Part shown: piece after piece, positions 1 to 64,000 of the stretch
How the letters are laid out: each line of letters begins with the position of its first letter
Position numbering within the stretch: the first letter of the stretch is position 1
Sequence record: NC_047995.1
DNA: 64,000 nucleotides
Direction: 5' to 3' (one strand)
Notes under the pieces: model-generated
Seen by the model: the letters and a program-made list of their open reading frames with translations, nothing else
Databases searched by the model: none
Told to the model about the DNA's origin: nothing
Translations under genes and position numbers: made by a program

Positions 1-2
1 TT

Positions 3-380
3 GCTGGTATCAGTTTTGAAGCGACCTGTCGTCAACGTCAGACTCAAATGCTGACCGTGATTGTCGATCACTTCCCTGAGCTGGTGCGTTACGTTCTGGA
101 CTATCAGTTGCAGACAGGCGATGACAAAATCTACCTGGCGCCTGAGAACGACTTCGCACAAGCGCTTGACCTGATTCTGCATAAAGAGATCTCTGGCTAT
201 GATGACATGTACGACCTGCTGATGTTCCAGCTGGCGTATGTTGATGACTGGTACAACTTCGACTCTGCAATTCTGCCTGTGCCGTTTACGCTTCGTGCGC
301 TTGACGAACAGCGTGAGTTCTGGGATGTGAACGTTGAAGAAACTGCGGTAGTTATTACCAACGGCTTCGTCAGTCATAAC
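3..380 (+). mobile_element. Intein, C-terminal part (blocks F and G)
   Basis: FWDVNVEETAVVITNGFVSHN followed by Ser fits block F (xYDLxV) and block G (NGxxxHN) with a +1 nucleophile. His-Asn at 375-380, Ser at 381-383. Confidence 0.85.
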
Positions 381-920
381 AGTGACGTGCGGGTGCGTCT
401 GGCTTCTCGTGCAGTACCTGAAGGTTGGCCGAAGCTGAAAGATGCTCCTGGTATCGTAGGGGAGAAGTCTGTCACCGTCGAAGGTGGTACCGACCGTTAT
501 CGCTTCATCGCTGCTAAGACCATCAAGAACAAGATGGGCGGCATCCCTAACCAGCAGACGTGGTTACGTTTGTGGGAAGCTGATGGTAACGGCGAAGCGC
601 GTGGCTTTGACCCAGTGTTCGATACGTGGCACTACCTGAAAACTCTCGGTCTGGTCAACGGTACGCGTAAAGCGTTCAAGCTGAAAGCGCCGTGTCCTCT
701 CGCATCTGATGTTAAGATGGACTGGGATGACTTCCGTACTCTTATCAACGGCAGCAAAGAACAAGTTGTTGGCGTGTGTAAGAAACTGAAAGTCAAACCA
801 TCTGGCCTGCGCCTGTGGTGCTTCAAGTTCGTTCAGTCTGTCAAAGGTAACGACATGCTGAAAGCTGCAATCAGTAAGTCTGCCAAGAAGTCTGATGACG
901 ACGACGGCGACGACGAGTAA
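3..920 (+). CDS. RecA/UvsX-like recombinase, C-terminal part (5'-truncated by window), interrupted by an intein
   Basis: Frame is open from base 3. After the intein end the sequence reads SDVRVRL...KTIKNK...GFDPVFDT, matching the RecA stretch LKF(Y)-(A/S)xVRL...VKNK...G(I/F); it ends in an acidic tail. Confidence 0.7.
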   Translation, partial: AGISFEATCRQRQTQMLTVIVDHFPELVRYVLDYQLQTGDDKIYLAPENDFAQALDLILHKEISGYDDMYDLLMFQLAYVDDWYNFDSAILPVPFTLRALDEQREFWDVNVEETAVVITNGFVSHNSDVRVRLASRAVPEGWPKLKDAPGIVGEKSVTVEGGTDRYRFIAAKTIKNKMGGIPNQQTWLRLWEADGNGEARGFDPVFDTWHYLKTLGLVNGTRKAFKLKAPCPLASDVKMDWDDFRTLINGSKEQVVGVCKKLKVKPSGLRLWCFKFVQSVKGNDMLKAAISKSAKKSDDDDGDDE

Positions 921-924
921 TCCC

Positions 925-952
925 TGAGCGGGCTTCGGCCTGCTCTCCTTTC
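925..952 (+). terminator. Hairpin/terminator with cUUCGg loop
   Basis: gagcggg-cTTCGg-cctgctc followed by tcctttct, just after the stop codon. Confidence 0.55.
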
Positions 953-963
953 TGGAGTAAGAA

Positions 964-1392
964 ATGCGTACTCAAATCTATACCGCTGATATCGTTAATC
1001 TGGAGACCGTTGTCGTTGATGACGAAGGTCAAGAGACACGTAGTCCGACAATCGTTCCTAATCTCGACGGTGAGCGTGACCTGACTGTCAGCACTCTCGG
1101 TACAATCATGGCAACCGTGACTGCTGAACCAAACGCTGATGCTCGCATGATCGTTCTGGTATCACGCGCTCTGGTGCCTGCTCTCGCAGACCCTGAAGGT
1201 GACCTGTTCGATATCTTCGACCCAATCGAACGTGTTGCTGATGTTGTTGCTGGGAACGTCGGTAGCGTTCTCGGTATGCAGGTAGTAATCAACGATAAGT
1301 CCGCAGACAACGTTCTGGCTATCGCTGATGTTCTCGACAACGAAGCGGGCGTTACCATTCGCACCTTCGGCGCAGCGATCATTCGCGCGTAA
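964..1392 (+). CDS. Hypothetical protein (142 aa)
   Basis: GGAG SD; codon usage like neighbouring phage genes. Confidence 0.8.
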   Translation: MRTQIYTADIVNLETVVVDDEGQETRSPTIVPNLDGERDLTVSTLGTIMATVTAEPNADARMIVLVSRALVPALADPEGDLFDIFDPIERVADVVAGNVGSVLGMQVVINDKSADNVLAIADVLDNEAGVTIRTFGAAIIRA

Positions 1393-1463
1393 TCCTAAGA
1401 GTGGGAGCAAGCCTCCCACATCTTCCTCAACTCGATAGACCTAATTAGGTCAGGAGTAATCTG

Positions 1464-2186
1464 ATGCACAAGATGCACTTTAATCACGTACCCGGTCACG
1501 AAATGTTTGAAGGACTTATTTTTGGTTCCTACCACTCATTGAAATCACGGGAAAAACATCATCCGACACGCAAGCATGAAATGGCAGTCGTGTATGTAGA
1601 TATCACGGCCCGCGCCGCATCGGCTACCCTGTTTTCAATTCTCAAACGCCCGAATATCCCAGGTATATTGCCCGTCTCGTATGTTGATATTCAATCCCTT
1701 CGAGGTCTGACAGCGGCGCGTGAGTTCACCGTATTCCTTTCGCCGAGCCTTGACTACATCGACAATAAACAACTTGGCGTCGACCTACTTCGTTTCTTCA
1801 CTGCAATGGAAGCAACGACACGCAGCGAAGCAGCCCGTACTAACGTCTATATGCAGACGGACACTCTGAATATGCTGGACTCTATTCGTGAAGCGTCCTA
1901 TGCCTCGTATCTCGGTCCTGATTATGCGCATTCGTTCTTGGGCGATGAAACCACTAAGTCAAACATCGCATTCAAAGACGTGCTCTATTTGATCAACGAC
2001 CCTGACCACATGAAGCGCCTGGCGGAAAGCCCTGCTGATTCCATTATCTTAGGCGATGACTACCTGCATCTTAATATGCGCAGCCTCGACAAACTCGTAA
2101 GCGCATGTAAGGCAACAAGTAAGAAACTCATACTGAGTCCTAAACTTCATCGTGAATACTTCTTCAAGGTAATCTGTAAATACTGA
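1464..2186 (+). CDS. Hypothetical alpha/beta protein, distant paralogue of 3326..4093
   Basis: AGGAG SD; co-linear similarity to the 3326 protein (see findings). Confidence 0.75.
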   Translation: MHKMHFNHVPGHEMFEGLIFGSYHSLKSREKHHPTRKHEMAVVYVDITARAASATLFSILKRPNIPGILPVSYVDIQSLRGLTAAREFTVFLSPSLDYIDNKQLGVDLLRFFTAMEATTRSEAARTNVYMQTDTLNMLDSIREASYASYLGPDYAHSFLGDETTKSNIAFKDVLYLINDPDHMKRLAESPADSIILGDDYLHLNMRSLDKLVSACKATSKKLILSPKLHREYFFKVICKY

Positions 2187-2233
2187 TCACCAACCGAACA
2201 CATTGCTGTGTGTAGTCTAGCCCGACTTGGGCA

Positions 2234-2266
2234 GGGGAGAGCCGGATGGCCTCCCCATTTTTTTTT
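2234..2266 (+). terminator. Rho-independent terminator
   Basis: gggga...ctcccc stem followed by a run of 9 T. Confidence 0.75.
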
Positions 2267-2289
2267 GTCTACGGCAGCAGGAGAACAGC

Positions 2290-3279
2290 ATGTCCAAATC
2301 AACTCCTCAAATCTTCCTTGACCTGTTTCTCAAGGACGTCAGAATCTTTCTGCCTAAGTTCGACAAAGGACTTGAGGCGTATTTTCAGAAGTGCAAAGGC
2401 AAGCCTGGTATGTCTGGTGTGTCGCTTCATCAATACATGAAGTGGCTCAACCCACTAGCCAAGTGCCCAGCAGGCCCGAGTGAAATCTCCATCATAACGT
2501 CAGGCTATCTGCATTACTTCTGGCAGTTCTCAAAGCCGAACTTTGTCTTTGACCCTACGATTGTGAGTCACTTGGTTGATTCAGTATTGCCTGACGAATT
2601 ACCTGCCGAAGTGCTGCATCGACTGCCTTACTGGAGTCAGTGGATAACGATGCCTGTCAGTCTGCAAAGCAAAGACAACAGTATGCAACTGGACTTCGAT
2701 GGTGCGTTCGTAGGTTACACGAACATCAACGGCCGACCAGCACTGGCACTCGCAGCACCTTTTGTTTCTGATGACCCAAGCATACGCTCGAACGACTTCA
2801 CACCGTTCGTCACCTCATACGTTTATCTGGACCAGCCTGTTAGGACTGAGTTGCTTGTCACGAACAGTCACCTGCTCAACGTGTCGGACGAGGTGAGTCG
2901 CGATCAATTTGCATCACTGATAATCAACGTCCATCACTACCTGACGAAGATTGTTTGCTGTGTGCTGTACATCTGCTCCGAGCAACAGGCGCTGCATACA
3001 GAAGGGCACTCGCAGCCTAGACCTCAACGCTTAGGCAAAAGCTATCGCATCACTCCGCCGAAGGATGATCGTGTGATCACGCTAGGCACGGAGATGGCGC
3101 AACTACTTAAAGACTTCGAGGCAGAAGTCGAAACGTGTACTCGCGCTTTCAATGGACGCAGACCGCATCTGAGGAGAGCGCACTACCATCACTTCTGGAC
3201 AGGACCTAAAGTAGGCGAACAGGTTCTGATCTGCAAGTGGTTGCCACCGAGAGTTGTTAGAGGAACCATCCCGCAATAA
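2290..3279 (+). CDS. Hypothetical protein with C-terminal HxRRxHxHxxWxG motif
   Basis: AGGAG SD before ATG 2290; C-terminus RRPHLRRAHYHHFWTGPK...WLPPRVV. Confidence 0.8.
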   Translation: MSKSTPQIFLDLFLKDVRIFLPKFDKGLEAYFQKCKGKPGMSGVSLHQYMKWLNPLAKCPAGPSEISIITSGYLHYFWQFSKPNFVFDPTIVSHLVDSVLPDELPAEVLHRLPYWSQWITMPVSLQSKDNSMQLDFDGAFVGYTNINGRPALALAAPFVSDDPSIRSNDFTPFVTSYVYLDQPVRTELLVTNSHLLNVSDEVSRDQFASLIINVHHYLTKIVCCVLYICSEQQALHTEGHSQPRPQRLGKSYRITPPKDDRVITLGTEMAQLLKDFEAEVETCTRAFNGRRPHLRRAHYHHFWTGPKVGEQVLICKWLPPRVVRGTIPQ

Positions 3280-3325
3280 CTCGTTATCAATACTCCACGT
3301 ATGGGCGTTAGGCCCGGAGGCTATT

Positions 3326-4093
3326 ATGAAATCTCGTGTACAACATGCGTATATTCCTGATATGGAATCGTTTGACCCTTACGTCCGTTCTCTGTGCCAT
3401 ATGGCGCGAGCATTGGACACCTCAAATTCTAACTATGGTAAGTTGAAACGTGTCGTGATCATCGGTACGTCGAAGCGTGTGGTTGAAGCCTACGTTAAGC
3501 AGTTACTAAATGCGAACAATCTACCTCACACTCTCGTCTGCTTTGGTGTAGACGAACCTCCTATCAGCCACAGAGATTATTCCTACGCAGGTGCCCACGT
3601 TGTGCTTATGCACGATCTGACTTATGTTGATAGCAGCACTATGGGAAAAGTTGCTACGCGTGTCCTAGAAATCATCGACAGCCTAAAACAGAAAGAAGGC
3701 GATACTGAACTCAAAAACAGTGAGTTGTCTTTGGTATATTCGAATCCGCACCTGTGGAACTCTATCCTTGACTACGGCGCCGCGACGAGCCTGAAAATTA
3801 CTGGCAATAACATCGAATACCGTAGCGGCTTGGTTTCATCTGTAGGTCTTGATGCGTTGATGAAAAGCGAAAGCAATCAGCAGTACCACGAGCTTCGTGC
3901 AGAGACGATTACAATTGGCCTGGAGTTCTTCTGCGTACACACTGACTACCTGCTATCCAAAGTACATAACCTGTTGTGGTCGCTTGCGTGTGATGACTGC
4001 CAGTTCAAAAAGAGTCATCGCATCATCTTCCATGAAGACTTCCGTCGCTTGTTCTTTGAAGAATACATCCTCAGGGACTTCAAGGGCTTTTAA
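3326..4093 (+). CDS. Hypothetical alpha/beta protein, distant paralogue of 1464..2186
   Basis: GGAGG SD before ATG 3326; similarity to the 1464 protein. Confidence 0.75.
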   Translation: MKSRVQHAYIPDMESFDPYVRSLCHMARALDTSNSNYGKLKRVVIIGTSKRVVEAYVKQLLNANNLPHTLVCFGVDEPPISHRDYSYAGAHVVLMHDLTYVDSSTMGKVATRVLEIIDSLKQKEGDTELKNSELSLVYSNPHLWNSILDYGAATSLKITGNNIEYRSGLVSSVGLDALMKSESNQQYHELRAETITIGLEFFCVHTDYLLSKVHNLLWSLACDDCQFKKSHRIIFHEDFRRLFFEEYILRDFKGF

Positions 4094-4168
4094 GAATATT
4101 CTTAGCCTGCTCTCTAATTTCAATATGTTGGCAAGTAGTGCTGACGTATCGTTATTGGAGAAATAACA

Positions 4169-4429
4169 ATGTGCGAACGTAGCCATCTGCGGTTGAAGTA
4201 CCTCGCACGGTCATCTGGCTGGTGCAATAATAAAGTAAACGCTTGTAGTGAGCGGAAGGCGACAAACGTACAGTGCGAACAATTTTTGGAAGCAACCAAG
4301 AATTGCCGCAGCGAACAGAAGTCGTCCAGTGTAGTTTCTTTCTTCAAAGGTCATGAGCTTGTTGGTCAGGCTATATGGCATGAGATTGAAGGAGACAGCA
4401 CACTTCAATTCCGGTTGCTACTTGCTTAA
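4169..4429 (+). CDS. Small Cys-containing hypothetical protein
   Basis: GGAG SD 8 nt upstream; stop codon directly before a terminator. Confidence 0.5.
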   Translation: MCERSHLRLKYLARSSGWCNNKVNACSERKATNVQCEQFLEATKNCRSEQKSSSVVSFFKGHELVGQAIWHEIEGDSTLQFRLLLA

Positions 4430-4433
4430 TGAC

Positions 4434-4476
4434 AGAGGGCCTTTCAGATTAACATCTGGTGGGCCCTTTCTTCTTT
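4434..4476 (+). terminator. Rho-independent terminator
   Basis: agggcc...cagat-taac-atctg...ggccct followed by ttcttcttt. Confidence 0.7.
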
Positions 4477-4528
4477 ATATGCTAATTTTTATCGTCATTA
4501 ACACACAATCCTACTTCGGGGTAACACT

Positions 4529-6628
4529 ATGTCTTTGATTAATCCCAAAGGCGTCCAGTCATTGTCTGCGCCTACAAAAGCCCAGAAGGACGCCGCTGTT
4601 TATATGTTTGGCTCTAAGGGCCACTCCATCGTTGCCGTACTCGACAAGTTCAGCCGTGCAAAAGAAGTTCGCACCGCACACATCGACGGTCTGCTCAAGC
4701 TGATGAAAGAAGGTGACGATGAAGAAATCATCAAGTTCACTGCCTCGGCTGCTGGTAAGAAGTCTCTGGCTGCTGCGAAACAATTCGCTGTCGCTAAAAC
4801 TTTGGCTGCAAGCATCAAAGCACTGAAACTGGTTCGCGTTCCTTTGAAGTGGATCGCAGGTCACTCCGATGCGGCTGCTGCGCGTATCACCGAGACCAAA
4901 GAAATCCGTGCTCGTAAGACTGCTGGCAACAAGCCTGAGAAGCCTATCAAGCTCGATAATCCACATGCACCAGAAGCTGTGGACATGAGTCCTGCCGCTC
5001 TGTACGATGCCGCACACCGCGCGAAAAATACTGCACCGTTCGAAGCTGTACACAAAGCGGTGGCCGCTTCTCTGAAACAGTTTGGCCTGAAAACTGAACT
5101 GGCGATGAACAAGATCGGTGATACCTTGATTCTCGTTAAAGCTGGCAAGAGTGTTGAAGGTCGTATCTCATTCCCTTCCAGCAAACGTAAACTTGGTTGG
5201 GACAATGATGATCCGAACGCGTTCTTCCTAGGTGCGCAAAACGCCGAAGAACGTGACCTGGTCATGGACTACGTGACGACTACCTTCAAAAATGCACCAG
5301 CTACAGTTGCTAAGGCGTATGAGAAGCTGTGGGAAAAAGCTGCGGCCGGTGAGTTCGGTGATATCCCTGTACGCCGAGTGCCTGGTGCAAAAAAGCCTAA
5401 ACCTGCTGGGGCAAAACCTGTGCCAGAAGCCAAGCCCGCGGCTAAGTACACGCCGTCAGGTAAATCTGACGTGACGCTGGTGGACGAACTGGCAGAAGTC
5501 ACCGCACGTAAGATCTCTGCAAAGCCGATGCAGGCGCGTGAAGAATATTTCAATGCGCTGCGTAACGTATTGCAGAAAAATCTGCCGAAGACCGTCGTCG
5601 CTGTTGTATCGAATGGCGTTACTGTTGTAGGCAAACGCGATTACGTTATCAACCTTAACGACAACGCGTGGACGATCAAAACTGGCGTAACAGGTAAACC
5701 GAAACGTATCGGCGCAACGTTTGATATCGTTGACCTGTTGGGTATGCTGGACAAGAGCATTCTGCGCCCAAAGCCTGATGCGGCTAAGCCTGCTCCTGCA
5801 GCAGCGCCCGCAGCCGCAAAACCAGTTAAGCCTGCTCCAGCCAAGCCAGCGCCAGTGAAGAAGACTGAGGCACAAGCGTGGTCTGATCGCGGCCTGTCGT
5901 CTAAGATTGCTCGTTTGATTCCGAATCAGGCGCGCAAGCGAGACTCTTTCTATCTGGCTTTGTCTAACATTGCGTACTCTCTGCCAAACTTCGATATGTC
6001 ACGCGTCAATATCTATGACCCGGGCGAAATGCTTTCTATCACTACACAGTTCGGTGACTGGCGATTGATACGCGGCGAAGATGGCTGGCCGGAGTTGCAA
6101 CTGTCTGGGCGTCATGAATCTCCAACCGTGGCATTCACTACGTGGGACCTTGCCAAGACTCGATACGTCAATATGTTTGAGGCAATCGAAGACGGCACCT
6201 ACGCCACGAAGGAGAGACTGGTGAACAGGCTTGAAGGTATGGTTACCTCGCAGACTCATTATCCTAATGCGAAGCGACCGTACCGTGTGAACTACGATCC
6301 TGCCGACCAGAACAATTACGACTTCACGCTGATCAACATGACGCCTGAAGGTCTTCGTAAGGCCGACTTCAAGACAGTTCGTGATTTTGCCTATAACTAT
6401 ATTCAACACACCATTCAATATAGAATCGGCCACGAGAACTGGATTGAGTTCGACGACACTGGCGGTAAGCCTACGTGGAAGATTGAGTACGAAGGTAAGA
6501 AGTTCTTGCTCGAAGCTCATGGCTCCAAAGCGTGGGAACTGGTTCGCACCGACAACGGAACGAATGCACCTATCGACTTAGGCGCAACCATCGATCCGTA
6601 CAAGGTATCTAAACTGGTTATGCAGTAA
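4529..6628 (+). CDS. Large basic modular protein with Lys/Pro/Ala linkers (possibly virion- or DNA-associated)
   Basis: 699 aa; KPAAAPAAAKP-type linkers; repeated W-x(n)-(I/L)GAT(F/I)D segments; highly expressed codon bias. Confidence 0.85.
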   Translation: MSLINPKGVQSLSAPTKAQKDAAVYMFGSKGHSIVAVLDKFSRAKEVRTAHIDGLLKLMKEGDDEEIIKFTASAAGKKSLAAAKQFAVAKTLAASIKALKLVRVPLKWIAGHSDAAAARITETKEIRARKTAGNKPEKPIKLDNPHAPEAVDMSPAALYDAAHRAKNTAPFEAVHKAVAASLKQFGLKTELAMNKIGDTLILVKAGKSVEGRISFPSSKRKLGWDNDDPNAFFLGAQNAEERDLVMDYVTTTFKNAPATVAKAYEKLWEKAAAGEFGDIPVRRVPGAKKPKPAGAKPVPEAKPAAKYTPSGKSDVTLVDELAEVTARKISAKPMQAREEYFNALRNVLQKNLPKTVVAVVSNGVTVVGKRDYVINLNDNAWTIKTGVTGKPKRIGATFDIVDLLGMLDKSILRPKPDAAKPAPAAAPAAAKPVKPAPAKPAPVKKTEAQAWSDRGLSSKIARLIPNQARKRDSFYLALSNIAYSLPNFDMSRVNIYDPGEMLSITTQFGDWRLIRGEDGWPELQLSGRHESPTVAFTTWDLAKTRYVNMFEAIEDGTYATKERLVNRLEGMVTSQTHYPNAKRPYRVNYDPADQNNYDFTLINMTPEGLRKADFKTVRDFAYNYIQHTIQYRIGHENWIEFDDTGGKPTWKIEYEGKKFLLEAHGSKAWELVRTDNGTNAPIDLGATIDPYKVSKLVMQ

Positions 6629-6633
6629 AACAT

Positions 6634-6660
6634 AGGGTGGCCTCAGGGTCGCCCTTTTTT
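6634..6660 (+). terminator. Rho-independent terminator
   Basis: agggtggc-ctcagg-gtcgccct followed by a T run. Confidence 0.8.
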
Positions 6661-6747
6661 ACGTCTGAACGACCTCAAATCTGCTATGTGACTTAACTCA
6701 AACTGAGACAGACGCGTTACCTGCGATGTGCTCAAGTCTGCATAAAT

Positions 6748-6792
6748 CTGGCTAAAATAGCTATATACACGACCATGCGCCCATGATACTAT
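6748..6792 (+). promoter_or_regulatory. Phage promoter class A (CTGGCTAAAAT box + TGn-TACTAT)
   Basis: Box starts 39 bp before the -10 hexamer; one of 12 matching copies. Confidence 0.75.
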
Positions 6793-6828
6793 ATAGATGT
6801 TGCGCAATGATGCGTAGCACATACAACT

Positions 6829-6846
6829 ACTGCCAAGGGGCATACA
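6829..6846 (+). repeat. 18-bp translation-initiation repeat, copy 1 (ACTGCCAAGGGGCATACA)
   Basis: Identical to 7606..7623; each copy lies directly before a start codon. Confidence 0.85.
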
Positions 6847-7557
6847 GTGAAAGCAGCAAACTTTGATAAAGCATTCAACGCGAAAGACGAAGCAACTTTG
6901 AACGCATACGCAGCGCAAATCACCTCAGCACTTAATGCTCTGGGACGCTACGACCTGAAATTCGAAATCATCTTCGGCACTGACCCTTACGGCGAGCGCC
7001 CTGATTTTGTGAACGACCCTAACGGCTTCTGTGTGTATCAGAATGGCATTGACGTTTTCGATATCTACACCCCGACTGAAAAACAGATGGAAGGCGATGC
7101 GTCTGATGCCTTCATCTACAGTCGCCTCGTAGGCGCAACGCAAGATGTGTTGTGGGGCAAAGTTGTTTCTGACAATGACGTTGCAGAAATCGCCGAGCAC
7201 CTGAACGACTCGCTCCCACGTGTGGGGCGTATCTTCAACGAATCAGATCGCACCATGCTTCAACAAATCGCCGACGACCTGAACGCGCAGTTAGTTCGTG
7301 GCGATGCAAAAGTGATTGTGACTGAGATCGATACGAACGAGCGCCGCCTGATGTTCGTAGGCTGGGACCTTGAGGCAGATGAATGTACAGACGAGTATGG
7401 CTACTTCATCGATCTGCCATACACTGATGTGACAGGCGAAGATGCAAACTACAGCATCACATACGCAGGCTACCCGCACCCTGAACACGATTATTCATTC
7501 AGCTCCGCAGACCTTGCAGCACTTGCGCCTGAACTTGAACAACTTGACGTAGCATAA
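6847..7557 (+). CDS. Acidic hypothetical protein (early-type)
   Basis: GTG start after AAGGGG SD; first gene after a class A promoter. Confidence 0.8.
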   Translation: MKAANFDKAFNAKDEATLNAYAAQITSALNALGRYDLKFEIIFGTDPYGERPDFVNDPNGFCVYQNGIDVFDIYTPTEKQMEGDASDAFIYSRLVGATQDVLWGKVVSDNDVAEIAEHLNDSLPRVGRIFNESDRTMLQQIADDLNAQLVRGDAKVIVTEIDTNERRLMFVGWDLEADECTDEYGYFIDLPYTDVTGEDANYSITYAGYPHPEHDYSFSSADLAALAPELEQLDVA

Positions 7558-7572
7558 CAAACAACACTGACT

Positions 7573-7596
7573 GCGGGGTTACGGCCCCGCTTATTT
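7573..7596 (+). terminator. UNCG-loop hairpin/terminator
   Basis: gcgggg-tTACGg-ccccgc followed by ttattt. Confidence 0.65.
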
Positions 7597-7605
7597 CAAA
7601 TACAA

Positions 7606-7623
7606 ACTGCCAAGGGGCATACA
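7606..7623 (+). repeat. 18-bp translation-initiation repeat, copy 2
   Basis: Identical to 6829..6846. Confidence 0.85.
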
Positions 7624-7992
7624 ATGAAAATCGAAACTATCGTAAAAGCATTCGCAGAAAACAACATGGGGCCAATCAGCGCATTCGCTGAGTCAATTAT
7701 GTCTCGCCTGATTGACTGCCCTGATACAATCTCCCTCGTACCGTGCAACGTTGACGAGTACCGCGGCCTGAACCTGATGTACAAAGACCTTGAGATTCTG
7801 CTGATTCTCTTCCCTGCCTCACATGGCGATACACCTGAGTATAATATGGGCAGTGACTGGCTTGAGGTTGTCGCTTCATGTGACGCAGGCTATGAGACAG
7901 ACGCTGATGATATCGCGCATATCATTCAGAGCAAGATTCTCGCAGACTTATCGCACCACACAGCGTTACTTGATAAGTATGTAGACAAATAA
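7624..7992 (+). CDS. Acidic hypothetical protein
   Basis: SD present; phage-like codon usage. Confidence 0.8.
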   Translation: MKIETIVKAFAENNMGPISAFAESIMSRLIDCPDTISLVPCNVDEYRGLNLMYKDLEILLILFPASHGDTPEYNMGSDWLEVVASCDAGYETDADDIAHIIQSKILADLSHHTALLDKYVDK

Positions 7993-8037
7993 TAGGCTGA
8001 AAGCGCCATAGCAATGTGGCGCACAATATCGTACTAT
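7993..8037 (+). promoter_or_regulatory. Phage promoter class A
   Basis: TAGGCTGAAAG box, TACTAT 39 bp downstream. Confidence 0.65.
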
Positions 8038-8085
8038 GTAATCTCTAGCGCAATGACGCGCTCAACACTGAAAGAGGCAACAACA

Positions 8086-8331
8086 ATGTCAGAGAAACAA
8101 ATCACCATCGACGTAATCGCAGACGTAACATCGCCAACAGAAGTTGTGTTTGAAGATGGCGAGACTTCTACTCAATGGCTCGCGCCGTTCGATCTGCGCC
8201 TGACTGTATCACTGAACTGCGGCCCTGCTGGCGTGCCAGAAGTGAACATCATCGGCGATGAAGATGAACTGAAACGCTTCTTAGCCGCGAACGATCAATT
8301 CGTAGACGCTGAAATCGTAGACGTTATCTAA
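8086..8331 (+). CDS. Small acidic hypothetical protein
   Basis: GAGG SD before ATG 8086. Confidence 0.75.
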   Translation: MSEKQITIDVIADVTSPTEVVFEDGETSTQWLAPFDLRLTVSLNCGPAGVPEVNIIGDEDELKRFLAANDQFVDAEIVDVI

Positions 8332-8340
8332 CAACACATT

Positions 8341-8370
8341 AAGCGGCGCTTCGGCGCTGCTTTTCTATTT
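8341..8370 (+). terminator. Rho-independent terminator (cUUCGg loop)
   Basis: aagcggcg-cTTCGg-cgctgctt followed by ttctattt. Confidence 0.75.
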
Positions 8371-8386
8371 CTGACCTAGAGCCGCT

Positions 8387-8893
8387 ATGAAAAATCAATA
8401 TCTCATTCTTCGCATGAACGCCTCTGACCTGTATGACCGCACGTTTCTGATGCGTGGCCTTAACATGAAGCGCCTTGAAAGCGCTATCGGCGTTATCGCC
8501 GTAGTAGGCACAGGTCTGTTAACGCCTAACTCTAAAATGTATCATCTGTCTCGCGTTCGACTCGACCTGCTTGCGTCTGACACGCAACAAAGCTGGGGAC
8601 GACTGAGCTGGTCAGGCGTAGACGATCATCTCATTGATTCAGGTATGAGTCGCCTGCCGCCTGAGTTGTTCAAACGAATCGTGGCGATGCGCACTAATCG
8701 TATCTACCACGAAGTCGATACGACGATCCCCGAAGCGTTTCGTGATCGCCACACAGAGCTGGTGTACACGCAGAGCGCCGTGCGCAAAGTGATCAATCGT
8801 GAGAAGACAGGCCGACTCGAAGACTTCTCTGTAGAAGAACTCGTAGAGCACCTGAAAGACAGACTCGGCGCTACTGTCACAATCAAGCTGTAA
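8387..8893 (+). CDS. Hypothetical protein
   Basis: ORF in the gene array; phage-like codon usage. Confidence 0.75.
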   Translation: MKNQYLILRMNASDLYDRTFLMRGLNMKRLESAIGVIAVVGTGLLTPNSKMYHLSRVRLDLLASDTQQSWGRLSWSGVDDHLIDSGMSRLPPELFKRIVAMRTNRIYHEVDTTIPEAFRDRHTELVYTQSAVRKVINREKTGRLEDFSVEELVEHLKDRLGATVTIKL

Positions 8894-8956
8894 CAACTGA
8901 CTAACGTGTGGCGTTACGGCGCCACATCATCACAACTTAATAGAGAGAATCACATC

Positions 8957-9565
8957 ATGTCTATCGTAACCTTCTTCGCAAAACGTTCTTACGCCTCACT
9001 TGGTGCAGGCAACTTCACTATCGCTGCATCGCAGGTGCAAGAGTTGGCTGAGGCTGAATGCTTCGTTGTGTACACCAACACAGGCTTAGGCAACACGTTC
9101 GCAGTGAAGAACATCACAATCACACCTGTTGACGAAAACAACGTGCGTGTGTCGTTCGACCCTCTGACCGACGTTCATGCGCTGCCGTCTTCGATTCTCC
9201 CTAAAGAGCTTTTGGACGAATCTGCCGAACGTGTCGTAATGCCTGACGAAGATATGCGTGAGGTGCCACGCTTCTGCATCGCCAACGATGCTTCTGGCAA
9301 CAACCCCAATCTGCTGCAACTTAACCTCAACTGCCGTGAACGTTTCGTGCAGTATCATGGTGGCATGTGTACGCTGACCGAGTTGGTGCTGGCTCTGTTC
9401 GAGACAGGCATTCACATCTCTGACATTCACCACGGCGTGAAACAGAAAAGCAACCACGCTGCCGTGCTCGCACAATATCCCCGCACCGTGTTTGAGCTGA
9501 ACAAAGACAACGGCGTGACGCAAGACGATTTGCCTGTACTTGCTCGCATGACCGTGTTAATGTAA
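8957..9565 (+). CDS. Hypothetical protein, tandem paralogue of 9626..10210
   Basis: Shares (F/I)VYT, TI(T/V)D..V...F and PRF.I..D blocks with the next gene. Confidence 0.8.
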   Translation: MSIVTFFAKRSYASLGAGNFTIAASQVQELAEAECFVVYTNTGLGNTFAVKNITITPVDENNVRVSFDPLTDVHALPSSILPKELLDESAERVVMPDEDMREVPRFCIANDASGNNPNLLQLNLNCRERFVQYHGGMCTLTELVLALFETGIHISDIHHGVKQKSNHAAVLAQYPRTVFELNKDNGVTQDDLPVLARMTVLM

Positions 9566-9625
9566 TACCTGACTGCGGCGTTACGGCGTCGCACACAAAC
9601 AACTTCAATTGAGAGAGACACTATC

Positions 9626-10210
9626 ATGGCAATGACCGTCACCGCATTCATCAAGACAAACGAGAAGACTCTGGCTACTGGCGAGATTCTGATTAAGCGC
9701 CCACACTTCGAAGCGTTCTGTGAGTGTCAGGTCTGCATCGTCTACACGACAGGCAAAGAGCAAGGTAGCGCCAAAGCCTACGTGCTGTCTGACCTCACGC
9801 TGACCATCGTTGATAAAGAGCATGTGAAGATGACCTTCAACGACAAGCAGCCTATCGACTCTGCGACCATTCGTGAGTATCAGTATGACGAACGCGAAGG
9901 TGTGGAGGTTGCTGCGGAGAATCCTGAGGCAGTTGCTGAGATGCCTCGCTTCTCTATCTCGTCTGACCTGAGCGCTGAAACTCGCGTGTCGCTGCCTTAC
10001 GCTGTGCGCATGTTGATTGCTGAATACAAGTGTGGCTTATTCAACACCGCGACGTTCAAGCGCCGCATGACGTGCCAGAAATTCAAAGTAGTCTCTCTTA
10101 CTACTCGCGCTCGCCATGAGCCTGGTAGTCCCTACACAATCTTCCGTCACCGCCTGAGCCAGCTCGCTCTTATCTCTGACGGCAAGAACAATATCAACGT
10201 CTATCTGTAA
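9626..10210 (+). CDS. Hypothetical protein, tandem paralogue of 8957..9565
   Basis: Same shared blocks as 8957..9565. Confidence 0.8.
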   Translation: MAMTVTAFIKTNEKTLATGEILIKRPHFEAFCECQVCIVYTTGKEQGSAKAYVLSDLTLTIVDKEHVKMTFNDKQPIDSATIREYQYDEREGVEVAAENPEAVAEMPRFSISSDLSAETRVSLPYAVRMLIAEYKCGLFNTATFKRRMTCQKFKVVSLTTRARHEPGSPYTIFRHRLSQLALISDGKNNINVYL

Positions 10211-10258
10211 ACGAACATCGCCTCGCATTGTGCGGGGCTTTTCTATTTGGAGAATGCT

Positions 10259-10519
10259 ATGCACCACTACACCCGCGAAGAACTGGAAGCTATGAACTGC
10301 ATCGAGCTGGACCAGATTGCAAACGAACGCGAACTGCTGGAAGACAAAGATGAAGACGACGATCTCCCAGACGAGTTGCTTATCGGTATGATTCTCGACG
10401 ACCAGAACGAACAGCAACTGGCGGACGAAGAAGCCGAAGATAAGCAACGCGCCGAAGACGACCGCGATCCACGCATCAATCGCCGTGACGGTCAAGACGG
10501 TTCGGACGACTACTGCTAA
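10259..10519 (+). CDS. Small acidic protein with Rho-N/HeH-like module
   Basis: TREELEAMNCIELDQIANERELL...LPDELLIGMILDDQ fits the Rho N-terminal EL..M...EL..IA.....L..LI..IL pattern; GGAG SD. Confidence 0.7.
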   Translation: MHHYTREELEAMNCIELDQIANERELLEDKDEDDDLPDELLIGMILDDQNEQQLADEEAEDKQRAEDDRDPRINRRDGQDGSDDYC

Positions 10520-10522
10520 AAC

Positions 10523-10553
10523 AAAAGGGCTGCCATTGCTGGTGGCCCTTTTT
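10523..10553 (+). terminator. Rho-independent terminator
   Basis: aaaagggc...gcccttttt, potentially bidirectional. Confidence 0.7.
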
Positions 10554-10564
10554 CATTTCTGTAA

Positions 10565-10969
10565 ATGCCTCGTACATTCAACAACGCGAGACATTCAATG
10601 CGCCGCTTCCTCACTGTATTCAACGTCACTCAACAAGAGTTCGACGACCGCCGCTTCTATCAACACAAGCTGAACATCGTTACAACCATGCGTCGCACAC
10701 ACGGCGTACTGCTGGTTGTGCGTGAGACAGGCAAAGTGTTCGTAGCCACAACCGCGTCGTACCAACAAGCAGAAGAATACGACCTGCGTCGTGTGGACTT
10801 CTCCGCTCCTAGTGAAGTCACCGTAGAGTTGGGTGAGCGCTTCACTGAATTGAAACAGGCAATCGCAAACAACCTGCAGGACAAAAGCATCCGCTACTTC
10901 GGCCGCACTTTGAATCTCAACGAAGTGCAACACGCTCTCTACCACACGCAACTGGAGATCATTACGTGA
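10565..10969 (+). CDS. Hypothetical protein
   Basis: ORF coupled to the next gene (GTGA overlap); exact start uncertain. Confidence 0.7.
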   Translation: MPRTFNNARHSMRRFLTVFNVTQQEFDDRRFYQHKLNIVTTMRRTHGVLLVVRETGKVFVATTASYQQAEEYDLRRVDFSAPSEVTVELGERFTELKQAIANNLQDKSIRYFGRTLNLNEVQHALYHTQLEIIT

Positions 10970-11211
10970 AAGACATTGCAGCATCACTGGGCGCTCGCTT
11001 CGCTGTTACTTCGGCCGAACGTTGCTCCTCTCGTAAGAAAGCGCAGCCTCGCAACAAGACGCTCTCGGCAGCAACGACCGCAGACATTCATAACGCAGTC
11101 GAGCGCTTGTCTATTAAACTGAACCTCACGCGCTCTAATACAATCGAGTTGGCGATCAAGGAGCTGTGTGAGAAACACGGCATTGCAATAGGTAACACTG
11201 ATGGTATCTGA
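10966..11211 (+). CDS. Ribbon-helix-helix (CopG/Arc-like) DNA-binding protein
   Basis: KTLSAATTADIHNAVERLSIKLNLTRSNTIELAIKEL fits the strand-helix-helix pattern with (T/S)RS..I..A(I/L). Confidence 0.6.
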   Translation: MKDIAASLGARFAVTSAERCSSRKKAQPRNKTLSAATTADIHNAVERLSIKLNLTRSNTIELAIKELCEKHGIAIGNTDGI

Positions 11212-11566
11212 CACGATCTATTGCCGACTGTACGGCGTCACCTATCGTTTGAAGGTGACAGGCATCGACTTCTCTAAGACGCCGACAGCGTATATGGTAG
11301 AGCCTTGTGATCTACTGGTCATGCTGCCTCACTTTAAGCCCGGCGCTGCCTACGACACGTACCCTCTGTTTCGCATACTCAAAGCGGGCCGTGCCGACTT
11401 CAAGATTAAACTGATTGAGAAGGTAAGTTCCGACGAGTGGCGTTACTCATTCGTTGATTACGCAGGCAGACCGTTCAGCACTATTCTTAAACGGAGGAAG
11501 TATGACCATTGGTTTGATCAAAGTCCTAAGCCTAAAGGACAAGGCCCCAAAAGGGTTCGACCTTGA
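11201..11566 (+). CDS. Hypothetical protein
   Basis: ORF overlapping both neighbours. Confidence 0.7.
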   Translation: MVSDTIYCRLYGVTYRLKVTGIDFSKTPTAYMVEPCDLLVMLPHFKPGAAYDTYPLFRILKAGRADFKIKLIEKVSSDEWRYSFVDYAGRPFSTILKRRKYDHWFDQSPKPKGQGPKRVRP

Positions 11567-12134
11567 TATCACGCCTGTATCACGCGACGACGATTGGTGG
11601 TCGCTGAGTCCATTCTATCTGGGTCCGTGTCGTACACCTGACGGTATGATGTTCCTGAACATGGAGAACATGTGGCAGTACAGCAAGGTGTACGAAGAAC
11701 ATCTGGTCAACTCGAACGACCTGTTCCACGGTGAGATATCCCGTGAGTGGTGGGAGTGGCATTTGAAAGGCAGTACAACCGAGCAGGCGCATCGCTATCC
11801 GGCGGGGAAAGGTCGAAAGGCCTTGTTCTCGAAATGGGGCGACTTGCGCCTTTCGTACATTCCCGCACGAAAACAAATCTACGTGCCTGAGTATGCGCAG
11901 CTGGTGGTACATAAACCGAAGTTCAAACGCCTGCTCAAGGACTACAAGAAAGGCGCCAAGATTATCCTGCGTGACTATGACACCTACGATATTCAAAAGG
12001 CCTATCCTGATTCGCGTAGTCCCTGGCTGACCGCCATTCAAAACGAGAATGCAAAGTTCGGCCATGCGTTCGTCATTGCGCTGGCCCTGATGTTTCACGA
12101 ACGACCACTATGGTATAATCAATGGGTGATCTAA
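11502..12134 (+). CDS. NADAR-superfamily-like protein (candidate ADP-ribose processing enzyme)
   Basis: GGAGG SD before ATG 11502; LSPFY and ENMWQYSKV resemble the NADAR/YbiA LSNFY and EH(Y/F)(F/Y)QAxK motifs. Confidence 0.5.
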   Translation: MTIGLIKVLSLKDKAPKGFDLDITPVSRDDDWWSLSPFYLGPCRTPDGMMFLNMENMWQYSKVYEEHLVNSNDLFHGEISREWWEWHLKGSTTEQAHRYPAGKGRKALFSKWGDLRLSYIPARKQIYVPEYAQLVVHKPKFKRLLKDYKKGAKIILRDYDTYDIQKAYPDSRSPWLTAIQNENAKFGHAFVIALALMFHERPLWYNQWVI

Positions 12135-12439
12135 ACGGTAACTACTGGCGATACGATATAGACAAACGTGCAGGTAACCTGACGCTGCCTCATCTGCCGA
12201 AAGAGTTCACTGCTACCATCAAAGACAACCTGACGTTGATGCACACGCCAGTTAAGATTGATGGCACGACCATTGTGACCTCACAAGGCAAGACATGTGG
12301 TAGCCTGCAATTTCTCACAGGCGCCAACATTCTTATCTGGTCATCGTTTGAGTCCTACAGGTTCACGCTGATTGTCGATGAAGTGACTCGTATCAGACTC
12401 AAAGCAACCGACCGTCAATCTGCTGAACTCTGCAAATAA
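12122..12439 (+). CDS. Hypothetical protein
   Basis: ORF in array, ends at the next promoter box. Confidence 0.65.
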   Translation: MGDLNGNYWRYDIDKRAGNLTLPHLPKEFTATIKDNLTLMHTPVKIDGTTIVTSQGKTCGSLQFLTGANILIWSSFESYRFTLIVDEVTRIRLKATDRQSAELCK

Positions 12440-12484
12440 CTGGCTGAAATAGCCATTTAGTCTGATACGCTCCTATGATATACT
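12440..12484 (+). promoter_or_regulatory. Phage promoter class A
   Basis: CTGGCTGAAAT, then TGA-TATACT at +39. Confidence 0.8.
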
Positions 12485-12529
12485 ATATGTGAGCGCTATG
12501 CTCATACAACCAACGCTGAGGAGCGTATC

Positions 12530-12979
12530 ATGACTACTTTATCTATCGCTGATTTGAAAACCCCTGCTGCTTTCACTACGAACCTGACTTTCGGTCACAT
12601 GGAAGAATTGAGGGCCAACCTTGAACGTGCCCTGAATCGTCCTGACCTTGAAGTGTACGTCGATTGTGACGCAGGTTATACCCTTGAAGAAGCAAACACC
12701 GACGGTCCTGACCAGCTGGTGGGCGACCATGAATGTATTAACGTTCACGTTCGCTATGCAGGTATGTCGTTCGATGAATCGACGGCGAAAGGCGTGTGGG
12801 ATATTTTACTGCAAACCCCGCACGAAGATAACAGCATGTCCGAGTGGTCTAACTCATACATCATGTATGTGACCGATGAAAACCTCGACGCACTGGAAGA
12901 AGTGACGGTGGAAAACGGAAATCCACGTATGTACGAAACATTCGTTGATCGCATTAACTACTGGCTACCTAAGCTGTAA
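12530..12979 (+). CDS. Acidic hypothetical protein (early-type)
   Basis: GAGGAG SD; first gene after a class A promoter. Confidence 0.85.
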   Translation: MTTLSIADLKTPAAFTTNLTFGHMEELRANLERALNRPDLEVYVDCDAGYTLEEANTDGPDQLVGDHECINVHVRYAGMSFDESTAKGVWDILLQTPHEDNSMSEWSNSYIMYVTDENLDALEEVTVENGNPRMYETFVDRINYWLPKL

Positions 12980-12980
12980 G

Positions 12981-13049
12981 AGATTTGTGAAGGGTCTTCT
13001 GTGAGGGCCCTTTGAAAATCCTAAACCCTAAGCTGAGGAGCTTAACATG
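12981..13049 (+). repeat. ~68-bp intergenic repeat (hairpin + RBS + ATG), copy 1
   Basis: Near-identical to 13364..13431. Confidence 0.9.
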
Positions 13050-13364
13050 TCATCTTCTACTACTCTGACTTTCATCTTCCCAGAACTGACCACTCTGGAA
13101 GTTACCATCGGTAACGGCGTTGTTCCTGCTCGCCTTGAAGTAGCAGAGAACAAAAGCAAAACGTTCAGCGATATTGAAGCGCTGCGCCTGATGCAAGATT
13201 CAAACGTTAACGGCGTAATGTCTGGCTTCGACCTGTCGCTGTTGAATCTGCTTATCGACCGACACAACAATCGTGAGCATTTCCACTGTCAGGAATGCGT
13301 AATGTCTGGCGCAACGTACTTCCCATCGACGGGTCTGTACCTGCGAGTGTCGCATCACCGCTAA
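13047..13364 (+). CDS. Hypothetical protein bounded by direct repeats
   Basis: GAGGAG SD inside the repeat. Confidence 0.8.
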   Translation: MSSSTTLTFIFPELTTLEVTIGNGVVPARLEVAENKSKTFSDIEALRLMQDSNVNGVMSGFDLSLLNLLIDRHNNREHFHCQECVMSGATYFPSTGLYLRVSHHR

Positions 13365-13431
13365 GATTTGTGAAGGGCCTTCGACGAGGGTCCTTTGAAA
13401 ATCCAAACCCTAAGCTAAGGAGCTTAACATG
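13364..13431 (+). repeat. ~68-bp intergenic repeat, copy 2
   Basis: agatttgtgaaggg...gaggg.cctttgaaaatcc.aaaccctaagct.aggagcttaacATG shared with copy 1. Confidence 0.9.
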
Positions 13432-13701
13432 AGTAAATTTTCAGAAACAACTCCAGACGTGCGTGTGAGTCTGCTGGCCACAGCTTTTATCAGCATTTTG
13501 CCTGCCGCCATGCGTGGTATGACTCCTAACCAAAAGCAAAGTTACCTCGAATTTGTTCTTGGTCAAATTGGCACAACTGAGCAGGAGTTCATGGCCCTGC
13601 TCGACCAGAACACAAATATGAATGCCACGCTCGCTGCGGCTATCGTTGACGAATGCGAAGCTGCATTCAAGAAAGGCAAACACACCAACACACGTCATTG
13701 A
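13429..13701 (+). CDS. Helical hypothetical protein, paralogue of 41558..41929
   Basis: KFSETTPDVRVSLLATAF...YLEFVLGQIGTTEQEFMALL aligns with the 41558 protein. Confidence 0.8.
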   Translation: MSKFSETTPDVRVSLLATAFISILPAAMRGMTPNQKQSYLEFVLGQIGTTEQEFMALLDQNTNMNATLAAAIVDECEAAFKKGKHTNTRH

Positions 13702-13717
13702 TCTGGAGGAGCTTAAC

Positions 13718-14128
13718 ATGAAACAATATCCACTGCGCGGCCGTGTGTACACGTTGAAAGAAATCGAGAATGATCTCGAACTGCGTGACAGCCCGTTCTT
13801 GCGTTTCGTGTCGCAGAAAGTTCGTTACGAACACGAGGCATGTGCAGGCATTCAGGTCATTCAGACCTCGTCGCTTGCTAATCTGTCTGACATTGAAGGT
13901 TGGGCAGATACTCAGTGGTCCTATGTACGCGAGACCGAAGAGTGGATTCCGCTGTTCCGTGCTGTAGATGACGACGCGATTGAAGCGCTCTGCGTTATCG
14001 AAGCGTCCACTTCGGCCAGCGCCCGTGACGATGACCACATGCACGTCTATCCGAAAGGCACCGAGTGCAGTCAATACGAACCGTATGACAAAGCACTGCA
14101 TGGCGATCTGCTGGTGGCAGTAAAATAA
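13718..14128 (+). CDS. Hypothetical protein
   Basis: GGAGGAGCTTAAC-ATG start at 13718 (same RBS tail as the repeats). Confidence 0.8.
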   Translation: MKQYPLRGRVYTLKEIENDLELRDSPFLRFVSQKVRYEHEACAGIQVIQTSSLANLSDIEGWADTQWSYVRETEEWIPLFRAVDDDAIEALCVIEASTSASARDDDHMHVYPKGTECSQYEPYDKALHGDLLVAVK

Positions 14129-14135
14129 CAAAACA

Positions 14136-14167
14136 GGGATGCTCACAACCGTGCGCGTCCCATTTCT
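14136..14167 (+). terminator. Probable terminator
   Basis: gggatgc...gcgtccc followed by atttct. Confidence 0.55.
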
Positions 14168-14185
14168 CATTTAAGGACAAATCTC

Positions 14186-14695
14186 ATGATTCCCGAACTC
14201 ACTCACATTTTCAACGTAATGATGACCAGCCTGAAAGATATCCGCAGCGTTGACCGTCTGCATCTTATCAACAAGGGTGCCGTGCGTTTCCACCTGAAAG
14301 GCAAACAGTTTGACGTGCGTGGTACATTCCCTATGTTCTCCGTTCACGAAGTTGACAGCGCCTGCCTGCTGTATTCGAAAGCTGCCAAAGAGATTGAGAC
14401 GCAACTCAATGGCGAACCTATCGAAGAACTGGAAGAGGTTGTGAACGACGAAGTGTTTAACGATACGCTGATCGCACATGTTGACAGCATGGACGAACAA
14501 CACGTCCGCGCATACAACGAAGAATGCGGCGGTCCTGACTTAGACCCGATCAACGGTCAGCGCACCTGGCTCAAGACGCATTTCCTTCACATCGGTCACA
14601 ACACGCCAGACCTGTTAGAGACAGTCCTGATGATGGAGGGTAAAGAACGACGTGACGCTTTGGCAGAAGCCATTAAGGGGACGCTATGCTTCTAG
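14186..14695 (+). CDS. Hypothetical protein
   Basis: AAGGA SD; phage-like codon usage. Confidence 0.8.
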   Translation: MIPELTHIFNVMMTSLKDIRSVDRLHLINKGAVRFHLKGKQFDVRGTFPMFSVHEVDSACLLYSKAAKEIETQLNGEPIEELEEVVNDEVFNDTLIAHVDSMDEQHVRAYNEECGGPDLDPINGQRTWLKTHFLHIGHNTPDLLETVLMMEGKERRDALAEAIKGTLCF

Positions 14696-14973
14696 CTTGG
14701 GTTCTCAACCTGCCATGTAGGTATCGCGCATACCGTGATCGTTTCAAGTTAGAGATGGTTGATGCGTTCATCGCATTGCCTGCGCAAGACCAGCAATTGT
14801 TGTGCAAGGCCCTAGACGTGTCGAACACGCCTGAAGGTCTGGAGAAGTTCTTCGATACCTCTCGTAAGGACTTGGCTAAGAAGTGTGGCATTTACTACGT
14901 GCATTTAACACGCGACAGCAAACTGCTGTATGTTTTCCAACGCGTCATCCATAACATTCGTACAAGGAAATAA
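14686..14973 (+). CDS. Hypothetical protein
   Basis: AAGGGG SD; overlaps upstream gene. Confidence 0.7.
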   Translation: MLLAWVLNLPCRYRAYRDRFKLEMVDAFIALPAQDQQLLCKALDVSNTPEGLEKFFDTSRKDLAKKCGIYYVHLTRDSKLLYVFQRVIHNIRTRK

Positions 14974-14976
14974 AAC

Positions 14977-15417
14977 ATGAACGAAATAGATATTCTGATC
15001 CGTGAGTTCGACCGGGCGTATCTGAGAGCAGAAGCAGCGCCTTTCGGTAACGTCGCATATCACGTACAAGACCAAACAGACGGCCTGAAAAACATTGCAC
15101 TCTATCTGCGTTTTCGTTCTGGCCCACAAGCTCTTTGGCAGCGCCCTTGTTTAGTGCTCTCCACCGTTGATGTTCGTGACTCAGGCAAAGGTACATTCAG
15201 TGAGTTGCTTCGCCGCACGAAAGACCTGTGCCGTGAACGCGACTGGATTCTTCAAATTGAAAACGTCCTGACTCCGCAGTTCAGGAAGTTCCTACAGCGC
15301 GGTGGATTCAAACCATTCGGCATTGATAAAGATGTGCCGTACGGAAGTCTCTACTGGTTCCATGACGAGACAATCCCTCAGCAATGCGCGATGTACCCAG
15401 AGAGGCCACACCCATGA
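14977..15417 (+). CDS. GNAT-like acetyltransferase
   Basis: LVLSTVDVRDSGKGTFSELL (motif A-like, xGKG), followed by strand IENVL and FLQRGGF as in GNAT C-termini. Confidence 0.5.
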   Translation: MNEIDILIREFDRAYLRAEAAPFGNVAYHVQDQTDGLKNIALYLRFRSGPQALWQRPCLVLSTVDVRDSGKGTFSELLRRTKDLCRERDWILQIENVLTPQFRKFLQRGGFKPFGIDKDVPYGSLYWFHDETIPQQCAMYPERPHP

Positions 15418-15860
15418 ACATTCCTTGGTATGTGATGTTCGCTGTGGGTATGCTGCCTCTGTCCACTTGCTACGTTGTCTTCCCGTGGTTTCGTGCTGCT
15501 GTCAATCGCAGGCTGACGTTCAAGCCTCTTGACTATGACGCACTGGACGAGATACTGACGAACGGTATGCCTGAGAAAGTGACTATCACTTGTCTACAGG
15601 CTGCCTATCGTGCGAACGTCCCAACACACTCTCATGTGGATATCTATCCGCACAAAGACAACGTTGCTGTGATTCGTATGCTGGTGGACGACAACTTCCC
15701 TATTGCTCGAATCTTTCACAACGTTCTGATCGATAACTACAACGCATTCGCCGTGAAGTCGAACAGGGCGCCTCTGGTTACAATCAACCAGTGCATCTAC
15801 CCTGTCGTTGAATATGAGTACGACGATACGTACCTGCTGATCTACGTTAAGCACCAGTAA
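15414..15860 (+). CDS. Hypothetical protein with N-terminal membrane anchor
   Basis: Hydrophobic WYVMFAVGMLPLSTCYVVFPWF; ATGA overlap with upstream gene. Confidence 0.75.
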   Translation: MNIPWYVMFAVGMLPLSTCYVVFPWFRAAVNRRLTFKPLDYDALDEILTNGMPEKVTITCLQAAYRANVPTHSHVDIYPHKDNVAVIRMLVDDNFPIARIFHNVLIDNYNAFAVKSNRAPLVTINQCIYPVVEYEYDDTYLLIYVKHQ

Positions 15861-15869
15861 GGAAACATC

Positions 15870-16169
15870 ATGGTCACCCAACAACAACTGAATGAGTTTA
15901 CCTCAATGCCTGTGTTGCACCGTAAAGTGTTTCTACGCAGTATGCAGGTTGAGATGTTGGGTGCCCTGCCTGAGCTTACCGACATTGTGCGTGAGATGTT
16001 GTATCGCGCGATTGTCGTGGATGTGGCTCAAGCAGAAATGGCACTCCTTGCTGCACGTCAGATGTGTGACAACAAAGACGTCCGTAGAAGTATTGACGAT
16101 CTGCTGCAATTCGTTGCTCGTCTTCATGACGTGGCAACTGATAAACTTATTACTGGAGATATACAATGA
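15870..16169 (+). CDS. Helical hypothetical protein
   Basis: AAGGA SD. Confidence 0.75.
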   Translation: MVTQQQLNEFTSMPVLHRKVFLRSMQVEMLGALPELTDIVREMLYRAIVVDVAQAEMALLAARQMCDNKDVRRSIDDLLQFVARLHDVATDKLITGDIQ

Positions 16170-17230
16170 ACAAGACCATTGGCCTCATGATTGACGAAGA
16201 CGTAATGAACTGGCTGGACATGCTTATGCCGCAAGAACTTCGCCGCGTTATCGACGCACTGAATAACATTGTGTACTCTCGCCGACAGGAATTGACGGTC
16301 GAACGTCTGACCGAAGATGAAGACGTAGGCGCTCTGTCTCACAAAGAGCTGGAGATCATTCTACGCCACGCTTCTCCTAAGCATGAGTATGACACGTCCG
16401 TTCTGTCTAACGAGCAATTGCTCCGCTTGGCGATGGACGCGCAGTTCATCATCCAGTACACGCTGCCGTGCCACTGTTCTCCTATCATGGTCAAACGCGC
16501 TTTCGCTAACGGCCTTACGTGCTCGCTGCTGGGTGGCTTCTCGAATCGTGCTGATATCATCATGGCTGTTCATCATTGGGAGTACGGCCTGTCTAACATC
16601 TCACTTGATGCCGTTACCGATAGCGATGTACGCCCAGACGATCAAGGTCTGTACCTGTGCTACGACGAACACAAACAAATTCGCTATGGTCGTCTGTTCA
16701 AGAACGCGAACGAAGGCTGGACGTTCCACGAATCGTATTCGAACGGAGGTTCGACTTCCTGGCTGGAAGCAGGCGAAGGTAAAACCCTCGACGCAGATGA
16801 CTTGCCAATCTGCCTGCTGTCTCACTGGGTATTCGTAGCGCCCGACCGGTCGCCGTCAATCATTCGCAAAGAGACAGACATTAAACGCCTGTCTGACACA
16901 CAACGCATCTTCCTGTATCTGCGTAGCCTGAGTCCTCACGTTAAAGCTGAAATCGTTACTCACTTTGACGGCGTACTGGACAATCGCAAGTTCACGTCTG
17001 TTGATCAGATTGGTCGCCTGACAGAAACGGACTGGCGCAATGCTGCTATCGCTATCGGTGAAGAAGAACGTGGGCAGGAAGGTAAACACTTCTGGGATGA
17101 CCAGGGTGCTTGGGCTTGTTTCGTTGCTGTGCTCAACTCTCTGTGCTATGACATGGAGACACGCGACTTCCAACCTCAATACGAATATCAAGCTAACGAC
17201 GACACTCTGGACGAAGACAACAATGGCTAA
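16166..17230 (+). CDS. Hypothetical multidomain protein with possible HeH-like segment
   Basis: GGAG SD; segment VGALSHKELEIILRH...VLSNEQLLRLA. Confidence 0.8.
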   Translation: MNKTIGLMIDEDVMNWLDMLMPQELRRVIDALNNIVYSRRQELTVERLTEDEDVGALSHKELEIILRHASPKHEYDTSVLSNEQLLRLAMDAQFIIQYTLPCHCSPIMVKRAFANGLTCSLLGGFSNRADIIMAVHHWEYGLSNISLDAVTDSDVRPDDQGLYLCYDEHKQIRYGRLFKNANEGWTFHESYSNGGSTSWLEAGEGKTLDADDLPICLLSHWVFVAPDRSPSIIRKETDIKRLSDTQRIFLYLRSLSPHVKAEIVTHFDGVLDNRKFTSVDQIGRLTETDWRNAAIAIGEEERGQEGKHFWDDQGAWACFVAVLNSLCYDMETRDFQPQYEYQANDDTLDEDNNG

Positions 17231-17756
17231 ATCACTCGGCGTATACATGACTTACATTCTGCGACACAAGCCGCAGGATATCGGGATCGCAATGGACACT
17301 CAGGGCTGGGTGTCTGTTCTGGACTTTCTCCAGAAAGCGAAGTACGTTAAACAGGTCACTCTCGAAATGCTGATTGCCGAAGTTGAGGCAGACGAGAAAG
17401 GCCGCTTCGAGTTCAACTCCAATCGCTCGCGCATTCGCTGCGTTCAAGGTCACTCGGTTGAGAATGTCATTTTGAACCTCGAGCCGTTCACGGAACTTGG
17501 GCCTCTGTATCACGGCACGGCAGAAAAGAACGTTGCGTCGATCATGCACGAAGGGATTACGAAACGCCGACGCAAACATGTTCACATTAGTCGGGAGCAA
17601 GAAACTGCCGAGAACGTTGGACGCCGTCACGGTCTACCTGTTGTGTTCGAGATTGATACGCAGGCAATGATCACTCACGGCTACAAGTTCTACCGCGCAG
17701 AGAATGGTGTGATCTTAACGGACCATGTACCTTCTCGCTATATCAAGTTGGTGTGA
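17223..17756 (+). CDS. kptA: RNA 2'-phosphotransferase (Tpt1/KptA family)
   Basis: ILRH.P...MD..GW, RFE, IRCVQGHS, LYHGT, RKHVHIS and ENGVILTDHVP are the family motifs. Confidence 0.93.
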   Translation: MAKSLGVYMTYILRHKPQDIGIAMDTQGWVSVLDFLQKAKYVKQVTLEMLIAEVEADEKGRFEFNSNRSRIRCVQGHSVENVILNLEPFTELGPLYHGTAEKNVASIMHEGITKRRRKHVHISREQETAENVGRRHGLPVVFEIDTQAMITHGYKFYRAENGVILTDHVPSRYIKLV

Positions 17757-17757
17757 T

Positions 17758-18159
17758 ATGGAAAAGACGTACATGACGCATTGGGGATCGCGCTATGTGC
17801 GGTCCTCTTCCGGAAAGTGGTATTCAGTTCATGGACGTGAAGGTACGTGGGTAACTAATCGCTACGGTACTTCATTCTACCGCAGCGGCTCCGAAGTATG
17901 GCGTGATATAACTCTGGCCGATCGTGAGTCGTTGGAACGCGAACTTATCAAACGCACCAGTGAAGATTACAACGAGCAAAAGCGTAGGTATGACTACTGG
18001 GGAAGATTGGTACGAGCGATTGCCCGCTGTTCAGAAGAGGAAAAGAATGAGCATACGGCAGAACTTGCCGAGATGATTGAAGCGCTTAGACAGCAATTCT
18101 ATGGACAGAAAGTACAGCAACTGAGCACAATTCTGGACGAAATCGCCGTTAAAGAATAG
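17758..18159 (+). CDS. Hypothetical protein
   Basis: ORF directly after the kptA stop. Confidence 0.7.
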   Translation: MEKTYMTHWGSRYVRSSSGKWYSVHGREGTWVTNRYGTSFYRSGSEVWRDITLADRESLERELIKRTSEDYNEQKRRYDYWGRLVRAIARCSEEEKNEHTAELAEMIEALRQQFYGQKVQQLSTILDEIAVKE

Positions 18160-18177
18160 GCTCGTTCGTGCTATAAT
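18133..18177 (+). promoter_or_regulatory. Phage promoter class A
   Basis: CTGGACGAAAT, then TGC-TATAAT at +39. Confidence 0.8.
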
Positions 18178-18228
18178 AAAGATGAACGCTGTACAATCCT
18201 GTACAGCTACTTACATGAGGACATGTAT

Positions 18229-19824
18229 ATGAAAAATATTAAACACACTTTCCGTCTGACCGACCTTGTACGCATCTCCAAAACTCTGCCTACCGGCATG
18301 AAGCACTTTAGCGGCGCAGGAACTGAGGCAATTGTTGTTGGTCGTAATGACTCTACTGACGAATACTCTCTGCATATCAAACATGGCGGTCAGCATTCGT
18401 GGTACCCTGCTGAGTGCCTGACGTTGATCAGCCATAACAATGGCGAACTGCTTGATCAGTGGGAAGCAGGCTACTACGGCCGTGACAAGAAAAAGAAACG
18501 CAAGATCCCAAAAGAACTGCGTAACTTCACTGCTATCCTGCCTGTGACCTGCAACGCCGATTGTTCGTTCTGCCCTGAGAAAGAGATGGAACAGAAAGCC
18601 AATCAAAAAGAATGGCAAGACGGGTTGATCGACCAGATCAAACGCATGTACAAGAAAACTAAGTTCGACCACGTATCAATCTCTGGTGGCGAGCCGACGT
18701 TGCGTTCGAAGTTCCTGTTTGAGACTATCGACCGCATTCAGAAAGAAACGCCAATCAAGAAAGTAGGTCTGACTTCTAATGGCTTCTTCCTTGAAAAGCA
18801 AAACAGCACGTTCGACTTCTTAGACCGTAACACTACGCCTGAGATGACCAGCAAGCTGTCGCATCTGAATATCAGTATGCACTCATTCAACCGCGATGCT
18901 GCGAACAAGATCATGGGCGTGAACTACAAACAGACGTTGGAAGATTTGGTTCGCTTCCGTCGCCAGTTGGGCCGTGACGTTAGCTTCCACATCAACTTTG
19001 TAATCAACGACAAGACGGGTTCGATTACGGAAGAGTTCAAACGTGCTGCGAACTTCATGCGCGCCAACCCGTTCATCGACGTTGTGTTCCGCGTCGATTA
19101 CAACGATGTTGAACTGTCGAAAGCGTTGCGTGACTACGCTGTGGAATATGAAGCGTGGCAGGAAGCAAGTCGCATCGCAGTGGCCACGCGTAAGAAGTGC
19201 AAAGTGAAAGAGCCGCGCGCACCGCACATCGTTCAGAAGTTTGATCGCTTCTTCGGTGGCCAGAACCTTGCAGATGTTGAAAGCGCTTGGACTACAGGCT
19301 GTCCGTCATGTTTCACCCATGCGTCGAACCCTGTCAATAACAGTCGCGCATATTTGAAAGCGTCTTCCTACGAACCGAACGAAGACGAAGAAGAATACAC
19401 TGAGCTGGTGTATCACATGGACGGCGCTCTGTACTGGGACTGGACTCGCAATGATCCTGTGCCTCTGCCTCGTAGTAAACGTTTTGACTTCGACATGAAA
19501 GACGAAGACACGCAGCCTGAGAGCAAGAGCAAAGGCAAGAACAAAAAGTCTGAGCAAGACAAGGCGTGGGAGCATGGTTCCGTAGCCGAAGCGATTAACG
19601 CCAATCGTTGTTCGTTCGGACCTGCTGCTCCGCATCATTGCTCTTATGATTCTACTGGCACCACTGCTGCGCCACAAACAGTCAAGCCGCAGCCTAAGGC
19701 CGTTAAAGCGAAATCAGTTAAGCCCGCTAAGAAAGCTAAGAAAGCAGAAGGCGGTAAAGTTTCAACTACACCGGGTGGTGCTCCTGGTGTTTGTGGCTAC
19801 GGCCATAGTCGTTGTGGCTACTAA
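18229..19824 (+). CDS. Radical SAM enzyme with N-terminal beta domain and Cys-rich C-terminal tail
   Basis: CNADCSFC (CxxxCxxC, 18550-18573), ISGGEPTL, LTSNG, LNISMH; tail contains CSFG..HHCSY and CGYGHSRCGY. Confidence 0.9.
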   Translation: MKNIKHTFRLTDLVRISKTLPTGMKHFSGAGTEAIVVGRNDSTDEYSLHIKHGGQHSWYPAECLTLISHNNGELLDQWEAGYYGRDKKKKRKIPKELRNFTAILPVTCNADCSFCPEKEMEQKANQKEWQDGLIDQIKRMYKKTKFDHVSISGGEPTLRSKFLFETIDRIQKETPIKKVGLTSNGFFLEKQNSTFDFLDRNTTPEMTSKLSHLNISMHSFNRDAANKIMGVNYKQTLEDLVRFRRQLGRDVSFHINFVINDKTGSITEEFKRAANFMRANPFIDVVFRVDYNDVELSKALRDYAVEYEAWQEASRIAVATRKKCKVKEPRAPHIVQKFDRFFGGQNLADVESAWTTGCPSCFTHASNPVNNSRAYLKASSYEPNEDEEEYTELVYHMDGALYWDWTRNDPVPLPRSKRFDFDMKDEDTQPESKSKGKNKKSEQDKAWEHGSVAEAINANRCSFGPAAPHHCSYDSTGTTAAPQTVKPQPKAVKAKSVKPAKKAKKAEGGKVSTTPGGAPGVCGYGHSRCGY

Positions 19825-19836
19825 GAGGAAAAGATC

Positions 19837-20070
19837 ATGCTTAAAAAAGTAAAAGAAGATGTATCGGCGAAAGACCTTGATGAACTCTATTCTGTTGTTA
19901 TGGAGTATACAGGCAGCGAGCGTTATCGTCTGTATTCGATGTTGACTGTTCGTAAGCTGCAAGCCATTCACTACGGGCATAAGATTCCTAAGAGCGTTCA
20001 GTCGTTGACGCACGGAAGCAACGAATACGATTTGCAGGAAGCTATTGCCTTGCTGGGGAAAATGAAATGA
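19837..20070 (+). CDS. Hypothetical protein
   Basis: GAGG SD. Confidence 0.75.
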   Translation: MLKKVKEDVSAKDLDELYSVVMEYTGSERYRLYSMLTVRKLQAIHYGHKIPKSVQSLTHGSNEYDLQEAIALLGKMK

Positions 20071-20429
20071 GAGAACGTCGTAACTATTACTATGACAGCC
20101 CGTTCTACTACGGACTGATTACTTGGCGTAAACGTCTTGCTATCGTCGGTGCCATGCTAATCGGCATTCTGATTTATCACGGCCGTTCTGCTCCTGCTGT
20201 TGATGATATGTGGTTCTGGACAGGAATCATCTTCGGCATAGTTGGTGGTGTATGCTACATTCGCATGTGGTCCTATGAGTGCTACCTACTCGCTGCTATG
20301 GGTCCTCTGGACAACAACACTGTTATTGGTAGTCTGTCGTTCGACAAACTTGAGCGTCGTCATGAACTCTGGTACGAGAAGAAGTTCGGGCACAAACCTC
20401 CTAAGACTAACACATGGAGCATCGACTAA
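20067..20429 (+). CDS. Hypothetical membrane protein (2 TM)
   Basis: LAIVGAMLIGILIY and WFWTGIIFGIVGGVCYI. Confidence 0.75.
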   Translation: MRERRNYYYDSPFYYGLITWRKRLAIVGAMLIGILIYHGRSAPAVDDMWFWTGIIFGIVGGVCYIRMWSYECYLLAAMGPLDNNTVIGSLSFDKLERRHELWYEKKFGHKPPKTNTWSID

Positions 20430-20806
20430 TGGCACTCATGTTTACTGAGAAGCATCGCAAACAATTCGGACGTGACAGCAAAGACCCGCAGTACCATGGC
20501 GATGCGTGTGAAGCAGTCTACAATCACGGTATGGAGTTGTTGCGTGAGCACAAGCGCCTGACGTTGCTTATCGGTGCGAAGCGTAGAACGCGACTAGACA
20601 AAGGTGCTCCTCTGACCAAGTGCTTTCGCAAGCATTGGATTGAAGACAAGAAGCTGGCGAACGAAGACACGCGCCCTATCGCCATGTTGATCGCTCGATT
20701 CAAAGAAGTATCAGTGCTGTTGAAGCTGGCGCGTATGAACTACACCGACCTGCATAAACGGCGTCACGGCTTCACACGCCCAAGTTATTTTCACTGGAGA
20801 GACTAA
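20429..20806 (+). CDS. Basic hypothetical protein
   Basis: TAATG coupling with upstream gene. Confidence 0.75.
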   Translation: MALMFTEKHRKQFGRDSKDPQYHGDACEAVYNHGMELLREHKRLTLLIGAKRRTRLDKGAPLTKCFRKHWIEDKKLANEDTRPIAMLIARFKEVSVLLKLARMNYTDLHKRRHGFTRPSYFHWRD

Positions 20807-20807
20807 C

Positions 20808-21209
20808 ATGGCCAAGCATCATACCTTTCGCCTGAATGACATGTGCGCCATATTGTCGAAGCGTGGCGTGTTCGGTCCACAGCAAGGCGAGCACGTTATC
20901 GTCGTGGGCCGTCATCCTGGACTGAATGAGTACACGGTGCACTACGTCAACGGTCTGTACGGTTGGTTCAAGGCAGAAGACCTTGTGCTGGTCAAACACG
21001 ACGCCCACGAACAACTTGAGTTGTGGGAAGACGCATATAACGCTCGATGTGCCGTAGCAGACTTCTTTGATGAAGCGGCTGAGATTGAAGCAATCGACAA
21101 AAAGCTCGACCGTGTAGAAGACGGCTGCTGCTCTGAGTGTGGTATAAAACTCGACCCAGATATTGACGGGCCGTTCATGTGCTTGGCCTGTGAAGACGAA
21201 GAGGAATAA
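20808..21209 (+). CDS. Protein sharing the radical SAM N-terminal domain plus a C-terminal C4 zinc finger
   Basis: HTFRLND...IVVGR...EY.VH...W(F)..E.L.L aligns with the 18229 N-terminus; CSEC...CLAC at the end. Confidence 0.8.
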   Translation: MAKHHTFRLNDMCAILSKRGVFGPQQGEHVIVVGRHPGLNEYTVHYVNGLYGWFKAEDLVLVKHDAHEQLELWEDAYNARCAVADFFDEAAEIEAIDKKLDRVEDGCCSECGIKLDPDIDGPFMCLACEDEEE

Positions 21210-21212
21210 AAA

Positions 21213-21476
21213 ATGGCTGTAGGCTTCGTAAAAGATGATGGCGTTAACGATACCATCGAAGCTAACTTGAATAACGAGATTGACCGCGCTCGCTCTGAAT
21301 TGATGGGCAAAGGTACAACTCATTGCGTCAACCCTGACTGTGGTGCGGAGATTCCTCTCATGCGCCGTGTAGCGATGCCGAATGCTCGCTACTGCTTACC
21401 TTGCCAGTCAGGTCATGATGGTTCTGCTATCAGTCATTACAATCGTCGTGGCTCAAAAGATTCTCAACTGAGGTAG
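21213..21476 (+). CDS. ybiI: DksA/TraR-family C4 zinc-finger protein, YbiI-like
   Basis: C..(PD)CG.EIP..RR.A.P....C..CQ; C-terminus YNRRGSKDSQLR matches my recollection of enterobacterial YbiI. Confidence 0.88.
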   Translation: MAVGFVKDDGVNDTIEANLNNEIDRARSELMGKGTTHCVNPDCGAEIPLMRRVAMPNARYCLPCQSGHDGSAISHYNRRGSKDSQLR

Positions 21477-21481
21477 AAACA

Positions 21482-21664
21482 ATGATGCTCGCTGGAGTTA
21501 TAGTCTTGGGCATTATCGGTGCGCTCCTGATTATCATATGCGCCGTGCGTTCGGTCAAAAGCAATAAACACGAACGCCCTATGTACCAGTTCATGCTTTT
21601 CGTTTTGATCATGTTTTCTGTGGTCTACGTTATCGTACTTGTGGAGGCAATCAATGCTGCATAA
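21482..21664 (+). CDS. Small membrane protein (2 TM)
   Basis: Two long hydrophobic stretches; GAGG SD. Confidence 0.7.
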   Translation: MMLAGVIVLGIIGALLIIICAVRSVKSNKHERPMYQFMLFVLIMFSVVYVIVLVEAINAA

Positions 21665-21971
21665 ACTTTGGGTAGCTATGGGACTACAGTTCCCTACAGT
21701 TGAGGATGCAATGCGTAGTCGCCAGAAGTGTACACGCATTGGGTATCGTAACTACTGCGTGAAGACTAAGGGCGCTTTTGCCGAAGCATTCACAGACCAT
21801 CTGCACCAGCATCGCTATGATACGCTCGCGCTGTCTCATAAAGAAGACTTGCATGAGGAAGTGCTGCGTAAGGCAGAACGCATAGACTATCCGTGCGTTG
21901 TTTTCTTCAATGAAAAGTCATTCAGCACGATTGTCGTTGACGACCCTAACATGGAGTACCCTGTACAATGA
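21654..21971 (+). CDS. Hypothetical protein
   Basis: GGAGG SD before ATG 21654. Confidence 0.7.
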   Translation: MLHKLWVAMGLQFPTVEDAMRSRQKCTRIGYRNYCVKTKGAFAEAFTDHLHQHRYDTLALSHKEDLHEEVLRKAERIDYPCVVFFNEKSFSTIVVDDPNMEYPVQ

Positions 21972-22534
21972 AGCCGAACAAATGGAAAGTGAAGTTCACG
22001 CAGATCGACAAGCCCACTAACACGTTCACTGCGACGTATACCAGCAAGGCTGAATTTGAAAAGTGGGCGAAGCTGCATAGCGATAACGGTTTCACCGTAG
22101 AAATCGTGGCCTCGGTTGTTGTTGAGATCCCCGTTGCGTCGTGGACGTACCCAGCGCAGCCTGATCTCAAAGAAGCTCCGAAGCTCTTCCACGTCAAGCA
22201 TTACTCGTCCGACGAATGGCCGTCACTTATTGGCGTTGGTCAATACTTCCACGTTGAAGCTGATCGTGATGAAGTTGAAGACTTCGCGGAGTTGCTTAAC
22301 AGAACCATTCATGCAGCGCGCCTGTATGTTGACCCTGATGTGACGTACACCGTCGAAGGCTTCATCTCCACTCGCGGTGATTGGGTGCCTATAAAGTCTT
22401 GCATGACGTGCGAGCATGAAGTGGACGAACTGCTTAAACAGTTGCGCATACCACCTAAAGGGTTACCTAACCCTGCTACTTCATTCCGTGTTGTACGTGT
22501 GACACGCGAGCCTGGTCCTGAATTAGGAGTGTGA
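21968..22534 (+). CDS. Hypothetical protein
   Basis: ATGA overlap with upstream gene; phage-like codon usage. Confidence 0.8.
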   Translation: MKPNKWKVKFTQIDKPTNTFTATYTSKAEFEKWAKLHSDNGFTVEIVASVVVEIPVASWTYPAQPDLKEAPKLFHVKHYSSDEWPSLIGVGQYFHVEADRDEVEDFAELLNRTIHAARLYVDPDVTYTVEGFISTRGDWVPIKSCMTCEHEVDELLKQLRIPPKGLPNPATSFRVVRVTREPGPELGV

Positions 22535-22536
22535 CT

Positions 22537-22773
22537 ATGACTGATGAAGAATATCAACGCTTCCTCCAACGTATCGCTGAACGTGGTGCAGCGCGTATGA
22601 CACCAGAAGAGATGGAGAGTCTGCGCTTCAAGGCACGGGTCAATCAGCCGCAACGTCCACTGCCTGATTCGCACACGATGCCTGACCCGAAGTACGATAC
22701 GCACAAGATTGACCCGAGCACTGATATGATTGTCGGGGATATCAAACACCACTTTCCACCGAAAGGTAATTGA
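22537..22773 (+). CDS. Hypothetical protein
   Basis: AGGAG SD. Confidence 0.7.
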   Translation: MTDEEYQRFLQRIAERGAARMTPEEMESLRFKARVNQPQRPLPDSHTMPDPKYDTHKIDPSTDMIVGDIKHHFPPKGN

Positions 22774-22774
22774 A

Positions 22775-22903
22775 ATGTCAGAACCGTATTCTAAATGTGA
22801 AGACTGTCGTACACCTCTGAAAGAAGATGAAGTGTACGGCGAAACGGTAGACCTGTGCGAGAACTGCTGTGCTGATCGTGAAGACGAAGGGGAGTCAACG
22901 TGA
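22775..22903 (+). CDS. 42-aa C4 zinc-finger microprotein (below the ORF-track cutoff)
   Basis: MSEPYSKCEDCRTPLKEDEVYGETVDLCENCCADREDEGEST; fills the gap exactly, AAGG SD, GTGA overlap with the next gene. Confidence 0.7.
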   Translation: MSEPYSKCEDCRTPLKEDEVYGETVDLCENCCADREDEGEST

Positions 22904-23229
22904 AGAAAGTAACAAATGCAGTAAATGCAGTACATGGTAAGAGTGTCATCCCAATCTTCTTCGGTGAAGACGAAACGCCGTACATCGGCAAAGCATTCTG
23001 GGATAGCCTATGCTTGCGTGATGATCTGTTCATTGAACCTGAAACACAACAGGTGCTGCATGAAGACGAGCGCGTAAATAGAACTGAGTTCATCCGCGTG
23101 TCTACATTCCCTGATGTGATTAAGGCCCTGCACCGTTGCCGTACCTACATCCGTTACTTTGAGTATATCAGTGACGAAGACATTGACGACCTGAGTGAAG
23201 CTCTTAGCCACTGGGTAAAAGGAGAGTGA
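22900..23229 (+). CDS. Hypothetical protein
   Basis: GTG start with GGGGAG SD. Confidence 0.75.
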   Translation: MKKVTNAVNAVHGKSVIPIFFGEDETPYIGKAFWDSLCLRDDLFIEPETQQVLHEDERVNRTEFIRVSTFPDVIKALHRCRTYIRYFEYISDEDIDDLSEALSHWVKGE

Positions 23230-23230
23230 G

Positions 23231-23899
23231 ATGAACTCTATCATAAAATTCCTCATGGACGAGGACGAGGTGCAAGACGCACTGACCGCATATCGCACTG
23301 ACCCTACCGATGAAAACAAACGTCGTGTGATTGAAACTCTCTTACGCGAAGGCAATCATGCCCAAGCCACTATGCAACTCACGGACGGTCTGGTTGAAGC
23401 GCCTGCTAAACAACCTCATCGTTTTGTTTTGATACCTAGCGTTGATTCGCTTAAAAGCCTTGTGGCGGTACCTGCAGGCAAAAGAAGTTATGGCTGGGAA
23501 CCTCGTCCTGACGATATGATGTTAGCTGTTGCGAAACAGGCCTCAGCCGTAGCCGATCATGTGCATAAGCTAGGTGGCTCCGCTGCATATGTCCGCTTCA
23601 CGGCCACTGAATGGCACACCGCGTTAGGCGACACGGGCCTTAATCGTTTGCTCCGTGAAATGAAAATCGTCTTGCTGGAAACTGAAAGTCTGGACGCTAT
23701 TGCTGACTCAATGGCAAAACTGATTCGTATCGTCGGCAACATGACTGACATGGCTTACTCAATCCGACTGATTCGCCAGATGTATGCAGTCGCCGAGAAC
23801 AGACATGACGCCACCGTAACCAAAGCATTGATTGCAATGGTAGACACAACCATGACGCAGAACATGCCTATCGTCGATAAGGAGAATGCGGATGATTGA
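23231..23899 (+). CDS. Hypothetical protein
   Basis: AGGAG SD. Confidence 0.75.
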   Translation: MNSIIKFLMDEDEVQDALTAYRTDPTDENKRRVIETLLREGNHAQATMQLTDGLVEAPAKQPHRFVLIPSVDSLKSLVAVPAGKRSYGWEPRPDDMMLAVAKQASAVADHVHKLGGSAAYVRFTATEWHTALGDTGLNRLLREMKIVLLETESLDAIADSMAKLIRIVGNMTDMAYSIRLIRQMYAVAENRHDATVTKALIAMVDTTMTQNMPIVDKENADD

Positions 23900-24302
23900 G
23901 TTACGTCTGGAATTAGATGCAGCCTTGATTAGAGATTTGTTGGACTATGCAGATCTCAATGGACTCAGCCCGACAGATGCGGTTTTGCATATGATGCGCC
24001 AGAGTTTGGTTAAGTCTGACTCGACCAAAACCCTTTCCGAAGAGACACGCGATTCTTATATAGGAAAGATGCTTGCCTATACCCCTAGTCTTAGACAAGA
24101 ATTGCAGTGCTCTGCAATCTTTCAACGGGCTACAGGAATCGAGTGGAAAGATTTGAATGCGAATGACCGCAAGTCACTTGGTCGCCAGTTTCGAAAAGCA
24201 GTGCTTGGCGGTAGTGCGGCCTGGTCGCCTATTACCGGCCGCACTCAAAATGGTCATGCCCTGTATGAGCATAGGAAGACAAATACAGACCTTCCTTCTT
24301 AA
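23892..24302 (+). CDS. Putative DNA-binding protein with N-terminal RHH-like motif
   Basis: IELRLELDAALIRDLLDYADLNGLSPTDAVLHMM fits an RHH pattern. Confidence 0.5.
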   Translation: MIELRLELDAALIRDLLDYADLNGLSPTDAVLHMMRQSLVKSDSTKTLSEETRDSYIGKMLAYTPSLRQELQCSAIFQRATGIEWKDLNANDRKSLGRQFRKAVLGGSAAWSPITGRTQNGHALYEHRKTNTDLPS

Positions 24303-24340
24303 CTGTAAACTAACAGAAGACAAGAACTAGGACGAATAAA

Positions 24341-24703
24341 ATGATCCGACAAATTCCTAAGCAGCATATCGACAAGCAGCCTGAGCCAAACATCGAAAGT
24401 TACGCGGCTGTGTGTAACCTTGAAAACTACACGGCCGTAGTTCGTGGTAAGTGGAAGTTGGTTCGTGGTACAGACGCGAGTGGTAACTTCACCGTAGTCC
24501 TCGTAGGGCCACACGCTGTCACGTCGAACCTTGTAGGCATCCAGATTCTAATGGCCGCTGGCTTCTCTGACGTAGACGCGATGTTTGCGTTGGGCGTTAA
24601 TCATATCGAATATAAAGGTTGGCTCAAACAACAACGCAACCGCAACAAGACAGCCAAAGCACAACCACGCATGGGCAACACCTGCGCCCTCGACGATCTT
24701 TAA
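24341..24703 (+). CDS. Hypothetical protein
   Basis: AGGA SD. Confidence 0.75.
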   Translation: MIRQIPKQHIDKQPEPNIESYAAVCNLENYTAVVRGKWKLVRGTDASGNFTVVLVGPHAVTSNLVGIQILMAAGFSDVDAMFALGVNHIEYKGWLKQQRNRNKTAKAQPRMGNTCALDDL

Positions 24704-24712
24704 GGAACAGCA

Positions 24713-25222
24713 ATGAAACAGTTATTCGTAGGTAGTCACCCAAACACCGTGAAGTTCTCTGACCTCGACGGTCGTGATCGCGTCTGTGAGATTCGTGTTA
24801 TGATTGCATCGGCGTATACAACTCTGCGTGATGCTATCGGTGAGCAGGCAAAAGATGAAGCGAACGTCTTCCACGGGCCGTGGCTTGTGTTCCGCAATCT
24901 CATGAACGAACACCCTGCTGCCTGTCTGGAGGAGTACCGTCACGCAGCAATCTACTTTGACGCAGACACCGATGAAAAGATCACTGAGATCTGTGAACTG
25001 ATTGAACAGCACATCGAACTGACTCGCCAGTCGATCAATCTGAAAGGCGCACATCCGCATCAGGCTGATGCTATGGTCGGGATCGCAAGCACTGCTGGTA
25101 AAATGGAAACGACTGTTATGCAGGGAGCGGGCAAGACGCGCGGTTCTGACCCGAGCCAGAACTTCGATTTTGATATCGGCGACGACCAGGCGGCTGGCGA
25201 TGAAAACTTTGCGTTTCGTTAA
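24713..25222 (+). CDS. Hypothetical protein
   Basis: AAGGA SD. Confidence 0.8.
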   Translation: MKQLFVGSHPNTVKFSDLDGRDRVCEIRVMIASAYTTLRDAIGEQAKDEANVFHGPWLVFRNLMNEHPAACLEEYRHAAIYFDADTDEKITEICELIEQHIELTRQSINLKGAHPHQADAMVGIASTAGKMETTVMQGAGKTRGSDPSQNFDFDIGDDQAAGDENFAFR

Positions 25223-25403
25223 ACTCTACTGGCGCGAAGTGATGATACTGGTTGTATTGATTGTCATCGCTATCGCTCTGCCTTTTCTTGAAGTACGCAA
25301 CCCGACGTTGGTGATGCTTGTCGCTGTTATCGTTGCCGCGTACTTCCTTGCTACTTGGGCGTGTAAGCCTGTATATGGATCTGATGATGACAAAGAAGAA
25401 TGA
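25200..25403 (+). CDS. Small membrane protein (2 TM)
   Basis: VMILVVLIVIAIALPFL and LVMLVAVIVAAYFLA; start inferred at ATG 25200. Confidence 0.65.
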   Translation: MKTLRFVKLYWREVMILVVLIVIAIALPFLEVRNPTLVMLVAVIVAAYFLATWACKPVYGSDDDKEE

Positions 25404-25941
25404 AATCAAACTAAGCGATGCCGATATTTCGACTGGTATCGTCTGCATCAACGAAGCGCTGGCGAAACATGGTCTGTCGTGTGCGTTAGGCGACGTTGGT
25501 TACGAAACTGTGTACACTGACGAAAGCGGTGAGACACAAGGCGGCTGGTACGCTGAGTTCGATAAGAAGTCCCGTGAGAAGCTGCGCGAATCTAAGCAGG
25601 TGCACTGGCGCAATACGGGAATGCTTGGGGGTGATACGATTGACGAGATTCTCAAAACAATCGCGGGCCTCAAGTTCCGTAACCACGACAAAGAGCCAAC
25701 GCCGTTGCAGTTGAAGAAAGCAGAGACTGCCCTAAGCAAAGAAGAAGCGACTAAGAAAGCGCTGGGTGTCTATAACTCGGCACTGCCTCTGTCTGACGCT
25801 GACCTCAAGCTGTGTATCGATCACTTCCGTACGCTGGAGAAGATGATTCGAATCGACCCGATGTTGAAGCTCGCGCAGCCTTACGTTGTGAACAATCTTT
25901 ATCAACTCGAAAACTATTTACACGCACGTAAGTGTAAGTAA
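25384..25941 (+). CDS. Hypothetical protein
   Basis: ORF ending just before a terminator. Confidence 0.75.
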   Translation: MMTKKNEIKLSDADISTGIVCINEALAKHGLSCALGDVGYETVYTDESGETQGGWYAEFDKKSREKLRESKQVHWRNTGMLGGDTIDEILKTIAGLKFRNHDKEPTPLQLKKAETALSKEEATKKALGVYNSALPLSDADLKLCIDHFRTLEKMIRIDPMLKLAQPYVVNNLYQLENYLHARKCK

Positions 25942-25948
25942 TCAACAT

Positions 25949-25983
25949 GGGAGGTCCTTAGCGGGATCTCCCTCTGTCATTTC
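25949..25983 (+). terminator. Probable terminator
   Basis: gggaggtcc-ttagc-gggatctccc followed by tctgtcattt. Confidence 0.5.
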
Positions 25984-25996
25984 TGGAGCAAATTTC

Positions 25997-26977
25997 ATGC
26001 GATTCGGTTTCGCCTGCAAGCTGATTAACCAACAAGGTAAACAGCCATACCCAAACAAGAGTCTAAGCTACTCACACTTTGCAAAGCTCGACCGTGACGC
26101 ACAACGCCAGAAACTTCGTGAAGTGGTGACTGTTAATCTGACTTCGCTGTATGACATGATCGCACACGTAGGTCAGTTGCGTACCGACATGCGCATGTTC
26201 CGTATCACAAGCGAATTGCTTCCACTGTATACTCACCCACTCGTCATGCCGCTGTATAACGAACCCGACCTGTGTAAGTTTGTCGAACACTGGCTGTGGA
26301 AATGCGGTGGAATTGCTCGTGGTGCTGGCGTGAGACTTTCATTTCACCCAGGGCAATTCACGGTGCTCGCGTCCGATCGACCTGACGTTGTGCTCAACTC
26401 AATCCACGAACTTGAGTACCATGCGTACTGTGCCTATCACATGGGATATGGTCGACGCTTCCAAGACTTCAAGATCAACATTCACCTGAGCGGTAGACTT
26501 GGTGCTGCGGGATTCAGACAGGCATTCGGAAAACTTTCTGAGCCTTGCCGAAAGATGTTGACCGTAGAGAATGACGAAATCACTTCGAGCATTGAGGACG
26601 TCCTGACTCTTTCAGACCTGTGTCCGATAGTGCTGGATATTCATCATCACTGGGTAATGACTAACGAGTACATACAGCCGACCGATGATCGTGTGCAGCA
26701 AGTCATAGAGTCGTGGCGCGGCGTAACACCCGTCGCGCATTACTCTGTGTCCCGTCCTGAGTTCGTACCGTCACGCGGGCTGCCTGATCAAAACAAGCTG
26801 TCTGCTAATCGTATGCAGTTACGTGCCCATGCTGAATACTATCACAATGAAGACGTAAACGAGTGGGCGCTTTCGTTCGCTGATTTTGACCTAATGTGCG
26901 AGTCAAAAGCGAAGAATCTAGCGAGACTGAAATTGGCGTGTTTTAGCCGCAACTCTGCAAATAAATGGACAAAATGA
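25997..26977 (+). CDS. uvsE: UV-damage endonuclease (UvsE/UvdE family)
   Basis: RFGFAC, MFRITSELLP, RLSFHPGQF, INIH, LTVENDE, VLDIHHH, HYS and ESKAKN motifs. Confidence 0.93.
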   Translation: MRFGFACKLINQQGKQPYPNKSLSYSHFAKLDRDAQRQKLREVVTVNLTSLYDMIAHVGQLRTDMRMFRITSELLPLYTHPLVMPLYNEPDLCKFVEHWLWKCGGIARGAGVRLSFHPGQFTVLASDRPDVVLNSIHELEYHAYCAYHMGYGRRFQDFKINIHLSGRLGAAGFRQAFGKLSEPCRKMLTVENDEITSSIEDVLTLSDLCPIVLDIHHHWVMTNEYIQPTDDRVQQVIESWRGVTPVAHYSVSRPEFVPSRGLPDQNKLSANRMQLRAHAEYYHNEDVNEWALSFADFDLMCESKAKNLARLKLACFSRNSANKWTK

Positions 26978-27010
26978 GGCTTGTTTCTGTTGGTTACCCT
27001 GTGATACACT
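26965..27010 (+). promoter_or_regulatory. Phage promoter class A
   Basis: ATGGACAAAAT, then TGA-TACACT at +40; 19 bp identical to the copy at 41941. Confidence 0.75.
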
Positions 27011-27061
27011 GTTTATGAGCGCTTTAGCTCGTTTTATGACTAGACAGAAGGAAATAAGACA

Positions 27062-27364
27062 ATGTTCACAACTACAACCATCGCTAAGAAAGCAAGCTCC
27101 ATTCAGTCCGCCAACCGTGCGTTCGGCATTAGTGGTGTCACGCCGAGCAATCGTATCTCTTGTATCTGGCCAGGCGCTCTGGATATTCCTGCTGATATTA
27201 AACGTTGGTGCCGTGCAAACGAAATCACCAACGACCTTGACGCTTACATGCGTGTTCGTTTCAAGGGTCGCCGTGCAGACATTCTGAATTTGGTTGCTCG
27301 TCACCTTGCACCAAACAATCCTGACATGGCGGTTCGTATTCTTGCAACTATCACTGAGGCCTAA
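27062..27364 (+). CDS. Hypothetical protein (early-type)
   Basis: AAGGA SD; first gene after a promoter. Confidence 0.8.
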   Translation: MFTTTTIAKKASSIQSANRAFGISGVTPSNRISCIWPGALDIPADIKRWCRANEITNDLDAYMRVRFKGRRADILNLVARHLAPNNPDMAVRILATITEA

Positions 27365-27365
27365 A

Positions 27366-27629
27366 ATGAAAGTCCAATCTATGGAAGCTGTATATGGTGC
27401 TCAATACACCAACACTCCGAATACGGAGAAACGCGGCTTTCGTTCTATCGAATCGCAGTACGTCGATGGAACGGAGGTTAGATTACAACGTCTAGCACAT
27501 GATGTACATGAACGTGTGGTTGTGGGTTATGACCGTTTTGGTCGTCCTGTGTACGGAACACGCGTACCGCAATCAACGTTCGAAGTGCGTGACAGCAAGG
27601 AAAGCGAACCGAATAAGACGGCGCCCTAG
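27366..27629 (+). CDS. Hypothetical protein
   Basis: GAGG SD before ATG 27366. Confidence 0.6.
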   Translation: MKVQSMEAVYGAQYTNTPNTEKRGFRSIESQYVDGTEVRLQRLAHDVHERVVVGYDRFGRPVYGTRVPQSTFEVRDSKESEPNKTAP

Positions 27630-27704
27630 CAAGCTCACAACCAGAAGCCATAGAATAACAAACAATAAATTCATGCGCTGACCTAATCGTGGGGTGTCTT
27701 AAAA

Positions 27705-28082
27705 ATGATCGTTATATGTAATAGCTCAAAAGAATTTTCAGCCGATCGCTTGGCTCATGGTGACGCATTTGTTTTTGGGAAGACTCGCATGTTGTTACGT
27801 GCGGACTTCATCGTCCTGACCGACAAAAACAGTGTGATCACTGTAGTACGCAAATCTGATGTTGTCTGGGCTCCCGAGCTTACGGGCGCAACGCATGTGA
27901 TTAAAATCCGGGCGTTCGCCCAGATTAAGCCTTTTGAACTCAACGCAGCATGTCCGCAGTTTAACAGTCGTGTGTTTGGAACAATCGCGTTCCGTAACCC
28001 GCACTTCGAGCACCGTCTTGGTAGCTTGAAATATGTAGAGACAATCTTCGGAGGTTTACATGGCACGGTATCATGTGTTTAG
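27705..28082 (+). CDS. Hypothetical protein
   Basis: GGGG SD; ORF in array. Confidence 0.6.
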   Translation: MIVICNSSKEFSADRLAHGDAFVFGKTRMLLRADFIVLTDKNSVITVVRKSDVVWAPELTGATHVIKIRAFAQIKPFELNAACPQFNSRVFGTIAFRNPHFEHRLGSLKYVETIFGGLHGTVSCV

Positions 28083-28311
28083 TGCGACTCATAAATACTT
28101 TGGCGAAGCGTATGAAGGTACGTGGCTGAAAGAGATCACTCTCAACGGCCATCAAGTCCTCAGCGCCGAGTTCCCCAACTTCGAGGCAGCGAAAGAATGC
28201 GCCGACAAGTTGCATGATGTTTGCGATATAGGGTGGATCGTATATAACGCTTTCTCCGAACGCGCTATGTATGACACCCGTACTGAACAAGGCGAGTCTG
28301 TAAACAACTAA
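28060..28311 (+). CDS. Hypothetical protein
   Basis: GGAGG SD. Confidence 0.75.
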   Translation: MARYHVFSATHKYFGEAYEGTWLKEITLNGHQVLSAEFPNFEAAKECADKLHDVCDIGWIVYNAFSERAMYDTRTEQGESVNN

Positions 28312-28382
28312 CAGGCCCGCCTGTAAATCCCTAATCGTGATGCTTACGGGCTTCACACAAATCCATAATACGAGGCTTCAAA

Positions 28383-28892
28383 ATGAAATTCACTGCAATC
28401 GCTATCGCTCTGGTTATGTCTGCTTCCGCTTCTGCTGCCAACTTCGTGGCTCCTGCCCCTACTGCTGGCATGAAGTCTTCTGGCATGACTATCAGCGACA
28501 AGCTGGACGATAGCTGCAAGCAGAAACTCAATCAGGCGATTGACTTGCGTCACTCTGTGATTGACTTCGCTGTGTCGAAAGATGCTATCGACACTGTGGC
28601 TGCTTGGCCTCTGGTGTGTTCTCCTACAGTTGAGTCTGCGTCTGTCACTGTTGAGCGCATTGGTGCGGATATCACAATCACCTACGTCAACAAAGACAAG
28701 TCACTGGCCAACCTGAGCCTCGTATTGCAGCGCGTAGAGTCCACTACTGAGGACGATGCACCTGCGTATCAGGTTGTTCAGATCGGTGACCTGAATGCTA
28801 TGGGTTACTCTGAACAAAACGTTGTGAAAGAGTGGCTGCTCGATTGCTATGCGGCCACTGTGCAAGACAACATGGCGATGGCTAAGAACTAA
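28383..28892 (+). CDS. Secreted/periplasmic protein with Sec signal peptide
   Basis: MKFTAIAIALVMSASASA: K, hydrophobic core, AxA cleavage site. Confidence 0.8.
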   Translation: MKFTAIAIALVMSASASAANFVAPAPTAGMKSSGMTISDKLDDSCKQKLNQAIDLRHSVIDFAVSKDAIDTVAAWPLVCSPTVESASVTVERIGADITITYVNKDKSLANLSLVLQRVESTTEDDAPAYQVVQIGDLNAMGYSEQNVVKEWLLDCYAATVQDNMAMAKN

Positions 28893-29194
28893 TGACGCAA
28901 AAGAAACTTGCTGTCTTCCACTCGAAGAACAAGATGTTTAAGGCCATGTCCCAGAATGAAGATTGGCAAGTCTTCAAGGACATGCTGCTTAACTTGCGTC
29001 TGGCCGTTGCTGTTGACCCACGTCCTGATACTGCTGTGCGTCACTTGGCGCGTACTTGGTTTGACGAGGGTAAGTATCGCAACCCTACCTGTGATTCAGT
29101 GCTGATCAAGTTATCGGCATTGAAGAAAGCTAACCGCACTCTGGAAGAATTGATTGCGCTTTATATTGACATTGAGGAAGGAACTGAGAAATGA
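28892..29194 (+). CDS. Hypothetical protein
   Basis: TAATG coupling. Confidence 0.75.
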   Translation: MTQKKLAVFHSKNKMFKAMSQNEDWQVFKDMLLNLRLAVAVDPRPDTAVRHLARTWFDEGKYRNPTCDSVLIKLSALKKANRTLEELIALYIDIEEGTEK

Positions 29195-30405
29195 CCGAAG
29201 CTGAATTGAGTATCGACTACACCGTGAACGCAGCAAAAACTATCTTTGCCAACGGCACTGTGGAACAACGTGATGCGTTACGCACCATCGCCAACACTGT
29301 GCTGTCCGGCAAGGCTGCATTCGAATACGAAGAATGTGCGCTCGACACGGAAGCAACGTACCGTGTTCTGGAAGAAATCCAATTCTCTGGTGATGGCAGG
29401 CAGATGCTACCGTCAGATGAAATCGTATCTCTCGATAGCATTCTGCATAAGAAGTGGCGCGAAGCCTTCTTCGTTGCAGTTAAGAACATGGCACTGACCA
29501 TGCACTGCACGGACCCAGCTACTGCTGGTCAAGGCTACTGGCCGAAAGACCATCACAAGTGCGGTCTGCTTGTGCATCGCGCTTTCCTGTGGATGGTTTC
29601 ATCGCACGGTCTCCTCAGTCTGCTGTCAGAGAAGGCCGCGCATAAAGTAAGTCACACGCGTCTGCCTCAATTCATCGTAGCGTTTCAGGTAGCAGGCAAA
29701 GACGAAGGTCACGCTCGTCATTACACGATGTACCATCCAGAAGAAGATGCTGGTACTATCAATGTAAGCAACATTCTGCCTGACAGCTACAAAGAGCAAC
29801 TGATTGCTGAGTCTCGGGCGAACCGTCCTGAGGAGTATTATTCCGTACCGCACCTGTCGTTCGACGATTTGATTGAACTGTGTGAACGTCTGAACGTCAT
29901 TGGACCTAACTCCGCATCAACCTCCAAATGCAATTGTGAGATTGACGACGATTGTGATTGCGACGAAGACGACGATGAAGTTATGACCCGCGCCGACTTC
30001 GACCCTGACGAGATTGGCGATCTGCGTGATCACTTCTGGCAGAAGTTCGGCTACCCTGACGATGAACCTGATATGCCTGACGAAGATATCTGGATTCCGG
30101 GCGTGTCCCAAATGGAAGTGCAAGTCGATCTGCCTACCGTGCGTCTGGAAACGCAAAATCAAATCGCACCTCGTTCAGGCGGGAAGATGAAGTCCCGTGC
30201 CCAGAGACCTATGAGCAAGCGCCAGATGATTCTGCTATCTCCTGCTCAACAAATCTGGCATGAGCTGGACAATGAGAAAGAGTTCGGTGATCGTAGCTTC
30301 GCTATCACTCTCGTTTCTCGCTCGACCTGTGGCGTTAGTCGCGCAGTCGCTACTACCCGTGAAGCGCTCGCAATTGCTACCGCACTGATGGACGTAAGCA
30401 AATAA
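29191..30405 (+). CDS. Hypothetical protein with Cys/Asp-rich linker
   Basis: 404 aa; CNCEIDDDCDCDEDDD segment. Confidence 0.8.
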   Translation: MTEAELSIDYTVNAAKTIFANGTVEQRDALRTIANTVLSGKAAFEYEECALDTEATYRVLEEIQFSGDGRQMLPSDEIVSLDSILHKKWREAFFVAVKNMALTMHCTDPATAGQGYWPKDHHKCGLLVHRAFLWMVSSHGLLSLLSEKAAHKVSHTRLPQFIVAFQVAGKDEGHARHYTMYHPEEDAGTINVSNILPDSYKEQLIAESRANRPEEYYSVPHLSFDDLIELCERLNVIGPNSASTSKCNCEIDDDCDCDEDDDEVMTRADFDPDEIGDLRDHFWQKFGYPDDEPDMPDEDIWIPGVSQMEVQVDLPTVRLETQNQIAPRSGGKMKSRAQRPMSKRQMILLSPAQQIWHELDNEKEFGDRSFAITLVSRSTCGVSRAVATTREALAIATALMDVSK

Positions 30406-30450
30406 CTGGTCAGAATAGCGCTTCTTCGTGAGGCGCTTCTATGATATAAT
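30406..30450 (+). promoter_or_regulatory. Phage promoter class A
   Basis: CTGGTCAGAAT, then TGA-TATAAT at +39. Confidence 0.8.
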
Positions 30451-30518
30451 CATAGATAGAGCAATGTCGCTCTCAACGTTGTATCAACCATACGTTTAAA
30501 CACGGGAACTGTCATAAT

Positions 30519-30821
30519 ATGTCACGCACTATTTCACGCAAGAAAGCACTCGACCTGATGGCCAAAACTTACAACGCCAAGCATCCTGAATATCTGCCGC
30601 GTCTGATGGCCGAAGATATGGATTCAACGAACCTGTTTGAGTTCCGCGAAATGGTTGTTGAAAAGATTCGTGCTGGCGAAGACCCAGCGAAGGTAGTTGA
30701 CGATATGATCGACACTGCTATTCGTGTGACTCTGGTTCGCCGTCGCACCAGTAACGATTACAACCCGAAAATCTCTGATGTACTGACCAATGAAATGCGT
30801 GACCTGCTTCGTAACCTATAA
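30519..30821 (+). CDS. Hypothetical helical protein (early-type)
   Basis: First gene after a promoter. Confidence 0.8.
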   Translation: MSRTISRKKALDLMAKTYNAKHPEYLPRLMAEDMDSTNLFEFREMVVEKIRAGEDPAKVVDDMIDTAIRVTLVRRRTSNDYNPKISDVLTNEMRDLLRNL

Positions 30822-30829
30822 GGAATAAA

Positions 30830-31381
30830 ATGAAAAGCTACGGTTACTTCTACATGATGAACCACATCGCAATGGCCGTAGACGCACCCAACAAGGACGT
30901 TGGGTTTAAAGCTCTGGTCGAACTGGACATGTTCAACCGCGCGTCTATCTTCACTCGCCCTGATGCCGAGCCTCGTGCTGCTCAACTCGTCAAAGACCTG
31001 ACGGCATCGCTCTACCCTGTCGGTGATTCGCACCCGACCATCGAACAACGCATGATGCTTGTTCAAGCTCTGCATGACCAAGAGCTGGAAAAGATTGTAG
31101 GTACGATTCGTTTCTTCGTGCCGTTCGCATACACGAAAGAAGTGTTGTGCGACACGTTCGGCTTTTTCGACAACGGCGATACGTTAAGCATTCCGTATTT
31201 CCTGCGTCACCACTTCATGGAAGACCAAGCCGTCTTCTGCGAAGGCAAACTGACCAGCTTCGCGTATTCATGCTCGCATGGCGAAGTGTCGCAGACTGCT
31301 CGACAGTACGGTCTGTTCCCTGCATACGCTTACGGTAAGAATGACATACCTGAGCAATTCAAGCATCTGCCTCTGTTTTAG
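30830..31381 (+). CDS. Hypothetical protein
   Basis: AAGGA SD. Confidence 0.8.
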   Translation: MKSYGYFYMMNHIAMAVDAPNKDVGFKALVELDMFNRASIFTRPDAEPRAAQLVKDLTASLYPVGDSHPTIEQRMMLVQALHDQELEKIVGTIRFFVPFAYTKEVLCDTFGFFDNGDTLSIPYFLRHHFMEDQAVFCEGKLTSFAYSCSHGEVSQTARQYGLFPAYAYGKNDIPEQFKHLPLF

Positions 31382-31390
31382 GAGCTTCTC

Positions 31391-31852
31391 ATGGGAGTAG
31401 TTAAAGGCATAACCGCTACCACGTTCCCTTCGAGGGGACGTGACGAGGGCCAGAAGATTGCTCTCAAAACTCGCTGGGGTATCTTCCCAGCAACTATCGT
31501 GCGTCAAGACAACGATCATCCCTTCAATGAAGTCTGGAAGATTGACGCAAAGAATCTTCCTCGTCGTTACTTCGCCTCGACTGATGACCTGTACGTGTCT
31601 CGTCAGTATGTGGACGACTTTCAGAAGCGCTCTCCTATCTGCGCTAAAGGCGAAGACGAAGGTCAGTTCGTTGATGTTGTGTTCGACCACGACACGCAGA
31701 ATAAATGCGAAGGCGTTGTTATGACGCATCGTGACTTGCTCGTGGTGATTCTGCTAACGACAGGCCCTCATGAAGGACGCTACGTTACCAGCACTGAATG
31801 TCAGTACGCTACGAAGCCGCGTAAGGTTAAGGAGCTGATTGATGAAGACTGA
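31391..31852 (+). CDS. Hypothetical protein (possible tandem SH3-like beta domains)
   Basis: AGGAG SD; two beta-rich halves. Confidence 0.75.
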   Translation: MGVVKGITATTFPSRGRDEGQKIALKTRWGIFPATIVRQDNDHPFNEVWKIDAKNLPRRYFASTDDLYVSRQYVDDFQKRSPICAKGEDEGQFVDVVFDHDTQNKCEGVVMTHRDLLVVILLTTGPHEGRYVTSTECQYATKPRKVKELIDED

Positions 31853-32123
31853 TAAAGGTAATTTCCTTGAGCGCTTGAAGTCAGGCGAAACTTTTTACAT
31901 GAACGTTAGTGGTAAGAAGAAAGGCCAACCGCGTCAAGGTGTTTCGCTTGGTCATGACGCTCACTACAAAGACCTGATGATGGCTGTCGGTGGCGTTGCG
32001 TTCACGCACGGTTATAAGAACGTTCAGGTATCATTCAGCCGCAACATCATGGCAGACGCTGACGGTGTTGTGGTATTTCGTGTTAAACAATCAATCACTG
32101 TTAAAGAAGAAAGGACGTACTAA
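31842..32123 (+). CDS. Hypothetical protein
   Basis: AAGGAG SD. Confidence 0.75.
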   Translation: MKTDKGNFLERLKSGETFYMNVSGKKKGQPRQGVSLGHDAHYKDLMMAVGGVAFTHGYKNVQVSFSRNIMADADGVVVFRVKQSITVKEERTY

Positions 32124-32659
32124 TGCAATTCTTAATCAAGCCAGAAGATCGTTTCCCTAACTTCATTCCTCCAGCTCGCGCTACTGCGAAAGCTGCTGGC
32201 TTCGACCTGTTCGCTCAGGAAGATATGATCATCACGGGCGACACTGTGCTGTTCGATCTGGGCTTCCGCACCAAAGTGCCGAAAGACCACGTTGCTATCA
32301 TCTTCCCTCGTAGCGGTCTGGGTGCTAAGTTCCAGGCGCAGTTGTCGAATACAAACGGCATCATCGACGAAGACTACACGGGCATCTGGATGGCTGCTCT
32401 GCATCTCGGCGGTAAAGGCACTCAGGTGCAGCAACTCGATTGGTTGAGCGCTGCCTACGAGCAATCAAGCCACAAAGAAATTCCTGACATTGATGACGAT
32501 GAAGATCAGAAAGCGTTGTTGATCAAACGTGGCGAAGCGTTCGCACAAGTGCTGTTCTTCCCTGTGCCTGACGTTGAAGTCGTTATCACGCACGAAGAAC
32601 TGCCTGAAACTGAACGCGGCGAGGGTGGCTTCGGTCATACCACACCGACACGTGGCTAA
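32123..32659 (+). CDS. dut: dUTP diphosphatase (trimeric dUTPase)
   Basis: AAGFDL, RSGLG, GIIDEDYTG, AQVLF and RGEGGFGHT (motifs I-V). Confidence 0.95.
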   Translation: MQFLIKPEDRFPNFIPPARATAKAAGFDLFAQEDMIITGDTVLFDLGFRTKVPKDHVAIIFPRSGLGAKFQAQLSNTNGIIDEDYTGIWMAALHLGGKGTQVQQLDWLSAAYEQSSHKEIPDIDDDEDQKALLIKRGEAFAQVLFFPVPDVEVVITHEELPETERGEGGFGHTTPTRG

Positions 32660-32870
32660 CGTCTTCCTCATTCTGTTCTGCGCCTACTACGCTGTAGGCG
32701 TAATCGTCCTCATCCGTGACCTGAACAACTTCTCCGAAGATTCGGAAATGGTTAAGCGGTTCACGGAGGAACTCAAGTGCAAGTCTGATATAGCGCTTGC
32801 ATGGGACGCACTCAAGGCATCACTGTTCTTGGTATTCATTCACATTCCGTGCTGGATACTCCGCGTATAG
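32652..32870 (+). CDS. Small membrane protein
   Basis: Two hydrophobic segments; GTG start inferred. Confidence 0.55.
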   Translation: MANVFLILFCAYYAVGVIVLIRDLNNFSEDSEMVKRFTEELKCKSDIALAWDALKASLFLVFIHIPCWILRV

Positions 32871-32928
32871 TGATATCGTTCACACGAGGGGCCTTACGTG
32901 GGCTCCTCATTATCGTAATATAAATGCT

Positions 32929-33243
32929 ATGGGAAAGAAAACTTATCTGCTACCAAGCGAACGCCCTAGCCCTCTGCCGAACTTACGTGCCTACCTCGCG
33001 TATCTCGCCCGGAAGCCTAATGCTAACCGCGACGTGCTAGAAACGTACTGCAATCAGAGTTTGGCTCAGATGCGCCGCGAACGGTTCTTTGTCGGTAAGC
33101 TCTTTGCCTATAAAGTGTATACGAAAACGAACAAGCTCGCATACACGGTTGTCTGGATTGACCCTTACAACTATGACTGCCTTGTTCTCAACCACCAAAG
33201 GAGATGTGTAGAGTTTAAAAACTTATACGGCCTGCTATTATAG
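32929..33243 (+). CDS. Hypothetical protein
   Basis: ORF after a hairpin; start inferred at ATG 32929. Confidence 0.55.
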   Translation: MGKKTYLLPSERPSPLPNLRAYLAYLARKPNANRDVLETYCNQSLAQMRRERFFVGKLFAYKVYTKTNKLAYTVVWIDPYNYDCLVLNHQRRCVEFKNLYGLLL

Positions 33244-33281
33244 TTGGGTCCTAGCGCCTTCACACTAGGGGAATTATTCCG

Positions 33282-33962
33282 ATGATAACTGTTATTAACA
33301 ATCGTACCGACGAGGTAATGAAACGCCTGAACGTAGCTGTATGGGTTTGTGTTGCTCTTGCTTTCGCTGTCTTAATAGCGCTACGCATTACGCCTGCAAT
33401 CGCCAGTATGTCTACAGGCCCTGACAACGCCATTGATGTATCTTCCGCCGTGTCACTCGATCCCTCCAATCGCGTGGCAAACAAATACAAGGAGATAGAA
33501 AAGGCAGTAGCAGTCAAAGAAGAACGAAGGCAAAAACGCTCGGTAACCAAAGAGCGCCTCCGACAACTCTATGCGCACTTGCCTCACCCGACAGACTTAG
33601 GCAAGCAGATTGATTTGGCCGCAGAGAAGTATAGTGTAGACGCGAAATTGCTTCTCTCTATCTGCGTCTCCGAGTCGCATCTTCGTGCAAAGGTTAGGAA
33701 CAAGTCTGGAGCTACAGGTCTGTGTCAAATCATGCCTGATATGCACGGACGTTCTGTGCGGGAACTTATGGACTACCGAGTCAATCTTGATCAGGCAGCC
33801 CAGATTGTTGCGTTACTAAACAAGCAGTGTAAGGGACGACGCGCCTGCGTCATTCAAAGTTACAACACTGGTTGGGGAGCATATTTGAAGGGGGTACGTG
33901 CCCCGCAATATTTAGCGAAAGTTCAGACAGAGTATCGCCGCAAGCATACTCCTTCTTCCTAA
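33282..33962 (+). CDS. Membrane-anchored soluble lytic transglycosylase (SLT domain)
   Basis: N-terminal TM; A.KY.VD..LL.SI...ES (catalytic Glu), GATGLCQIMP, ..SYNTG. Confidence 0.9.
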   Translation: MITVINNRTDEVMKRLNVAVWVCVALAFAVLIALRITPAIASMSTGPDNAIDVSSAVSLDPSNRVANKYKEIEKAVAVKEERRQKRSVTKERLRQLYAHLPHPTDLGKQIDLAAEKYSVDAKLLLSICVSESHLRAKVRNKSGATGLCQIMPDMHGRSVRELMDYRVNLDQAAQIVALLNKQCKGRRACVIQSYNTGWGAYLKGVRAPQYLAKVQTEYRRKHTPSS

Positions 33963-33976
33963 TAGAGGATATAATA

Positions 33977-34660
33977 ATGAGCATCAATATCACCACACTG
34001 TACAAAATGCAATTCCAGTTGTTGAAGCCACTGTCTCCGCGTCAGGAGTATGCGCTCGTCGTGCTATTCAAAGATGACCTGTGTGATGGTGACGTTGCAG
34101 CACTGGCAGAACTGATCGTCCGCGACTATCCGCATGTGGCTCGTCTGTATGACGCGTTCGCTGCGGCCAATCAATACGAAAACGCTGTACCGTTCATCGT
34201 ACCTGTGCTGAACTCAGAAGAAGTGACCGAAGAGATCTTCTGCCTGATTGACCACGCACTCGTCGTTGCTCCTGAACTGCGCCAGCTTCTGAATCAGGCT
34301 CTGCATAATGTGATTATTATGCGTGAGACTCCTGAAGAATTGCTTTTCCGTGAAGGCGCCGAGCTTCTTCTGTGTGAAGATGCAATGTCCCACCTTCTCG
34401 GACAGTTTGTTGACTGTATGCTCGACGCATATAACTGCGGTGTGTTACCGATGGTCGTGCGTCCTACGAAAGAACAGCAAGCTATGCGTAATGAACGCCT
34501 GCTGTCATTCGAGATGTTACGTGACGGCAACATGTTCTCTGGGAATCTGGACTTCGCTAATGCCCTACAGCCAAGTGAACGCGCTCGAATCATTGCTCAA
34601 CAGTTGTTGATTCGCATTCGCCACAACGCGGCTAAAGGCTTCAATGCAGTAGCACAATAA
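33977..34660 (+). CDS. Hypothetical helical protein
   Basis: GAGGA SD before ATG 33977. Confidence 0.8.
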   Translation: MSINITTLYKMQFQLLKPLSPRQEYALVVLFKDDLCDGDVAALAELIVRDYPHVARLYDAFAAANQYENAVPFIVPVLNSEEVTEEIFCLIDHALVVAPELRQLLNQALHNVIIMRETPEELLFREGAELLLCEDAMSHLLGQFVDCMLDAYNCGVLPMVVRPTKEQQAMRNERLLSFEMLRDGNMFSGNLDFANALQPSERARIIAQQLLIRIRHNAAKGFNAVAQ

Positions 34661-34665
34661 AACTC

Positions 34666-34697
34666 AACGGGAGACCTTAACTGGTTTCCCGTTTTTC
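34666..34697 (+). terminator. Rho-independent terminator
   Basis: aacgggagacc...ggtttcccgtt followed by tttc. Confidence 0.7.
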
Positions 34698-34727
34698 ATT
34701 TCTGCGCAAATTTTAAGGACTACACAA

Positions 34728-35669
34728 ATGACTAAAATGGTTGCACTGCCTTTCGCTTCTTCTGAACAACGCAATCGCTTCTTCGATCAACGCGTAGGTG
34801 ACCTCAAACTTAACGCCGTCTGGAACTACGTTGTATCAAACAACAATCCGAACTGGAAAGGCGATCCTCTGCTGCACCACATGCACTACCATTCGACCGA
34901 GCATATGAAGCAGGTAACTGCTCTGGCTCTCTGGTTGCTGGATAAAGAAGCACAACAGCCGTGGCAATACGATACTGGAGCCTTGCCTCTTGCTGTGGCC
35001 TGTATGTTCCACGACATGGACCACTCACTTGGTCGCCTCAACGATGAAAGTAATATTCGTCTGGCGCAAGAGGCTTTCAAGAAGTATCTGACCGTGTGTG
35101 AAGATGAACGTATTAAAGATCACGAAGCAATCATCCTAGACCTGATTGACATTACGCGCTTCCCGTACATGAAGAACCGTCAGCCGAAGAATCTGATTGA
35201 GCGTTGCATTCGTGATGCGGACATTCTCTACGGCATGCAGGATGATGCACTGGACGTAGTGTTGTTCTCGTTGCGCCGCGAAGTAAATCGTAGTGTAAAT
35301 GAAAACGTGTATTTCCAGGCAGACCAGTGGGCACAAGGCCGTGTTGACTTCATTCGCAGTGTTGAAATTTACTGCCCGTCTGCTGACGCACTGATGGAAT
35401 GGCTACTGGCGGAAGACAACGACCACAACCATCAAGATAAGATTGACGACTGGATGCGTCACGAAGTCAGTTTCCGAGACACGTCCGCGCATAAACTCAA
35501 AGCCAATGACGTGCTGTTCATCGACACGCAGGAAGACAGCACACCGAAGCGCCGTCTGATTGAACGTGTCGAAACAGTTCACCCGTATCTCAATATCTAC
35601 TTTGATGGCGGTGAAGCTATCTCGCTACGTGATGGTGAGAGTTGTGTGGTTGTGGAACGTCGCAAATAA
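34728..35669 (+). CDS. HD-domain metal-dependent phosphohydrolase
   Basis: YHSTEH...MFHDMDH...IRDADI gives the H...HD...D signature. Confidence 0.85.
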   Translation: MTKMVALPFASSEQRNRFFDQRVGDLKLNAVWNYVVSNNNPNWKGDPLLHHMHYHSTEHMKQVTALALWLLDKEAQQPWQYDTGALPLAVACMFHDMDHSLGRLNDESNIRLAQEAFKKYLTVCEDERIKDHEAIILDLIDITRFPYMKNRQPKNLIERCIRDADILYGMQDDALDVVLFSLRREVNRSVNENVYFQADQWAQGRVDFIRSVEIYCPSADALMEWLLAEDNDHNHQDKIDDWMRHEVSFRDTSAHKLKANDVLFIDTQEDSTPKRRLIERVETVHPYLNIYFDGGEAISLRDGESCVVVERRK

Positions 35670-35713
35670 TAGGCTGAAATAGGCATGTACTGACTAGGTG
35701 CCTGTGATATACT
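35670..35713 (+). promoter_or_regulatory. Phage promoter class A
   Basis: TAGGCTGAAAT, then TGA-TATACT at +38. Confidence 0.75.
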
Positions 35714-35745
35714 ACGCATAGGCACACATACTAGAGAGAACTCGA

Positions 35746-36438
35746 ATGATACACGTAAAGCGTCTGCCCCTGAGCGCCGACACCAATTTCTTTGCGATTA
35801 ACGGAATCGTAATACCGATGGCATTCTACTACATGGACGTTACCATACACTCGGCAGAGCGTGGTGACCGTGAGATAAAAATTGGTGTGCGTATGAATCC
35901 ACATGTTGCCCGCGAGTCTTACCTGCGTGGGGTAGACTACAGAACGTATATCCCAGTGCTCGCTTGTCATCCAGAGTCCGACGTTGAGTTTTATACGGAG
36001 CTGGGCTACATTGATGTTAACAGCCGATTCCTTGACATGCACCACCAGAAGCGTTCGCACTTGGCGTATCTTGGTGTGCTGCCAGATGTTGCCGAGTCGG
36101 ATGTGCGGGACTTACGGTATGTAACACCTATTGAGGTATATCAAAAGCAACTGCCTGTACGTTCGGCGCCTTTTGCCAAAGTCTATGGTGCTGTAATACG
36201 TACGGACTACCTGCGCACTTCCGCACTCAATAAAATTGATGATGAAATGTGGGAAGCGTTGCGTACCGTAGATTATCCTAAAGGTATCTCGTGGTCCCGT
36301 TTCTTAGATGAAGCAACGTCAGGCCGCTTCACGCCGCACTATGACCTGTCTAACTGCTTGGAGGCATTCGACCAAGAGTACATGCCTGAGCATATCTTTA
36401 AACGCATTCGTCTGGCCCAGCTCGACAAACGAGGTTAA
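35746..36438 (+). CDS. Hypothetical protein
   Basis: First gene after a promoter; more rare codons than its neighbours. Confidence 0.7.
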   Translation: MIHVKRLPLSADTNFFAINGIVIPMAFYYMDVTIHSAERGDREIKIGVRMNPHVARESYLRGVDYRTYIPVLACHPESDVEFYTELGYIDVNSRFLDMHHQKRSHLAYLGVLPDVAESDVRDLRYVTPIEVYQKQLPVRSAPFAKVYGAVIRTDYLRTSALNKIDDEMWEALRTVDYPKGISWSRFLDEATSGRFTPHYDLSNCLEAFDQEYMPEHIFKRIRLAQLDKRG

Positions 36439-36440
36439 TC

Positions 36441-36671
36441 ATGCTGCACGAAATGTATAAGGTAAGTGCTATCCTGTTCTACACGCTAGGCGCTATGGCT
36501 TTCCTTGCACATATCGTAGGCTTCATGAAGAACTGGATGAAAATTCAGGAGATGCGCCAGAAGGCAAAAGCGAAAGCCGCTAAGGTGCGCTCTCCTGTGC
36601 AGGACATTAAACGCCGTCTGCGTAAAGCAGAAGAACGCGCACGGCACCGCCCACGTAAATTGAGAGACTAA
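36441..36671 (+). CDS. Membrane-anchored basic protein
   Basis: N-terminal TM followed by a K/R-rich tail; GAGG SD. Confidence 0.7.
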   Translation: MLHEMYKVSAILFYTLGAMAFLAHIVGFMKNWMKIQEMRQKAKAKAAKVRSPVQDIKRRLRKAEERARHRPRKLRD

Positions 36672-36673
36672 TC

Positions 36674-36982
36674 ATGGCTGAATTAACACACGACGCTAAA
36701 CTGGCAAACAAAGTACAACGTGCTTTGGAAATCTGCTGGGAAGAAACAACGAAGCGCAATGAAGGCGAACATACCTATGCGTTCCTCGCGTCAGAGTTCG
36801 CTGCTAACGGTAAGAACCTGTTCGAAGGCGAACTGAAAATGCTGAACGTCATGCTGCGTGACGCCGTTAACATCAACATGTACGGCCGTTACGTTGCAAC
36901 CATGTACACAGGTAACAAGGGCATCATGGTTGCGTTCCAGCCTGTTGCTGATCTGGAAGATATCATCGAAATGAGGTTCTAG
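36674..36982 (+). CDS. Hypothetical protein
   Basis: ORF in tightly packed array. Confidence 0.8.
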   Translation: MAELTHDAKLANKVQRALEICWEETTKRNEGEHTYAFLASEFAANGKNLFEGELKMLNVMLRDAVNINMYGRYVATMYTGNKGIMVAFQPVADLEDIIEMRF

Positions 36983-36983
36983 C

Positions 36984-37562
36984 ATGAACCAGATTGATAT
37001 GTTTGAAACGTATGGCGCTCATGAGATCTCTGACTACACTCAACTTGAGTATGAGCGTCTGTCAGGTGAGTACATAGCGAAATGTGACCGCAGAGTACAT
37101 GCGGCCTTCGGTGACCCAATTCTTACGGCAGAGTTTCTGGAGAAATACCCGATGCTTGTGCCCGGCAAATTGAAGTTTCGCAAGAAGCTGGTTATGGTCC
37201 AGGAGTTTGTGCTCGTTACACACGACAAGCTCAAGGCGAGCCTGCTCAAGAAACAGGGCAACGTTCGACAGACGGGCAATATAGACCCGCAGTACCTGAT
37301 CAACTTGTACAACCATACAGAGAAGGTAGCGTTGTTCGTCAGTGACTTCCGCGAGTTCATGGAGCAACACTTCATGAATGCCTTGCACCTGTTCACTGTC
37401 GCTACTGTGTATGATGGTCGCCTGTTGGTCTTCGCCGAAGATGGAGCACCTCTTGTTACTGCCGAAGAAACGCTTGCGATGCTGACTGAGATCGAGCACT
37501 TCATAAACAAGAGCAAGGTCTACCGCGTACTGGCAAGCAATCCTATCTATCGCACAATCTAA
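36984..37562 (+). CDS. Hypothetical protein
   Basis: GAGG SD. Confidence 0.8.
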   Translation: MNQIDMFETYGAHEISDYTQLEYERLSGEYIAKCDRRVHAAFGDPILTAEFLEKYPMLVPGKLKFRKKLVMVQEFVLVTHDKLKASLLKKQGNVRQTGNIDPQYLINLYNHTEKVALFVSDFREFMEQHFMNALHLFTVATVYDGRLLVFAEDGAPLVTAEETLAMLTEIEHFINKSKVYRVLASNPIYRTI

Positions 37563-37603
37563 CTAAACCTGAGCGCTTACGGGCGCTCTACTGGAGAAAC
37601 ATT

Positions 37604-39220
37604 ATGTCATTCGATCTTCGTCAAAACTTACTGCTTGTTCGTGACGCTTCCCTGACAGGCAAACCGCTGTTCTACTTCTACACTGCAATGGGCCGCGTCA
37701 TGGTCCTGACTGGTGACGTGCTGCGTGAAATCCTTGAGCGTCAGAAAGAGGGTACACTCTGCACCAACACTTACTGGGGATTCGTATCAGACCCTACGTT
37801 GGAAGTTTGGTCGTTCGATGATAACAATGACCTAATGCTTCACCACCGCATCGGCAAGTCCTGCAAAACGTTTCTGCCTTACGAAATGATTGCGAGTGCG
37901 CATGACGGGTTCAAGCCAATCAATGGCATGTTCATTGAAGACAGCTTGCACCGCATCATCAAGATTCATCTCAAGGCAACTTGTCGTGAAGAACAAAAGA
38001 TTACGTGGTTCGCCGATCTGCCTGAGCCTGAGATGCGTAGCATGTTGTTGTCACTGGGTCTGGGCCCGCTGCGCGTAGAGCGTGAAGACAAAGAGGGTCT
38101 GGTCAAGCTGCATGATCAGTGGCTGGAAGACTTCGATGACAAATACAAATACACGCATAACACACTCGGCCTCGATGAAGACGAAAAGATTCCTGCTGAT
38201 TATCGCCCTGAACGTATTCGTGACATTACGAAACGTATGATGGCTGGCACCAAGACACAAGAGATGATGGACCAGACTCTGAGTGACTTGCTGGGCCAGT
38301 GTCGTATCAGAGGCGATGTGCCTATGCCTAACAGCAAGTTCAATCGCAGTCAGTTGACCTGCTACTACGCAACGCATTTGATCTTTGCGCATGACGCAGA
38401 CGAAAAGCTGCGTAGCTTGATTGATAATCCGCAGTTCCTCGTTAACTTCATCTACGGCTGGTACCCTGATTATACGTGGATTACGATCAACGAAGAAACG
38501 TTCGACTATCAACAGTCACTGGTACGCGCTGCGCTGATCTCCCTCAAGAGCCATGTGCAGAATGAAATCGGTACGTACAAACTTGTACACGGCATGGTTA
38601 CGTTCACTGAGGACTTTGATCCACACGCGAAAGACAGGCCAGAAGAAGTAGAGGACGAGGAAGAGTACGACGAGGAAGAAGATGACGACGCAGAGCAGGA
38701 CGTTATCGACTACCTGCGCACTCGTAGTGAAGACGAACTACGCGCCGTTGCAATCAAGAGAAAAATGATTACCTCGCGTAAAGCAAAAACGCTGGACAAG
38801 GAAGAGCTTGTCGAAGTGTGCGCTGACTACTACGGCTCGGAGCTGCCTGAAGACTTCGACGAAGCAGAAGAAAAGGAACAGGAGCGCGTTCCTACGCCTC
38901 GTAAATTCCCTGCGCTGTCTAACGCGTCCAGTATTAAATACGATATCATCCGCAGCATTCTGAGCACTGCGCGTCGGTATAAGACGCAACCTGTACGCAT
39001 TAAGAAGACTGATCGTAATGCCCGCAAAGAGGCAGAAGTCAACGAGCGTAAGAGAGTGATCGACACTCTCCGCGATGCTGTCAACGATAACTGGTTGGAG
39101 TCTCTGCCTGCAAATACGTTAACGGCGCTTGCGTACTCTCTTACTAAGATGAAAGACAATGATCGCTACCCACGTGACTGTGCTTTCCTGAAAGAACTAA
39201 TTAAACACGCGGTCAAGTGA
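37604..39220 (+). CDS. Multidomain protein with two HeH-like modules and an acidic tract
   Basis: Modules at 38009-38122 and 38714-38830; EEVEDEEEYDEEEDDD tract. Confidence 0.8.
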   Translation: MSFDLRQNLLLVRDASLTGKPLFYFYTAMGRVMVLTGDVLREILERQKEGTLCTNTYWGFVSDPTLEVWSFDDNNDLMLHHRIGKSCKTFLPYEMIASAHDGFKPINGMFIEDSLHRIIKIHLKATCREEQKITWFADLPEPEMRSMLLSLGLGPLRVEREDKEGLVKLHDQWLEDFDDKYKYTHNTLGLDEDEKIPADYRPERIRDITKRMMAGTKTQEMMDQTLSDLLGQCRIRGDVPMPNSKFNRSQLTCYYATHLIFAHDADEKLRSLIDNPQFLVNFIYGWYPDYTWITINEETFDYQQSLVRAALISLKSHVQNEIGTYKLVHGMVTFTEDFDPHAKDRPEEVEDEEEYDEEEDDDAEQDVIDYLRTRSEDELRAVAIKRKMITSRKAKTLDKEELVEVCADYYGSELPEDFDEAEEKEQERVPTPRKFPALSNASSIKYDIIRSILSTARRYKTQPVRIKKTDRNARKEAEVNERKRVIDTLRDAVNDNWLESLPANTLTALAYSLTKMKDNDRYPRDCAFLKELIKHAVK

Positions 39221-39255
39221 ACCGTAAACAATACCTATTATTGAAGGGAAACAAA

Positions 39256-39675
39256 ATGAAAAAGAAAACCGTACTTGTCCTGAACCGCATAGCACTTATC
39301 ATGAACGACGACATGGTGCAGAAGTTTGGCGAACTCGCTAACGAGAATCGTGAACGTGCCTCCGACCTGAACATCATCATGCTGTCCAAGATGCAACAGG
39401 CTGTGAACTTGGCTCTGGCTAATGAGAATCCAGAAGCGTGTTGTCGTGCTGATATCGCGTGGACTGAATGTGGCCTTATCTCAACGTCTGGCTTCTTTGT
39501 GATTGCAACTACGGCAGACGATGAAGTGACGAACCACTTCGAAGACCACGACTACCTGAACCATTTGCGTTCGATTGAACGTATTGCACTGGAGAGCGGG
39601 TTCAAGTTGCAAGTCGAGCCTATTCGTGCGTTGTCTCCGTTCGATAAAACCGAAATCCCTGCATCAATGAAATGA
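39256..39675 (+). CDS. Hypothetical protein
   Basis: AAGGG SD before ATG 39256. Confidence 0.75.
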   Translation: MKKKTVLVLNRIALIMNDDMVQKFGELANENRERASDLNIIMLSKMQQAVNLALANENPEACCRADIAWTECGLISTSGFFVIATTADDEVTNHFEDHDYLNHLRSIERIALESGFKLQVEPIRALSPFDKTEIPASMK

Positions 39676-39683
39676 GGTGACCC

Positions 39684-39983
39684 ATGACACGCAAACAAAT
39701 CCTGATGAATGATGTTGCTATCGTCCTGACAATGAGTGAGCGCCGTGCGTTCCTCGGTCCGAAAGCTGACGGTTTTGTGTATCTACCCTCGAAAGAGGCC
39801 CTCACGAAGTTTGAGGCGCATATCAAGAAGTACGGCAGTCGTGATGACTATGCGTTTATTGAGCACCGTGAGCTACACTCTCTGAACTCTGCTGGCATTG
39901 TCGCTATTGCTCATGCTGTCGAATCTGACTCTGAGCGCCCTTGGCTGTGGACGAAAGAAGACTTCCGCGTTAAGCTCTGGTAA
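39684..39983 (+). CDS. Hypothetical protein
   Basis: GAGGTG SD. Confidence 0.8.
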   Translation: MTRKQILMNDVAIVLTMSERRAFLGPKADGFVYLPSKEALTKFEAHIKKYGSRDDYAFIEHRELHSLNSAGIVAIAHAVESDSERPWLWTKEDFRVKLW

Positions 39984-39991
39984 GCATAAAA

Positions 39992-40036
39992 CTGGCTAAA
40001 ATCGTGGTATCAATCCGAACCGTCCTATGATATACT
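39992..40036 (+). promoter_or_regulatory. Phage promoter class A
   Basis: CTGGCTAAAAT, then TGA-TATACT at +39. Confidence 0.8.
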
Positions 40037-40088
40037 AGAAGCGTAGCTTGTGCTGCGCTTTTATAACATATGTCTGAGGAGACAACAA

Positions 40089-40556
40089 ATGCTTGAAGAA
40101 ATCAAACCAACCTTATCCGATATGGAATTGCAGGACACGATCATGGAAGCAGGCGTTGCCAAGATCATCGAACACAAACCTGAGTGGATTGATGTGGCGA
40201 CCGCAGGTGCTCGTATGTATCTGGTGGTAGTCAGCCAGCTCGGGGGTCCGATTCCTGAAATCCGTTTCGTTCACAACCAGAAGCCGTGCAAGATTCAATT
40301 CAAGTTGCGCGAATCCGAAGGCACCGACGAGTTCGTTGCGAACGATATCGACCACAAAACTCAAATGGCAATCCTTGACGAAATGTTGACGACCGCCGAA
40401 GCGAGTCCGAATGGTCACACGCTGCTGGACCTTGCCGTGTGCTCCGCCCGTCTATTCATGATTGGTTACGACGGCCTTGCAGGTACTGTCGAAGTTATTC
40501 GCTTCCGTCATGACCAGAAGAACTATTCCATGAACCTGATTGAAGAAGGTAAATAA
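40089..40556 (+). CDS. Hypothetical protein
   Basis: GAGGAG SD before ATG 40089. Confidence 0.8.
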   Translation: MLEEIKPTLSDMELQDTIMEAGVAKIIEHKPEWIDVATAGARMYLVVVSQLGGPIPEIRFVHNQKPCKIQFKLRESEGTDEFVANDIDHKTQMAILDEMLTTAEASPNGHTLLDLAVCSARLFMIGYDGLAGTVEVIRFRHDQKNYSMNLIEEGK

Positions 40557-40557
40557 C

Positions 40558-41223
40558 ATGAAACCAGATTACACTCTGCTCAAACGTAGCAAGGTTGATG
40601 TTAACCGCTTCGCTTTCGTGTACGACGGCGACCTGCTTGCCAACTTTACCGCCTCCCAGTTGTATCGGACGCTGGAGAAACTCAATAGCCCGAACGTGAT
40701 TAAAGATGTTGATGTGCTCTGGCGTGACGGTACGCGCACCGTTGAAGAATTGCGTGTGACCGAGCATCGCCACTTTGTTCGTTTCGATACGTGCGAATAT
40801 GACCACGCTATCTGCCTGATGATGCGAGCACAAGGTCTGCCTATTGAACTGTCTGTCCCTGTAGACGTGCGTAGGCTATTCGACGCGCATGGATCACTTA
40901 TCTCTGAGATTCGTGTACCGTCTGAATTTGTCGCAGACCTCAAGCCTGCTCTTGAGCGCTTCATTCCTGGCGACGAAGATGACTGGGACGAAGATGCGGA
41001 TGATGACTTCGACGATGAAGATGAAAGCGACTTCGACGAGGAGGAGTTTGGATTCCGTCCAGAAGACTTGCGTCCGCAACTAAGCGACTTCGGATATCGT
41101 GCGGCCGACTGGGTTGTCACTCTGACTGATGAACAAATCAGCGAAGTACACACTCTTGAAGTGGGTATTGACCCAGACATTGAACTGCCTCGTGCGGCTG
41201 ATGCGAAGGAAGAATTTTTCTAA
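40558..41223 (+). CDS. Hypothetical protein with acidic C-terminal region
   Basis: AAGG SD; DEDDWDEDADDDFDDEDE tract. Confidence 0.8.
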   Translation: MKPDYTLLKRSKVDVNRFAFVYDGDLLANFTASQLYRTLEKLNSPNVIKDVDVLWRDGTRTVEELRVTEHRHFVRFDTCEYDHAICLMMRAQGLPIELSVPVDVRRLFDAHGSLISEIRVPSEFVADLKPALERFIPGDEDDWDEDADDDFDDEDESDFDEEEFGFRPEDLRPQLSDFGYRAADWVVTLTDEQISEVHTLEVGIDPDIELPRAADAKEEFF

Positions 41224-41414
41224 TGAAAACTATTAACGAACAGGTCAAGGAATTGAAACAGCACGGCGTGCTTATCGTTGAAGAACACCAGAAACACACG
41301 CTGCCTGATTTGACCTTCACGCTTGATTGCCTGTGTATGCCACACACTAAGCGGGAAGTAGAGACAACCACGCGCGGCCGTGTTGTTAAGATTCGCCTGA
41401 CAAACATCCACTAA
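41223..41414 (+). CDS. Small hypothetical protein
   Basis: TAATG coupling. Confidence 0.65.
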   Translation: MKTINEQVKELKQHGVLIVEEHQKHTLPDLTFTLDCLCMPHTKREVETTTRGRVVKIRLTNIH

Positions 41415-41423
41415 CTTTGTGGT

Positions 41424-41501
41424 CTTGGCCCGCCCATCCAGAAATGCTCACCCCCAATGAGGTGTCTCGCGCAGAGGCCTGATGGTCACCGGGTCCTTTT
41501 T
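41424..41501 (+). ncRNA. Candidate structured RNA element (multibranch stem followed by U tract)
   Basis: Pairings read by eye: ggcccg/cgggtc, ccatc/gatgg, internal ctca/tgag and gtctc/gaggc hairpins, then TTTTT. Confidence 0.3.
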
Positions 41502-41557
41502 AGAGCGCACTACCGAGTACGCTGTACAAAGTAAATCACAATCAACAGGAGGCTGTT

Positions 41558-41929
41558 ATGAAGTTTAACGATGTATCTCACAAAGCGCAGGTGGTTCTCA
41601 TGGCGAGTGCGTTTGGCGGTGTGATGGAAGTTCTGTCCCGTAGCATGGACGATGAAGGTCGCAAGTTCCTGGAAGTTGCGCTACGCCGTGTCGGTCTGAC
41701 AGTTGAGGAGTTCCAAGCTCTTATCAACGATCTCGACGAACCTACAGGTAAAGAAATCATTGCTGTTATGGAAACAGCGCAAGCCGAAGAGTCTGCGTGT
41801 GAGGCAGAAGACGAAGACGAAGAAGAATCTGCTGACGACGACTCTGATACGGACGCTGACGGTTGGCAAGATCTGCAAGAAGATCGCATCTGTCTCGTAT
41901 GCAACCACGAATACTGCGTCTGTCACTAG
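41558..41929 (+). CDS. Helical protein with acidic tail and terminal Cys/His knuckle; paralogue of 13429..13701
   Basis: GGAGG SD; alignment to the 13429 protein; C-terminus CLVCNHEYCVCH. Confidence 0.8.
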   Translation: MKFNDVSHKAQVVLMASAFGGVMEVLSRSMDDEGRKFLEVALRRVGLTVEEFQALINDLDEPTGKEIIAVMETAQAEESACEAEDEDEEESADDDSDTDADGWQDLQEDRICLVCNHEYCVCH

Positions 41930-41940
41930 TCTGCATAAAT

Positions 41941-41985
41941 CTGGACAAAATGAGGCTTGTCTCAAATAGCTGCCTGAACTATACT
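41941..41985 (+). promoter_or_regulatory. Phage promoter class A
   Basis: CTGGACAAAAT, TTGTCT at 17-bp spacing, TATACT at +39. Confidence 0.8.
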
Positions 41986-41991
41986 ATATAG

Positions 41992-42186
41992 ACAGCGAGA
42001 CAAGTGCTCTCTGTGTGCCTTTGTACTGCTTGACCATGTGTTTCCGATTTTCCCGGCACATGGTCCTTTTTAAAGTCGGCTTCCAACGAGGCTGCTTTAA
42101 AAAGGGTTCGATACCCTTTGAGCGCGTCGGGCTTTACGCGGTTTCCGCCTGCCGTGCTCTCATGCTAAACCGCAAAGGAAATTGAA
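41992..42186 (+). ncRNA. Candidate ~195-nt structured leader/ncRNA with a T-loop-like hairpin
   Basis: 9-bp stem gaccatgtg/cacatggtc; long stem ctttttaaag..cggctt/aggctg..ctttaaaaag; aaaggg-TTCGATA-cccttt. Confidence 0.45.
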
Positions 42187-42915
42187 ATGCCTACTACTTC
42201 ACGTCCTAAGACAGAAGACAAGTTCTCCCGTGTTCGTGCCTCTAAGAACTCTCCTGAGCGTCAGGCAGCGGTCGCTAAGAAAACTCCACGAGGCCCGAAA
42301 GGTTCCACGAACACCGGAGGCTTCAAAAGGGATGAAGTTGTGATGTTAATCAGCTCGCCAAAGATTCGTGATGAAGAACGTGTGTACAATCTCGTACATG
42401 CAATTCTGAGCGCGTGGAAAGCAGATGTTGGTCATGCCGAACATACAGCTGCCTCTGCCGGCATCATCAAAGTGTCACGTCGTAAGATTGAAGGCGCCCT
42501 GCGTGACCTCAAGAATACGCGCTTCACTAAAATCCCGACACTCATTAATGATATCCTGACAGGCTCTGATATCTGCGCTGAGTTTGGAATGTGGGTGTAT
42601 GTCGAGCACGACAGTCCTGATTGGATTTTCGTCCGTCTGCCTGATGACAGTACACCTGTGATTCGTGCTGATATCAGTTGTGACAAGACAGGCGAAACGT
42701 CTGCGTCTATCACAACGTCCAGTGAAGCTCTGCTGGAAACGTTCAGCGAAAGCGATGATGAGATCGAGATACTTGAATGTAACGATCAAGATATCGAAGA
42801 CCTCGAAACGAAGGCGATGCGCAAACAGCTAATCGACAAGGGCATCATTAAGCCCGAAGCTGCCGACAAGCTGCATCGCCCTGACTTGATGAAGCTGTTA
42901 GCGTACTACGCATAA
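42187..42915 (+). CDS. Protein with basic N-terminus and C-terminal HeH-like module
   Basis: Module IEDLETKAMRKQLIDKGII...DKLHRPDLMKLL at 42793-42909. Confidence 0.8.
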   Translation: MPTTSRPKTEDKFSRVRASKNSPERQAAVAKKTPRGPKGSTNTGGFKRDEVVMLISSPKIRDEERVYNLVHAILSAWKADVGHAEHTAASAGIIKVSRRKIEGALRDLKNTRFTKIPTLINDILTGSDICAEFGMWVYVEHDSPDWIFVRLPDDSTPVIRADISCDKTGETSASITTSSEALLETFSESDDEIEILECNDQDIEDLETKAMRKQLIDKGIIKPEAADKLHRPDLMKLLAYYA

Positions 42916-42971
42916 GCAATAACGAGCAGGCAGTGTAGTAGCTGCCTGCTATCTGCGAAGTATGCAGAAAA

Positions 42972-43017
42972 CTGGACAAAATCGTGGTTGTTATCTGACG
43001 GCCACCAATGCTATACT
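42972..43017 (+). promoter_or_regulatory. Phage promoter class A
   Basis: CTGGACAAAAT, then TGC-TATACT at +40. Confidence 0.8.
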
Positions 43018-43073
43018 TAATGCAGACGCAATAGTGCGTCGCAAACAAAACCCAATACTGAGGAGTATTAATC

Positions 43074-44651
43074 ATGGCACGTATCGAAACTAACACTAAC
43101 CTGGTTGGCAAAACTATCGTCCTGCTGAACGGCACCAAAGCTAAAATCGAAGATGCGATTGCATCAGGTTATAAAGTGAAAGGCCAGAGCAAGCGTATCG
43201 CCACTCGTTGTGTTGTGAAAGAAGGCGCTCACTTCCGCGAAATCGAACGCATGAACATGAGCCTGCTGGAAGACACTGGCGAAGGCTATGTAAAGTTGAA
43301 AGACGCGAAAGCTGCGAAAGCAAAACCGGCCGCCGATAAGAAACCAGCAGGCAAGAAAGACCCGAAAGCTACTGGCAAGAAACCTGCCAAGCCTGCGAAA
43401 GAAAAAGAACCTAAGGTTCGTCGCAAAACCTCCGAAGAGAAATCCGACGAGTATCAAGATCTGGCACACGCTATCATCAAAGGTGGCAAGCGCGCCAAGC
43501 CAGTAGAAATCGCTGAGATCGACGCTGACCTGACTGACACCGTAGCGCAACGTCTGGTAGACGTGCTGAACAACTCTGAGATCGCCAAGCTGTGCGCTGA
43601 CAACAAAACGCCGATTGCGAACGCTCTGGAAGTTGCATACGGCGCCGAGTTCGCTCCTGAAACAAACGTCATGCAGATCACGCTGAGCCTGCAATACGCG
43701 AAGCCTGTTGCCGTGCTGTCTCGTCCGACTCTGGAAAACGCCGAAGCCATTGCGTTACGTGCTCAAAAAATGGCGGCGCCTAAGCTGTCCATGAAGCTCA
43801 AGAAAGCGATTCGTGAAGCGTTCAACCTCGAAGACGCCAACGAGCTGGAGCTGGGCACCGTGCTTATCTCTGGCGACGAAGAATTTGTGTTCTTCGGTGA
43901 GTCTGCCAAGCACGTCGGCAAAGCGCTGCTGTATGTCGTAGCGACCGACAAATTCAAATCTGTGCTGGGCTCAACTCTGGGTGATTATGAAATCCCAGAA
44001 CTTGAGGAAGAAGAAGAAGACGCCGCCGAAGAGGAAGAAGAAGAAGAGGAAGAAGACGGCGAAGAAGAGGACGGTGAAGAAGAGGACGGCGAAGAAGAAG
44101 ATACCGCCGAATACGAATACGTTGCCGTGAACAAAGACCAGCTCGATATGGTCAATAAGAAAGTGACCGCTAAGTATCACGCTGCGTTGGCTGAACGCTT
44201 CAATACAACCGAAGAAGTTCTGATCCCGGGTCTGGTGCTGACCGATGGTGAAACGACCTTCGCTTACCTGGGCTGTGATAGCAAAGGCGGTCTGCTGGTC
44301 ATCGACTGCGGTGACGACGGCGAAGGCGAAGACGTGATGCTGTATAGCAAAGCTGATATCAAAGAGCTGGAAGACTTCAATCCTGTGCTGGGCGCTGCTG
44401 GTTCTGATGCCGATGAAGAAGACGGCGACGACGATGCGGAAGAAGACGGCGACGATGAAGAAGATGGCGATGACGAAGACGAAGACGGTGAAGATGACGA
44501 CTTCGACTTTGACGATGTACCAGAAACTGATATCGAAGATCTGACCGACGACGAACTGCGTGACCGTGTAGTTGAAGCAGGCCTGACCACTGTACGCAAA
44601 GCCGATCAGATGGACGCCGCTAAACTGCGCAAGCTGCTGAAAAGCGCATAA
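43074..44651 (+). CDS. Large modular acidic protein (basic N-domain, two repeated domains, D/E tracts, C-terminal HeH-like module)
   Basis: GAGGAG SD; strong codon bias; module at 44532-44648; paralogous domains shared with 44734. Confidence 0.9.
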   Translation: MARIETNTNLVGKTIVLLNGTKAKIEDAIASGYKVKGQSKRIATRCVVKEGAHFREIERMNMSLLEDTGEGYVKLKDAKAAKAKPAADKKPAGKKDPKATGKKPAKPAKEKEPKVRRKTSEEKSDEYQDLAHAIIKGGKRAKPVEIAEIDADLTDTVAQRLVDVLNNSEIAKLCADNKTPIANALEVAYGAEFAPETNVMQITLSLQYAKPVAVLSRPTLENAEAIALRAQKMAAPKLSMKLKKAIREAFNLEDANELELGTVLISGDEEFVFFGESAKHVGKALLYVVATDKFKSVLGSTLGDYEIPELEEEEEDAAEEEEEEEEEDGEEEDGEEEDGEEEDTAEYEYVAVNKDQLDMVNKKVTAKYHAALAERFNTTEEVLIPGLVLTDGETTFAYLGCDSKGGLLVIDCGDDGEGEDVMLYSKADIKELEDFNPVLGAAGSDADEEDGDDDAEEDGDDEEDGDDEDEDGEDDDFDFDDVPETDIEDLTDDELRDRVVEAGLTTVRKADQMDAAKLRKLLKSA

Positions 44652-44733
44652 CGAACTACCGTAACAACTGAACAAGATGCGGCTCTCACCGGGCCGCATA
44701 TCTGACAAATAAAGCTGATTGAGGAATCACACT

Positions 44734-45990
44734 ATGTCAAACGCAAACAAAATTCTGCTTAACGCTCGTGTACGCCGCTTAGATGGTACCATCACTTACA
44801 TCAATAAAATAAACGCTAACGGTTATAGCACCGATGCGAAAGGCCCGCAGATTCCTGTGAAGCGTATTGTGTTCGCAGGCAAATCTCTGAAAGAAATCGA
44901 ACAGCCGTTCGAAAAAGGCGAGTTCGTGATTGTGCAGGGCGTTGCTGTTAAGCTAAACAAACGCCAGCAACGTGAACTGGCTGAGGGCACCCTCGACGAG
45001 AAAGCGCTGCGTCCTGAGTTCGGCCGTCTGGCGTTCATCGACCGCGACGACGGTAAAGCAACTGACGGCAAGAAAGTGAAGCCGAAAGCCGTGAAGAAAG
45101 ACTCTGGCCTGAAAGCTACTCGTAAGCAGAACGGTGACACGCGCACCAAGAAAGAACGCAAGGCAGAAGCTGCCGCTGCCGATGATTCGCTCGACATGAT
45201 CAAGTCCACGCCGATTGATCGTAAAGCTGAACTGGCTAACGTCATCGACGCGACAATCGAAGACGCGACGACCAAAGAGCGCCGCAAGCTGCTGTCTGAA
45301 TCGTTCGACATGGACTGGAAAGACGTGAAGAAGCATGGCGGTAAAGGTGTCGTCAAACACATGGGCCGTAAAGCTGCGCAAGCTGCTGTGAACAAACTGT
45401 CTGCGACTGTGACGCAAGACGCATTCATCAAACAGATGCCTGCTGCGTTGAAGCGCCTCATTCAGGACGGCACGTTGACGCTCAACAAGGCCCAGATTGA
45501 ACGTGTGTTGAGTGCGCTCGACCTCGACGTTCGATTCTACAGCATTGCAATGCAGACGCTGCTGGGTAACCTCAAGCTGTCTCTCGAACGTGCTGCTGAT
45601 GAACCGAAAGCGGTCAAGAAAGTGAAGAAGCAAAAAGTACGTCAGGGCAAACCGACGTATGCGTCTGAGAAAGACCAGAAGCGCCGCATCAAGAAAATGA
45701 GTTGCGCTCTGCTGGCACCTTCGAAGAAAGATTTGAAGGAACTGAAAAGTAAAATCAAAGCGGCGAAAGCAACGATTGCCAAGAAGCTCGGACTCAAGGA
45801 CGATGAAGTGAAGCGCGGCCTGATCGTGTACCGTCCTAACGGTGTTGAGTTGATGTTCGTAGCGTGTGACCTGGTCGGGCCTGTGTTCATCGAGAAAGAC
45901 GGTGACCGTGTGCAGTTCAACTATGCGCACGTCGGCAGCACCTTCGACCTGCGTCTGACTGAACCTTCTGAACTGGATGCTACTGTATGA
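44734..45990 (+). CDS. Large Lys-rich protein, basic paralogue of 43074..44651
   Basis: GAGGA SD before ATG 44734; shares the N-terminal domain and a repeat domain with the upstream gene. Confidence 0.85.
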   Translation: MSNANKILLNARVRRLDGTITYINKINANGYSTDAKGPQIPVKRIVFAGKSLKEIEQPFEKGEFVIVQGVAVKLNKRQQRELAEGTLDEKALRPEFGRLAFIDRDDGKATDGKKVKPKAVKKDSGLKATRKQNGDTRTKKERKAEAAAADDSLDMIKSTPIDRKAELANVIDATIEDATTKERRKLLSESFDMDWKDVKKHGGKGVVKHMGRKAAQAAVNKLSATVTQDAFIKQMPAALKRLIQDGTLTLNKAQIERVLSALDLDVRFYSIAMQTLLGNLKLSLERAADEPKAVKKVKKQKVRQGKPTYASEKDQKRRIKKMSCALLAPSKKDLKELKSKIKAAKATIAKKLGLKDDEVKRGLIVYRPNGVELMFVACDLVGPVFIEKDGDRVQFNYAHVGSTFDLRLTEPSELDATV

Positions 45991-46370
45991 CGAACAATGA
46001 GATCATCCTGACTGGTGTTTTCGCTCAACTGTACGCGCGGCTAGTGATGGCCGCTGTACAGCGCGTCCATGTGTACTACTCTGATCTCGCTCCTGTTGTG
46101 TTTGGTGTTCAGTTCACGCGTGTGGGAAAGGCGCAGTACAAGGCACTCGAATCGCTCATTGCCCAGACGATGCGCCTTGATATTGAAAACGGCAGGCCAC
46201 CGCTCGCGGCCTTATATGTGTCACGCGCAAACGACTCTAAGAAACCCACCCAGTCATTCTTCAATGAGTACACGAAGCTGACTGGGACCCATCTTACTGA
46301 CGGTGATTGGCAGACGCTCGTTGAACATGTGTGGAAACAGTATGCACCAGACTTTCGGGAGCCATCATGA
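45987..46370 (+). CDS. Putative winged-helix DNA-binding protein
   Basis: YYSDLA...L..L....D...GRPPLAALYVS...P...FF pattern typical of small wHTH proteins. Confidence 0.45.
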   Translation: MTNNEIILTGVFAQLYARLVMAAVQRVHVYYSDLAPVVFGVQFTRVGKAQYKALESLIAQTMRLDIENGRPPLAALYVSRANDSKKPTQSFFNEYTKLTGTHLTDGDWQTLVEHVWKQYAPDFREPS

Positions 46371-46828
46371 AAAAGTCAAAAGTTGTAATTAGCCGCGGAG
46401 GGTATCGTCCGTCCTCGCATGAAGAAGCACAAAAGCTGGTTGCTGAGTTTATTCTCGGCACCATCGGAGTTGACCCTACTGTTATCAGCCAGCAGATGCT
46501 GTTGAACATTGCGAACTACAATTACCTGACCTCTATTGCAGACACGGGTAAGGCAAACGTAGCGAACCAGAACGCTCTGCATAAAACTGTAAAAGAACTT
46601 AATGCGTTCTGTCGAATGCACAAGATCTCGTTGGGCTTGCTAATTATGCCCCATACATCGGCTAGTGATTATTCCGGTGACGAGGTTGTAGCGATTCCAT
46701 GGGAACATGTGCGCAAGAACCCATTAAGCCAGTCTGCTATCAACTCCCTGTTCCAAACAGTCGAAGCTGATGGCTATCCGCAGTTTGTGACTGATGCGAA
46801 AACAGTAGAGGGATACAATGTTTTATGA
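46367..46828 (+). CDS. Hypothetical protein
   Basis: GGGAG SD; ATGA overlap. Confidence 0.7.
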   Translation: MKKSKVVISRGGYRPSSHEEAQKLVAEFILGTIGVDPTVISQQMLLNIANYNYLTSIADTGKANVANQNALHKTVKELNAFCRMHKISLGLLIMPHTSASDYSGDEVVAIPWEHVRKNPLSQSAINSLFQTVEADGYPQFVTDAKTVEGYNVL

Positions 46829-48098
46829 TCACGTATTCAACCACGACGAGAAGCAATTGCTCCTGTCAGTGGCTGAGTCTAAATATCTGGTGCGTCTTGA
46901 TTGCCCCGACTATTTGAAGAAGTCAAAACACTCGATTGAAATTCGTCACACGGTAACCAATCGCGGCGAGCAACGTCGAAGCGGTGTTGTGAATACAACG
47001 TTCGTTCCGCGTATTCATACCTCAACTGTGCAGCGTCTGGTTCGTGAAATCCGCGACTCGGCGGGTGTAGCTGCTTCCACAAGTTTGGCCGCGTTGTTTG
47101 AACTCGGGCTCGGTGTGCCGAAGCAACGTGATATTGCAACGTACCTGCGTGACTACTCGCGTGAGAACGATAAGAAGGGTGTGGGCATCAAGTATATCCG
47201 CAAACTGATTAACGAGTATCATCGCAAGCACCGTCACAGTTTCGCTGGTAGTCGCTGGCTGATGCCTGCTGTCTACACGGCGAACATGCTGAACATGCAG
47301 TCCTTCATTCATCTGAAAGAAGACGGCTACAGCAAGAAGGTCAAAGTGCCTGACGGTCTGCCTGTCGTTCTGATCTACCAGAACACCAACCATGCGAAAG
47401 CAGAGTTCACCTTGTGTGACGCATTCATGATAAGCCCGCTAGGTTATCCGATGCCGTTCGCGCAGATTGCATTACGTCCTGAGTTCAAAGGCGCGCCGAA
47501 AGTATTCCATTCGAAAGCGCTGCGTGGTCAGGGTATGTATAGCATGGTGATGGGCATCATGCACTGGGAGAAAGGCGATGCGCTCTCTCACTTCCGTGAG
47601 TTGACTGCGATTGACGACGACCCGTACCTGACGTTGTTGAGTAACCCGCAGTATGCTGATCGTCGTTCGCCTGAATATCAAGCGTTGCTGGACAAACGTG
47701 CTGAGTATGCGGAACAGCGTCAGGAGCATAACGAAGTGATTGCTAAGTATGGCAACACTACGCGGGCCCTCAAGCCTTCTCAAGTGGAGCGCTTGGAGAA
47801 AGCTGAGGAGTTCTTCAAAGAACGCAAATCGTTTATGGACGACTTTGATAAGTTCGAGAAGAAAGAGAACCACCACGCGGCTAAGAAGTTCTCTGTAGCC
47901 AGTGCGCAGTTCGCGGCCGTTGATTGTGGAACCATCGCTGACCGTTCAACGTATATGTCTGTTGCGTCCGGCCTCGACAAGGTAAACAAGATTCTCACTA
48001 AGTGGGGATTTACCACAGTCGATACTGTTAATAGTAGTTTGAAGAAGTCTATCCTTACATTCGACCCAACAAACGCAACACGCGTATGGTCACTGTAA
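46818..48098 (+). CDS. Hypothetical basic protein with coiled-coil segment
   Basis: GAGGG SD; 426 aa. Confidence 0.8.
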   Translation: MFYDHVFNHDEKQLLLSVAESKYLVRLDCPDYLKKSKHSIEIRHTVTNRGEQRRSGVVNTTFVPRIHTSTVQRLVREIRDSAGVAASTSLAALFELGLGVPKQRDIATYLRDYSRENDKKGVGIKYIRKLINEYHRKHRHSFAGSRWLMPAVYTANMLNMQSFIHLKEDGYSKKVKVPDGLPVVLIYQNTNHAKAEFTLCDAFMISPLGYPMPFAQIALRPEFKGAPKVFHSKALRGQGMYSMVMGIMHWEKGDALSHFRELTAIDDDPYLTLLSNPQYADRRSPEYQALLDKRAEYAEQRQEHNEVIAKYGNTTRALKPSQVERLEKAEEFFKERKSFMDDFDKFEKKENHHAAKKFSVASAQFAAVDCGTIADRSTYMSVASGLDKVNKILTKWGFTTVDTVNSSLKKSILTFDPTNATRVWSL

Positions 48099-48124
48099 AC
48101 ACCGTATCTGAGGAGATAACGCAA

Positions 48125-51082
48125 ATGTCTAACAACAATAATCTGGGCGCTGCCGCAACATTCGGTGCTGAAACGCAGAAGATGTTGACCGATCAGCAAC
48201 GTCGTTCGCAGTCTGCCGAAAGCGGCCACGTAAACAAATGCACCATCGTTGTGCTGACCTCGCTGAACGCACACAATCGTTTCTCGTATCTGTCCGCTGA
48301 CGAGCAATTGATTGAACGTCCGATCGAAGGCAAAGTGATGGACCGTTTGCCGAAGCTGATTGAACGCGCCTCTGGTGCTTCCACTGATCCGAACAGCGCG
48401 TATCACATTCTGCATCCAAACAACGGCGTGCCTACTCGTATCGACGAGCGCATCAAAGTAGGCGAAGGTGATTCGGTCATCGTTTCATATACTGTAAACA
48501 AAGCAGTGTCAGAGATGTATGGCAGTTTATCGCTCGCTCTGTTTAGTGCTGGTGATGGTGATCTCGCTGACCTGGCGGCTGAGTTTGGTATTCACTCCAT
48601 CTCAATCGTTGAAGAAGCGAAAGCTCCTGATTACATCAAAGCCCTCACCGATCAGGTGGAAGCTCTGAATATTGTAAATCTCACTAGCATTGATGAAGCT
48701 GACGGCGCATTCGAAAAACCTGTCATCGACTACAGCGCTCTGCCTGGCAATCCAACTAACGTGTTGTCTGGCGCTGTTCGTACTTTCATTATGCAAACTA
48801 TCAGCGGCGAAGTCTTCGCTGCAATTCCAAATAACGGAGAACTGAACGTGAAACCAACTAACACCCCGACCCCTGTTACTCTGGACGAAGACTTCGACGC
48901 CGAAGACGAAGTGCTTGATCAGAACGGCGGCGAAGGCGAAGACGACGAAGAAGCGACAGGCACCGACCTGTTCGGCTATAAAGCCGAAGCGCTCACCGTC
49001 GAGCAAATGACAGAAGCGCTCGAAGCTCTGTCCTACGATGTTAGCGCGATGGACGAAGACGGCATCCGCGAATCGTTTGAAACTGAACAGCAGATCTGGC
49101 TGGCCAACAACGACAACGCCGAAGATGGCGAAGAAGAGGACGAAGAAGAAGACGGCGAGTTCGACGCTGCTCTGTATCTTGGCCACCTGCTGGCTGCCGA
49201 CGAACTTGATCGTACGGCTCTGAAAGTTCTGGTGCGTACTCAAGACCTCAAAGTGATGAAGTCTGATACCGAAGAAACGCTGACTGCGAAACTGCTGGAA
49301 CTGGTTGAAGGTGCGACCGAGCAGGAAATGGCTGAACTGATCAACACCTTCGTAGGCGCGCTGCAAGAGCGTGAGATCGATTGTCCTAACCTGCTGGCTG
49401 CTCTGTCGTCTGATGGAGACGAAGAAGAACAGGACGACGAAGAAGAAGAAGAAGATGAAGACGATTCTGAGGAAGAAGAATCCGAAGATGAAGACGAATC
49501 TGATGCCGACGAAACGCAAGCGCAGATCGACGCCGTTACCGATCCTCTGGACTACTTCCAGTTCGCTGGTGGTTCTCTGACTGCTGAACAACGTGCTGCT
49601 GCCGTTGAAGCGATGGGCGAAGATGTTACTGGCCTGAACATCGTGCAGGTAATGAAAGCGTTCTCTCGCATTCAGAGCCAGACCTCTGAGTTCGATGCCG
49701 AAGCGCAGGACGAAGCTGAGTCCGAAGGCAATACCGAAGAGCTGGTCGCGCTGCTGTCTCAGTACGATGACGCTACCGTGCAGCACATCGCAGAAAGCCT
49801 GGGCGTTAACGTTGACGAATGCGAAACCGCAGACGAAATGATCGACGCGATTGTTAACGGCGGCACCGAAGATCAGTTCGCTGCTGTTGAAGAAATCGCA
49901 ACCAACTACGGTGTTGACCTGTCCGAAGTTGCTGACGGTGATGATCTGGACTTCGTTGATGCGCTGCTGGCTGTACTGCCTGCGTTCCTGAACGACGACG
50001 AAGTTGCCGAGCAGGACGAAGACGAAGAAGACGCGGAAGAAGCTGACGAAGCCGAAGCTGACGTTGCTACTGAAAACGATAGCCTGCGTTTCGTTAAAAA
50101 CGTTGACACCAAAAACTCTGTCGGCCCGATGCTGTCTGTCGAAATGGATCAGGCACTGGTAATCAACTTCACTCTGACTGACGGCGATACCTACCGCGAC
50201 GTTGAATCTGAGCTGGCTGATGTTAACGGCTTTAACTACCGCTTCCCGTTCAATCTGGGCCGCGCGGACAAAGCACCTGGTGCTATGCTCCTGCCAGTGC
50301 AGTCTCTGATGGAAATCGTTGAGCGCGTGAACACCACTCGCTTCCTCGCAGATCCTAAAACGTTCAACGTGGCCGCGTGGGCAGAAAGCCTTGAAGCTAC
50401 TCTGAGCGAAGAAATCGCAAGCGCTCTGTATGCAGGTCGTATCGAAGACGGTCTGGACCCGAGCGAAGCAGGTATCGTTGTTGGTGACTTCATCGACGAC
50501 GAAGAACTGGAAGAAGCGCAAGCGCTGGGCCACATCGACCCTGAGCAATTCGCTGAACTGTCTGGTGATCATCTGCCGATTGCAAGCCTGTACAACGCTC
50601 GCTCTCGCGTTCGTCCTGTGCAAGTTGATACCGCACACGTTGCGCTGCACACCACCGTAATGAACATCGCTGTCCCAGGCTTCTGGGGTGATGCACCTGT
50701 TCAGCGTATGGTGCAGGCCGCAGTCAACCGCGTTATCGCTCTGTCTGAAACTGTCGAAGGCGTTAAGGTATACGCTGCGTTCACGATGGAATCTGCGGCA
50801 TTGCTGAACAATGATCGTCTGTTCGAAGCACTGTCCACTCTGCGTGAAATCGAAGGCGCCCAGTCCTACTCTGCTGTAGACGCTGCGAACTTCGATGAAG
50901 CCGAAGACGTGATTGAAGTTGCAAGCGCTCTCGATACGCGTGACCTGCCGCTGTCTATCCTGTCTGGTGGTCTGGCTGCCGCAACGTTCGACAACGGTGG
51001 TGACCTGACTGTCCTGGTGCCGTGCTTCTCTACCGAAGAAGAAGATGAATCGGAAGATGAAGACGAAGGCGACGACGAATAA
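48125..51082 (+). CDS. Very large, highly acidic protein with about four Rho-N/HeH-like modules between D/E linkers
   Basis: GAGGAG SD before ATG 48125; modules such as LTVEQMTEALEAL..MDEDGIRE and YDDATVQHIAESLGV..ETADEMIDAI. Confidence 0.9.
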   Translation: MSNNNNLGAAATFGAETQKMLTDQQRRSQSAESGHVNKCTIVVLTSLNAHNRFSYLSADEQLIERPIEGKVMDRLPKLIERASGASTDPNSAYHILHPNNGVPTRIDERIKVGEGDSVIVSYTVNKAVSEMYGSLSLALFSAGDGDLADLAAEFGIHSISIVEEAKAPDYIKALTDQVEALNIVNLTSIDEADGAFEKPVIDYSALPGNPTNVLSGAVRTFIMQTISGEVFAAIPNNGELNVKPTNTPTPVTLDEDFDAEDEVLDQNGGEGEDDEEATGTDLFGYKAEALTVEQMTEALEALSYDVSAMDEDGIRESFETEQQIWLANNDNAEDGEEEDEEEDGEFDAALYLGHLLAADELDRTALKVLVRTQDLKVMKSDTEETLTAKLLELVEGATEQEMAELINTFVGALQEREIDCPNLLAALSSDGDEEEQDDEEEEEDEDDSEEEESEDEDESDADETQAQIDAVTDPLDYFQFAGGSLTAEQRAAAVEAMGEDVTGLNIVQVMKAFSRIQSQTSEFDAEAQDEAESEGNTEELVALLSQYDDATVQHIAESLGVNVDECETADEMIDAIVNGGTEDQFAAVEEIATNYGVDLSEVADGDDLDFVDALLAVLPAFLNDDEVAEQDEDEEDAEEADEAEADVATENDSLRFVKNVDTKNSVGPMLSVEMDQALVINFTLTDGDTYRDVESELADVNGFNYRFPFNLGRADKAPGAMLLPVQSLMEIVERVNTTRFLADPKTFNVAAWAESLEATLSEEIASALYAGRIEDGLDPSEAGIVVGDFIDDEELEEAQALGHIDPEQFAELSGDHLPIASLYNARSRVRPVQVDTAHVALHTTVMNIAVPGFWGDAPVQRMVQAAVNRVIALSETVEGVKVYAAFTMESAALLNNDRLFEALSTLREIEGAQSYSAVDAANFDEAEDVIEVASALDTRDLPLSILSGGLAAATFDNGGDLTVLVPCFSTEEEDESEDEDEGDDE

Positions 51083-51098
51083 TAATATCGTCTGAAAC

Positions 51099-51128
51099 AA
51101 GTGGCTCGAAAGGGCCACTTACTTTTTT
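51099..51128 (+). terminator. Rho-independent terminator
   Basis: aagtggc-tcGAAAgg-gccactt followed by acttttt. Confidence 0.8.
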
Positions 51129-51142
51129 GGGGATCTGTAAAC

Positions 51143-51964
51143 ATGACTCAAGAAGTAGACCACGGAGCAAACATCATTAAGATGGTTGGTGACCGTGATG
51201 ATAAAATCCGCGAACTGACTGCCAACCTGTCAGAAACTTCTGGTCGCAAAGAAGACCTTGACGCTGAACTGCGTGAACTGTCGCTTGACCATCTGGCACT
51301 CAAAATCAAGATGCGTAGCCGCGAACGTGAACACGCCGCAGAGATTGAACTGCGCGATGAACGCATCCGCGAAGTTGTTGGTTTCTGCAACGAGCAAACA
51401 GTCGAAGTAAAGAACATTCGAACTGAACTCGAATCTGTAAAACAAAAGAGTGAACCGGCTGCTGCCCTGCCATTCGTTCTGCAATTGATAATGTCTGCTG
51501 GTGTCGCACACTACCATGCGATTATCGCACAATGCGCCACCGCTACTGTTAACCGCGCAACAAATAAAGTTGCCCGCGAACTGCGTGAAATTTATGATAA
51601 CGATAATGTAGTGAAGCATCCTTCGCTTTATCGTGTCGCTGTACGACTGTGTACTCAGCTCGGCGTTTCGCCTCCATCTCGCACTGACATGTTGGCGGAT
51701 CTCAAAGAGTACGTGGTTCAGAACCTTGACCTGTACCTGAAAGACCCGCAGTACGCTGCGTCTGAATCTGCACTGCGCCAGATTATCGCTGCGAAAAATA
51801 ATGCCGCACATTATGGCGCTTACGGCCGTGGTGTGTATCAGATGTTCGACTGGCTTCCAGCACTGACTGCTGACCTGGACGACATTGAAGATGACTACAA
51901 CGATTTGGTGGAACAATCTGTCTATCAAGTCTGTCGTAATCTGATTAACGATAGCTTTTCATAA
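51143..51964 (+). CDS. Coiled-coil hypothetical protein
   Basis: Heptad-rich N-half; TCTGTAAAC motif abuts the ATG. Confidence 0.8.
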   Translation: MTQEVDHGANIIKMVGDRDDKIRELTANLSETSGRKEDLDAELRELSLDHLALKIKMRSREREHAAEIELRDERIREVVGFCNEQTVEVKNIRTELESVKQKSEPAAALPFVLQLIMSAGVAHYHAIIAQCATATVNRATNKVARELREIYDNDNVVKHPSLYRVAVRLCTQLGVSPPSRTDMLADLKEYVVQNLDLYLKDPQYAASESALRQIIAAKNNAAHYGAYGRGVYQMFDWLPALTADLDDIEDDYNDLVEQSVYQVCRNLINDSFS

Positions 51965-51984
51965 TCTGTAAAAGTTACCTGTAA

Positions 51985-52006
51985 TCGAAACTGTAAACAC
52001 TAATTG
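51985..52006 (+). promoter_or_regulatory. Class B motif (tcgaaa[t]CTGTAAACa[c/t]taa), candidate late promoter
   Basis: Three near-identical copies at about 51985, 52627 and 52684, all intergenic upstream of strongly biased genes. Confidence 0.55.
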
Positions 52007-52057
52007 AAGTTCGAACCGAGCAACAAGCTCACACTTATAAAATCCCGGAGCATTACA

Positions 52058-52600
52058 ATGGCCAAAGCATCAAAGACTTCCCTGGTTCCTACCCTGGTTT
52101 CTCGCATCGCTAAGAAATCTGGTTCTATCGGTACTTCCAAAGTTAAGCCATCTGAACTGCCGCACGATATCCTGATCGAAACGGTACAGGCTGTTGAGCT
52201 GATTGGTTTTATCACCGACCGCACTGAAAACAGCGTTACCATTCGTCACAAACGTGGTCACGGTTCTTCTGCGCAAGTTGTTTCTACCTTCGGTCCGAAC
52301 CAAATCCTGTCTGTGCTGGGTGAAGCTGGTGGTCACGGTAGCGTAACCGCTCTGATCAACGCGCCGGTCCGTGAGTACAAAGGCTTCAACGTTAAATACA
52401 AAGGCGCGACCATCGTTGCTACCTCTGTTGAGACTGGCGAAGTAGTTGAAGTGAACACCGCACTGCCTGGCTTTACCGTTCGCGCGACCGTGAACGAAAC
52501 TGCTGCTGCTAAAAAGTACGGCACGCCTGCTCCAACCAAAGCTAAAAAGCTGGACAAAGGCGACAAAGCTGGTAAAGTGGTCAAGAAAGTAAAAAAGTAA
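52058..52600 (+). CDS. Beta-rich protein with Lys-rich termini (possible Sm/SH3-like barrel)
   Basis: GGAG SD before ATG 52058; very strong codon bias. Confidence 0.8.
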   Translation: MAKASKTSLVPTLVSRIAKKSGSIGTSKVKPSELPHDILIETVQAVELIGFITDRTENSVTIRHKRGHGSSAQVVSTFGPNQILSVLGEAGGHGSVTALINAPVREYKGFNVKYKGATIVATSVETGEVVEVNTALPGFTVRATVNETAAAKKYGTPAPTKAKKLDKGDKAGKVVKKVKK

Positions 52601-52626
52601 TTAAGTCTGACGAAGACTTTTAACTT

Positions 52627-52707
52627 TCGAAATCTGTAAACATTAAGTATGCAGCGAGATAAAAATGTTTCGCTGCCTGTCTCTCGAAATCTGTAAACAT
52701 TAATTGA
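52627..52707 (+). repeat. Tandem class B motifs (tcgaaatctgtaaacattaa x2) flanking a hairpin
   Basis: 20-bp direct repeat; gcagcga..tcgctgc hairpin between the copies. Confidence 0.85.
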
Positions 52708-52744
52708 AGCAACATCGCTTCTAATCAAACAGGAAATAAATATC

Positions 52745-53548
52745 ATGGCAAAAGCTAAAGCAACCGCAAATACCGCAGCAATCGTTCTGGCCAAAATGCT
52801 GGGCGTCGTAGTCGAAAACGCCAGCGCCGCTGATATCGCAGCGATTCTGAAAGAAGCCGGTCTGACTGTTGTTGGCGGTAAAGTTGTTAAAGCTGAAAAA
52901 GGCGGTAAAGCTGCTAAAGGCAAAAAGGCCAAAGCACCTACCGTTGCTGAAATCGTCGCTGCTGTTAAGGACGAAGAAGAACTGGACATCTCCGGCGTTG
53001 ACGAAGACACCCTGCGCGAAGCAGTAGTCAAAGCCAAGCTGTCTACTGCCAAGAAGGCTAAAGCGCTGGACGAAGACGACCTGCGCGAACTGCTGGAAGA
53101 AAAACTGGGTGGCGAGTCCGACGAGGACGACGAAGAAGAGGACGAGGACGAGGAAGACGACTCGGACGACGAAGATGAAGACGGCGACGACGAAGACGAA
53201 GACGACGACTCGGATGATGAAGACGAAGACGACGACTCGGATGATGAAGACGAGGACGACGAAGACGACGAAGACGGCGACGATGAAGAAGAAGAGGACG
53301 ATGAAGACGAAGATGAGGACGAAGATGATGAAGATGATCTCGACCTCGACTCTCTCGACAAGAAAGAGCTGTTAGCCCTGGTCCTCGAACACAAGCTGGC
53401 TCCGGCCAAGAAGGCTAAGAAAATGGACGAAGATGAACTGCGCGAACTCTGCGAAGAACACTTCGGCGGTGAAGACGACGAAGACGAAGATGAAGACGAA
53501 GACGACGAAGACTTCGACGATGAAGACGAAGACGAAGACGACGAATAA
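52745..53548 (+). CDS. Extremely acidic protein with two HeH-like modules and long D/E tracts
   Basis: Modules at 52988-53104 and 53345-53461; near-pure D/E tracts between and after them. Confidence 0.9.
   Translation: MAKAKATANTAAIVLAKMLGVVVENASAADIAAILKEAGLTVVGGKVVKAEKGGKAAKGKKAKAPTVAEIVAAVKDEEELDISGVDEDTLREAVVKAKLSTAKKAKALDEDDLRELLEEKLGGESDEDDEEEDEDEEDDSDDEDEDGDDEDEDDDSDDEDEDDDSDDEDEDDEDDEDGDDEEEEDDEDEDEDEDDEDDLDLDSLDKKELLALVLEHKLAPAKKAKKMDEDELRELCEEHFGGEDDEDEDEDEDDEDFDDEDEDEDDE
53201..53254 (+). repeat. 27-nt tandem repeat encoding DDDSDDEDE x2
   Basis: gacgacgactcggatgatgaagacga(a/g) twice. Confidence 0.85.
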
Positions 53549-53766
53549 GTCCTGATCTGACGTAGGCGCGCCCCTCTAGTTCTGACGAATGAGCGAGGGG
53601 CAAATAATCGAAAAAATATCTCGATTATTTTCGTAAAAAGTTTTAAAATTCCTGTTGTTGAATGTTGAACATAATAATGTAAGACAACAGGAACACAAAC
53701 CTGAACAAATTTATCTTTTCATCCAGCGGTGAAAACGCCGCATCAAATATAAAGTAAGGAAATATC

Positions 53767-54285
53767 ATGTCTAAGAAAGCAATCAGCGGCCTGAACAAAG
53801 AAATCCGCGCAATCGAAAAATCTGAAAAAGCTCTGGCCAAAACCGCTGGCGAGATCACTAAGCAAGCTGAAAGCCTGTCCGAGCGTCGTGCTGGTCTGGC
53901 CGCTCAGGTTGAAGCTCTGCAAAACGACGGCGCCGCGCCTGCTGCAAAACCTGCTAAAGCTGCTAAGCCGGCCAAAGCAGAAAAAGTGAAAGCTGAAAAG
54001 CCAGCTAAAAAAGCAAAAGCTGAAAAAGCTGAAAAGCCTGCTAAAGCTAAAAAAGCCAAAGCAGAGAAAGCTGAAAAGCCTGCTAAAGCTGACAAAAAAG
54101 CGAAAGCCGCCAAAGCAGAAAAACCTGCTAAGGCAGAAAAAGCCGGTAAGAAAGCGAAAGCTGACAAATCCGCTAAGCCTGCTAAAGCAGAAAAAGCTGG
54201 CAAAAAAGTGAAAGGCGATAAGCCTGCTAAAGCCGGTAAGAAAAGCAAAAAAGAAGCCGAAGACTTCGACTTCGATATGGAATAA
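53767..54285 (+). CDS. Histone H1-like / AlgP-like basic protein (KPAKA repeats)
   Basis: N-terminal coiled coil, ~100 aa of (AE)KPAKA(K) repeats, acidic tip EDFDFDME; AAGGA SD. Confidence 0.85.
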   Translation: MSKKAISGLNKEIRAIEKSEKALAKTAGEITKQAESLSERRAGLAAQVEALQNDGAAPAAKPAKAAKPAKAEKVKAEKPAKKAKAEKAEKPAKAKKAKAEKAEKPAKADKKAKAAKAEKPAKAEKAGKKAKADKSAKPAKAEKAGKKVKGDKPAKAGKKSKKEAEDFDFDME

Positions 54286-54317
54286 GCAAGCGCCGCGCAC
54301 TAGCGGTACTTGATCTG

Positions 54318-54349
54318 AAAGGGCAGCGCTGACGAGCGTTTGCCCTTTT
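54318..54349 (+). terminator. Rho-independent terminator
   Basis: aaagggca-gcgct..agcgt-tgcccttt followed by tg. Confidence 0.75.
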
Positions 54350-54382
54350 GTCATATCTAGCACAATTTTTGAGGCCATAGCC

Positions 54383-54877
54383 ATGTCAGCCGAACACCTG
54401 TTAAATGACGACCTTCCCGACGATACCCTCCCTCTTAAAGTTCCTACCCCGCAAGAGAAGCCTTCATACTTCGACCTCGTGTCGTTGCGCATTGAAGCCG
54501 CAGCCCGTCTTGCACGTTCCCTTAAAACTCTTAAAGACGCCAACGTATTCGGTGACGACAACACCGTGAACAGCGATCTCATGCTCACTAAAGCGCTGGA
54601 GGTTGCCGAGCAACACTGGGCCAGTATCTGCAACGGCGTAGTGCCTATCAAAGACTCGCATGGCAGAGAGTCAATGCGCGACAATCTTCCTGCGTGTATC
54701 GAAGCGTTTCGCATTATCGTAATGGAACACGCGCAACGCCAGGCACTGGAGCTTGAATGCCGTAACGCTATCGACCACAAAGGTGGCTTCAAGATTCTGA
54801 CGCGTACTCAACTGCTCTACATCGAACCTAAACACGTCTGCGATGGAACATGCGACCATGACTCAAAAACTGTCTGA
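54383..54877 (+). CDS. Hypothetical protein
   Basis: GAGG SD. Confidence 0.75.
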   Translation: MSAEHLLNDDLPDDTLPLKVPTPQEKPSYFDLVSLRIEAAARLARSLKTLKDANVFGDDNTVNSDLMLTKALEVAEQHWASICNGVVPIKDSHGRESMRDNLPACIEAFRIIVMEHAQRQALELECRNAIDHKGGFKILTRTQLLYIEPKHVCDGTCDHDSKTV

Positions 54878-55388
54878 GCAAATCAACCGCTATTTTAATC
54901 TCATGGAGAAAATCCGTGAGCAACTCTTCCGTGTGTTGAATGTGTCCGAGCGCTACCTGTGCATCGTGAGCTTCAACACCCAGCACCAGGCAATGCAGTG
55001 CGACCTTGTTAGTCGTGAGAGCCTGTTGCCTGCCAAGCTGCTCGAAGGCCTGCGCGGCCAAGAGCTTGTAGTGTACGGCACCATTACTGCCCAGATTGAG
55101 AAGTGGGTAGCAGACGGTATGGTCGACGACTTCCCTATTGCACAGGACGCCGACACGTATGCGCAGTACCGTAAGCTGGTGGACCCTGAAACGGAGCCGA
55201 CTGTCACTGACGCCAACTTGGCCGAGCACGTTGCGTCCTTGTGTAAGTCAGACGCTCTGAAATACGTTGACCCACTGAGCAAGTATGAGCTGGCTATCCT
55301 CTGCAAGGCATGGGGACTCGCACAAGACGCCAGCGAGACTGTCATGCTATCTCTCGTCAAGGGCTATATTCTGCGCCGCTATTCTTAA
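54858..55388 (+). CDS. Hypothetical protein with C-terminal SAP/HeH-like segment
   Basis: LSKYELAILCKAWGL...ETVMLSLV. Confidence 0.7.
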   Translation: MTQKLSEQINRYFNLMEKIREQLFRVLNVSERYLCIVSFNTQHQAMQCDLVSRESLLPAKLLEGLRGQELVVYGTITAQIEKWVADGMVDDFPIAQDADTYAQYRKLVDPETEPTVTDANLAEHVASLCKSDALKYVDPLSKYELAILCKAWGLAQDASETVMLSLVKGYILRRYS

Positions 55389-55406
55389 CTCAAACTCTGC
55401 AAATAA

Positions 55407-55451
55407 CTGGACAGAACCAGAGTAGCGTCTAATACTTTCGTATGATATACT
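55407..55451 (+). promoter_or_regulatory. Phage promoter class A
   Basis: CTGGACAGAAC, then TGA-TATACT at +39. Confidence 0.8.
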
Positions 55452-55521
55452 AGCGCAAGACAAGTAGTGTCTGCACATGCTAATATCGAGTAGTAAACGC
55501 TACTCATAGGAGATCACGAAA

Positions 55522-57549
55522 ATGGCCAAAGCGCCGAAAGCTGCCAAAGTTAAAAAGAAAACGGGTGATGGTTCCCAAGAAGGTTTCGTAATTCACGAAG
55601 GCTTATCGGGTATCAGAGAAAACCCAGGCATGTACATGGGACAACGCGGCGAGGACATGGCGTATCGCGCGGTCAAAGAACCTGTGGACAACGACTACGA
55701 TGAATACATCGCTGGCCGTAACAAGTTGATCGAAGTGGTCATTGATTACGACAACGACCTGAACATCGTAGCCGACCAAGCCGGCGGCATCCCTACCGAC
55801 TTCAAGAAGTTGAAAGACGGTACGAAAGAAACGATCATGACCGCAGCGTTTAGCCGTGTTCATGCGGGTGGTAAATTTAACGATCAGGCGTATAAGACTT
55901 CTGCTGGTACGCACGGTGTGGGTGTCGCGGCCCTGAACGCAATCTCCAGTCAGTTGCGCGTGTGGTCGATGTACAAAGGCGGTTGCGTCTATCAGATGTG
56001 GCAGTGCGGTGAAGTCAAGTCAGGCAAAGACCCTAAGAAAGTCAAGACCATCGACAAAGACGTTATGAGCCTGCTGCGTGATAAGAAGCATAGCAAGTAC
56101 GGTACAGTGGTTGCGTGGACGCTTGACCAGACCGTCGTGTCTGCCGACGTTATGCGCGGTAAGAAGCTGCCGAAGAACTACCGACACGCTGCGCCGAACC
56201 CTGCTCAACTGGGCGAGTGGTTGCGTAACATGTCGATGCTCAACCCAGGCCTTGAGATTCGTCTGACGTTGATTAAGAAGGGCAAGCGCAAAGAGTTCAC
56301 GTTCCACAACAAGAAAGACCTGAACTTCGTTGTGAAGACGATGTGCGAAGAACGCGAGCTGGGTACTGTCGGTAAGCCGTTCATCTTCAAGTCTGACAAC
56401 ATCACTGCCGCACTCGTCTGGACTGATCACGCCGACACTGATAACTTCCTGACGTTCGTTAACACAAGCCCTACAGTTGACGGCGGGTGGCACGTTGTTG
56501 GTTTCCGTGACGCGCTGTTCGATGCTATCAAGCCGTACATGAAAGAGTCGAAGGGCAAAGGCAAGAAGAAGCAGAACTTCAAACAGGAAGACTTGCTTAT
56601 CGGCCTGACTGGTATGTTCGATTGGCGTATGCACGGTGCGCAGTACACGTCACAGGTTAAAGACAAGCTGGCCAGCCGCGTAGAGAAAGACGTATACGCA
56701 GAACTGAACAAGGCGTTTGTCGAATACTTCAAGACGAACAAGAAAGTTGCAACGACGATCATCAAACGCGCCGAAGCAATGAACAAGGGCCGTGAAGAAC
56801 TCAGCGCCGTCGTTAAGTCTATGGCTGACACGAAGAAGAAGCTGAAGGGTAACGCACTCCCTGCTGACCTGATCACTGCAAACAAGTGCAAGCCGCATGA
56901 GCGTGAACTGATTGTCGTGGAAGGGGACTCTGCTGGTGGTACTGCACAGGATGCGCGTAACCCTGACTATCAGGAAGTTATGCTCGCTGGTGGTAAGCCG
57001 CTGAACGGACTGAAAGCCTCACTGGCTGATGTACTCAAGCACAAAGAAGTGCAGGGTCTGTTAGTGAGTATGGGCGCTGACCTGAAATCGCTTGACCCGA
57101 AAGCAGACGCGCCGATCCTCAGCACGAAGAACCTGCGTATCGGTAACTTGCTGCTGCTGATGGATGCGGATGCTGACGGCTTCCACATCGCAACGTTGTT
57201 CTTGGGCGTCATCTATCGCTTGCTGCCTGATATGTTCCGTGAAGGTCGTGTGTGGATCGTCGATGCGCCTCTGTATAACGTCGTACACAAAGGCAAGCAC
57301 TACGGTGGTATGACATTCGAAGAAGCCCGTGCAGCCGCACCTTCGTCTGTGAAAGACAAAGAGATTGTACGTGCGAAAGGTTGGGGTGAAGTCGAACCTG
57401 ACGTTCTGGAAGCTATCGCATTCGATCCGAAGACGCGCCGTGTCATTCGCGTCAACCCATTCGAGAGCGTAGAGCAAGAGCGTTTCTTCCGTGGCGTTCT
57501 GGCAGAAGATGCTGTGCACCGTCGTCGCTTACTGGGTCTGGAGAGCTAA
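55522..57549 (+). CDS. Type IIA DNA topoisomerase subunit B (GyrB/ParE-like)
   Basis: IRENPGMYMG, E.VDN..DE, HAGGKF, GTHGVG (GHKL); EGDSAGG and DADADG.HI (TOPRIM). Confidence 0.95.
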   Translation: MAKAPKAAKVKKKTGDGSQEGFVIHEGLSGIRENPGMYMGQRGEDMAYRAVKEPVDNDYDEYIAGRNKLIEVVIDYDNDLNIVADQAGGIPTDFKKLKDGTKETIMTAAFSRVHAGGKFNDQAYKTSAGTHGVGVAALNAISSQLRVWSMYKGGCVYQMWQCGEVKSGKDPKKVKTIDKDVMSLLRDKKHSKYGTVVAWTLDQTVVSADVMRGKKLPKNYRHAAPNPAQLGEWLRNMSMLNPGLEIRLTLIKKGKRKEFTFHNKKDLNFVVKTMCEERELGTVGKPFIFKSDNITAALVWTDHADTDNFLTFVNTSPTVDGGWHVVGFRDALFDAIKPYMKESKGKGKKKQNFKQEDLLIGLTGMFDWRMHGAQYTSQVKDKLASRVEKDVYAELNKAFVEYFKTNKKVATTIIKRAEAMNKGREELSAVVKSMADTKKKLKGNALPADLITANKCKPHERELIVVEGDSAGGTAQDARNPDYQEVMLAGGKPLNGLKASLADVLKHKEVQGLLVSMGADLKSLDPKADAPILSTKNLRIGNLLLLMDADADGFHIATLFLGVIYRLLPDMFREGRVWIVDAPLYNVVHKGKHYGGMTFEEARAAAPSSVKDKEIVRAKGWGEVEPDVLEAIAFDPKTRRVIRVNPFESVEQERFFRGVLAEDAVHRRRLLGLES

Positions 57550-57550
57550 C

Positions 57551-57805
57551 ATGTTCAACATTGCAAATCTGCCTGACGGTACGATGGTGCGTTTCCTCGA
57601 TATGCCTGCTGTGCAATATCCACCACTGACTGACGAGCAACGCGGTCAGTGTGACGCACTCATGGTCAAAGCGCGTGAACTGACGAAGGACGTTAGTGTG
57701 TCTGGGTTCACTATCGTTGACGGCAAGCCTGATGCGCGTGTGCAAATTCAAATGCGCCGCACAACTCTCGATAAGATTAATGCGATTGCCAAAGGAGAAC
57801 AGTAA
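57551..57805 (+). CDS. Small hypothetical protein inserted between the topoisomerase subunits
   Basis: GGAG SD before ATG 57551; stop overlaps the subunit A start. Confidence 0.7.
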   Translation: MFNIANLPDGTMVRFLDMPAVQYPPLTDEQRGQCDALMVKARELTKDVSVSGFTIVDGKPDARVQIQMRRTTLDKINAIAKGEQ

Positions 57806-59463
57806 TGGCAATTACGCCGAAGAAAGTGAACGTTAAAAAGGTTAAGCCGACCGCTGTAGCGAAAACAGCTAAGCCTGTTAAGCTCAAGTCGAAAGCTGTG
57901 TCAGTCGATGACCTGCCGAAGAAGAAAAAGAAAGGCACCAGCGTAGCTACTGAGAATGCGCCTGGAACCTCACTCTATCCTCTGCTGGGTCAAGACCCGA
58001 AGCTGATTAACGATGAAGGTCTGTCGGACTATACTCGTCGTGCGCTGTCGCATTACGGTGCGTATGTTGTTGAAGACCGCGCTATCGCCGACTATCGTGA
58101 CGGCCTCAAGCCTGTGCACCGTGCTCTGCTGTGGTCACTGTCTGACTTGGGCTTACGTCCGACTGCTGCGTTCAAGAAGTCTGCGCGTACTGTGGGTGAC
58201 ACAATCGGTAAGTATCACCCACACGGCGATGCTGCTTGTTATGGTGCGATGGTAACGATTGCGAATACGGTGCCGCCTGCTGTAGCTGGTGCGGGTAACT
58301 GGGGCAACCCTGTGTCTGCCGCTGCTGCTCAACGTTATACCGAAGCGCGTATGTCGAAGTTCACAGGTAGTTTCTTGCTGGACACTGACTATCTCGAAGT
58401 AGTGCCTCGTGTGCCGAACTTCTCGAATGACCTTGAGATTCCTCTGTACCTGCCAGCCCTGCTGCCGTACATGTTGTTCAATAGCTCGGTGCCTGCTCCT
58501 GCGTACGGCGTGAAATGCGGTAACCCACCGTTCAGTTTCAGCTCGGTCAGCAAGGTCGTGTGTGACATGCTCAATGGCGTTCAGTACGATGCGAAGAAAC
58601 TCGCTAAGACGCTCAAGATAGCGCACACGTATGGCTGTGAAGACGTGACCTCTGACGAGGAAATGCTGCAACTGATCTCGACAGGCAAAGGCAAAGTAAC
58701 GTATCAGCCGAAGATTCATGTGGATGAAAAGAACAAGCTGGTCATCGTCCAGACTTATGTTCCTGCTGGTATGTCGAAGCTCGACGCCATCACGAAGAAG
58801 CTGGAGAAGATTGGCGAGTGGAACGGCGTTGTGTCTGCACGTAACGCAAGCGGTAAGAAGAACAAGCACTCTGGTCCGTACGGTGCTGCGTTCGAAATCA
58901 AATGCCGTGGTAGTGAAGACCTGCTGTATGAAATTGCTCAGAAGGTATTGCGTGAAGTAACATCGAGCGTCAACTATACGCTGGGTGTGACCGTTCGCCG
59001 TGCTGATGCCTCGAACAAGTTCATGTACCTCGACTACCTGAAGTATTTCAAAGCGTGGATTGCTTATCGCGTTAAGCTCGAAACAGCGATGCTCCAGAAC
59101 AAGCTGACGAAAGCCGAAAAGGCACTGCACTTGCAGCAAGTTTTCCTCTGGGCAGTGGATAACATGGACAAGCTGCTCAAAGTGTTGCCGAAAGTGTTGG
59201 TCGCTGCTGACCCTGATGCGATGCTTGCAAAGCTGTGTAAGATTCCAGTTGAAGATGCGAAGATCATCCTCGACCGTCAAGTGCGTAAGCTGGCTAAGCT
59301 GGAGCGTAGTGGTCTGATTGCCAAGATCAAAGAAATCAAGGCAGAGATAGCTGGCTACAAAGCTGGGCTGAAAGAACCAGGCAAGTATGCAGCCGAGGGC
59401 ACTGCTGCGAAAGTTAAGACCTACCTGAAATCACCAGACGACAAGATGCCTATCAGTCTGTAA
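57805..59463 (+). CDS. Type IIA DNA topoisomerase subunit A (GyrA/ParC-like, no C-terminal pinwheel)
   Basis: RAIAD.RDGLKPVHR, KSAR.VG..IGKYHPHGD, AAAQRYTEAR (catalytic Tyr); 552 aa with a basic N-terminal extension. Confidence 0.95.
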   Translation: MAITPKKVNVKKVKPTAVAKTAKPVKLKSKAVSVDDLPKKKKKGTSVATENAPGTSLYPLLGQDPKLINDEGLSDYTRRALSHYGAYVVEDRAIADYRDGLKPVHRALLWSLSDLGLRPTAAFKKSARTVGDTIGKYHPHGDAACYGAMVTIANTVPPAVAGAGNWGNPVSAAAAQRYTEARMSKFTGSFLLDTDYLEVVPRVPNFSNDLEIPLYLPALLPYMLFNSSVPAPAYGVKCGNPPFSFSSVSKVVCDMLNGVQYDAKKLAKTLKIAHTYGCEDVTSDEEMLQLISTGKGKVTYQPKIHVDEKNKLVIVQTYVPAGMSKLDAITKKLEKIGEWNGVVSARNASGKKNKHSGPYGAAFEIKCRGSEDLLYEIAQKVLREVTSSVNYTLGVTVRRADASNKFMYLDYLKYFKAWIAYRVKLETAMLQNKLTKAEKALHLQQVFLWAVDNMDKLLKVLPKVLVAADPDAMLAKLCKIPVEDAKIILDRQVRKLAKLERSGLIAKIKEIKAEIAGYKAGLKEPGKYAAEGTAAKVKTYLKSPDDKMPISL

Positions 59464-59492
59464 GAAATCTGTAAATACAACTCAGCATATTC

Positions 59493-59536
59493 TAGGACGA
59501 AACGCGGTTGTATCTGTATGTCATTAATGTTACAAT
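59493..59536 (+). promoter_or_regulatory. Phage promoter class A with overlapping palindrome
   Basis: TAGGACGAAAC, then TGT-TACAAT at +38; GTCATT-N8-AATGAC at 59520-59539. Confidence 0.65.
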
Positions 59537-59542
59537 GACGTG

Positions 59543-59790
59543 TCGATAGATAGCTGTCTGTTGGGAGATAGACAGCTATCTGAATTTCGAACAGGAGGGT
59601 AGGTTAGCGCATTAATTATTTCGACAAAAAACAAATCGAGCCTAAAGGCCGACCCGCTCCGAACTGCGAACTATATCGCGGCGGAAGCACATACTATTAA
59701 TCGACCCACGTAATGCTAATATGATATCGTATCGGCATTCGAAGTGTCGCTAGGACCGGCAGGAAATGGTCCTCAACTCTTAATGAAGTT
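59543..59790 (+). ncRNA. Candidate ~250-nt structured ncRNA or leader
   Basis: Perfect 12-bp stem 59548-59559/59570-59581; long stem ggag-ggt-aggtt/ggcc-gaccc-ctcc; ggacc/ggtcc hairpin; no credible ORF. Confidence 0.4.
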
Positions 59791-59804
59791 TGGAATCCAC
59801 AAGC

Positions 59805-61073
59805 ATGAAAAATCAGGTAAACAACCTTAAAGCTGGTTTAGAGAAGGTCGCAGGAAATCTGGCCGCTCTCCGTTCAGGACACAATTTGAAACGCCAGCAT
59901 GTTGTTGATTCACTAGGTCAGCCGTCCTCAATGTTGTCTGATCTTACGAAAGCATTAAAGAGTAATACCTATAAGTCGTACCCCGATGTTATACAGTTGC
60001 GCGACTCTGTTCGTTCAACCTGTACTTCCTGCCTTAACCTGTCAGAGCAAGTGGCTGCTCGTCGCATCAAGCCGCGTGAACTGATGGAAAAGCTCGGAGA
60101 AATTGTGAAGTCGTTCAAAGCCGACGCCCAGTTGGCCAAGTCGTGCTTAGGCTACCTGCCTGAGTCCCGCAAAGCAATCAGTCTCGACGATCTGCCTGCG
60201 GGTGGCAAAGAGCGCTTAGAAGCTCTGCAAGCCATCGACAAGGAAGTATACGAGAACGAAGCGAACGACAAGGCTATGCGCCGTGAGCAACGCGAAGACG
60301 CAGCGACTGCAAAAACAAGTCGTGTGTTACAGCGCCTCAAGGATGCGTACTCTCACAAGGTCCCGAGAACGTTCAACAAAGCTATTCAAATAATCCAACT
60401 TCCTGTGATGGCACGATTCGGAACACTCGCCATGAGTCCTGAGTCGCTCTCGCGCATGGGCTTCAAAATCGAAACTGCTGGTCTGCACTCAACCCCTAGT
60501 TCAGACTTAGGCATCGTCTTTGAAAACCAACTCCTGTTGTTCTTCCGCATGTCCGACGCGAAAGGTATGGCAGAAGAAGCAGCGCGTGATCACAAGATGC
60601 TTGATGGAACCCTCGTCGAACGCAAACGCCTCCAGAAAGAACGCAACGCAGAACGCCGCGATCTCAAGAAGCTGAACAAGCTCCTCGAAGAATCGAAGTC
60701 GCTCAAGGTCCGTCGTGCTCTCCGCGAACAAATCGCAGAGACTCAGACAGAGATTGACGACATTACGGCGAAGCTCGATGCGATGGACAGCAAAGTGCGT
60801 GAGTCAGGTTCCCGCGAGCGTGTGTATCGCCAGATGAAGACCTCTAGCGACCATGCGATGCTGGATTATCTTAACCCCATTGTCGATATGATCAACGAGA
60901 AGGGTAGCTCCACGTTAGGTCTGTTTACTACCATGCCGTTACGCGGTGTGATGAAGGATTCAGACGTGCATTGTGCTTGGCTTATGGAAAAATCAGCTAT
61001 CAACCTCTTGCTGCGTCACACAGGCGGAGACATGAAGTTGCAGAACTGGTTCCTGCCGTGGACTAATGGCTAA
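59805..61073 (+). CDS. Coiled-coil hypothetical protein
   Basis: Long ORF with extended helical charged segments. Confidence 0.8.
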   Translation: MKNQVNNLKAGLEKVAGNLAALRSGHNLKRQHVVDSLGQPSSMLSDLTKALKSNTYKSYPDVIQLRDSVRSTCTSCLNLSEQVAARRIKPRELMEKLGEIVKSFKADAQLAKSCLGYLPESRKAISLDDLPAGGKERLEALQAIDKEVYENEANDKAMRREQREDAATAKTSRVLQRLKDAYSHKVPRTFNKAIQIIQLPVMARFGTLAMSPESLSRMGFKIETAGLHSTPSSDLGIVFENQLLLFFRMSDAKGMAEEAARDHKMLDGTLVERKRLQKERNAERRDLKKLNKLLEESKSLKVRRALREQIAETQTEIDDITAKLDAMDSKVRESGSRERVYRQMKTSSDHAMLDYLNPIVDMINEKGSSTLGLFTTMPLRGVMKDSDVHCAWLMEKSAINLLLRHTGGDMKLQNWFLPWTNG

Positions 61074-61605
61074 CGAGAACCGTTTACCAGCGGTACAGAA
61101 AGGTGAGTTGTCGCAGTGTATCATCTGCCAGAAGTTCAGTAGATCGATTCACTACCATCACACCATTCCCCGCTCACTGGGTGGCGAAGACAGTCTTCAA
61201 ATCCCTATAGACGGTGACTGCCACACAACGCTTCACGCAAAAGCAGAAGCTGTGGTAGCGAAGTTAGCAGGCAACCGTAAGCAACCAATCGGGACGTTTT
61301 GGGATGACCCAGAATCGGAACGACGAGCACAAACGTGGCTAGACATTCTGGTTGACGCTATGCTTAACCCACCGGTGCAGCCCGGACAGAAAGAAGTGCT
61401 GCTGCCGATGATTAAGGTTAACATGGAGACCAGACATGCTCTCGAACTCTTGAAGCGTGACACGCCTGGTATTACTAATATGAGCCAAGTGTTGCGGTAT
61501 TGTATTGAGACAACATTAAAAGCAAAGGGGTTAAAAAATGGCGAATCAAAAAGTACGCACTCTGGACATCAAAGCACTCGTAAAAAACGAACTGACCTGT
61601 GGTGA
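61066..61605 (+). CDS. HNH-like domain fused to a C-terminal RHH
   Basis: CIIC...HHTIPRSLGG...DCHTTLH; MIKVNMETRHALELLK...NMSQVLRYCIE. Confidence 0.65.
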   Translation: MANENRLPAVQKGELSQCIICQKFSRSIHYHHTIPRSLGGEDSLQIPIDGDCHTTLHAKAEAVVAKLAGNRKQPIGTFWDDPESERRAQTWLDILVDAMLNPPVQPGQKEVLLPMIKVNMETRHALELLKRDTPGITNMSQVLRYCIETTLKAKGLKNGESKSTHSGHQSTRKKRTDLW

Positions 61606-62404
61606 TTGCCGCGGTCTGACTCGTGATGCACTTTTACCGACTGCCGAGAAGCCGTGTGCTACGCAAGGTCAGTTGGCAGATTCTAAGATCTGCAAACACT
61701 ATCGCGCTGACGGCCAATCGCTGACAGACCTGATGACCGAGCATGGTGATTCACTTGTTGGGCTTTTCAATACATTCAAAAACTTCTCTGACCGTGACCT
61801 GCGCGTTGTAGCTGGCATGTTGTTAGCAGAATCGAAGACACGCCGTCATGGTGTGCGCATGGGGCAAGCAGTATTCGTGCGCTATCAAGGGCGCGAGACA
61901 CGCAACTACCTGAACAACTTCATGGCAGCGCGTGTGCTGGACGTAGACGACGATACGATTCGCCTTATCAGTGAGAAGGGTGACATTGTACTGACGTATG
62001 CGAACACAGGCTTTAACGGTCCTTCCGTATATGCCAAGAAGCAATTTGCTAAACTGCGTAAAGAGATGATCGGTGCTGGTAAGCTGATTGACCCTGAGCG
62101 CGAGATCAAGACAGCCAAGCGCAATCTTCCACAAGAAGACAATGTTAATTTCTCTGCACCAAGTGACCTCGACGGCTTCTCTATTCCTCTGATGGAAGAC
62201 GTGACCAAAGGCCGTGGCGGTAAGCGTAAAGGTCGTAAGACTCAGACGCTGGTGGACATTGTTAGCATGATCGAGAACGGTCATGATATGGGCGCGGAAC
62301 AAGACGAGTCTGGCGTAATGTCACTCGGCGGTAACAGCTACCGCGCCAAGAAGAAGAAAATCAACGTCGGTAAGAATGGCGTGGTTGAACTCGGCGACTT
62401 GTAA
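61538..62404 (+). CDS. Hypothetical protein with N-terminal Cys cluster
   Basis: CGDC...C...C; AAGGGG SD. Confidence 0.75.
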   Translation: MANQKVRTLDIKALVKNELTCGDCRGLTRDALLPTAEKPCATQGQLADSKICKHYRADGQSLTDLMTEHGDSLVGLFNTFKNFSDRDLRVVAGMLLAESKTRRHGVRMGQAVFVRYQGRETRNYLNNFMAARVLDVDDDTIRLISEKGDIVLTYANTGFNGPSVYAKKQFAKLRKEMIGAGKLIDPEREIKTAKRNLPQEDNVNFSAPSDLDGFSIPLMEDVTKGRGGKRKGRKTQTLVDIVSMIENGHDMGAEQDESGVMSLGGNSYRAKKKKINVGKNGVVELGDL

Positions 62405-62460
62405 GTTAAGATCTAAAACAGCAAACTACTTCTAACAATACGAATAGGATCTCGGAAAAA

Positions 62461-63603
62461 ATGATCACAACAGAAGAATTAGGTCTTAACGAATATCTGG
62501 CACGCCGTCTGAGCATTGAGGAGACCTCAGAGGAGTTCCGTCAAGTATACGCTGCAACGATACGTTACATAGGCAGCGGGTATAAATCTATTGCGGGTTA
62601 TCACCGCGACTTGCAAGCAGCAATTGATTTTAAGCAGTTCGAATTTACTGCCCCTGACTTGCGCATTGATATTTCTTCCGTGTGCCGCTTTACGATGAAG
62701 CTGCGTTTCTTTGTGCTGGCCGTGTGTCTGCATAAGGACCCAGTTGAAACGATTCAGAAATACGCGCAGTACGGCCTGTCGAAACGCGAAGCTGTCCTCG
62801 CTTGGAACTTGATTCTGAAAGATGATACCCAGCGTAAGCAGATACGCCGTACGGCAAAAGCGCGAGCGAAGACTAAAGGCGGTCTGGACGTCACAATGGT
62901 GTCCAGCCGTGAACTCCGCTTGCGTCTTGATCAGACAGCCAGCCTGTTTGGTGAGATCCACCGCAGTGCCAAGCGACTGGTACGTAAGAACCTCATGTGG
63001 GTAAGCAAGAGTGAGAATATTCCTCTGCCCGACCTGACCTGCGACGTTATGTGCAAGGTGTTGTTGTCCTACTATCAGTCGCTGCCAAACAAGTTCAGTG
63101 AGGCCCACCAGCTCAACTATCTGCGAGCGTCACTGAACAATCGTATCAACAACATGAACAACTATTACAGTGCAGATTGCCGCAAGCGTATGCACAAGGT
63201 AGGTGAGGACAAGTACGAGATTCTGGTTATGTCTGACAATCAAATGTGGCACAACCCAGATGACGACAGCTCCAATTCATATGAAGACATGTTGGGCGAA
63301 GATGCCCGTGTACACACGGAGCAGATGGAAAACAACCTGACAATCAATCGGCTTCTGGAAGACGCTGAGGGCACCAAACGCCACAAACTGTATCAGACTG
63401 TGCTCGGCCGAGACTGTGCCGAGTTCACTGAATATCTGCGTGAGAACGGAATGCTCAAACAGACCATGACATGCGCCACCCAGTGGATCATGGCTAAGCC
63501 TACGAAGTTCATTCGCAAGACCTTGGCCAGTTGGCTACAGGTCAGCGTCGATGCCGTAACAGGTGGTCTGGAAACATTACGTGGTTCATTACAGGCAGCA
63601 TGA
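62461..63603 (+). CDS. Putative sigma-70-like RNA polymerase sigma factor
   Basis: AKRLVRK...DLTCDV...LLSYY...F..AHQLNYLRASLNNRINN resembles sigma region 2; the C-terminal helical region could be region 4. Confidence 0.5.
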   Translation: MITTEELGLNEYLARRLSIEETSEEFRQVYAATIRYIGSGYKSIAGYHRDLQAAIDFKQFEFTAPDLRIDISSVCRFTMKLRFFVLAVCLHKDPVETIQKYAQYGLSKREAVLAWNLILKDDTQRKQIRRTAKARAKTKGGLDVTMVSSRELRLRLDQTASLFGEIHRSAKRLVRKNLMWVSKSENIPLPDLTCDVMCKVLLSYYQSLPNKFSEAHQLNYLRASLNNRINNMNNYYSADCRKRMHKVGEDKYEILVMSDNQMWHNPDDDSSNSYEDMLGEDARVHTEQMENNLTINRLLEDAEGTKRHKLYQTVLGRDCAEFTEYLRENGMLKQTMTCATQWIMAKPTKFIRKTLASWLQVSVDAVTGGLETLRGSLQAA

Positions 63604-63620
63604 GAGGTCACCATATAGTT

Positions 63621-63992
63621 ATGCAGCAGGCAATCATTGACACTGACGTAGAGCGCTCCGCACTGGCGCTGTTCAGCCGTCCTCAGTTGGATGAGGACTA
63701 TAAGCGTACCGTATTGTATCTCGTGTATAAGACTGTAAATCAAAACGGCATGATGCAGGTTAAGCGTCTGCTGTTTGAACTGAGCCAGAAGTATGAACTT
63801 AACAAAGAAGACGTGCAGTCCGCTATCGGCGCCCTCAAAGCTCCGTACGCGTTCAATGCGCTCTCTGTGTTCGTGCCTCGCGCAGATACCAAAGCAAATC
63901 GCGTGTGTCGTGTGAACTCCACGTCTATGATCGAAAGCTGGATCGCAGAAGTAGAGCAGACCCGACCACACATCACTCGCTTGTTGCAGTAG
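63621..63992 (+). CDS. Hypothetical protein, possibly winged-helix
   Basis: GAGG SD; helix-helix-helix-beta-hairpin pattern. Confidence 0.6.
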   Translation: MQQAIIDTDVERSALALFSRPQLDEDYKRTVLYLVYKTVNQNGMMQVKRLLFELSQKYELNKEDVQSAIGALKAPYAFNALSVFVPRADTKANRVCRVNSTSMIESWIAEVEQTRPHITRLLQ

Positions 63993-64000
63993 GGGCATAA

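What the first reader, a model, noticed from the sequence alone, without database searches (positions are those of the whole stretch)
37604..55388. A shared ~39-aa HeH/Rho-N-like module spread over many acidic proteins: candidate phage nucleoid/condensate system
Seen: five gap-free copies align: IEDLTDDELRDRVVEAGLTTVRKADQMDAAKLRKLLKSA (44532), IEDLETKAMRKQLIDKGIIKPEAADKLHRPDLMKLLAYY (42793), ISGVDEDTLREAVVKAKLSTAKKAKALDEDDLRELLEEK (52988), LDSLDKKELLALVLEHKLAPAKKAKKMDEDELRELCEEH (53345) and LRTRSEDELRAVAIKRKMITSRKAKTLDKEELVEVCADY (38714). There is a sixth at 38009, about four looser copies in 48125, and single ones in 10259, 16166 and 54858: about 13 copies in about 9 genes, nearly always next to long D/E tracts. 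Established: the helix-extension-helix fold (Rho-N, SAP, LEM) tethers proteins to nucleic acid or to a common partner, as LEM does to BAF. Inference: a common address tag that recruits a set of disordered polyanionic proteins to one scaffold (phage DNA, RNAP or a replication compartment). I know of no description of such a system.
Basis: partly seen in the sequence, partly recalled or inferred. Interest (0 to 1): 0.88.

Follow-up and report, generated by a model that had tools for sequence, protein, structure and literature searches.

The report
Shuffled mini-domain in acidic phage proteins
A small (~44-residue) three-helix domain, always set among long runs of aspartate and glutamate, is shared by four otherwise unrelated non-structural proteins of the jumbo Erwinia phage Alexandra; it is real, unannotated and exchanged between genes, but there are far fewer copies than first claimed and its role (probably anchoring acidic tails in the phage DNA-handling machinery) is inferred, not shown.

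Summary
The window is the right end of Erwinia phage vB_EamM_Alexandra (266.5 kb, non-nucleus-forming "hairy" jumbo myovirus).

**Observation.** The five quoted copies lie exactly where stated.
- Four are recovered by leave-one-out HMMs (E 1.8e-7 to 1.8e-11).
- The fifth (gp328) is recovered by profile-profile comparison (E 3.7e-7).
- A sixth, degenerate copy in gp321 gets weak support (E 1.1e-4).
- The other ~7 claimed copies (gp334 x4, genes at 10259, 16166, 54858) are noise.
- A whole-genome scan finds 5 copies in 4 genes, not 13 in 9.

**The module.**
- AlphaFold2 predicts a confident helix / Lys-rich loop with a short helix / helix unit (core pLDDT 93).
- No curated family reaches threshold. 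Only sub-threshold SAP, LEM, Ish1 and Rho_N hits and loose fold matches to Rho_N-annotated viral models appear, so "HeH-like" is plausible but unproven.
- It behaves as a cassette: deleted, swapped, split off or gained among orthologues.
- Among 1.84 billion proteins only 29 match. Some lie in phage DNA-replication gene clusters, and nearly all modules sit beside D/E tracts.

**Verdict.** This is a new, phage-restricted domain-plus-polyacid cassette. Its function is probably docking within DNA replication or nucleoid machinery. The "condensate system" reading is untested.

The parts
37604..39220 (+). gp321 (Alexandra_321, 538 aa, net charge -23): large N-terminal region, D/E tract, module, basic C-terminal region
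   Evidence: ORF and annotation. The module region cross-hits phrog_30618 at E 1.7e-8.
38012..38122 (+). Possible degenerate sixth copy (gp321 aa 137-173, ADLPEPEMRSMLLSLGLGPLRVEREDKEGLVKLHDQW)
   Evidence: hhalign of the core profile against the gp321 orthologue alignment gives E 1.1e-4, probability 57%. As a single sequence it is not above the null, and it has no Pfam hit.
38639..38704 (+). D/E tract of gp321, immediately upstream of its module
38714..38845 (+). Module copy in gp321 (LRTRSEDELRAVAIKRKMITSRKAKTLDKEELVEVCADY, followed by YGSE)
   Evidence: (leave-one-out E 1.8e-7). It is deleted in three orthologues and replaced by a gp337b-like version in two.
42187..42915 (+). gp328 (242 aa): basic N-terminus, globular part, short acidic stretch, module at the extreme C-terminus
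42793..42909 (+). Module copy in gp328, the most divergent one, with a neutral linker (GIIKPEAADKL)
   Evidence: Profile-profile comparison gives E 3.7e-7. In AD1 and SNUABM_16 it is a stand-alone ORF of about 48-50 codons by six-frame ORF; a 48-aa representative of it is P0017.
43074..44651 (+). gp329 (525 aa, net charge -65): N-terminal domain shared with gp330, Lys-rich linker, two D/E tracts, DFDFDD motif, module at the C-terminus
   Evidence: (phrog_33433).
43998..44111 (+). First D/E tract of gp329
44406..44516 (+). Second D/E tract of gp329, ending in the acid-aromatic motif DFDFDD (44499-44516)
44532..44648 (+). Module copy in gp329
   Evidence: (leave-one-out E 6.7e-8).
52745..53548 (+). 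gp337 (267 aa, 45% D/E, net charge -97): small N-terminal alpha/beta part, Lys-rich linker, module, 82-aa D/E tract, module, D/E tail with an invariant Phe
   Evidence: 45% D/E; alignment of 21 orthologues; AF2: modules pLDDT 83-89, D/E tracts about 50.
52988..53104 (+). Module copy gp337a
   Evidence: leave-one-out E 1.8e-11. The AF2 model of window 52973-53119 has pLDDT 83.9.
53108..53353 (+). Central D/E tract of gp337, variable in length among orthologues
53345..53461 (+). Module copy gp337b
   Evidence: leave-one-out E 2.6e-8.
53462..53545 (+). C-terminal D/E tail of gp337, ending DEDFDDEDEDEDDE (53504-53545), near-invariant across the genus
53767..54285 (+). gp339 (172 aa, net charge +26), a neighbour and possible partner that carries no module: coiled coil, K/A/P-rich basic repeats, conserved acidic-aromatic tip EDFDFDME (54259-54282)
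48086..51082 (+). gp334 (998 aa, net charge -182): the four claimed looser copies are not supported. It has its own internal duplication (aa 294-472 and 489-663) and four D/E tracts.
   Evidence: E 0.13; self-alignment E 2.9e-4.
54858..55388 (+). gp341 (176 aa): no module in Alexandra. Orthologues in six related phages carry an inserted acidic stretch plus a divergent module.
   Evidence: E 5.2e-5.

Best explanation
SHOWN.
- The repeated element is a previously unannotated, independently folding mini-domain of about 44 residues: helix of 10, a 5-residue loop, a short (often Lys-rich) helix, then a helix of 12, often followed by an aromatic-Gly-x-acidic cap.
- Together with flanking poly-D/E tracts it forms a cassette that has been duplicated, deleted, swapped and split off among at least four (five to six in relatives) unrelated proteins. 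Their genes lie outside the structural gene block of the 'hairy' Erwinia/Dickeya/Yersinia jumbo phages.
- The same cassette occurs in a few metagenomic phages, including proteins encoded inside DNA-replication and recombination gene clusters.

INFERRED.
- The domain is a divergent member of the helix-extension-helix class (nearest Rho_N/SAP).
- It works as a small docking unit that anchors a long polyanionic, DNA-mimicking tail on DNA or on a DNA-bound protein of the phage replication, topoisomerase or nucleoid machinery.
- The tail could compete with DNA for basic surfaces, either host nucleoid proteins or the phage's own Lys-rich proteins gp336, gp339 and gp330.
- The tail could also fold back on the basic linker to tune binding, as D/E repeats do next to eukaryotic DNA-binding domains.

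The confidence given (0.35) is for the inferred function. The domain-and-cassette description itself I hold at above 0.85.
For: - Family reality: leave-one-out and profile-profile statistics; 52 significant instances (46 unique) in 12 related genomes plus the window.
- Fold: isolated module mean pLDDT 83.9, core 93, pTM 0.63. The same secondary-structure elements are predicted for both modules in full-length gp337, while the D/E tracts score about 50.
- Cassette behaviour: clean deletion in the gp321 orthologues of L015, L022 and L023. In L017 and L021 the gp321 module is 61-63% identical to gp337b modules but only 41-42% to other gp321 modules.
- More cassette behaviour: the gp328 module is a separate ORF of about 48-50 codons in AD1 and SNUABM_16. 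A copy has been gained in gp341 orthologues.
- Coupling to D/E tracts beyond this lineage: 34 of 43 modules in the representative hits have a flank of at least 40% D/E within 30 residues, and 16 lie at the C-terminus.
- DNA-metabolism context: the Alexandra genes lie just upstream of the topoisomerase II genes, on the strand opposite the structural block.
- Further context: P0015 (4 modules) follows PDDEXK_1 and AAA_24 genes in a PolA/primase cluster. P0033 (2 modules) lies between PolA and a RecA-like gene, near a clamp loader.
- HeH resemblance: sub-threshold SAP, LEM and Ish1 hits are the most recurrent Pfam echoes; Rho_N at E 0.012 and SAP at E 3.6e-4 in relatives. Five Rho_N-annotated viral models match at TM 0.64-0.71 and rmsd 1.6-3.5 A.
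- D/E repeats next to DNA-binding domains are known to act by intramolecular electrostatic autoinhibition (PMC10250230, found).
Against: - No HeH-clan model reaches its gathering score.
- Foldseek against the PDB gives no significant hit and no Rho, SAP or LEM entry. The BFVD hits to Rho_N models have E 2.8-7.9.
- The Rho N-terminus of E. coli scores below shuffled controls.
- The modules are not net basic (8-10 K/R against 7-11 D/E). The basic linker is missing from the gp328 and gp329 copies, which weakens a simple DNA-binding model.
- No expression timing, localisation, binding or virion-proteome data are available for any carrier. Every carrier is annotated 'hypothetical'.
- The N-terminal domains of P0014 and P0015 could not be identified, so the replication link rests on gene neighbourhood only.
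Confidence: 0.35

Rival explanations
1. The module is a common address tag, LEM-like in logic, that recruits a set of disordered polyanionic proteins to one scaffold. Together with the neighbouring Lys-rich proteins this forms a charge-driven condensate or phage nucleoid.
For: - One module type occurs on four unrelated acidic proteins, with two copies in gp337, which would give multivalency.
- Strongly basic neighbours are present: gp339 at net +26, the gp336 K-rich tail and the gp329/gp330 K-rich linkers.
- A second shared short motif, DF[DE]F[DE], occurs in gp329 and gp339 only.
- The phage lacks a chimallin nucleus and was used as a non-nucleus outgroup (PMC10299810), so another way of organising its DNA is conceivable.
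Against: - There are only 5 (6) copies in 4 genes, not a broad set.
- Paralogous copies differ at most surface positions (15-49% identity), while each is conserved among its own orthologues. That argues for copy-specific rather than common partners.
- The module is dispensable in gp321 of three phages.
- The most acidic proteins without the module (gp334, gp325, gp145) would not be addressed.
- There is no evidence of condensates, and nothing comparable appears in a 2026 jumbo-phage review.
Confidence: 0.18
2. An intramolecular or chaperone role. The module is a folded, locally basic island that pairs with its own D/E tract to compact or mask it. Alternatively the whole acidic protein acts as a nucleoplasmin-like chaperone or decoy for basic DNA-binding proteins, and the module only provides solubility or structure rather than targeting.
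For: - Module and D/E tract are coupled across lineages.
- The Lys-rich linker (KKAKK) in the gp337 and gp321 copies faces acidic flanks.
- D/E tract length varies freely while the modules stay fixed.
- D/E-repeat autoinhibition is established (PMC10250230).
Against: - The gp328 and gp329 modules lack the basic linker.
- The stand-alone 48-aa module ORFs in AD1 and SNUABM_16 have no acidic tract to mask.
- Strong conservation of the polar residues of each copy among orthologues suggests an external ligand.
Confidence: 0.15
3. The carriers are virion-internal or ejected acidic proteins, or scaffold-like assembly factors, and the module is an assembly or packaging signal.
For: - Jumbo phages package many internal proteins (own knowledge).
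- Another strong D/E-tract protein, gp145, lies beside the capsid and prohead-protease genes.
Against: - All module genes lie in the + strand block with small genes and topoisomerase genes, not in the - strand structural block.
- The metagenomic relatives sit in replication clusters.
- The structural-block D/E protein gp145 has no module.
Confidence: 0.08
4. There is no real domain. The similarity is a compositional artefact of charged, helix-prone low-complexity sequence.
For: - The copies are rich in D, E, K, L and A.
- Two of the 29 library hits are repeat-driven false positives (P0020, P0037).
Against: - Gap-free, full-length alignments show a fixed hydrophobic pattern.
- Leave-one-out E-values reach 1e-11, against a best noise value of about 0.3.
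- The best reversed-sequence score is E 0.014, against 5e-10 or better for true copies.
- AF2 predicts a confident, reproducible fold.
- Presence or absence in orthologues has clean boundaries.
Confidence: 0.02

Closest known systems
Helix-extension-helix domains: Rho_N (PF07498), SAP (PF02037), LEM (PF03020), Ish1 (PF10281)
   Same: - Size is similar (about 35-45 aa).
- There are two main helices joined by an extended, basic-residue-containing connector.
- Helix 1 carries an 'ELR' pattern and helix 2 an 'M/L-x3-EL-x2-L' pattern (by eye).
- These domains also occur as small add-on modules on diverse nucleic-acid-associated proteins.
- These families are the most recurrent sub-threshold Pfam echoes.
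- Rho_N-annotated viral models are loose fold matches.
   Different: - No model reaches its gathering score.
- The connector looks about 3 residues longer than in Rho_N (by-eye comparison with a consensus recalled from memory, not computed) and is predicted to form a short helix.
- No PDB sequence or fold match was found.
- The N-terminus of E. coli Rho does not align above chance.
- The module is net neutral to acidic and always embedded in D/E tracts, which is not typical of SAP, LEM or Rho_N.
D/E-repeat disordered regions next to DNA-binding domains (HMGB1 acidic tail and the class described in PMC10250230)
   Same: Long consecutive D/E runs lie directly adjacent to a small, putatively nucleic-acid-binding domain. 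Tract length is variable while the folded unit is conserved.
   Different: - These are eukaryotic nuclear proteins with proven DNA-binding domains.
- Here the binding activity of the folded unit is unknown.
- The tracts here are extreme (gp337 is 45% D/E, net charge -97).
Acidic C-terminal tails of single-stranded-DNA-binding and replication proteins (E. coli SSB tip, T7 gp2.5 and gp4, T4 gp32 A-domain). Own knowledge; not tested here.
   Same: - Acidic tails, sometimes with a critical aromatic residue, act as DNA mimics and docking sites in replisomes.
- gp339, gp329 and gp337 carry conserved acid-aromatic motifs.
- P0015 and P0033 are encoded in replication clusters.
   Different: - No OB fold or SSB family was detected in any carrier.
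- Classical tails contain no folded modules.
Phage DNA-mimic proteins (Ocr, ArdA, Arn). Own knowledge.
   Same: Highly acidic phage proteins expressed to bind host DNA-binding proteins.
   Different: - Those are compact folded mimics with patterned surface charge, not low-complexity D/E tracts with interspersed mini-domains.
- No Pfam match was found for any carrier.
Chimallin phage nucleus of chimalliviruses
   Different: - Alexandra served as a comparison genome alongside the non-chimallin representatives in the study defining that family (PMC10299810).
- The nucleus is a protein shell, not charge-patterned disordered proteins.

Membership tests
HeH clan (SAP / LEM / Rho_N / Ish1 / HeH) | Sequence match to a curated family model at or above its gathering score | tested here: not met
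   - Full proteins: no HeH family at E <= 1.
- 47 isolated modules: SAP in 8 (best E 5.2e-4), LEM in 6 (best 3.1e-3), Ish1 in 5 (best 0.023).
- Every HeH-clan hit whose bit score was printed is below its cut-off: SAP 20.5 bits against 23.9 and Rho_N 16.0 bits against 24.9 in relatives; LEM 13.4 bits against 24.
HeH clan (SAP / LEM / Rho_N / Ish1 / HeH) | A unit of about 35-45 residues with two helices joined by an extended connector | tested here: met
   AF2 on a 47-sequence alignment predicts H11-20, H26-30 (short) and H34-45, with core pLDDT 93 and pTM 0.63. The same elements appear for both modules in full-length gp337. This is a prediction, not an experimental structure.
HeH clan (SAP / LEM / Rho_N / Ish1 / HeH) | Three-dimensional similarity to solved or modelled HeH domains | tested here: inconclusive
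   - PDB Foldseek: 7 hits, all E > 6, none SAP, LEM or Rho.
- BFVD: five Rho_N-annotated viral models at TMq 0.64-0.71 and rmsd 1.6-3.5 A, but E 2.8-7.9.
- Foldseek has little power for 40-residue helical units.
Rho_N specifically | Detectable similarity to the N-terminal helical bundle of a bona fide Rho | tested here: not met
   hhalign of the module profile against E. coli Rho residues 1-60 scores 6.3, against a shuffled mean of 7.8 +/- 1.5 (131 of 150 shuffles score at least as high). The best hit in full-length Rho lies elsewhere at E 0.22.
HeH clan (SAP / LEM / Rho_N / Ish1 / HeH) | Binding of nucleic acid (SAP, Rho_N, LEM-like) or of a defined partner such as BAF (LEM) | not testable with these tools
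   Needs EMSA, NMR or pull-down experiments.
D/E-repeat-regulated DNA-binding proteins | A consecutive D/E tract adjacent to the folded binding unit | tested here: met
   Tracts of 22-82 residues abut 4 of the 5 modules in Alexandra. 34 of 43 modules in library representatives have a flank of at least 40% D/E.
D/E-repeat-regulated DNA-binding proteins | The folded unit binds DNA or RNA and is autoinhibited by the tract | not testable with these tools
The module charge is near neutral.
SSB-type replication hubs with acidic tails | OB-fold or known SSB domain N-terminal to the acidic tail | tested here: not met
   No SSB or OB family was found for the Alexandra carriers or for P0014 and P0015 in Pfam, PHROGs or PDB sequence searches. 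tblastn hits are all 'hypothetical'.
SSB-type replication hubs with acidic tails | Gene located in a replication or recombination module | tested here: met
   - P0015 lies after PDDEXK_1 and AAA_24, with PolA and a primase-helicase upstream.
- P0033 lies between PolA and a RecA-like gene, near a clamp loader and a dCMP deaminase.
- The Alexandra carriers lie 0.1-18 kb upstream of the gyrB-like and parC-like topoisomerase genes.
   5 copies are recovered and 1 is borderline. The gp334 x4, 10259, 16166 and 54858 copies are not recovered.

The most novel reading that the evidence does not exclude
Non-nucleus-forming 'hairy' jumbo phages may organise their replicating DNA with a multivalent, charge-patterned protein network. 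In it, the shuffled HeH-like modules, the poly-D/E tracts, the DF[DE]F acid-aromatic tips and the Lys-rich proteins (gp339, gp336, gp330) interact to form a replication or nucleoid condensate. That would be a protein-only, membrane-less counterpart of the chimallin nucleus, with the module as its valency-setting sticker.
Probability: 0.1. Interest if true: 0.8.

Novelty: new variant of a known kind. Interest (0 to 1): 0.45.

Why it matters
Most genes of jumbo phages are 'hypothetical', so any recurring, transferable module gives a handle on them. This work defines a compact domain that no curated library recognises. It shows the domain moving as a cassette with polyacidic tracts between genes and between phage lineages. 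It also ties the cassette by gene neighbourhood to DNA replication and topoisomerase functions.

If the module proves to be a DNA or replisome anchor for DNA-mimicking tails, it would explain a class of extreme acidic phage proteins. It would also give a small tag for localising proteins to phage DNA. If instead it mediates a charge-driven compartment, that would be a new mode of phage genome organisation. Either way the claim is now small and testable: one 44-residue domain and four carriers.

Tried and rejected
1. Seed HMM of the five copies and an orthologue-enriched HMM on the window, both strands, and on the whole genome. No further copies were found.
2. hhalign of the core profile against every + strand ORF of at least 80 aa, with reversed-sequence controls. 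Only the five copies stand out.
3. Pfam scans of the claimed looser copies (gp334 segments, gp341 C-terminus, gp321 aa 137-173, genes at 10259 and 16166, gp337 N-terminus). No HeH hits.
4. Profile search of PDB sequences. Only chance hits at E >= 0.27.
5. Foldseek of full-length gp337 against the PDB. Uninformative, because disordered tracts dominate the chain.
6. Foldseek of the isolated module against the PDB. No HeH entry.
7. Identifying the N-terminal domains of the multi-module proteins P0014 and P0015. My recollection that P0014 resembles T4 gp32 was not borne out by Pfam, PHROGs, PDB or tblastn, so I dropped it.
8. E. coli Rho N-terminus against the module profile. Below shuffled controls.
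9. phiR1-37, which has transcriptome and proteome data. The 47 kb I scanned has no module, and tblastn over 50,697 phage records finds none in phiR1-37. No expression data could therefore be transferred.
10. Promoter and terminator scan of the region. Promoter-like sites were not enriched; terminator-like sites were above the shuffled expectation (33 found against 21.3 +/- 3.9), but none bears on the module genes.
11. Scan of GTDB genomes. One hit, an Alexandravirus-like contig mis-binned in a MAG.
12. Literature searches for HeH/Rho_N in phages, for proteomics of AD1 and Y3, and for condensates in jumbo phages. Nothing relevant was found; the Y3 paper is not held.

Full report
**Identity of the window.**
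Megablast places window 43000-55400 at 100% identity on Erwinia phage vB_EamM_Alexandra (MH248138.1, 266,532 bp, genus Alexandravirus). The window ends at the genome end. All genes between 37.6 and 55.4 kb are annotated 'hypothetical'. The next genes downstream are gyrB-like and parC-like topoisomerase subunits.

The long block of - strand genes annotated between about 43 and 186 kb of the genome corresponds, in the related phage Y3, to tail, sheath, capsid and prohead-protease genes. The genes of interest therefore lie outside the structural block. Alexandra is not a chimallin (nucleus-forming) phage; it was used as a comparison genome in the study that defined that family (PMC10299810).

The five quoted peptides are encoded exactly at the stated coordinates. 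They lie in gp321 (37604-39220), gp328 (42187-42915), gp329 (43074-44651) and gp337 (52745-53548, two copies).

- Leave-one-out HMMs built from four copies recover the omitted copy for four of the five, at E 1.8e-7 to 1.8e-11. Background in 474 + strand ORFs starts at E about 0.3, and the - strand gives nothing better than E 5.
- The gp328 copy is too divergent for this test. Its orthologue profile, however, aligns end to end with the profile of all other copies at E 3.7e-7, probability 93%.
- PHROG profiles built by others cross-match the same regions: phrog_30618, the gp337 family, hits gp321 and gp329.

The core observation is therefore confirmed.

**How many copies?**
I enriched the profile with orthologues from four related phages. 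I later added eleven IMG/VR genomes, giving 52 significant instances, 46 of them unique. Scanning all six frames of the complete Alexandra genome finds exactly five copies in four genes and nothing else below E = 1.

- Profile-profile comparison with orthologue alignments gives modest support to the 'sixth' copy (gp321 aa 137-173; E 1.1e-4, probability 57%).
- It gives none to gp334 (E 0.13), Alexandra's gp341 or any other neighbour.
- Against single sequences, every match other than the five is within the reversed-sequence null. The best reversed score is E 0.014; true copies score 5e-10 or better.
- The looser segments also have no HeH-type Pfam echo.
- gp334 does contain an internal duplication of its own (aa 294-472 and 489-663, E 2.9e-4).

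'About 13 copies in about 9 genes' is thus an over-count. The supported figure is 5 (perhaps 6) in 4.

**What the module looks like.**
AlphaFold2 on a 47-sequence alignment of the isolated module (window 52973-53119) gives mean pLDDT 83.9, core 93 and pTM 0.63. The predicted elements are a helix (11-20), a five-residue loop, a short helix (26-30) and a helix (34-45).

In full-length gp337 both modules are predicted with the same pattern of three helices at pLDDT 83-89, while the D/E tracts sit near 50. The majority-rule consensus is LxxLxEDELRxxVVxAKLxTxxKAxKMDxxxLRELxxxx, commonly followed by an aromatic-G-x-[DE] cap. Conserved positions are mainly hydrophobic.

The linker is Lys-rich in the gp337 and gp321 copies (KKAKK, SRKAK) but not in gp328 or gp329. 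Each module is roughly charge-neutral overall.

**Is it HeH / Rho_N-like?**
For the assignment:
- The most recurrent sub-threshold Pfam hits of the 47 instances are SAP (8), LEM (6) and Ish1 (5).
- Relatives give Rho_N at E 0.012 and SAP at E 3.6e-4.
- In the viral model library, five of the named matches are 'Rho termination factor N-terminal domain' proteins, at TM 0.64-0.71 and rmsd 1.6-3.5 A.

Against it:
- Nothing reaches a gathering score.
- A profile search of PDB sequences finds only chance hits.
- Foldseek against the PDB finds no SAP, LEM or Rho entry with either model.
- The BFVD matches have non-significant E-values.
- The Rho N-terminus of E. coli scores below shuffled controls against the module profile.

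By eye, compared with a Rho_N consensus recalled from memory, the helix-1 'ELR' and helix-3 'M-x3-EL' spacings fit Rho_N with a connector about 3 residues longer. That would explain the half-domain Pfam hits. I rate 'divergent HeH-class domain' as plausible (about 60%) but not demonstrated.

**Cassette behaviour.**
- The module is cleanly absent, with a shortened acidic tract, from gp321 orthologues in three phages.
- In two others the gp321 module is 61-63% identical to gp337b modules but only 41-42% to other gp321 modules. That points to replacement by recombination between genes.
- The gp328 module is a separate ORF of about 48-50 codons in AD1 and SNUABM_16 (a 48-aa representative is P0017).
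- gp341 orthologues in six phages carry an inserted acidic stretch plus a divergent module (E 5.2e-5) that Alexandra lacks.

The module therefore travels with acidic sequence and is gained and lost on a short evolutionary scale.

**Distribution.**
- tblastn of one module against 50,697 phage records finds it in 57 records. All are Erwinia, Dickeya or Yersinia 'hairy' jumbo phages: Alexandravirus, Y3, Yoloswag, the JA11 group and fHe-Yen9-02.
- gp337 itself has only 11 clustered relatives among 5.8 billion proteins, none with a Pfam domain.
- The module profile searched against 1.84 billion representatives gives 29 proteins at E <= 1e-3. Two of them (P0020, P0037) are repeat-driven false positives.
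- The rest include proteins unlike any Alexandra gene, with two to four modules separated by acidic linkers: P0014, P0015, P0019, P0030, P0033 and P0036.
- Of 43 modules in these representatives, 34 have a flank of at least 40% D/E within 30 residues, and 16 lie at the C-terminus.
- The only hit in 185,579 GTDB genomes is a mis-binned Alexandravirus-like contig.

**Functional context.**
- P0015 (four modules) is encoded directly after PDDEXK_1 nuclease and AAA_24 ATPase genes, in a cluster with PolA, dUTPase and a primase-helicase.
- P0033 (two modules) lies between PolA and a RecA-like gene, near a clamp loader and a dCMP deaminase, on a 137 kb contig.
- In Alexandra the carriers lie just upstream of the topoisomerase genes.
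- The neighbours include strongly basic proteins. gp339 has a coiled coil plus K/A/P-rich repeats (net +26), gp336 has a K-rich tail, and gp329 and gp330 have K-rich linkers.
- A second short motif is shared. DF[DE]F[DE] forms the conserved C-terminal tip of gp339 and lies directly before the gp329 module. 'DFDFD' occurs nowhere else in the genome.
- gp337 ends in a near-invariant DEDFDDEDEDEDDE.

**Most likely mechanism.**
Shown: a foldable mini-domain, obligatorily paired with polyacidic tracts, shuffled among proteins encoded outside the structural block, some of them in replication modules.

Inferred: it is a small HeH-type docking unit that places a polyanionic, DNA-like tail on DNA or on a DNA-bound protein of the replication, topoisomerase or nucleoid machinery. 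The tail would compete with DNA for basic surfaces and could fold back on the basic linker. D/E repeats next to DNA-binding domains are known to act through such intramolecular electrostatics (PMC10250230). Acidic-aromatic tails are established replisome docking elements (own knowledge: E. coli SSB, T7 gp2.5 and gp4, T4 gp32).

I put about 0.35 on this functional reading, and much higher confidence (above 0.85) on the domain-and-cassette description.

**Rivals.**
- A purely intramolecular or chaperone role (0.15).
- Virion-internal proteins (0.08).
- Compositional artefact (0.02), effectively refuted.

**Novelty and score.**
I found no description of this module, or of these proteins beyond 'hypothetical'. 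If it is HeH-like, the fold class is known. What is new is a divergent, phage-restricted family fused to poly-D/E tracts and moving as a cassette, hence 'new variant of a known kind'.

Interest is 0.45. It is a clean, testable domain discovery in jumbo-phage dark matter with a suggestive replication link. However, the striking system-level claim (many copies, a condensate) is not supported by the data at hand.

Noticed in passing
window 54259-54282 (gp339 C-terminus); 44499-44516 (gp329); 53504-53545 (gp337 C-terminus): A conserved acid-aromatic short motif. EDFDF[DE]ME is the C-terminal tip of basic gp339 in 11 of 12 phages (DDFEFEME in the twelfth). DF[DE]FDD lies directly before the gp329 module. 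DEDFDDEDEDEDDE ends gp337. 'DFDFD' occurs only in gp329 and gp339 in the whole genome. It is reminiscent of SSB, T7 gp2.5 and gp4 acidic tips (own knowledge).
   Followed up: partly
window 53767-54285 (gp339) and 52058-52600 (gp336): gp339 has an N-terminal coiled coil followed by about 110 residues of K/A/P-rich repeats (AKPAKAEK-like, net charge +26). This resembles histone H1 or AlgP tails. gp336 ends in a conserved Lys-rich tail. Both sit beside the most acidic protein, gp337.
   Followed up: partly
window 48086-51082 (gp334): This 998-aa protein has net charge -182 and an internal duplication (aa 294-472 and 489-663, hhalign E 2.9e-4). Each unit holds helix-loop-helix-looking segments and a D/E tract. 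It is not detectably related to the core module.
   Followed up: partly
window 43074-44651 (gp329) and 44734-45990 (gp330): The two proteins are weak paralogues, sharing about 55 N-terminal and about 70 C-terminal residues (hhalign E 1.2e-3). gp330 is basic and lacks both D/E tracts and the module.
   Followed up: partly
L017:3541-3687, L021:4087-4233 (gp321 orthologues); L015, L022, L023 (deletions): The gp321 module has been replaced by a gp337b-like version in two related phages and precisely deleted in three. This is evidence of recombination between the module copies of different genes.
   Followed up: yes
L018:7993-8130 (AD1), L003:6769-6915 (SNUABM_16): The gp328 module exists as a stand-alone ORF of about 48-50 codons, which is a gene fission. 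It is a natural minimal construct for experiments.
   Followed up: partly
L017, L018, L020-L023, gp341 orthologues (e.g. L023:20586-20732): gp341 orthologues are about 70 aa longer than in Alexandra. They carry an acidic stretch plus a divergent module copy that Alexandra, L013, L015 and L019 lack.
   Followed up: yes
window 18223-19824: A 533-aa protein with Radical_SAM and Fer4_12 domains (E 6.5e-14). AD1 and Y3 carry a gene annotated as a radical SAM superfamily protein (PMC6143709); I did not check that it is the orthologue.
   Followed up: no
window 41558-41929 (gp327): A small acidic protein ending in a Cys-rich motif (CLVCNHEYCVCH). In relatives the adjacent small ORF carries a half-module-like ADWSDDDLRNALLENGLV (E 0.09-0.3).
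   Followed up: no
Alexandra genome 105484-107514 (gp145, outside the window; locus L009): The strongest D/E-tract protein outside the window lies beside the capsid and prohead-protease genes (by synteny with Y3_141). It has no module. Polyacidic tracts are therefore not confined to module carriers.
   Followed up: no
window 52333-53409 (- strand) and other - strand ORFs over D/E tracts: Long Ser-rich antisense ORFs (for example 358 aa) are mirror-frame artefacts of the GAN-rich D/E coding tracts, not genes.
   Followed up: no
L032 (JAVWLC010000023.1, a MAG labelled Raoultibacter sp.): A 14 kb contig in a GTDB MAG encodes a gp337 orthologue and is almost certainly a mis-binned Alexandravirus-like phage contig. 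Its D/E tract is masked with N.
   Followed up: partly

Follow-up and report, generated by a model that had tools for sequence, protein, structure and literature searches.

The 329/330 locus and its surroundings

The window analyzed here, a stretch of 64,000 nt, is the right end of the genome of the jumbo phage Erwinia phage vB_EamM_Alexandra (NC_047995.1). Two neighboring genes on its + strand, which also carries the features given below with start and end coordinates, encode an acidic protein (Alexandra_329; 43074..44651; 525 aa, net charge -65, pI 4.35) and a basic protein (Alexandra_330; 44734..45990; 418 aa, net charge +31, pI 9.87), both annotated as hypothetical and referred to below as 329 and 330. 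The coordinates and motifs that an earlier note on this DNA quoted for the two genes are correct, and the ATG start and ribosome-binding site of each are conserved. Both proteins match PHROG HMMs over their full length (329, phrog_33433, E 1.2e-188, residues 1-522; 330, phrog_32501, E 3.5e-145, residues 1-418), the function of these families being unassigned. Homologs are hypothetical in the annotation of every record, and literature searches on the genus, the related phages and the concept turned up neither functional studies of 329 or 330 nor transcriptomes or virion proteomes covering them.

The pair stands at the head of a gene block (329 to approximately 336) that is non-structural, tightly packed and conserved in PaBG-related ('Lupandier') jumbo phages. 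Its neighbors are genes of DNA metabolism (UvdE, GyrB-like, ParC-like) and no structural genes were recognized among them. Other proteins of the block are extremely charged (334, net -182; 337, net -97) and 333 and 336 are highly charged as well. Each protein of the block keeps its net charge in other genera, although the sequences are only 27–50% identical; retention of both sign and size at this degree of divergence points to selection on net charge itself. As extreme acidity is common in the block, that of 329 may have a role independent of 330.

A promoter scan places a sigma-70-like promoter of putative function upstream of 329 (42973..43017), consisting of the upstream motif TGGACAAAAT, a -35-like GTTGTT and a TG-extended -10 element TATACT. 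This motif recurs at positions 18134, 26966, and 41942, and the upstream motif, the GTTG and the TAnnnT of the -10 element are invariant in 12 related phages. The promoter-like motif is the sole indication of when 329 and 330 would be expressed. The 5' leader of 329 contains a hairpin (GACGC-loop-GCGTC; 43025..43040) with four core pairs, two of them showing compensatory changes and none broken (RNAalifold, 12 phages). A 5-bp hairpin ending 5 nt ahead of the 329 ATG (43055..43068) presents the Shine-Dalgarno sequence GAGG as its tetraloop, an arrangement that is invariant in 12 phages; Dickeya phage JA13 has at this site a 7-bp stem of different sequence. The Shine-Dalgarno GAGG of 330 likewise forms the tetraloop of a 5-bp stem ahead of the ATG (44716..44729), and seven such GAGG-tetraloop hairpins occur on the + strand of the window vs. 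0.25 expected. Another hairpin, not followed by a T-run, separates the two genes (44677..44699); it is conserved in 10 phages and five of its nine pairs show compensatory changes.

A shared N-terminal domain

The N-terminal domain of 329 is predicted to be a small five-stranded beta-barrel (residues 1-62) followed by a beta-hairpin with the invariant motif DTGEGYV, which extends to residue 78 (43074..43307; predicted structure and family alignment). Sequence and profile comparison together with the predicted structure identify residues 1-60 of 330 as its homolog (44734..44913). The earlier note had claimed that this domain is shared and had named an HMM-HMM alignment as the way to check it: in hhalign the N-domain sub-alignments of the two families match at 95% (E 2.6e-8) and the alignments of the full proteins at 82% probability (E 1e-5), whereas control pairs of unrelated domains score ≤1%, so that chance similarity is rejected. 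Other comparisons agree with this result. Pairwise BLASTP detects 28% identity over 53 residues (E 0.002), bridging sequences match both 329 and 330 by BLASTP, and an alignment of the two N-domain families needs no gap in about 58 columns, eight positions of which are invariant. When the N-domain HMM of either family was run against the 752 six-frame ORFs of the window, the other gene was the sole non-self match (E ~2e-5; next best >0.2).

This domain is the most conserved part of both the 329 and the 330 family, and in the 31 database proteins that were hit it always starts within the first residues; four of these hits were excluded from the family, including two fetched sequences that are unrelated repetitive proteins and two unfetched ones with a like pattern of short repeated matches. 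From sequence comparison it is thus well supported that 329 and 330 are true, ancient tandem paralogs, which joins two uncharacterized PHROG families into one superfamily with defined domains.

The second domain and overall architecture

A second domain (R) had been proposed to occur twice in 329 and once in 330, and profile comparison agrees. The copies in 329 are R1 (residues 236-305; 43779..43988; 232-305 in the hhalign comparison; supported by hhalign, HMM and the AlphaFold model) and R2 (residues 346-437; 44109..44384; alignment, hhalign and AlphaFold model), the latter being the best conserved, while in 330 the domain forms the C-terminus (residues 331-418; 45724..45987; 325-418 in the hhalign comparison; hhalign, HMM and AlphaFold model) and ends in a conserved ELDxxV tip. 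R1 and R2 match each other at 95% (E 2.9e-8) and R2 matches the 330 C-terminus at 82% (E 1.1e-5); the score of R1 against the 330 C-terminus is only 28%. The HMM of the 330 family also hits the R2 region in several homologs of 329, and in the AlphaFold models the three copies follow one secondary-structure pattern (helix, four strands, short helix). In a Foldseek search of BFVD, the 329 model retrieved only members of the same superfamily, with a 359-aa protein of phage Yoloswag at E 4.4e-10. This is also the length of the 330-family homolog P0072, the N-terminus of which is nearly identical to the Yoloswag ORF.

The middle regions of the two proteins show no similarity to each other (hhalign, 0.1%). 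That of 329 is an alpha/beta domain without counterpart in 330 (residues 118-235; 43425..43778; AlphaFold pLDDT 72–87), and that of 330 is modeled as all-helical (residues 161-285; 45214..45588), with a faint match to DUF5770 only. The order of the elements is collinear in 329 and 330: N-domain, basic linker, middle region and R domain.

Charged linkers and acidic tracts

The composition of 329 (K51, R17, D58, E75) and that of 330 (K60, R27, D32, E24) account for their net charges, and 330 is rich in Lys and Arg along its entire length. Both proteins have a Lys-rich linker. In 329 this is a Lys/Ala/Pro-rich segment predicted to be disordered (residues 79-117, net +12 over 39 residues; 43308..43424). 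AlphaFold modeling and composition place two such linkers in 330, linker 1 (residues 101-160; 45034..45213), which is partly disordered, and linker 2 (residues 286-330, net +11; 45589..45723).

Two acidic tracts are present in 329. The first (residues 306-345, net -30; 43989..44108) is predicted to be disordered and is encoded by an imperfect 15-nt tandem repeat; the second (residues 438-483, net -29; 44385..44522; alignment and composition) ends in the invariant aromatic-acidic motif DDDFDFDD. In the AlphaFold models the D/E tracts and the K-linkers have pLDDT <50, the acidic tracts of 329 falling at 30–37, in the range of predicted disorder. Since imperfect 15- and 21-nt tandem repeats encode these tracts and their length differs among orthologs, it is plausible that they were gained by slippage.

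The protein is not simply a polyanion. Because it retains a basic linker of its own (+12) as well as the C-terminal HeH-like module described below, 329 may itself bind nucleic acid. The charges of the pair are unequal rather than 1:1 (-65 vs. +31) and those of the orthologs show no obvious co-variation.

Conservation and origin of the opposite charges

The opposite charge of the neighbors holds well beyond Alexandra, with the same polarity in 17 of 17 related loci. Adjacency and charge signs are kept in Alexandra-, Y3-, Yoloswag-, Yersinia- and Dickeya JA13-type phages and on one metagenomic contig, the values being -60/+29 in JA13, where JA13_307 lacks the R domain, and -48/+18 on the metagenomic contig. 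In a tree of the N-domains the acidic and basic proteins form two old clades and the charge label needs only two changes, a number as low as this being found in none of 500 shuffles, which supports the view that opposite charge is an old, stable trait of the family. On metagenomic contig L019 the N-domains of the two neighbors cluster together (support 96/97); the domain is therefore exchangeable between the two proteins. In the sequence available for some relatives (contig L021, which carries the protein of phage NCTB, and L022) the acidic protein has no adjacent basic partner with an N-domain.

The proposal of duplication followed by charge divergence is thus borne out as regards paralogy and the age and stability of the opposite charges (tree and 17 loci). 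As to the direction of change, the net charge of the first 150 residues is positive in every family member, acidic ones included, so that the acidic, bipolar type may have come first, with 330 as the derived form.

The C-terminal HeH-like module and searches for known folds

The last part of 329 (residues 484-525; 44523..44648) is an HeH-like module with predicted helices at 492-501, 507-511, and 515-524. It shows a possible resemblance to SAP, LEM and helix-extended-helix (HeH) motifs (including the Rho N-terminal domain) in its C-terminal position, its length of about 40 residues, its two predicted helices and the spacing L..ELR....GL....K...M....L..LL, and modules of this type recur in several proteins of the region. 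It behaves as a shuffled element, present in 329 and three other genes of the window, and its helices are modeled at pLDDT ~80. It differs from these families in that its Pfam LEM score of 14.8 bits, found in 3 of 11 modules, is below the 24-bit cut-off and that it has no sequence match among solved structures: the HeH profile found no SAP, LEM or Rho-N match among PDB sequences. SAP was matched in one of the 11 modules (E 0.0016). This assignment was the weakest part of the earlier note; it has behind it a predicted helix-loop-helix and a LEM/SAP similarity that stays under the Pfam gathering threshold.

Scans of Pfam, NCBIfam and PHROG with 329, 330, their separate domains and nine neighbors gave no family of known function. 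The 329 profile found nothing above threshold among PDB sequences, neighbors 333 and 334 had no PDB match, and Foldseek with the AlphaFold models of 329 and 330 returned no PDB match at E ≤0.001; the matches obtained (all E ≥0.09) are generic small SH3-like barrels of the KOW, Tudor and PWWP types. The one stretch with a possible relative is in 330 (residues 55-118; 44896..45087), for which the family profile finds ribosomal protein uL24 of several organisms among PDB sequences with borderline significance (best E 7.6e-4; five further uL24 chains at E 0.0065–0.065; E. coli uL24 absent). With Pfam KOW and ribosomal_L24, neither the fragments nor any of 22 family members gave a hit, although E values as high as 1 were admitted. 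KOW/SH3-like barrels (uL24, NusG/Spt5 KOW, Tudor, PWWP, PRC) are comparable to the pair in the predicted five-stranded small barrel of the N-domain, and uL24 perhaps also in its borderline collinear alignment with residues 55-118 of 330, where the family consensus has an IDPETGKAT-type stretch; unlike uL24, the two proteins are four to five times longer and lack both a significant fold match and a Pfam hit.

Two candidate identities found no support. A folded DNA mimic of the Ocr/ArdA type does not fit 329, the acidic tracts of which are predicted to be disordered and which has no corresponding sequence or fold match, and an acid-tailed SSB- or HMG-type binder is not sustained by any OB fold or HMG box in Pfam, the PDB or Foldseek.

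Possible functions of the paralog pair

The best explanation overall, which is held tentatively, is that of an ancient pair of paralogs that bind nucleic acid and in which the acidic tracts tune this binding. One sigma-70-like promoter would give rise to both 329 and 330, with each ribosome-binding site displayed in a hairpin loop. The basic linkers and barrel domains of 330 would be its contacts with nucleic acid, DNA being the likeliest, whereas 329 would bind through its own basic N-terminal half and the HeH-like module. The polyanionic tracts of 329 could then occupy the basic segments of both proteins in competition with nucleic acid, and this competition might tune, chaperone or release binding in the manner of the acidic tails of HMGB1 and T7 gp2.5 or the prothymosin-alpha/histone H1 couple, while the shared N-domain would direct 329 and 330 toward a common partner or toward one another. 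A mechanism of this kind, a DNA binder plus a polyanionic partner, is plausible from composition. In its favor are the homology and collinear order of the shared domains, the conserved adjacency and polarity, the two clades of the tree, the predicted disorder of the tracts and linkers, the conserved promoter-like element with its structured leaders, and the DNA-metabolism neighbors. Against it are the searches in which no domain reached a Pfam, NCBIfam or PDB threshold, the unequal charges without obvious co-variation, the acidity of other block members, the unpartnered acidic proteins of L021 and L022, and the missing R domain of JA13_307.

Known systems offer partial parallels. The K/A/P-rich tails of H1-like proteins bind DNA, and acidic tails auto-inhibit or chaperone basic DNA-binding segments. 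As in histone H1 with prothymosin-alpha or nucleoplasmin, a K/A/P-rich disordered basic protein is paired here with a protein that bears long disordered poly-Glu/Asp tracts, and electrostatic competition with DNA is the interaction to be expected. Unlike these partners, to which they have no sequence or fold relationship, 329 and 330 lack a winged-helix globular domain and are mutual paralogs whose genes are neighbors in a phage genome. With HMGB1, T7 gp2.5, T4 gp32 and bacterial SSB, 329 shares a bipolar arrangement (basic N-terminal and acidic C-terminal half), and its invariant DDDFDFDD recalls the acidic tips of SSB-type proteins; it differs in having no detected HMG box or OB fold, far longer tracts and an HeH-like module after the tail.

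The alternative that survives best, itself unlikely, is that 329 and 330 are independent adaptors: the N-domain would dock both on a common target (a host machine such as RNA polymerase, the ribosome or the nucleoid, or another phage protein), the remainder of each protein would perform a separate job and the two charges would be unrelated. The position of the N-domain at the extreme N-terminus, its conservation and its exchange between neighbors on L019 are all consistent with docking, as are the borderline uL24-like stretch of 330 and the weak matches to barrels that dock proteins or nucleic acids (KOW, Tudor, PWWP), and unbalanced charges fit proteins that do not act on each other. However, those fold matches are all non-significant, and strict adjacency, a probable shared transcript and opposite polarity conserved across genera suggest linked function.

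Two wider readings involve the whole block. In the first, which is improbable as a whole, 330 as an H1-like protein, its acidic paralog and the other charged or HeH-bearing proteins would constitute a polyelectrolyte 'chromatin' kit, forming a charge-driven complex or condensate on DNA early in infection that would organize or shield the phage genome or strip the host nucleoid. If true, this would be the phage counterpart of a linker histone with its disordered chaperone, both having arisen when a single gene was duplicated. Somewhat less probable still is that the disordered segments of 329, 330, 334, 337, 333, and 336 co-assemble into a coacervate-like body organizing replication or transcription of phage DNA in PaBG-related jumbo phages, which are not known to have a nucleus-like compartment. 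The long disordered polyanionic and polycationic segments, the extreme and conserved charges of the entire block and the recurrence of HeH-like modules in four proteins encoded there would suit such a body; yet this reading is based on composition, and the block as a whole carries a vast excess of negative charge.

It is very unlikely that 329 and 330 are internal proteins packaged in the head and ejected, with the N-domain as a head-targeting signal for acidic and basic cargo. Phage T4 has basic internal proteins and acidic core proteins, and its internal proteins with an N-terminal capsid-targeting sequence provide a precedent for otherwise different, highly charged proteins that share one N-terminal module; the module of 329 and 330, however, is a folded domain with a length of some 60 residues, that of T4 a 10-residue peptide. 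The genes are located amid non-structural DNA-metabolism genes behind a sigma-70-like promoter and outside any recognized head module, no record annotates the homologs as anything but hypothetical, and a virion proteome of the genus was not found in the literature searched.

Equally improbable is an anti-defense or host-takeover decoy, in which the polyanionic tracts of 329 would soak up host DNA-binding proteins (nucleoid proteins, restriction or defense nucleases) and 330 would be functionally unrelated: very acidic early phage proteins often act as nucleic-acid decoys (e.g., Ocr-type mimics) and several acidic proteins cluster in the block, but known mimics are compact and folded whereas the acidic parts of 329 are predicted to be disordered, and searches by sequence and fold returned no known mimic.

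For the majority of jumbo-phage genes no function is known, and some PaBG-related members are under development as biocontrol agents against fire blight. If the paralogs act on each other or on DNA, as the preferred reading of tuned nucleic-acid binding would have it, they would offer a simple model, in a bacterial virus, of H1/prothymosin-type disordered polyelectrolyte complexes, and a first way into the function of the early region in PaBG-related jumbo phages. If they do not, the gain is a cleaner annotation of this region, with the domains delimited, a class of promoters defined and ribosome-binding sites recognized in hairpin loops.

Identity and genomic setting

The analyzed DNA is 100% identical to the Erwinia jumbo phage vB_EamM_Alexandra (MH248138; 266,532 bp; genus Alexandravirus) and makes up the final 64 kb of the deposited genome. 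This phage is a member of the PaBG/Lu11-related 'Lupandier' group of jumbo myoviruses (PMC7412058). Alexandra_329 (43074–44651, 525 aa; PHROG 33433) and Alexandra_330 (44734–45990, 418 aa; PHROG 32501), hereafter 329 and 330, are already present in public databases as hypothetical proteins, both PHROGs being of unassigned function. All their neighbours carry the same annotation, Pfam and NCBIfam scans of the two proteins gave no match, and no publication describing them, their paralogy or the charge-conserved gene block in which they lie was found in the literature. Recognizable genes elsewhere in the window encode a radical SAM enzyme, a UvdE endonuclease and GyrB-like and ParC/GyrA-like topoisomerase subunits, so the surroundings of the pair are non-structural.

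Domains shared by the two proteins

Profile, pairwise and reciprocal HMM comparisons agree that 329 and 330 begin with a common domain of ~58 residues (N-domain), and the motifs quoted from both proteins in an earlier note are present where that note placed them. The two N-domains are 28% identical over 53 residues (pairwise BLASTP, E 0.002). HMM-HMM alignment, one of the checks named in the earlier note, was performed on families of 24 and 22 homologues; the N-termini of the full families aligned with an hhalign probability of 82% and the N-domain sub-alignments with 95% (E 2.6e-8), whereas each of seven control pairs of unrelated domains gave 1% or less. Among the 752 six-frame ORFs of the window, the N-domain HMM of each family had the other gene as its sole non-self match (E about 2e-5; next-best ORF above 0.2), and more distant relatives matched both 329 and 330 by plain BLASTP. 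The family-to-family alignment is gapless over ~58 columns with L10, G20, T21, I25, G32, Y33, G51, and E56 invariant, and in the AlphaFold models each N-domain is a small barrel of five strands with an additional hairpin.

A second domain (R) occurs twice in 329 (R1, residues 232–305; R2, residues 346–437) and once at the C-terminus of 330 (residues 325–418), as had been proposed from the sequence. The hhalign probability is 95% for R1 and R2, 82% (E 1.1e-5) for R2 and the 330 C-terminus and just 28% for R1 and the 330 C-terminus. Several 329 orthologues are matched in the R2 region by the 330-family HMM, the reverse search giving a like result, and one pattern (helix, four strands, short helix) is predicted by AlphaFold for the three copies. 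The two models have mean pLDDT values of 67 and 73, with folded parts at 70–90. A Foldseek search of BFVD with the 329 model retrieved a 359-aa Yoloswag protein (E 4.4e-10) and a basic 308-aa protein of Dickeya phage JA13 (E 2.1e-5); the 330-family homologue P0072 is likewise 359 aa long, and its N-terminal sequence almost matches that of the Yoloswag ORF. The middle regions, alpha/beta in 329 and all-helical in 330, are unrelated (hhalign 0.1%). Some 330 orthologues (L013:5986-7410, L014:5986-7410, P0061, P0064, and P0066) are ~55 residues longer because a helical middle-domain segment (HMM positions 166–226) is doubled.

Opposite charge and its inheritance

The acidic protein 329 (51 Lys, 17 Arg, 58 Asp, and 75 Glu) has a net charge of -65 and a pI of 4.35, and the basic protein 330 (60 Lys, 27 Arg, 32 Asp, and 24 Glu) a net charge of +31 and a pI of 9.87. 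The segments of 329 are, in order, the N-domain (+4), a Lys-rich linker (+12), the middle domain (-5), R1 (-2), acidic tract 1 (-30), R2 (-12), acidic tract 2 (-29) and the C-terminal HeH-like end (-3). Every segment of 330 is positive, mildly to strongly. The Lys-rich linkers and acidic tracts are predicted to be disordered (AlphaFold pLDDT 30–46). Imperfect tandem repeats with units of 15 and 21 nt encode the acidic tracts, which differ in length among 329 orthologues; both features fit growth by slippage.

A 329 homologue lies 68–88 bp upstream of a 330 homologue in all 17 related loci, from Alexandra-, Y3-, AD1- and Yoloswag-type Erwinia/Dickeya phages and Yersinia phage fHe-Yen9-02; in the pairs read over their full length, net charges are -53 to -83 (329-type) and +23 to +34 (330-type). 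A contig of 266,333 bp that is filed as Salmonella enterica serovar Infantis encodes another 330 homologue (P0055); it probably stems from a phage of the group that the Salmonella isolate carried or that was assembled along with it.

Searched against 1.84 billion representative proteins, the N-domain profile matched 31 at E 0.001 or better. Four were set aside, two being unrelated repetitive proteins when fetched and two, unfetched, having a like pattern of short repeated matches. In all the others the domain is at the very N-terminus. The N-domain proteins are bimodal in charge (pI 4.05–4.5 versus 9.6–10.4, with one neutral protein), and their first 150 residues are net positive in every case, the acidic group included. 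A maximum-likelihood N-domain tree separates a basic from an acidic clade (support 85/84), with just two changes of charge label, a number as low being obtained in 0 of 500 shuffles. Homology measured with controls, conserved polarity and the two clades support the earlier proposal of duplication followed by charge divergence and show, at the level of sequence, that the pair goes back to an old tandem duplication, that its domain order is conserved and that the opposite net charges are stably inherited.

The one exception on the tree is a metagenomic contig (L019:2808-5398) in which an acidic protein (-48) adjoins a basic one (+18) and a homologue of gene 331 comes next. The N-domains of these neighbours cluster together (support 96/97), much closer to each other than those of the Alexandra pair, and the basic protein retains a 330-type C-terminus; this indicates that the N-domain was homogenized between neighbours by gene conversion or recombination, which suggests that it has the same role in both proteins.

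A block of charged genes

The pair is part of a conserved run of genes from 329 to ~336, and JA13 (genus Salmondvirus) has the entire block in the same order. Net charges are -65, +31, +1, 0, +14, -182, -10, and +14 in Alexandra 329–336 and -60, +29, -2, -2, +17, -177, -4, and +13 in JA13. The seven genes with a BLAST match are just 27–50% identical, JA13_312 has no BLAST match to Alexandra_335, and JA13_307 lacks the R domain. As judged from these sequences, the pair sits within a block in which the charge of each member is retained from genus to genus. Strongly acidic products are encoded by Alexandra_334 (annotated at 48086–51082; -182 over 998 aa), Alexandra_337 (52745–53548; -97 over 267 aa), 325 (40558–41223; -31), 327 (41558–41929; -24) and 321 (37604–39220; -23), and basic members are 333 and 336 (+14 each). 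Sign and size of charge of these region proteins are kept in JA13.

Structural resemblances and possible function

Foldseek comparison of both models with the PDB gave nothing significant; the weak matches (E 0.09 or worse) were SH3-like barrels (KOW, Tudor, PWWP, CPH, PRC and L2 SH3 domains). The 330-family profile matched uL24 of several organisms among PDB sequences through residues 55–118 (44896–45087), at a borderline best E of 7.6e-4, in a collinear alignment that includes an IDPETGKAT-type stretch. The Pfam KOW and L24 models matched no member of the 330 family, and the resemblance to uL24 may be taken as a lead only. The C-terminal module of 329, which the earlier note called a helix-extended-helix (HeH) module, has the spacing of such a motif and three predicted helices; its LEM/SAP scores are below threshold, and it retrieved nothing relevant from PDB sequences. 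Further HeH-like modules are found at the end of 328 (42784–42903), in 337 (52970–53098 and 53324–53449) and in 321 (38681–38815), with HMM E-values of 3e-4 to 3e-7 in 328 and 337 and 9e-3 in 321; the element looks like a module that has been shuffled around this genome region. The component parts are commonplace, namely a small barrel, Lys-rich and Asp/Glu-rich disordered segments and an HeH-like motif.

It is tentatively proposed that 329 and 330 are a nucleic-acid-associated pair in which acidic tracts tune or chaperone basic binding, a mode of action for which well-known analogues exist. Through its basic linkers and barrels 330 would bind DNA or RNA; 329, a bipolar relative, would compete for these basic segments with its disordered polyanionic tracts and so tune or chaperone nucleic-acid binding, and the common N-domain would bring both to one place. 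Against this proposal count the unequal size of the two charges and the existence of relatives lacking an adjoining basic partner, as in the available sequence of two short contigs (L021, with a phage NCTB protein, and L022), each encoding an acidic protein without an N-domain basic neighbour. Acidity is also widespread in the block, which again counts against a nucleic-acid pair. A doubtful alternative is that 329 and 330 work as adaptors independently of each other, both docking on a single target. A charge-driven condensate involving the whole block is improbable. Still less probable are packaged internal proteins with the N-domain as targeting domain and, equally, a decoy for host DNA-binding proteins.

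Expression signals and operon layout

In the 158-bp spacer upstream of 329 lies a putative sigma-70-like promoter preceded by a further motif, the whole consisting of TGGACAAAAT, 4 nt, (G/C)TTG, about 17 nt and a TATAcT-like -10. Four copies occur in the window (18134, 26966, 41942 and, before 329, 42973) versus 0.5 expected; the other three are all intergenic, and each copy has a hairpin within about 10 nt downstream. Key positions of the 329 copy are invariant in 12 phages. Among related phages the leader hairpin (43025–43040) shows compensatory changes in two of four pairs, and the 329–330 spacer hairpin (44677–44699) covaries at five of nine. Because no T-run follows either hairpin, they probably serve RNA stability or processing and not termination.

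Annotated genes 330 to 334 overlap at every junction (45987–48098), by ATGA at 330/331 and 331/332, 11 nt at 332/333 and 13 nt at 333/334 (annotated 334 start). This layout indicates translational coupling inside one operon, and 329–334 accordingly look like a single operon read by the host polymerase.

For both 329 and 330 the GAGG ribosome-binding site forms the tetraloop of a perfect hairpin with a 5-bp stem. Seven hairpins of this kind are present on the + strand of the window (12513, 13030, 40071, 41544, 43055, 44716, and 48105) versus 0.25 expected from shuffles, each 0–6 nt before an ATG, and none on the minus strand. The hairpin at 48105 suggests that gene 334 starts at 48125, not at the annotated 48086, in line with its PHROG match, which starts at residue 15. 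JA13 keeps the GAGG hairpin with a different stem sequence.

Follow-up and report, generated by a model that had tools for sequence, protein, structure and literature searches.

In eukaryotic nuclei, the control of DNA-binding proteins by polyanions and polycations is already well studied. Oppositely charged disordered proteins form dynamic high-affinity complexes, as exemplified by linker histone H1 and prothymosin-alpha (excerpts of PMC7661507 and PMC11592313), and the acidic disordered regions of nucleoplasmin/Npm2 and Nap1 mimic the charge of DNA and shield basic DNA-binding proteins (excerpt of PMC10987829). In HbhA, a Lys/Pro/Ala-rich C-terminal domain carried on an alpha-helical coiled coil is necessary and sufficient for non-specific, sequence-independent DNA binding (PMC10665949). 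AlgP of Pseudomonas, an H1-like lysine/alanine/proline repeat protein, localizes with polyphosphate granules, indicating that such tails can serve other polyanions (excerpt of PMC9239181). In Gp44 of phage SPO1, a small domain binds DNA, and the 67 residues after it are disordered, 57% D/E and devoid of basic residues; this disordered region touches the beta and beta' subunits of RNA polymerase (PMC8208478). A literature search did not find polyanion/polycation control of DNA-binding proteins described for bacteria or their viruses, and histone-like or acidic proteins go unmentioned in two jumbo-phage reviews.

The window analyzed here is the final 64 kb of the 266-kb genome of the Erwinia jumbo phage vB_EamM_Alexandra (NC_047995). 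Two of its genes, gp333 and gp335, are annotated as "hypothetical protein" on the + strand at the coordinates listed below, and were read in an earlier note as a phage-encoded linker-histone/chaperone pair. Comparative analysis indicates that these genes and gp332 are a conserved unit, a trio and not a pair, housed in the replication (nonstructural) arm with topoisomerase II directly downstream. To judge from sequence, they may encode an undescribed charge-based system whose most likely job is DNA handling inside the infected cell.

Architecture of the trio proteins

The genes and their recognizable segments are as follows.

52058..52600, + strand: gp332, third member of the trio, net charge +14
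52745..53548, + strand: gp333, polyacid protein, 267 aa, net charge -97
52745-52939, + strand: gp333 N-domain (weakly predicted) and K-rich linker, from AlphaFold and sequence
52994-53110, + strand: gp333 module 1, residues 84-122
53114-53344, + strand: gp333 poly-D/E tract, residues 124-200
53351-53467, + strand: gp333 module 2, residues 203-241
53471-53545, + strand: gp333 acidic tail with a single invariant Phe, residues 243-267
53767..54285, + strand: gp335, lysine-rich protein, 172 aa, net charge +26
53776-53928, + strand: gp335 coiled coil, from heptad count
53932-54261, + strand: gp335 K/A/P/E repeats, from composition
54253-54282, + strand: gp335 acidic-aromatic tip, from sequence

Acidic residues account for 126 of the 267 residues of gp333 (47%). 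The run of some 75 to 80 almost exclusively D/E residues described in the earlier note is borne out by residues 124-200 (77 aa, at least 90% D/E), and the second D/E tail that it reported is likewise real. Across the 266-kb genome, 30-residue windows with at least 20 D/E occur in just six ORFs, among which gp333 ranks highest (29/30). D/E is taken as the true reading of the tract because it lies in frame with flanking blocks kept in all orthologues; mirror artefacts of the GAN repeats account for the long ORFs of poly-Ser and K/T/R read in the remaining frames and from the opposite strand. AlphaFold predicts the acid tract to be disordered (pLDDT 44-56) and each of the two modules, which share 51% identity, to form a helix-short linker-helix (pLDDT 85-89). 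The two modules had been called HeH: the helix-linker-helix fold is confidently predicted, and this secondary structure fits the helix, extended linker, helix unit of ~35-40 residues that characterizes the clan, but membership is putative. The clan profiles (SAP, LEM, HeH, Rho_N, and Ish1) run against 16 module copies gave one LEM match (E 0.02) and one Ish1 match (E 0.015), both far under curated cut-offs. PDB sequence searches with the module profile and with the N-terminal part of gp333 returned only compositional or coiled-coil noise, the whole gp333 model had no Foldseek match in the PDB, and no Pfam, NCBIfam, PADLOC, or PDB family matched the protein. A basic linker between two acidic helices is conserved in the modules, the one indication that they may bind DNA or RNA. 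Polyacid versions in the Pseudomonas phages PaBG and Lu11 consist of an N-domain and a tract of ~100 residues without modules, which makes the modules accessory. Searches of two very large protein databases recovered only 5 to 11 relatives of gp333, every one belonging to its own phage clade.

In gp335, 10 of the 15 heptad a/d positions within residues 4-55 are I/L/M/V/F, and residues 56-165 (110 aa) comprise 42 K, 37 A, 9 P, and 11 E, with eight copies of KPAK and seven of PAKA. Both the coiled coil and the ~100 aa of KPAKA repeats noted previously are therefore present, but the net charge density of the repeat region, ~+0.25 per residue, is below what "KPAKA repeats" implies; its 14 acidic residues make gp335 a weaker polycation than H1. 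The final ten residues read EAEDFDFDME. No Pfam (other than a sub-threshold coiled-coil DUF), NCBIfam, or PADLOC family matched gp335, and its profile retrieved only compositional or coiled-coil matches among PDB sequences. The third protein, gp332, has a disordered basic N-terminus, a beta-rich domain (residues 33-155, pLDDT ~90 in AlphaFold), and a lysine-rich tail (residues 158-180), and some of its orthologues close with an acidic ...EDF tip. Foldseek found nothing below E 0.027 for gp332 in the PDB, where tandem Agenet/SH3-like barrels were loosely resembled, and found fold relatives in PaBG- and Lu11-type phages (E ~1e-11).

Kinship with a linker-histone/chaperone pair is not supported: by Pfam, NCBIfam, and PDB profile searches, gp335 is not an H1 relative and gp333 is not a prothymosin relative. 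Like H1/H5, gp335 has a long Lys/Ala/Pro-rich disordered tail, but it lacks the winged-helix globular domain of these proteins (Pfam Linker_histone) and has a coiled coil instead, and its tail includes acidic residues. Whereas prothymosin-alpha is small and wholly disordered, gp333 has about twice its charge, two confident modules, and a weak N-domain (AlphaFold), with no match to Pfam Prothymosin in the Pfam and NCBIfam searches; the PaBG and Lu11 polyacid proteins are nearer the prothymosin-alpha layout. What the trio shares with H1 and prothymosin-alpha, as described in the excerpts cited above, is a disordered polycation and polyanion of large opposite charge. The values differ, at ~-97 versus +26 for gp333/gp335 and -44 versus +53 for prothymosin-alpha/H1 (cited abstract), and the phage unit has a third protein. 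By analogy, competitive and reversible control of DNA binding in the H1/prothymosin style is plausible for gp335/gp333.

The closest architectural match to gp335 is HbhA, together with the K/P/A tail of HupB, although the repeats of gp335 run about three times longer and end in an acidic-aromatic tip. Pfam, NCBIfam, and PDB profile searches detected no sequence relationship to HbhA; on its sequence features, gp335 belongs to an architectural class of coiled coil plus K/P/A tail, not to a homologous family. AlgP resembles gp335 as a bacterial repeat protein but has no coiled coil, acidic tip, or polyacid partner gene, and no homology to gp335. Gp44, like gp333, couples a small folded part with an extended stretch that is disordered, rich in D/E, and lacking basic residues, a likeness of composition drawn from its description (PMC8208478); similarity searches did not connect the two proteins. 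In gp333 this stretch exceeds that of Gp44 in length and purity, and gp333 differs further in its repeated modules and lysine-rich neighbours; the folded part of Gp44 binds nucleic acid, whereas the gp333 modules are putative binders. Acidic histone chaperones have defined oligomeric folded cores, of which gp333 shows none, and Ocr and ArdA present a rigid DNA-like acidic array, in contrast to the predicted disorder of the gp333 tract; neither group gave a sequence or fold match.

Expression signals, distribution, and charge conservation

Each gene of the trio is accompanied by its own candidate expression signals.

51991..52009, + strand: promoter-like box 5' of gp332, CTGTAAAC followed by the TAATTGAAG box
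52634..52709, + strand: gp333 regulatory region, two CTGTAAAC copies (52634-52646 and 52691-52709, the second with a TAATTGAAG box) around a hairpin at 52651-52676
53570..53633, + strand: two terminator-like hairpins 3' of gp333 (53570-53601 and ~53603-53633), read from sequence
53649..53693, + strand: conserved hairpin in the gp335 leader, MFE -16.4 kcal/mol, z = -4.3
54321..54349, + strand: terminator-like GC-rich hairpin and TTTT 3' of gp335, read from sequence

Judged by its positions, CTGTAAA is the replication-type promoter motif of this genome: 29 of its 54 copies sit 20-80 nt before a start codon, compared to 10% in permuted controls, and the downstream genes include those for SSB, clamp-loader, ligase, sigma, and ParB-like proteins. 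Both gp332 and gp333 carry this promoter type. Its extended form (CTGTAAA plus a second box) is found genome-wide only before these two genes and is not shared by gp335. The Lu11 polyacid gene is preceded by the same two-copy layout, annotated in the Lu11 record as "putative middle/late promoter". The gp335 leader hairpin is supported by 18 pairs over seven phages, five with compensatory changes, and includes several G-U pairs that can form on the + strand only; it occurs once in the genome and matched no Rfam family. The sigma-70 scan and a simple terminator scan were uninformative, and the latter did not list the two hairpins 3' of gp333. The separate signals and hairpins suggest strong independent expression of each gene, and the dissimilarity between the gp335 element and the gp332/gp333 element counts against regarding co-expression of the trio as established.

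The polyanion gene adjoins the polycation gene in all nine phages whose loci were read, representing at least eight genera or lineages and including PaBG and Lu11, where a polyacid gene lies beside a coiled-coil lysine-rich gene. Among these relatives, the co-occurrence that the earlier note wanted checked across jumbo phages holds, and its coupling of the two genes stands, but the unit is not one of two genes: gp332 is the third member, and the trio recurs in all nine phages. Adjacency of the polyacid and lysine-rich genes extends to the pair of metagenomic relatives with the greatest divergence (44-54% identity). Within the enterobacterial clade, where the whole gp330-gp337 block is conserved, adjacency of the trio could be mere synteny. 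A restriction of these genes to enterobacterial phages was ruled out, since PaBG and Lu11 have them at another location; the block is absent 5' of topoisomerase II in PaBG and Motura. No relation links the N-domains of enterobacterial polyacid proteins to those of the Pseudomonas versions (hhalign probability 2.4%; no BLASTP match), and the coiled-coil part of gp335 aligns with PaBG gp124 and Lu11_0162 (hhalign probability 81%, E 1.3e-5).

Across the nine phages, net charges span -84 to -105 for the polyacid protein (150 to 273 aa), +25 to +31 for the gp335 type, and +11 to +17 for the gp332 type. Because these charges are held while the sequences diverge past detection, selection appears to act on charge itself. 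The gp333 and gp335 charges do not co-vary over the nine phages (r = 0.19), both varying barely. It takes three to four gp335 chains to balance a single gp333 chain in charge, and values so far from 1:1 do not imply a 1:1 chaperone pair.

Candidate roles in phage DNA handling

The best reading, held tentatively, is a polycation/polyanion system that works on DNA during replication and resembles H1/prothymosin in mechanism, not in kinship. Any binding of the trio proteins to DNA or to each other, any compaction of DNA and its relief, and the time and purpose of their action are inferred, and would be as follows. The trio would be a conserved polyelectrolyte set made during DNA replication in the infected cell. 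Oligomerization of the gp335 coiled coil would display two or more lysine-rich tails that coat or bridge DNA with no sequence preference, in the manner of the K/P/A tails of HbhA, HupB, and H1, and gp332 would contribute a folded beta-domain with a lysine tail. As a disordered polyanion of ~-95 charges, gp333 would vie with DNA for the gp335 and gp332 tails, and probably also for further phage proteins that bear lysine tags or for nucleoid proteins of the host, such that the tails would stay soluble before DNA contact and their binding would be reversible. With gp333 acting as a charge competitor, selection would be expected on charge rather than sequence. The polyanion of the enterobacterial phages may be held on DNA or on a partner by its two or three modules, in which a basic linker joins the helices, and the short acidic-aromatic tips (...DFDFDME and the like) might be docking motifs for a common partner.

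Three further proteins encoded in the window share elements with the trio.

37604..39220, + strand: gp317, one copy of the gp333 module straight after an acidic tract (module HMM E 9e-10, sequence)
43074..44651, + strand: gp325, the same elements in one chain (module HMM E 1.5e-5, sequence)
48086..51082, + strand: gp330, several poly-D/E tracts, 998 aa, net charge -182

The gp325 chain combines a K/P/A tract, two poly-D/E tracts, a DDFDFDD motif, and a gp333 module copy at its C-terminus; gp330, which opens the conserved gp330-gp337 block and belongs to a PHROG of unknown function, has no gp333 module by HMM. Scans of gp330-gp337, gp317, and gp325 against Pfam, PHROGs, NCBIfam, and PADLOC had no outcome beyond PHROGs without an assigned function. 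Across the genome, low-complexity segments of charged residues are a recurring theme: poly-D/E blocks alternate with poly-K blocks in the SSB tail, and both topoisomerase II subunits, the clamp loader, UvsX, and the ParB-like protein have lysine-rich ends. Such lysine tags are not exclusive to phages with a module-bearing gp333, as PaBG carries them too.

Alternatively, gp333 might act independently of gp335 as a flexible DNA mimic, a decoy for those proteins of the host that bind DNA (RNA polymerase, nucleoid proteins, or defence-system nucleases), with its modules possibly anchoring it on DNA. SPO1 Gp44 provides a precedent, the logic of which gp333 shares in joining folded modules to its acidic tract, and the gp333 family is clade-restricted and fast-evolving, as is often the case for counter-host factors. 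This role is nonetheless unlikely: it leaves unexplained the constant lysine-rich coiled-coil and lysine-tailed neighbours and their charge conservation, there is no PADLOC match or other defence link, and the promoters group with those of replication genes and not with those of immediate-early host takeover, the timing being a deduction from that grouping. Packaging in the virion, with the lysine-rich protein neutralizing DNA and the acidic one serving as a core or scaffold component, is very unlikely. Late expression would be possible given that the box beside CTGTAAA in gp332/gp333 and the gp335 hairpin loop resemble the late-type motif CTAATTT, which precedes structural and lysis genes, and a K/P/A-rich protein located among structural genes, gp187, bears a true late-type motif. 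However, no box of the trio is an exact copy of the late motif, the genes occupy the nonstructural arm beside topoisomerase, and the 14 PaBG virion proteins in Table 1 of PMC7412058 do not include the equivalents; that list is based on Coomassie bands and tryptic MALDI, which a polyacid protein would escape.

The trio and the other block-charged proteins might also build a membrane-less replication compartment by complex coacervation, in which polyacid scaffolds (gp333, gp330, and gp325) and polycations (gp335 and gp332) condense with DNA, and the lysine tags of replication enzymes serve as client signals. The genome-wide charged theme and the union of every element in gp325 are consistent with such a compartment, and phase separation has been shown to organize transcription in phage SPO1 (PMC13401047). 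The argument is one from composition, however, and lysine-rich ends may merely increase the DNA affinity of enzymes, leaving this explanation distinctly improbable. There is only a small chance that Lupandier-group jumbo phages (Alexandra, Y3, Yoloswag, Dickeya phages, PaBG, and Lu11) run replication by charge-coded condensation, with a membrane-less DNA compartment formed and populated by a dedicated fixed-charge polyanion (~-95), polycations that oligomerize, the block-polyampholyte tail of SSB, and the lysine tags of replisome enzymes. Were this the case, these phages would have an electrostatic, protein-only alternative to what chimalliviruses achieve with their proteinaceous phage nucleus.

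If the favoured polycation/polyanion reading is true, the trio would offer a compact, minimal genetic model of histone-chaperone-like or coacervate-based DNA handling, and a block of "hypothetical" genes would be explained in dozens of phages infecting plant and animal pathogens.

Architecture of a three-gene polyacid and lysine-rich set

Within gp330-gp337, a gene block upstream of topoisomerase II in Erwinia phage vB_EamM_Alexandra, three genes (the trio) encode a beta-domain protein with a lysine tail (gp332), a polyacid protein (gp333), and a lysine-rich coiled-coil protein (gp335). Bases 52000-55500 match the record of this phage (NC_047995, 266,532 bp, genus Alexandravirus) at 100% identity; the window forms the final 64 kb of that record, and subtracting 202,532 from a record position gives the window position. 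The features concerned, in window positions, are as follows.

51991-52003, 52634-52646 and 52691-52703: copies of CTGTAAA(T/C)A, by motif match
52058-52600: gp332, third member of the trio, with an AlphaFold model
52745-53548, + strand: gp333, annotated as a hypothetical protein in NC_047995
53649-53693, + strand: conserved leader hairpin of gp335, from folding energy and covariation
53767-54285, + strand: gp335, annotated as a hypothetical protein in NC_047995
55522-55570 and 57805-57930: lysine-rich extensions (also in record genes gp045, gp213 and gp246)

Of the 267 residues of gp333, 126 are D/E, giving a computed net charge of -97. The run of about 75-80 acidic residues described in the earlier note corresponds to residues 124-200 (at least 90% D/E), and the second acidic tail to residues 243-267. 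Because conserved blocks flank the acid tract in frame in all orthologues, the D/E frame is the true one; long ORFs in other frames or on the opposite strand of the gp333 and gp335 region were rejected as repeat by-products, including a poly-Ser ORF (52333-53409, - strand) mirroring the GAN repeats of gp333 and an F/S/L-rich ORF (53743-54792, - strand) mirroring the AAR/GCN repeats of gp335. In an AlphaFold model of gp333, built with ten family members as input, the N-terminal domain is weakly predicted and leads into a lysine-rich linker. The two helix-linker-helix modules (residues 87-120 and 206-240; 51% identity to each other) are predicted with confidence (pLDDT 85-89), and the acid tract and tail are predicted to be disordered.

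A profile of this module detected two further copies, the first within gp317 and the second at the C terminus of gp325, each adjoining an acidic tract. The gp333 modules have no Pfam match at curated cut-offs, and no PDB match by sequence or, with the gp333 model as query, by fold; 16 copies compared with Pfam yielded one LEM and one Ish1 match, both sub-threshold. Thus, the two units earlier labeled HeH are retained as predicted helix-linker-helix modules, while kinship to HeH is not established. The gp325 protein (43074-44651) combines in one chain a K/P/A tract, two poly-D/E tracts, a DDFDFDD motif resembling the gp335 tip, and the C-terminal module.

In gp335 (172 residues), the sequence fits the anticipated coiled coil followed by about 100 residues of repeats: the first 55 residues have a heptad pattern, with I/L/M/V/F at 10 of 15 a/d positions, and residues 56-165 comprise 42 K, 37 A, 9 P, and 14 D/E, with eight KPAK and seven PAKA repeats, before the C-terminal end EAEDFDFDME. 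For gp332, AlphaFold confidently predicts a beta-rich domain (pLDDT about 90) plus a lysine-rich tail, and in some orthologues the C terminus is an acidic ...EDF tip, comparable to the one on gp335. Neither gp333, gp335, nor their neighbors fall into a named family in Pfam, PHROGs, NCBIfam, PADLOC, or PDB, and kinship to histone H1 or prothymosin, to which the proteins had been likened, was not found.

Conservation of charge across phages

Immediately followed by the gene for the topoisomerase II large subunit, the gp330-gp337 block keeps its synteny in Alexandravirus, Sasquatchvirus (Y3), Yoloswagvirus, Snuvirus, Salmondvirus (JA11), and Yersinia phage fHe-Yen9-02; it is absent at the topoisomerase locus of PaBG and Motura. 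Its conserved first gene, gp330 (48086-51082), encodes 998 residues with a net charge of -182 and several acid tracts. Relatives of gp333 formed 11 clusters in a database of 5.8 billion proteins, and when 1.8 billion proteins were scanned exhaustively with HMMER, five representatives emerged; all were from the same phage type. The number of modules is three in one relative and two in another that is more distant. Acid tracts are kept in all relatives found, as is an aromatic residue within the acidic tail, and in the two most divergent metagenomic cases a coiled-coil lysine-rich gene again follows directly.

In the Pseudomonas phages PaBG and Lu11, gp332 homologues occur at another locus (Foldseek, tblastn). 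The next gene encodes a protein of 150-159 residues that is 67% D/E (net -93 and -99) and lacks modules, and the one after it a coiled-coil lysine-rich protein (net +31 and +25) with an acidic-aromatic tip, in line with the co-occurrence across jumbo phages that had been proposed as a check. The coiled-coil parts align with that of gp335 (hhalign probability 81%, E 1.3e-5), whereas the polyacid N-domains are unrelated by hhalign (probability 2.4%) and give no BLASTP alignment. Across nine phages, net charge ranges from -84 to -105 for the polyacid protein (150 to 273 residues), +25 to +31 for the lysine-rich protein, and +11 to +17 for the beta-domain protein. Because charge stays constant while sequence becomes unrecognizable, charge itself appears to be the selected property; this constancy is the strongest sign of such selection.

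Promoter-like motifs and the gp335 leader hairpin

The three trio genes are each preceded by an element and followed by hairpins of their own. One such element, CTGTAAAC-A-(C/T)TAATTGAAG, is common to gp332 and gp333 and absent from the rest of the Alexandra genome; its conservation extends across genera and to one metagenomic relative. Its first half is the genome-wide motif CTGTAAA, with 29 of 54 copies located 20-80 nt upstream of a start codon having a Shine-Dalgarno sequence; among 419 permuted motifs, 10% of copies were so placed, and the highest single-motif count was 13. Genes preceded by CTGTAAA include those for SSB, clamp-loader, NAD-ligase, sigma-factor, ParB-like, and methyltransferase proteins, and the identical sequence is annotated "putative middle/late promoter" in the Lu11 record. 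A second motif, (G/A)CTAATTT, is upstream of a start in 18 of 23 copies; it precedes structural and lysis genes, at a distance of 30-55 nt. Motif position thus suggests two putative promoter classes, CTGTAAA(T/C)A at replication-type genes and (G/A)CTAATTT at structural and lysis genes.

The gp335 element differs from that of gp332 and gp333. Its leader hairpin (MFE -16.4 kcal/mol, z = -4.3), which occurs once in the Alexandra genome, has an 18-bp stem in seven phages, with compensatory two-sided changes at 5 of 18 pairs and several G-U pairs that function only on the coding strand; no Rfam family matched. The loop, too, is conserved in sequence (compared loci L002-L007 and L015) and looks like the late-type motif. 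The hairpin may act as an RNA element, with a part in stability, processing, or autoregulation, or may instead provide an unusual context for a promoter. Overlapping it is the annotated gp334 (53644-53769, minus strand, 41 codons), which is probably not a gene.

A possible DNA-directed polycation/polyanion system

The trio lies in a + strand arm with replication and nucleotide-metabolism genes, outside the structural arm, in a genome where charged low-complexity segments are common. We tentatively read it as a polycation/polyanion system inside the cell that would act on DNA during replication. In this reading gp335, multivalent via its coiled coil, would coat or bridge DNA non-specifically, as would gp332; gp333, as the competing polyanion, would keep basic proteins of this kind soluble and their binding reversible. 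HbhA, which joins a coiled coil to a K/P/A domain that binds DNA non-specifically (PMC10665949), is an architectural precedent for gp335. The proposed mechanism is alike in spirit to the linker-histone/chaperone pair first suggested, from which the trio departs in its three members, unequal charges, and accessory modules.

That gp333 is instead a host-directed flexible DNA mimic, modeled on SPO1 Gp44 (PMC8208478), seems unlikely, and a role of the trio as scaffolds of a coacervate replication compartment, for which SPO1 Gp27 is the comparison case (PMC13401047), is rather doubtful. A virion-internal location is improbable: PaBG gene products 124-126 are not among 14 virion bands (PMC7412058, Table 1), although by a method poor at detecting such proteins. 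A stronger candidate than gp335 for a packaged basic protein is gp187 (record 158393-159058, outside the window), which is K/P/A-rich, lies among structural genes, and has a late-type CTAATTT motif.

Charged segments also occur in replication proteins. In the SSB gp245 (record 199585-200859, shortly before the window; stretches L011/L012), the final ~90 residues alternate poly-D/E and poly-K blocks, a block-polyampholyte tail unusual in an SSB. Lysine-rich N-terminal extensions occur in both topoisomerase II subunits, the clamp loader, UvsX, and a ParB-like protein; those of the topoisomerase are also found in PaBG and, in shorter form, Motura. Five genes upstream of its trio, Lu11 (L018:1-860) has a putative polyphosphate kinase gene, which may be coincidence. 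Since H1-like AlgP associates with polyphosphate granules (PMC9239181), polyphosphate is another possible polyanion partner.

The literature searched describes neither the trio nor any phage-encoded polyanion/polycation set. The principle is already known from eukaryotic chromatin and SPO1 Gp44; the conserved three-gene phage form is a previously undescribed version of it.
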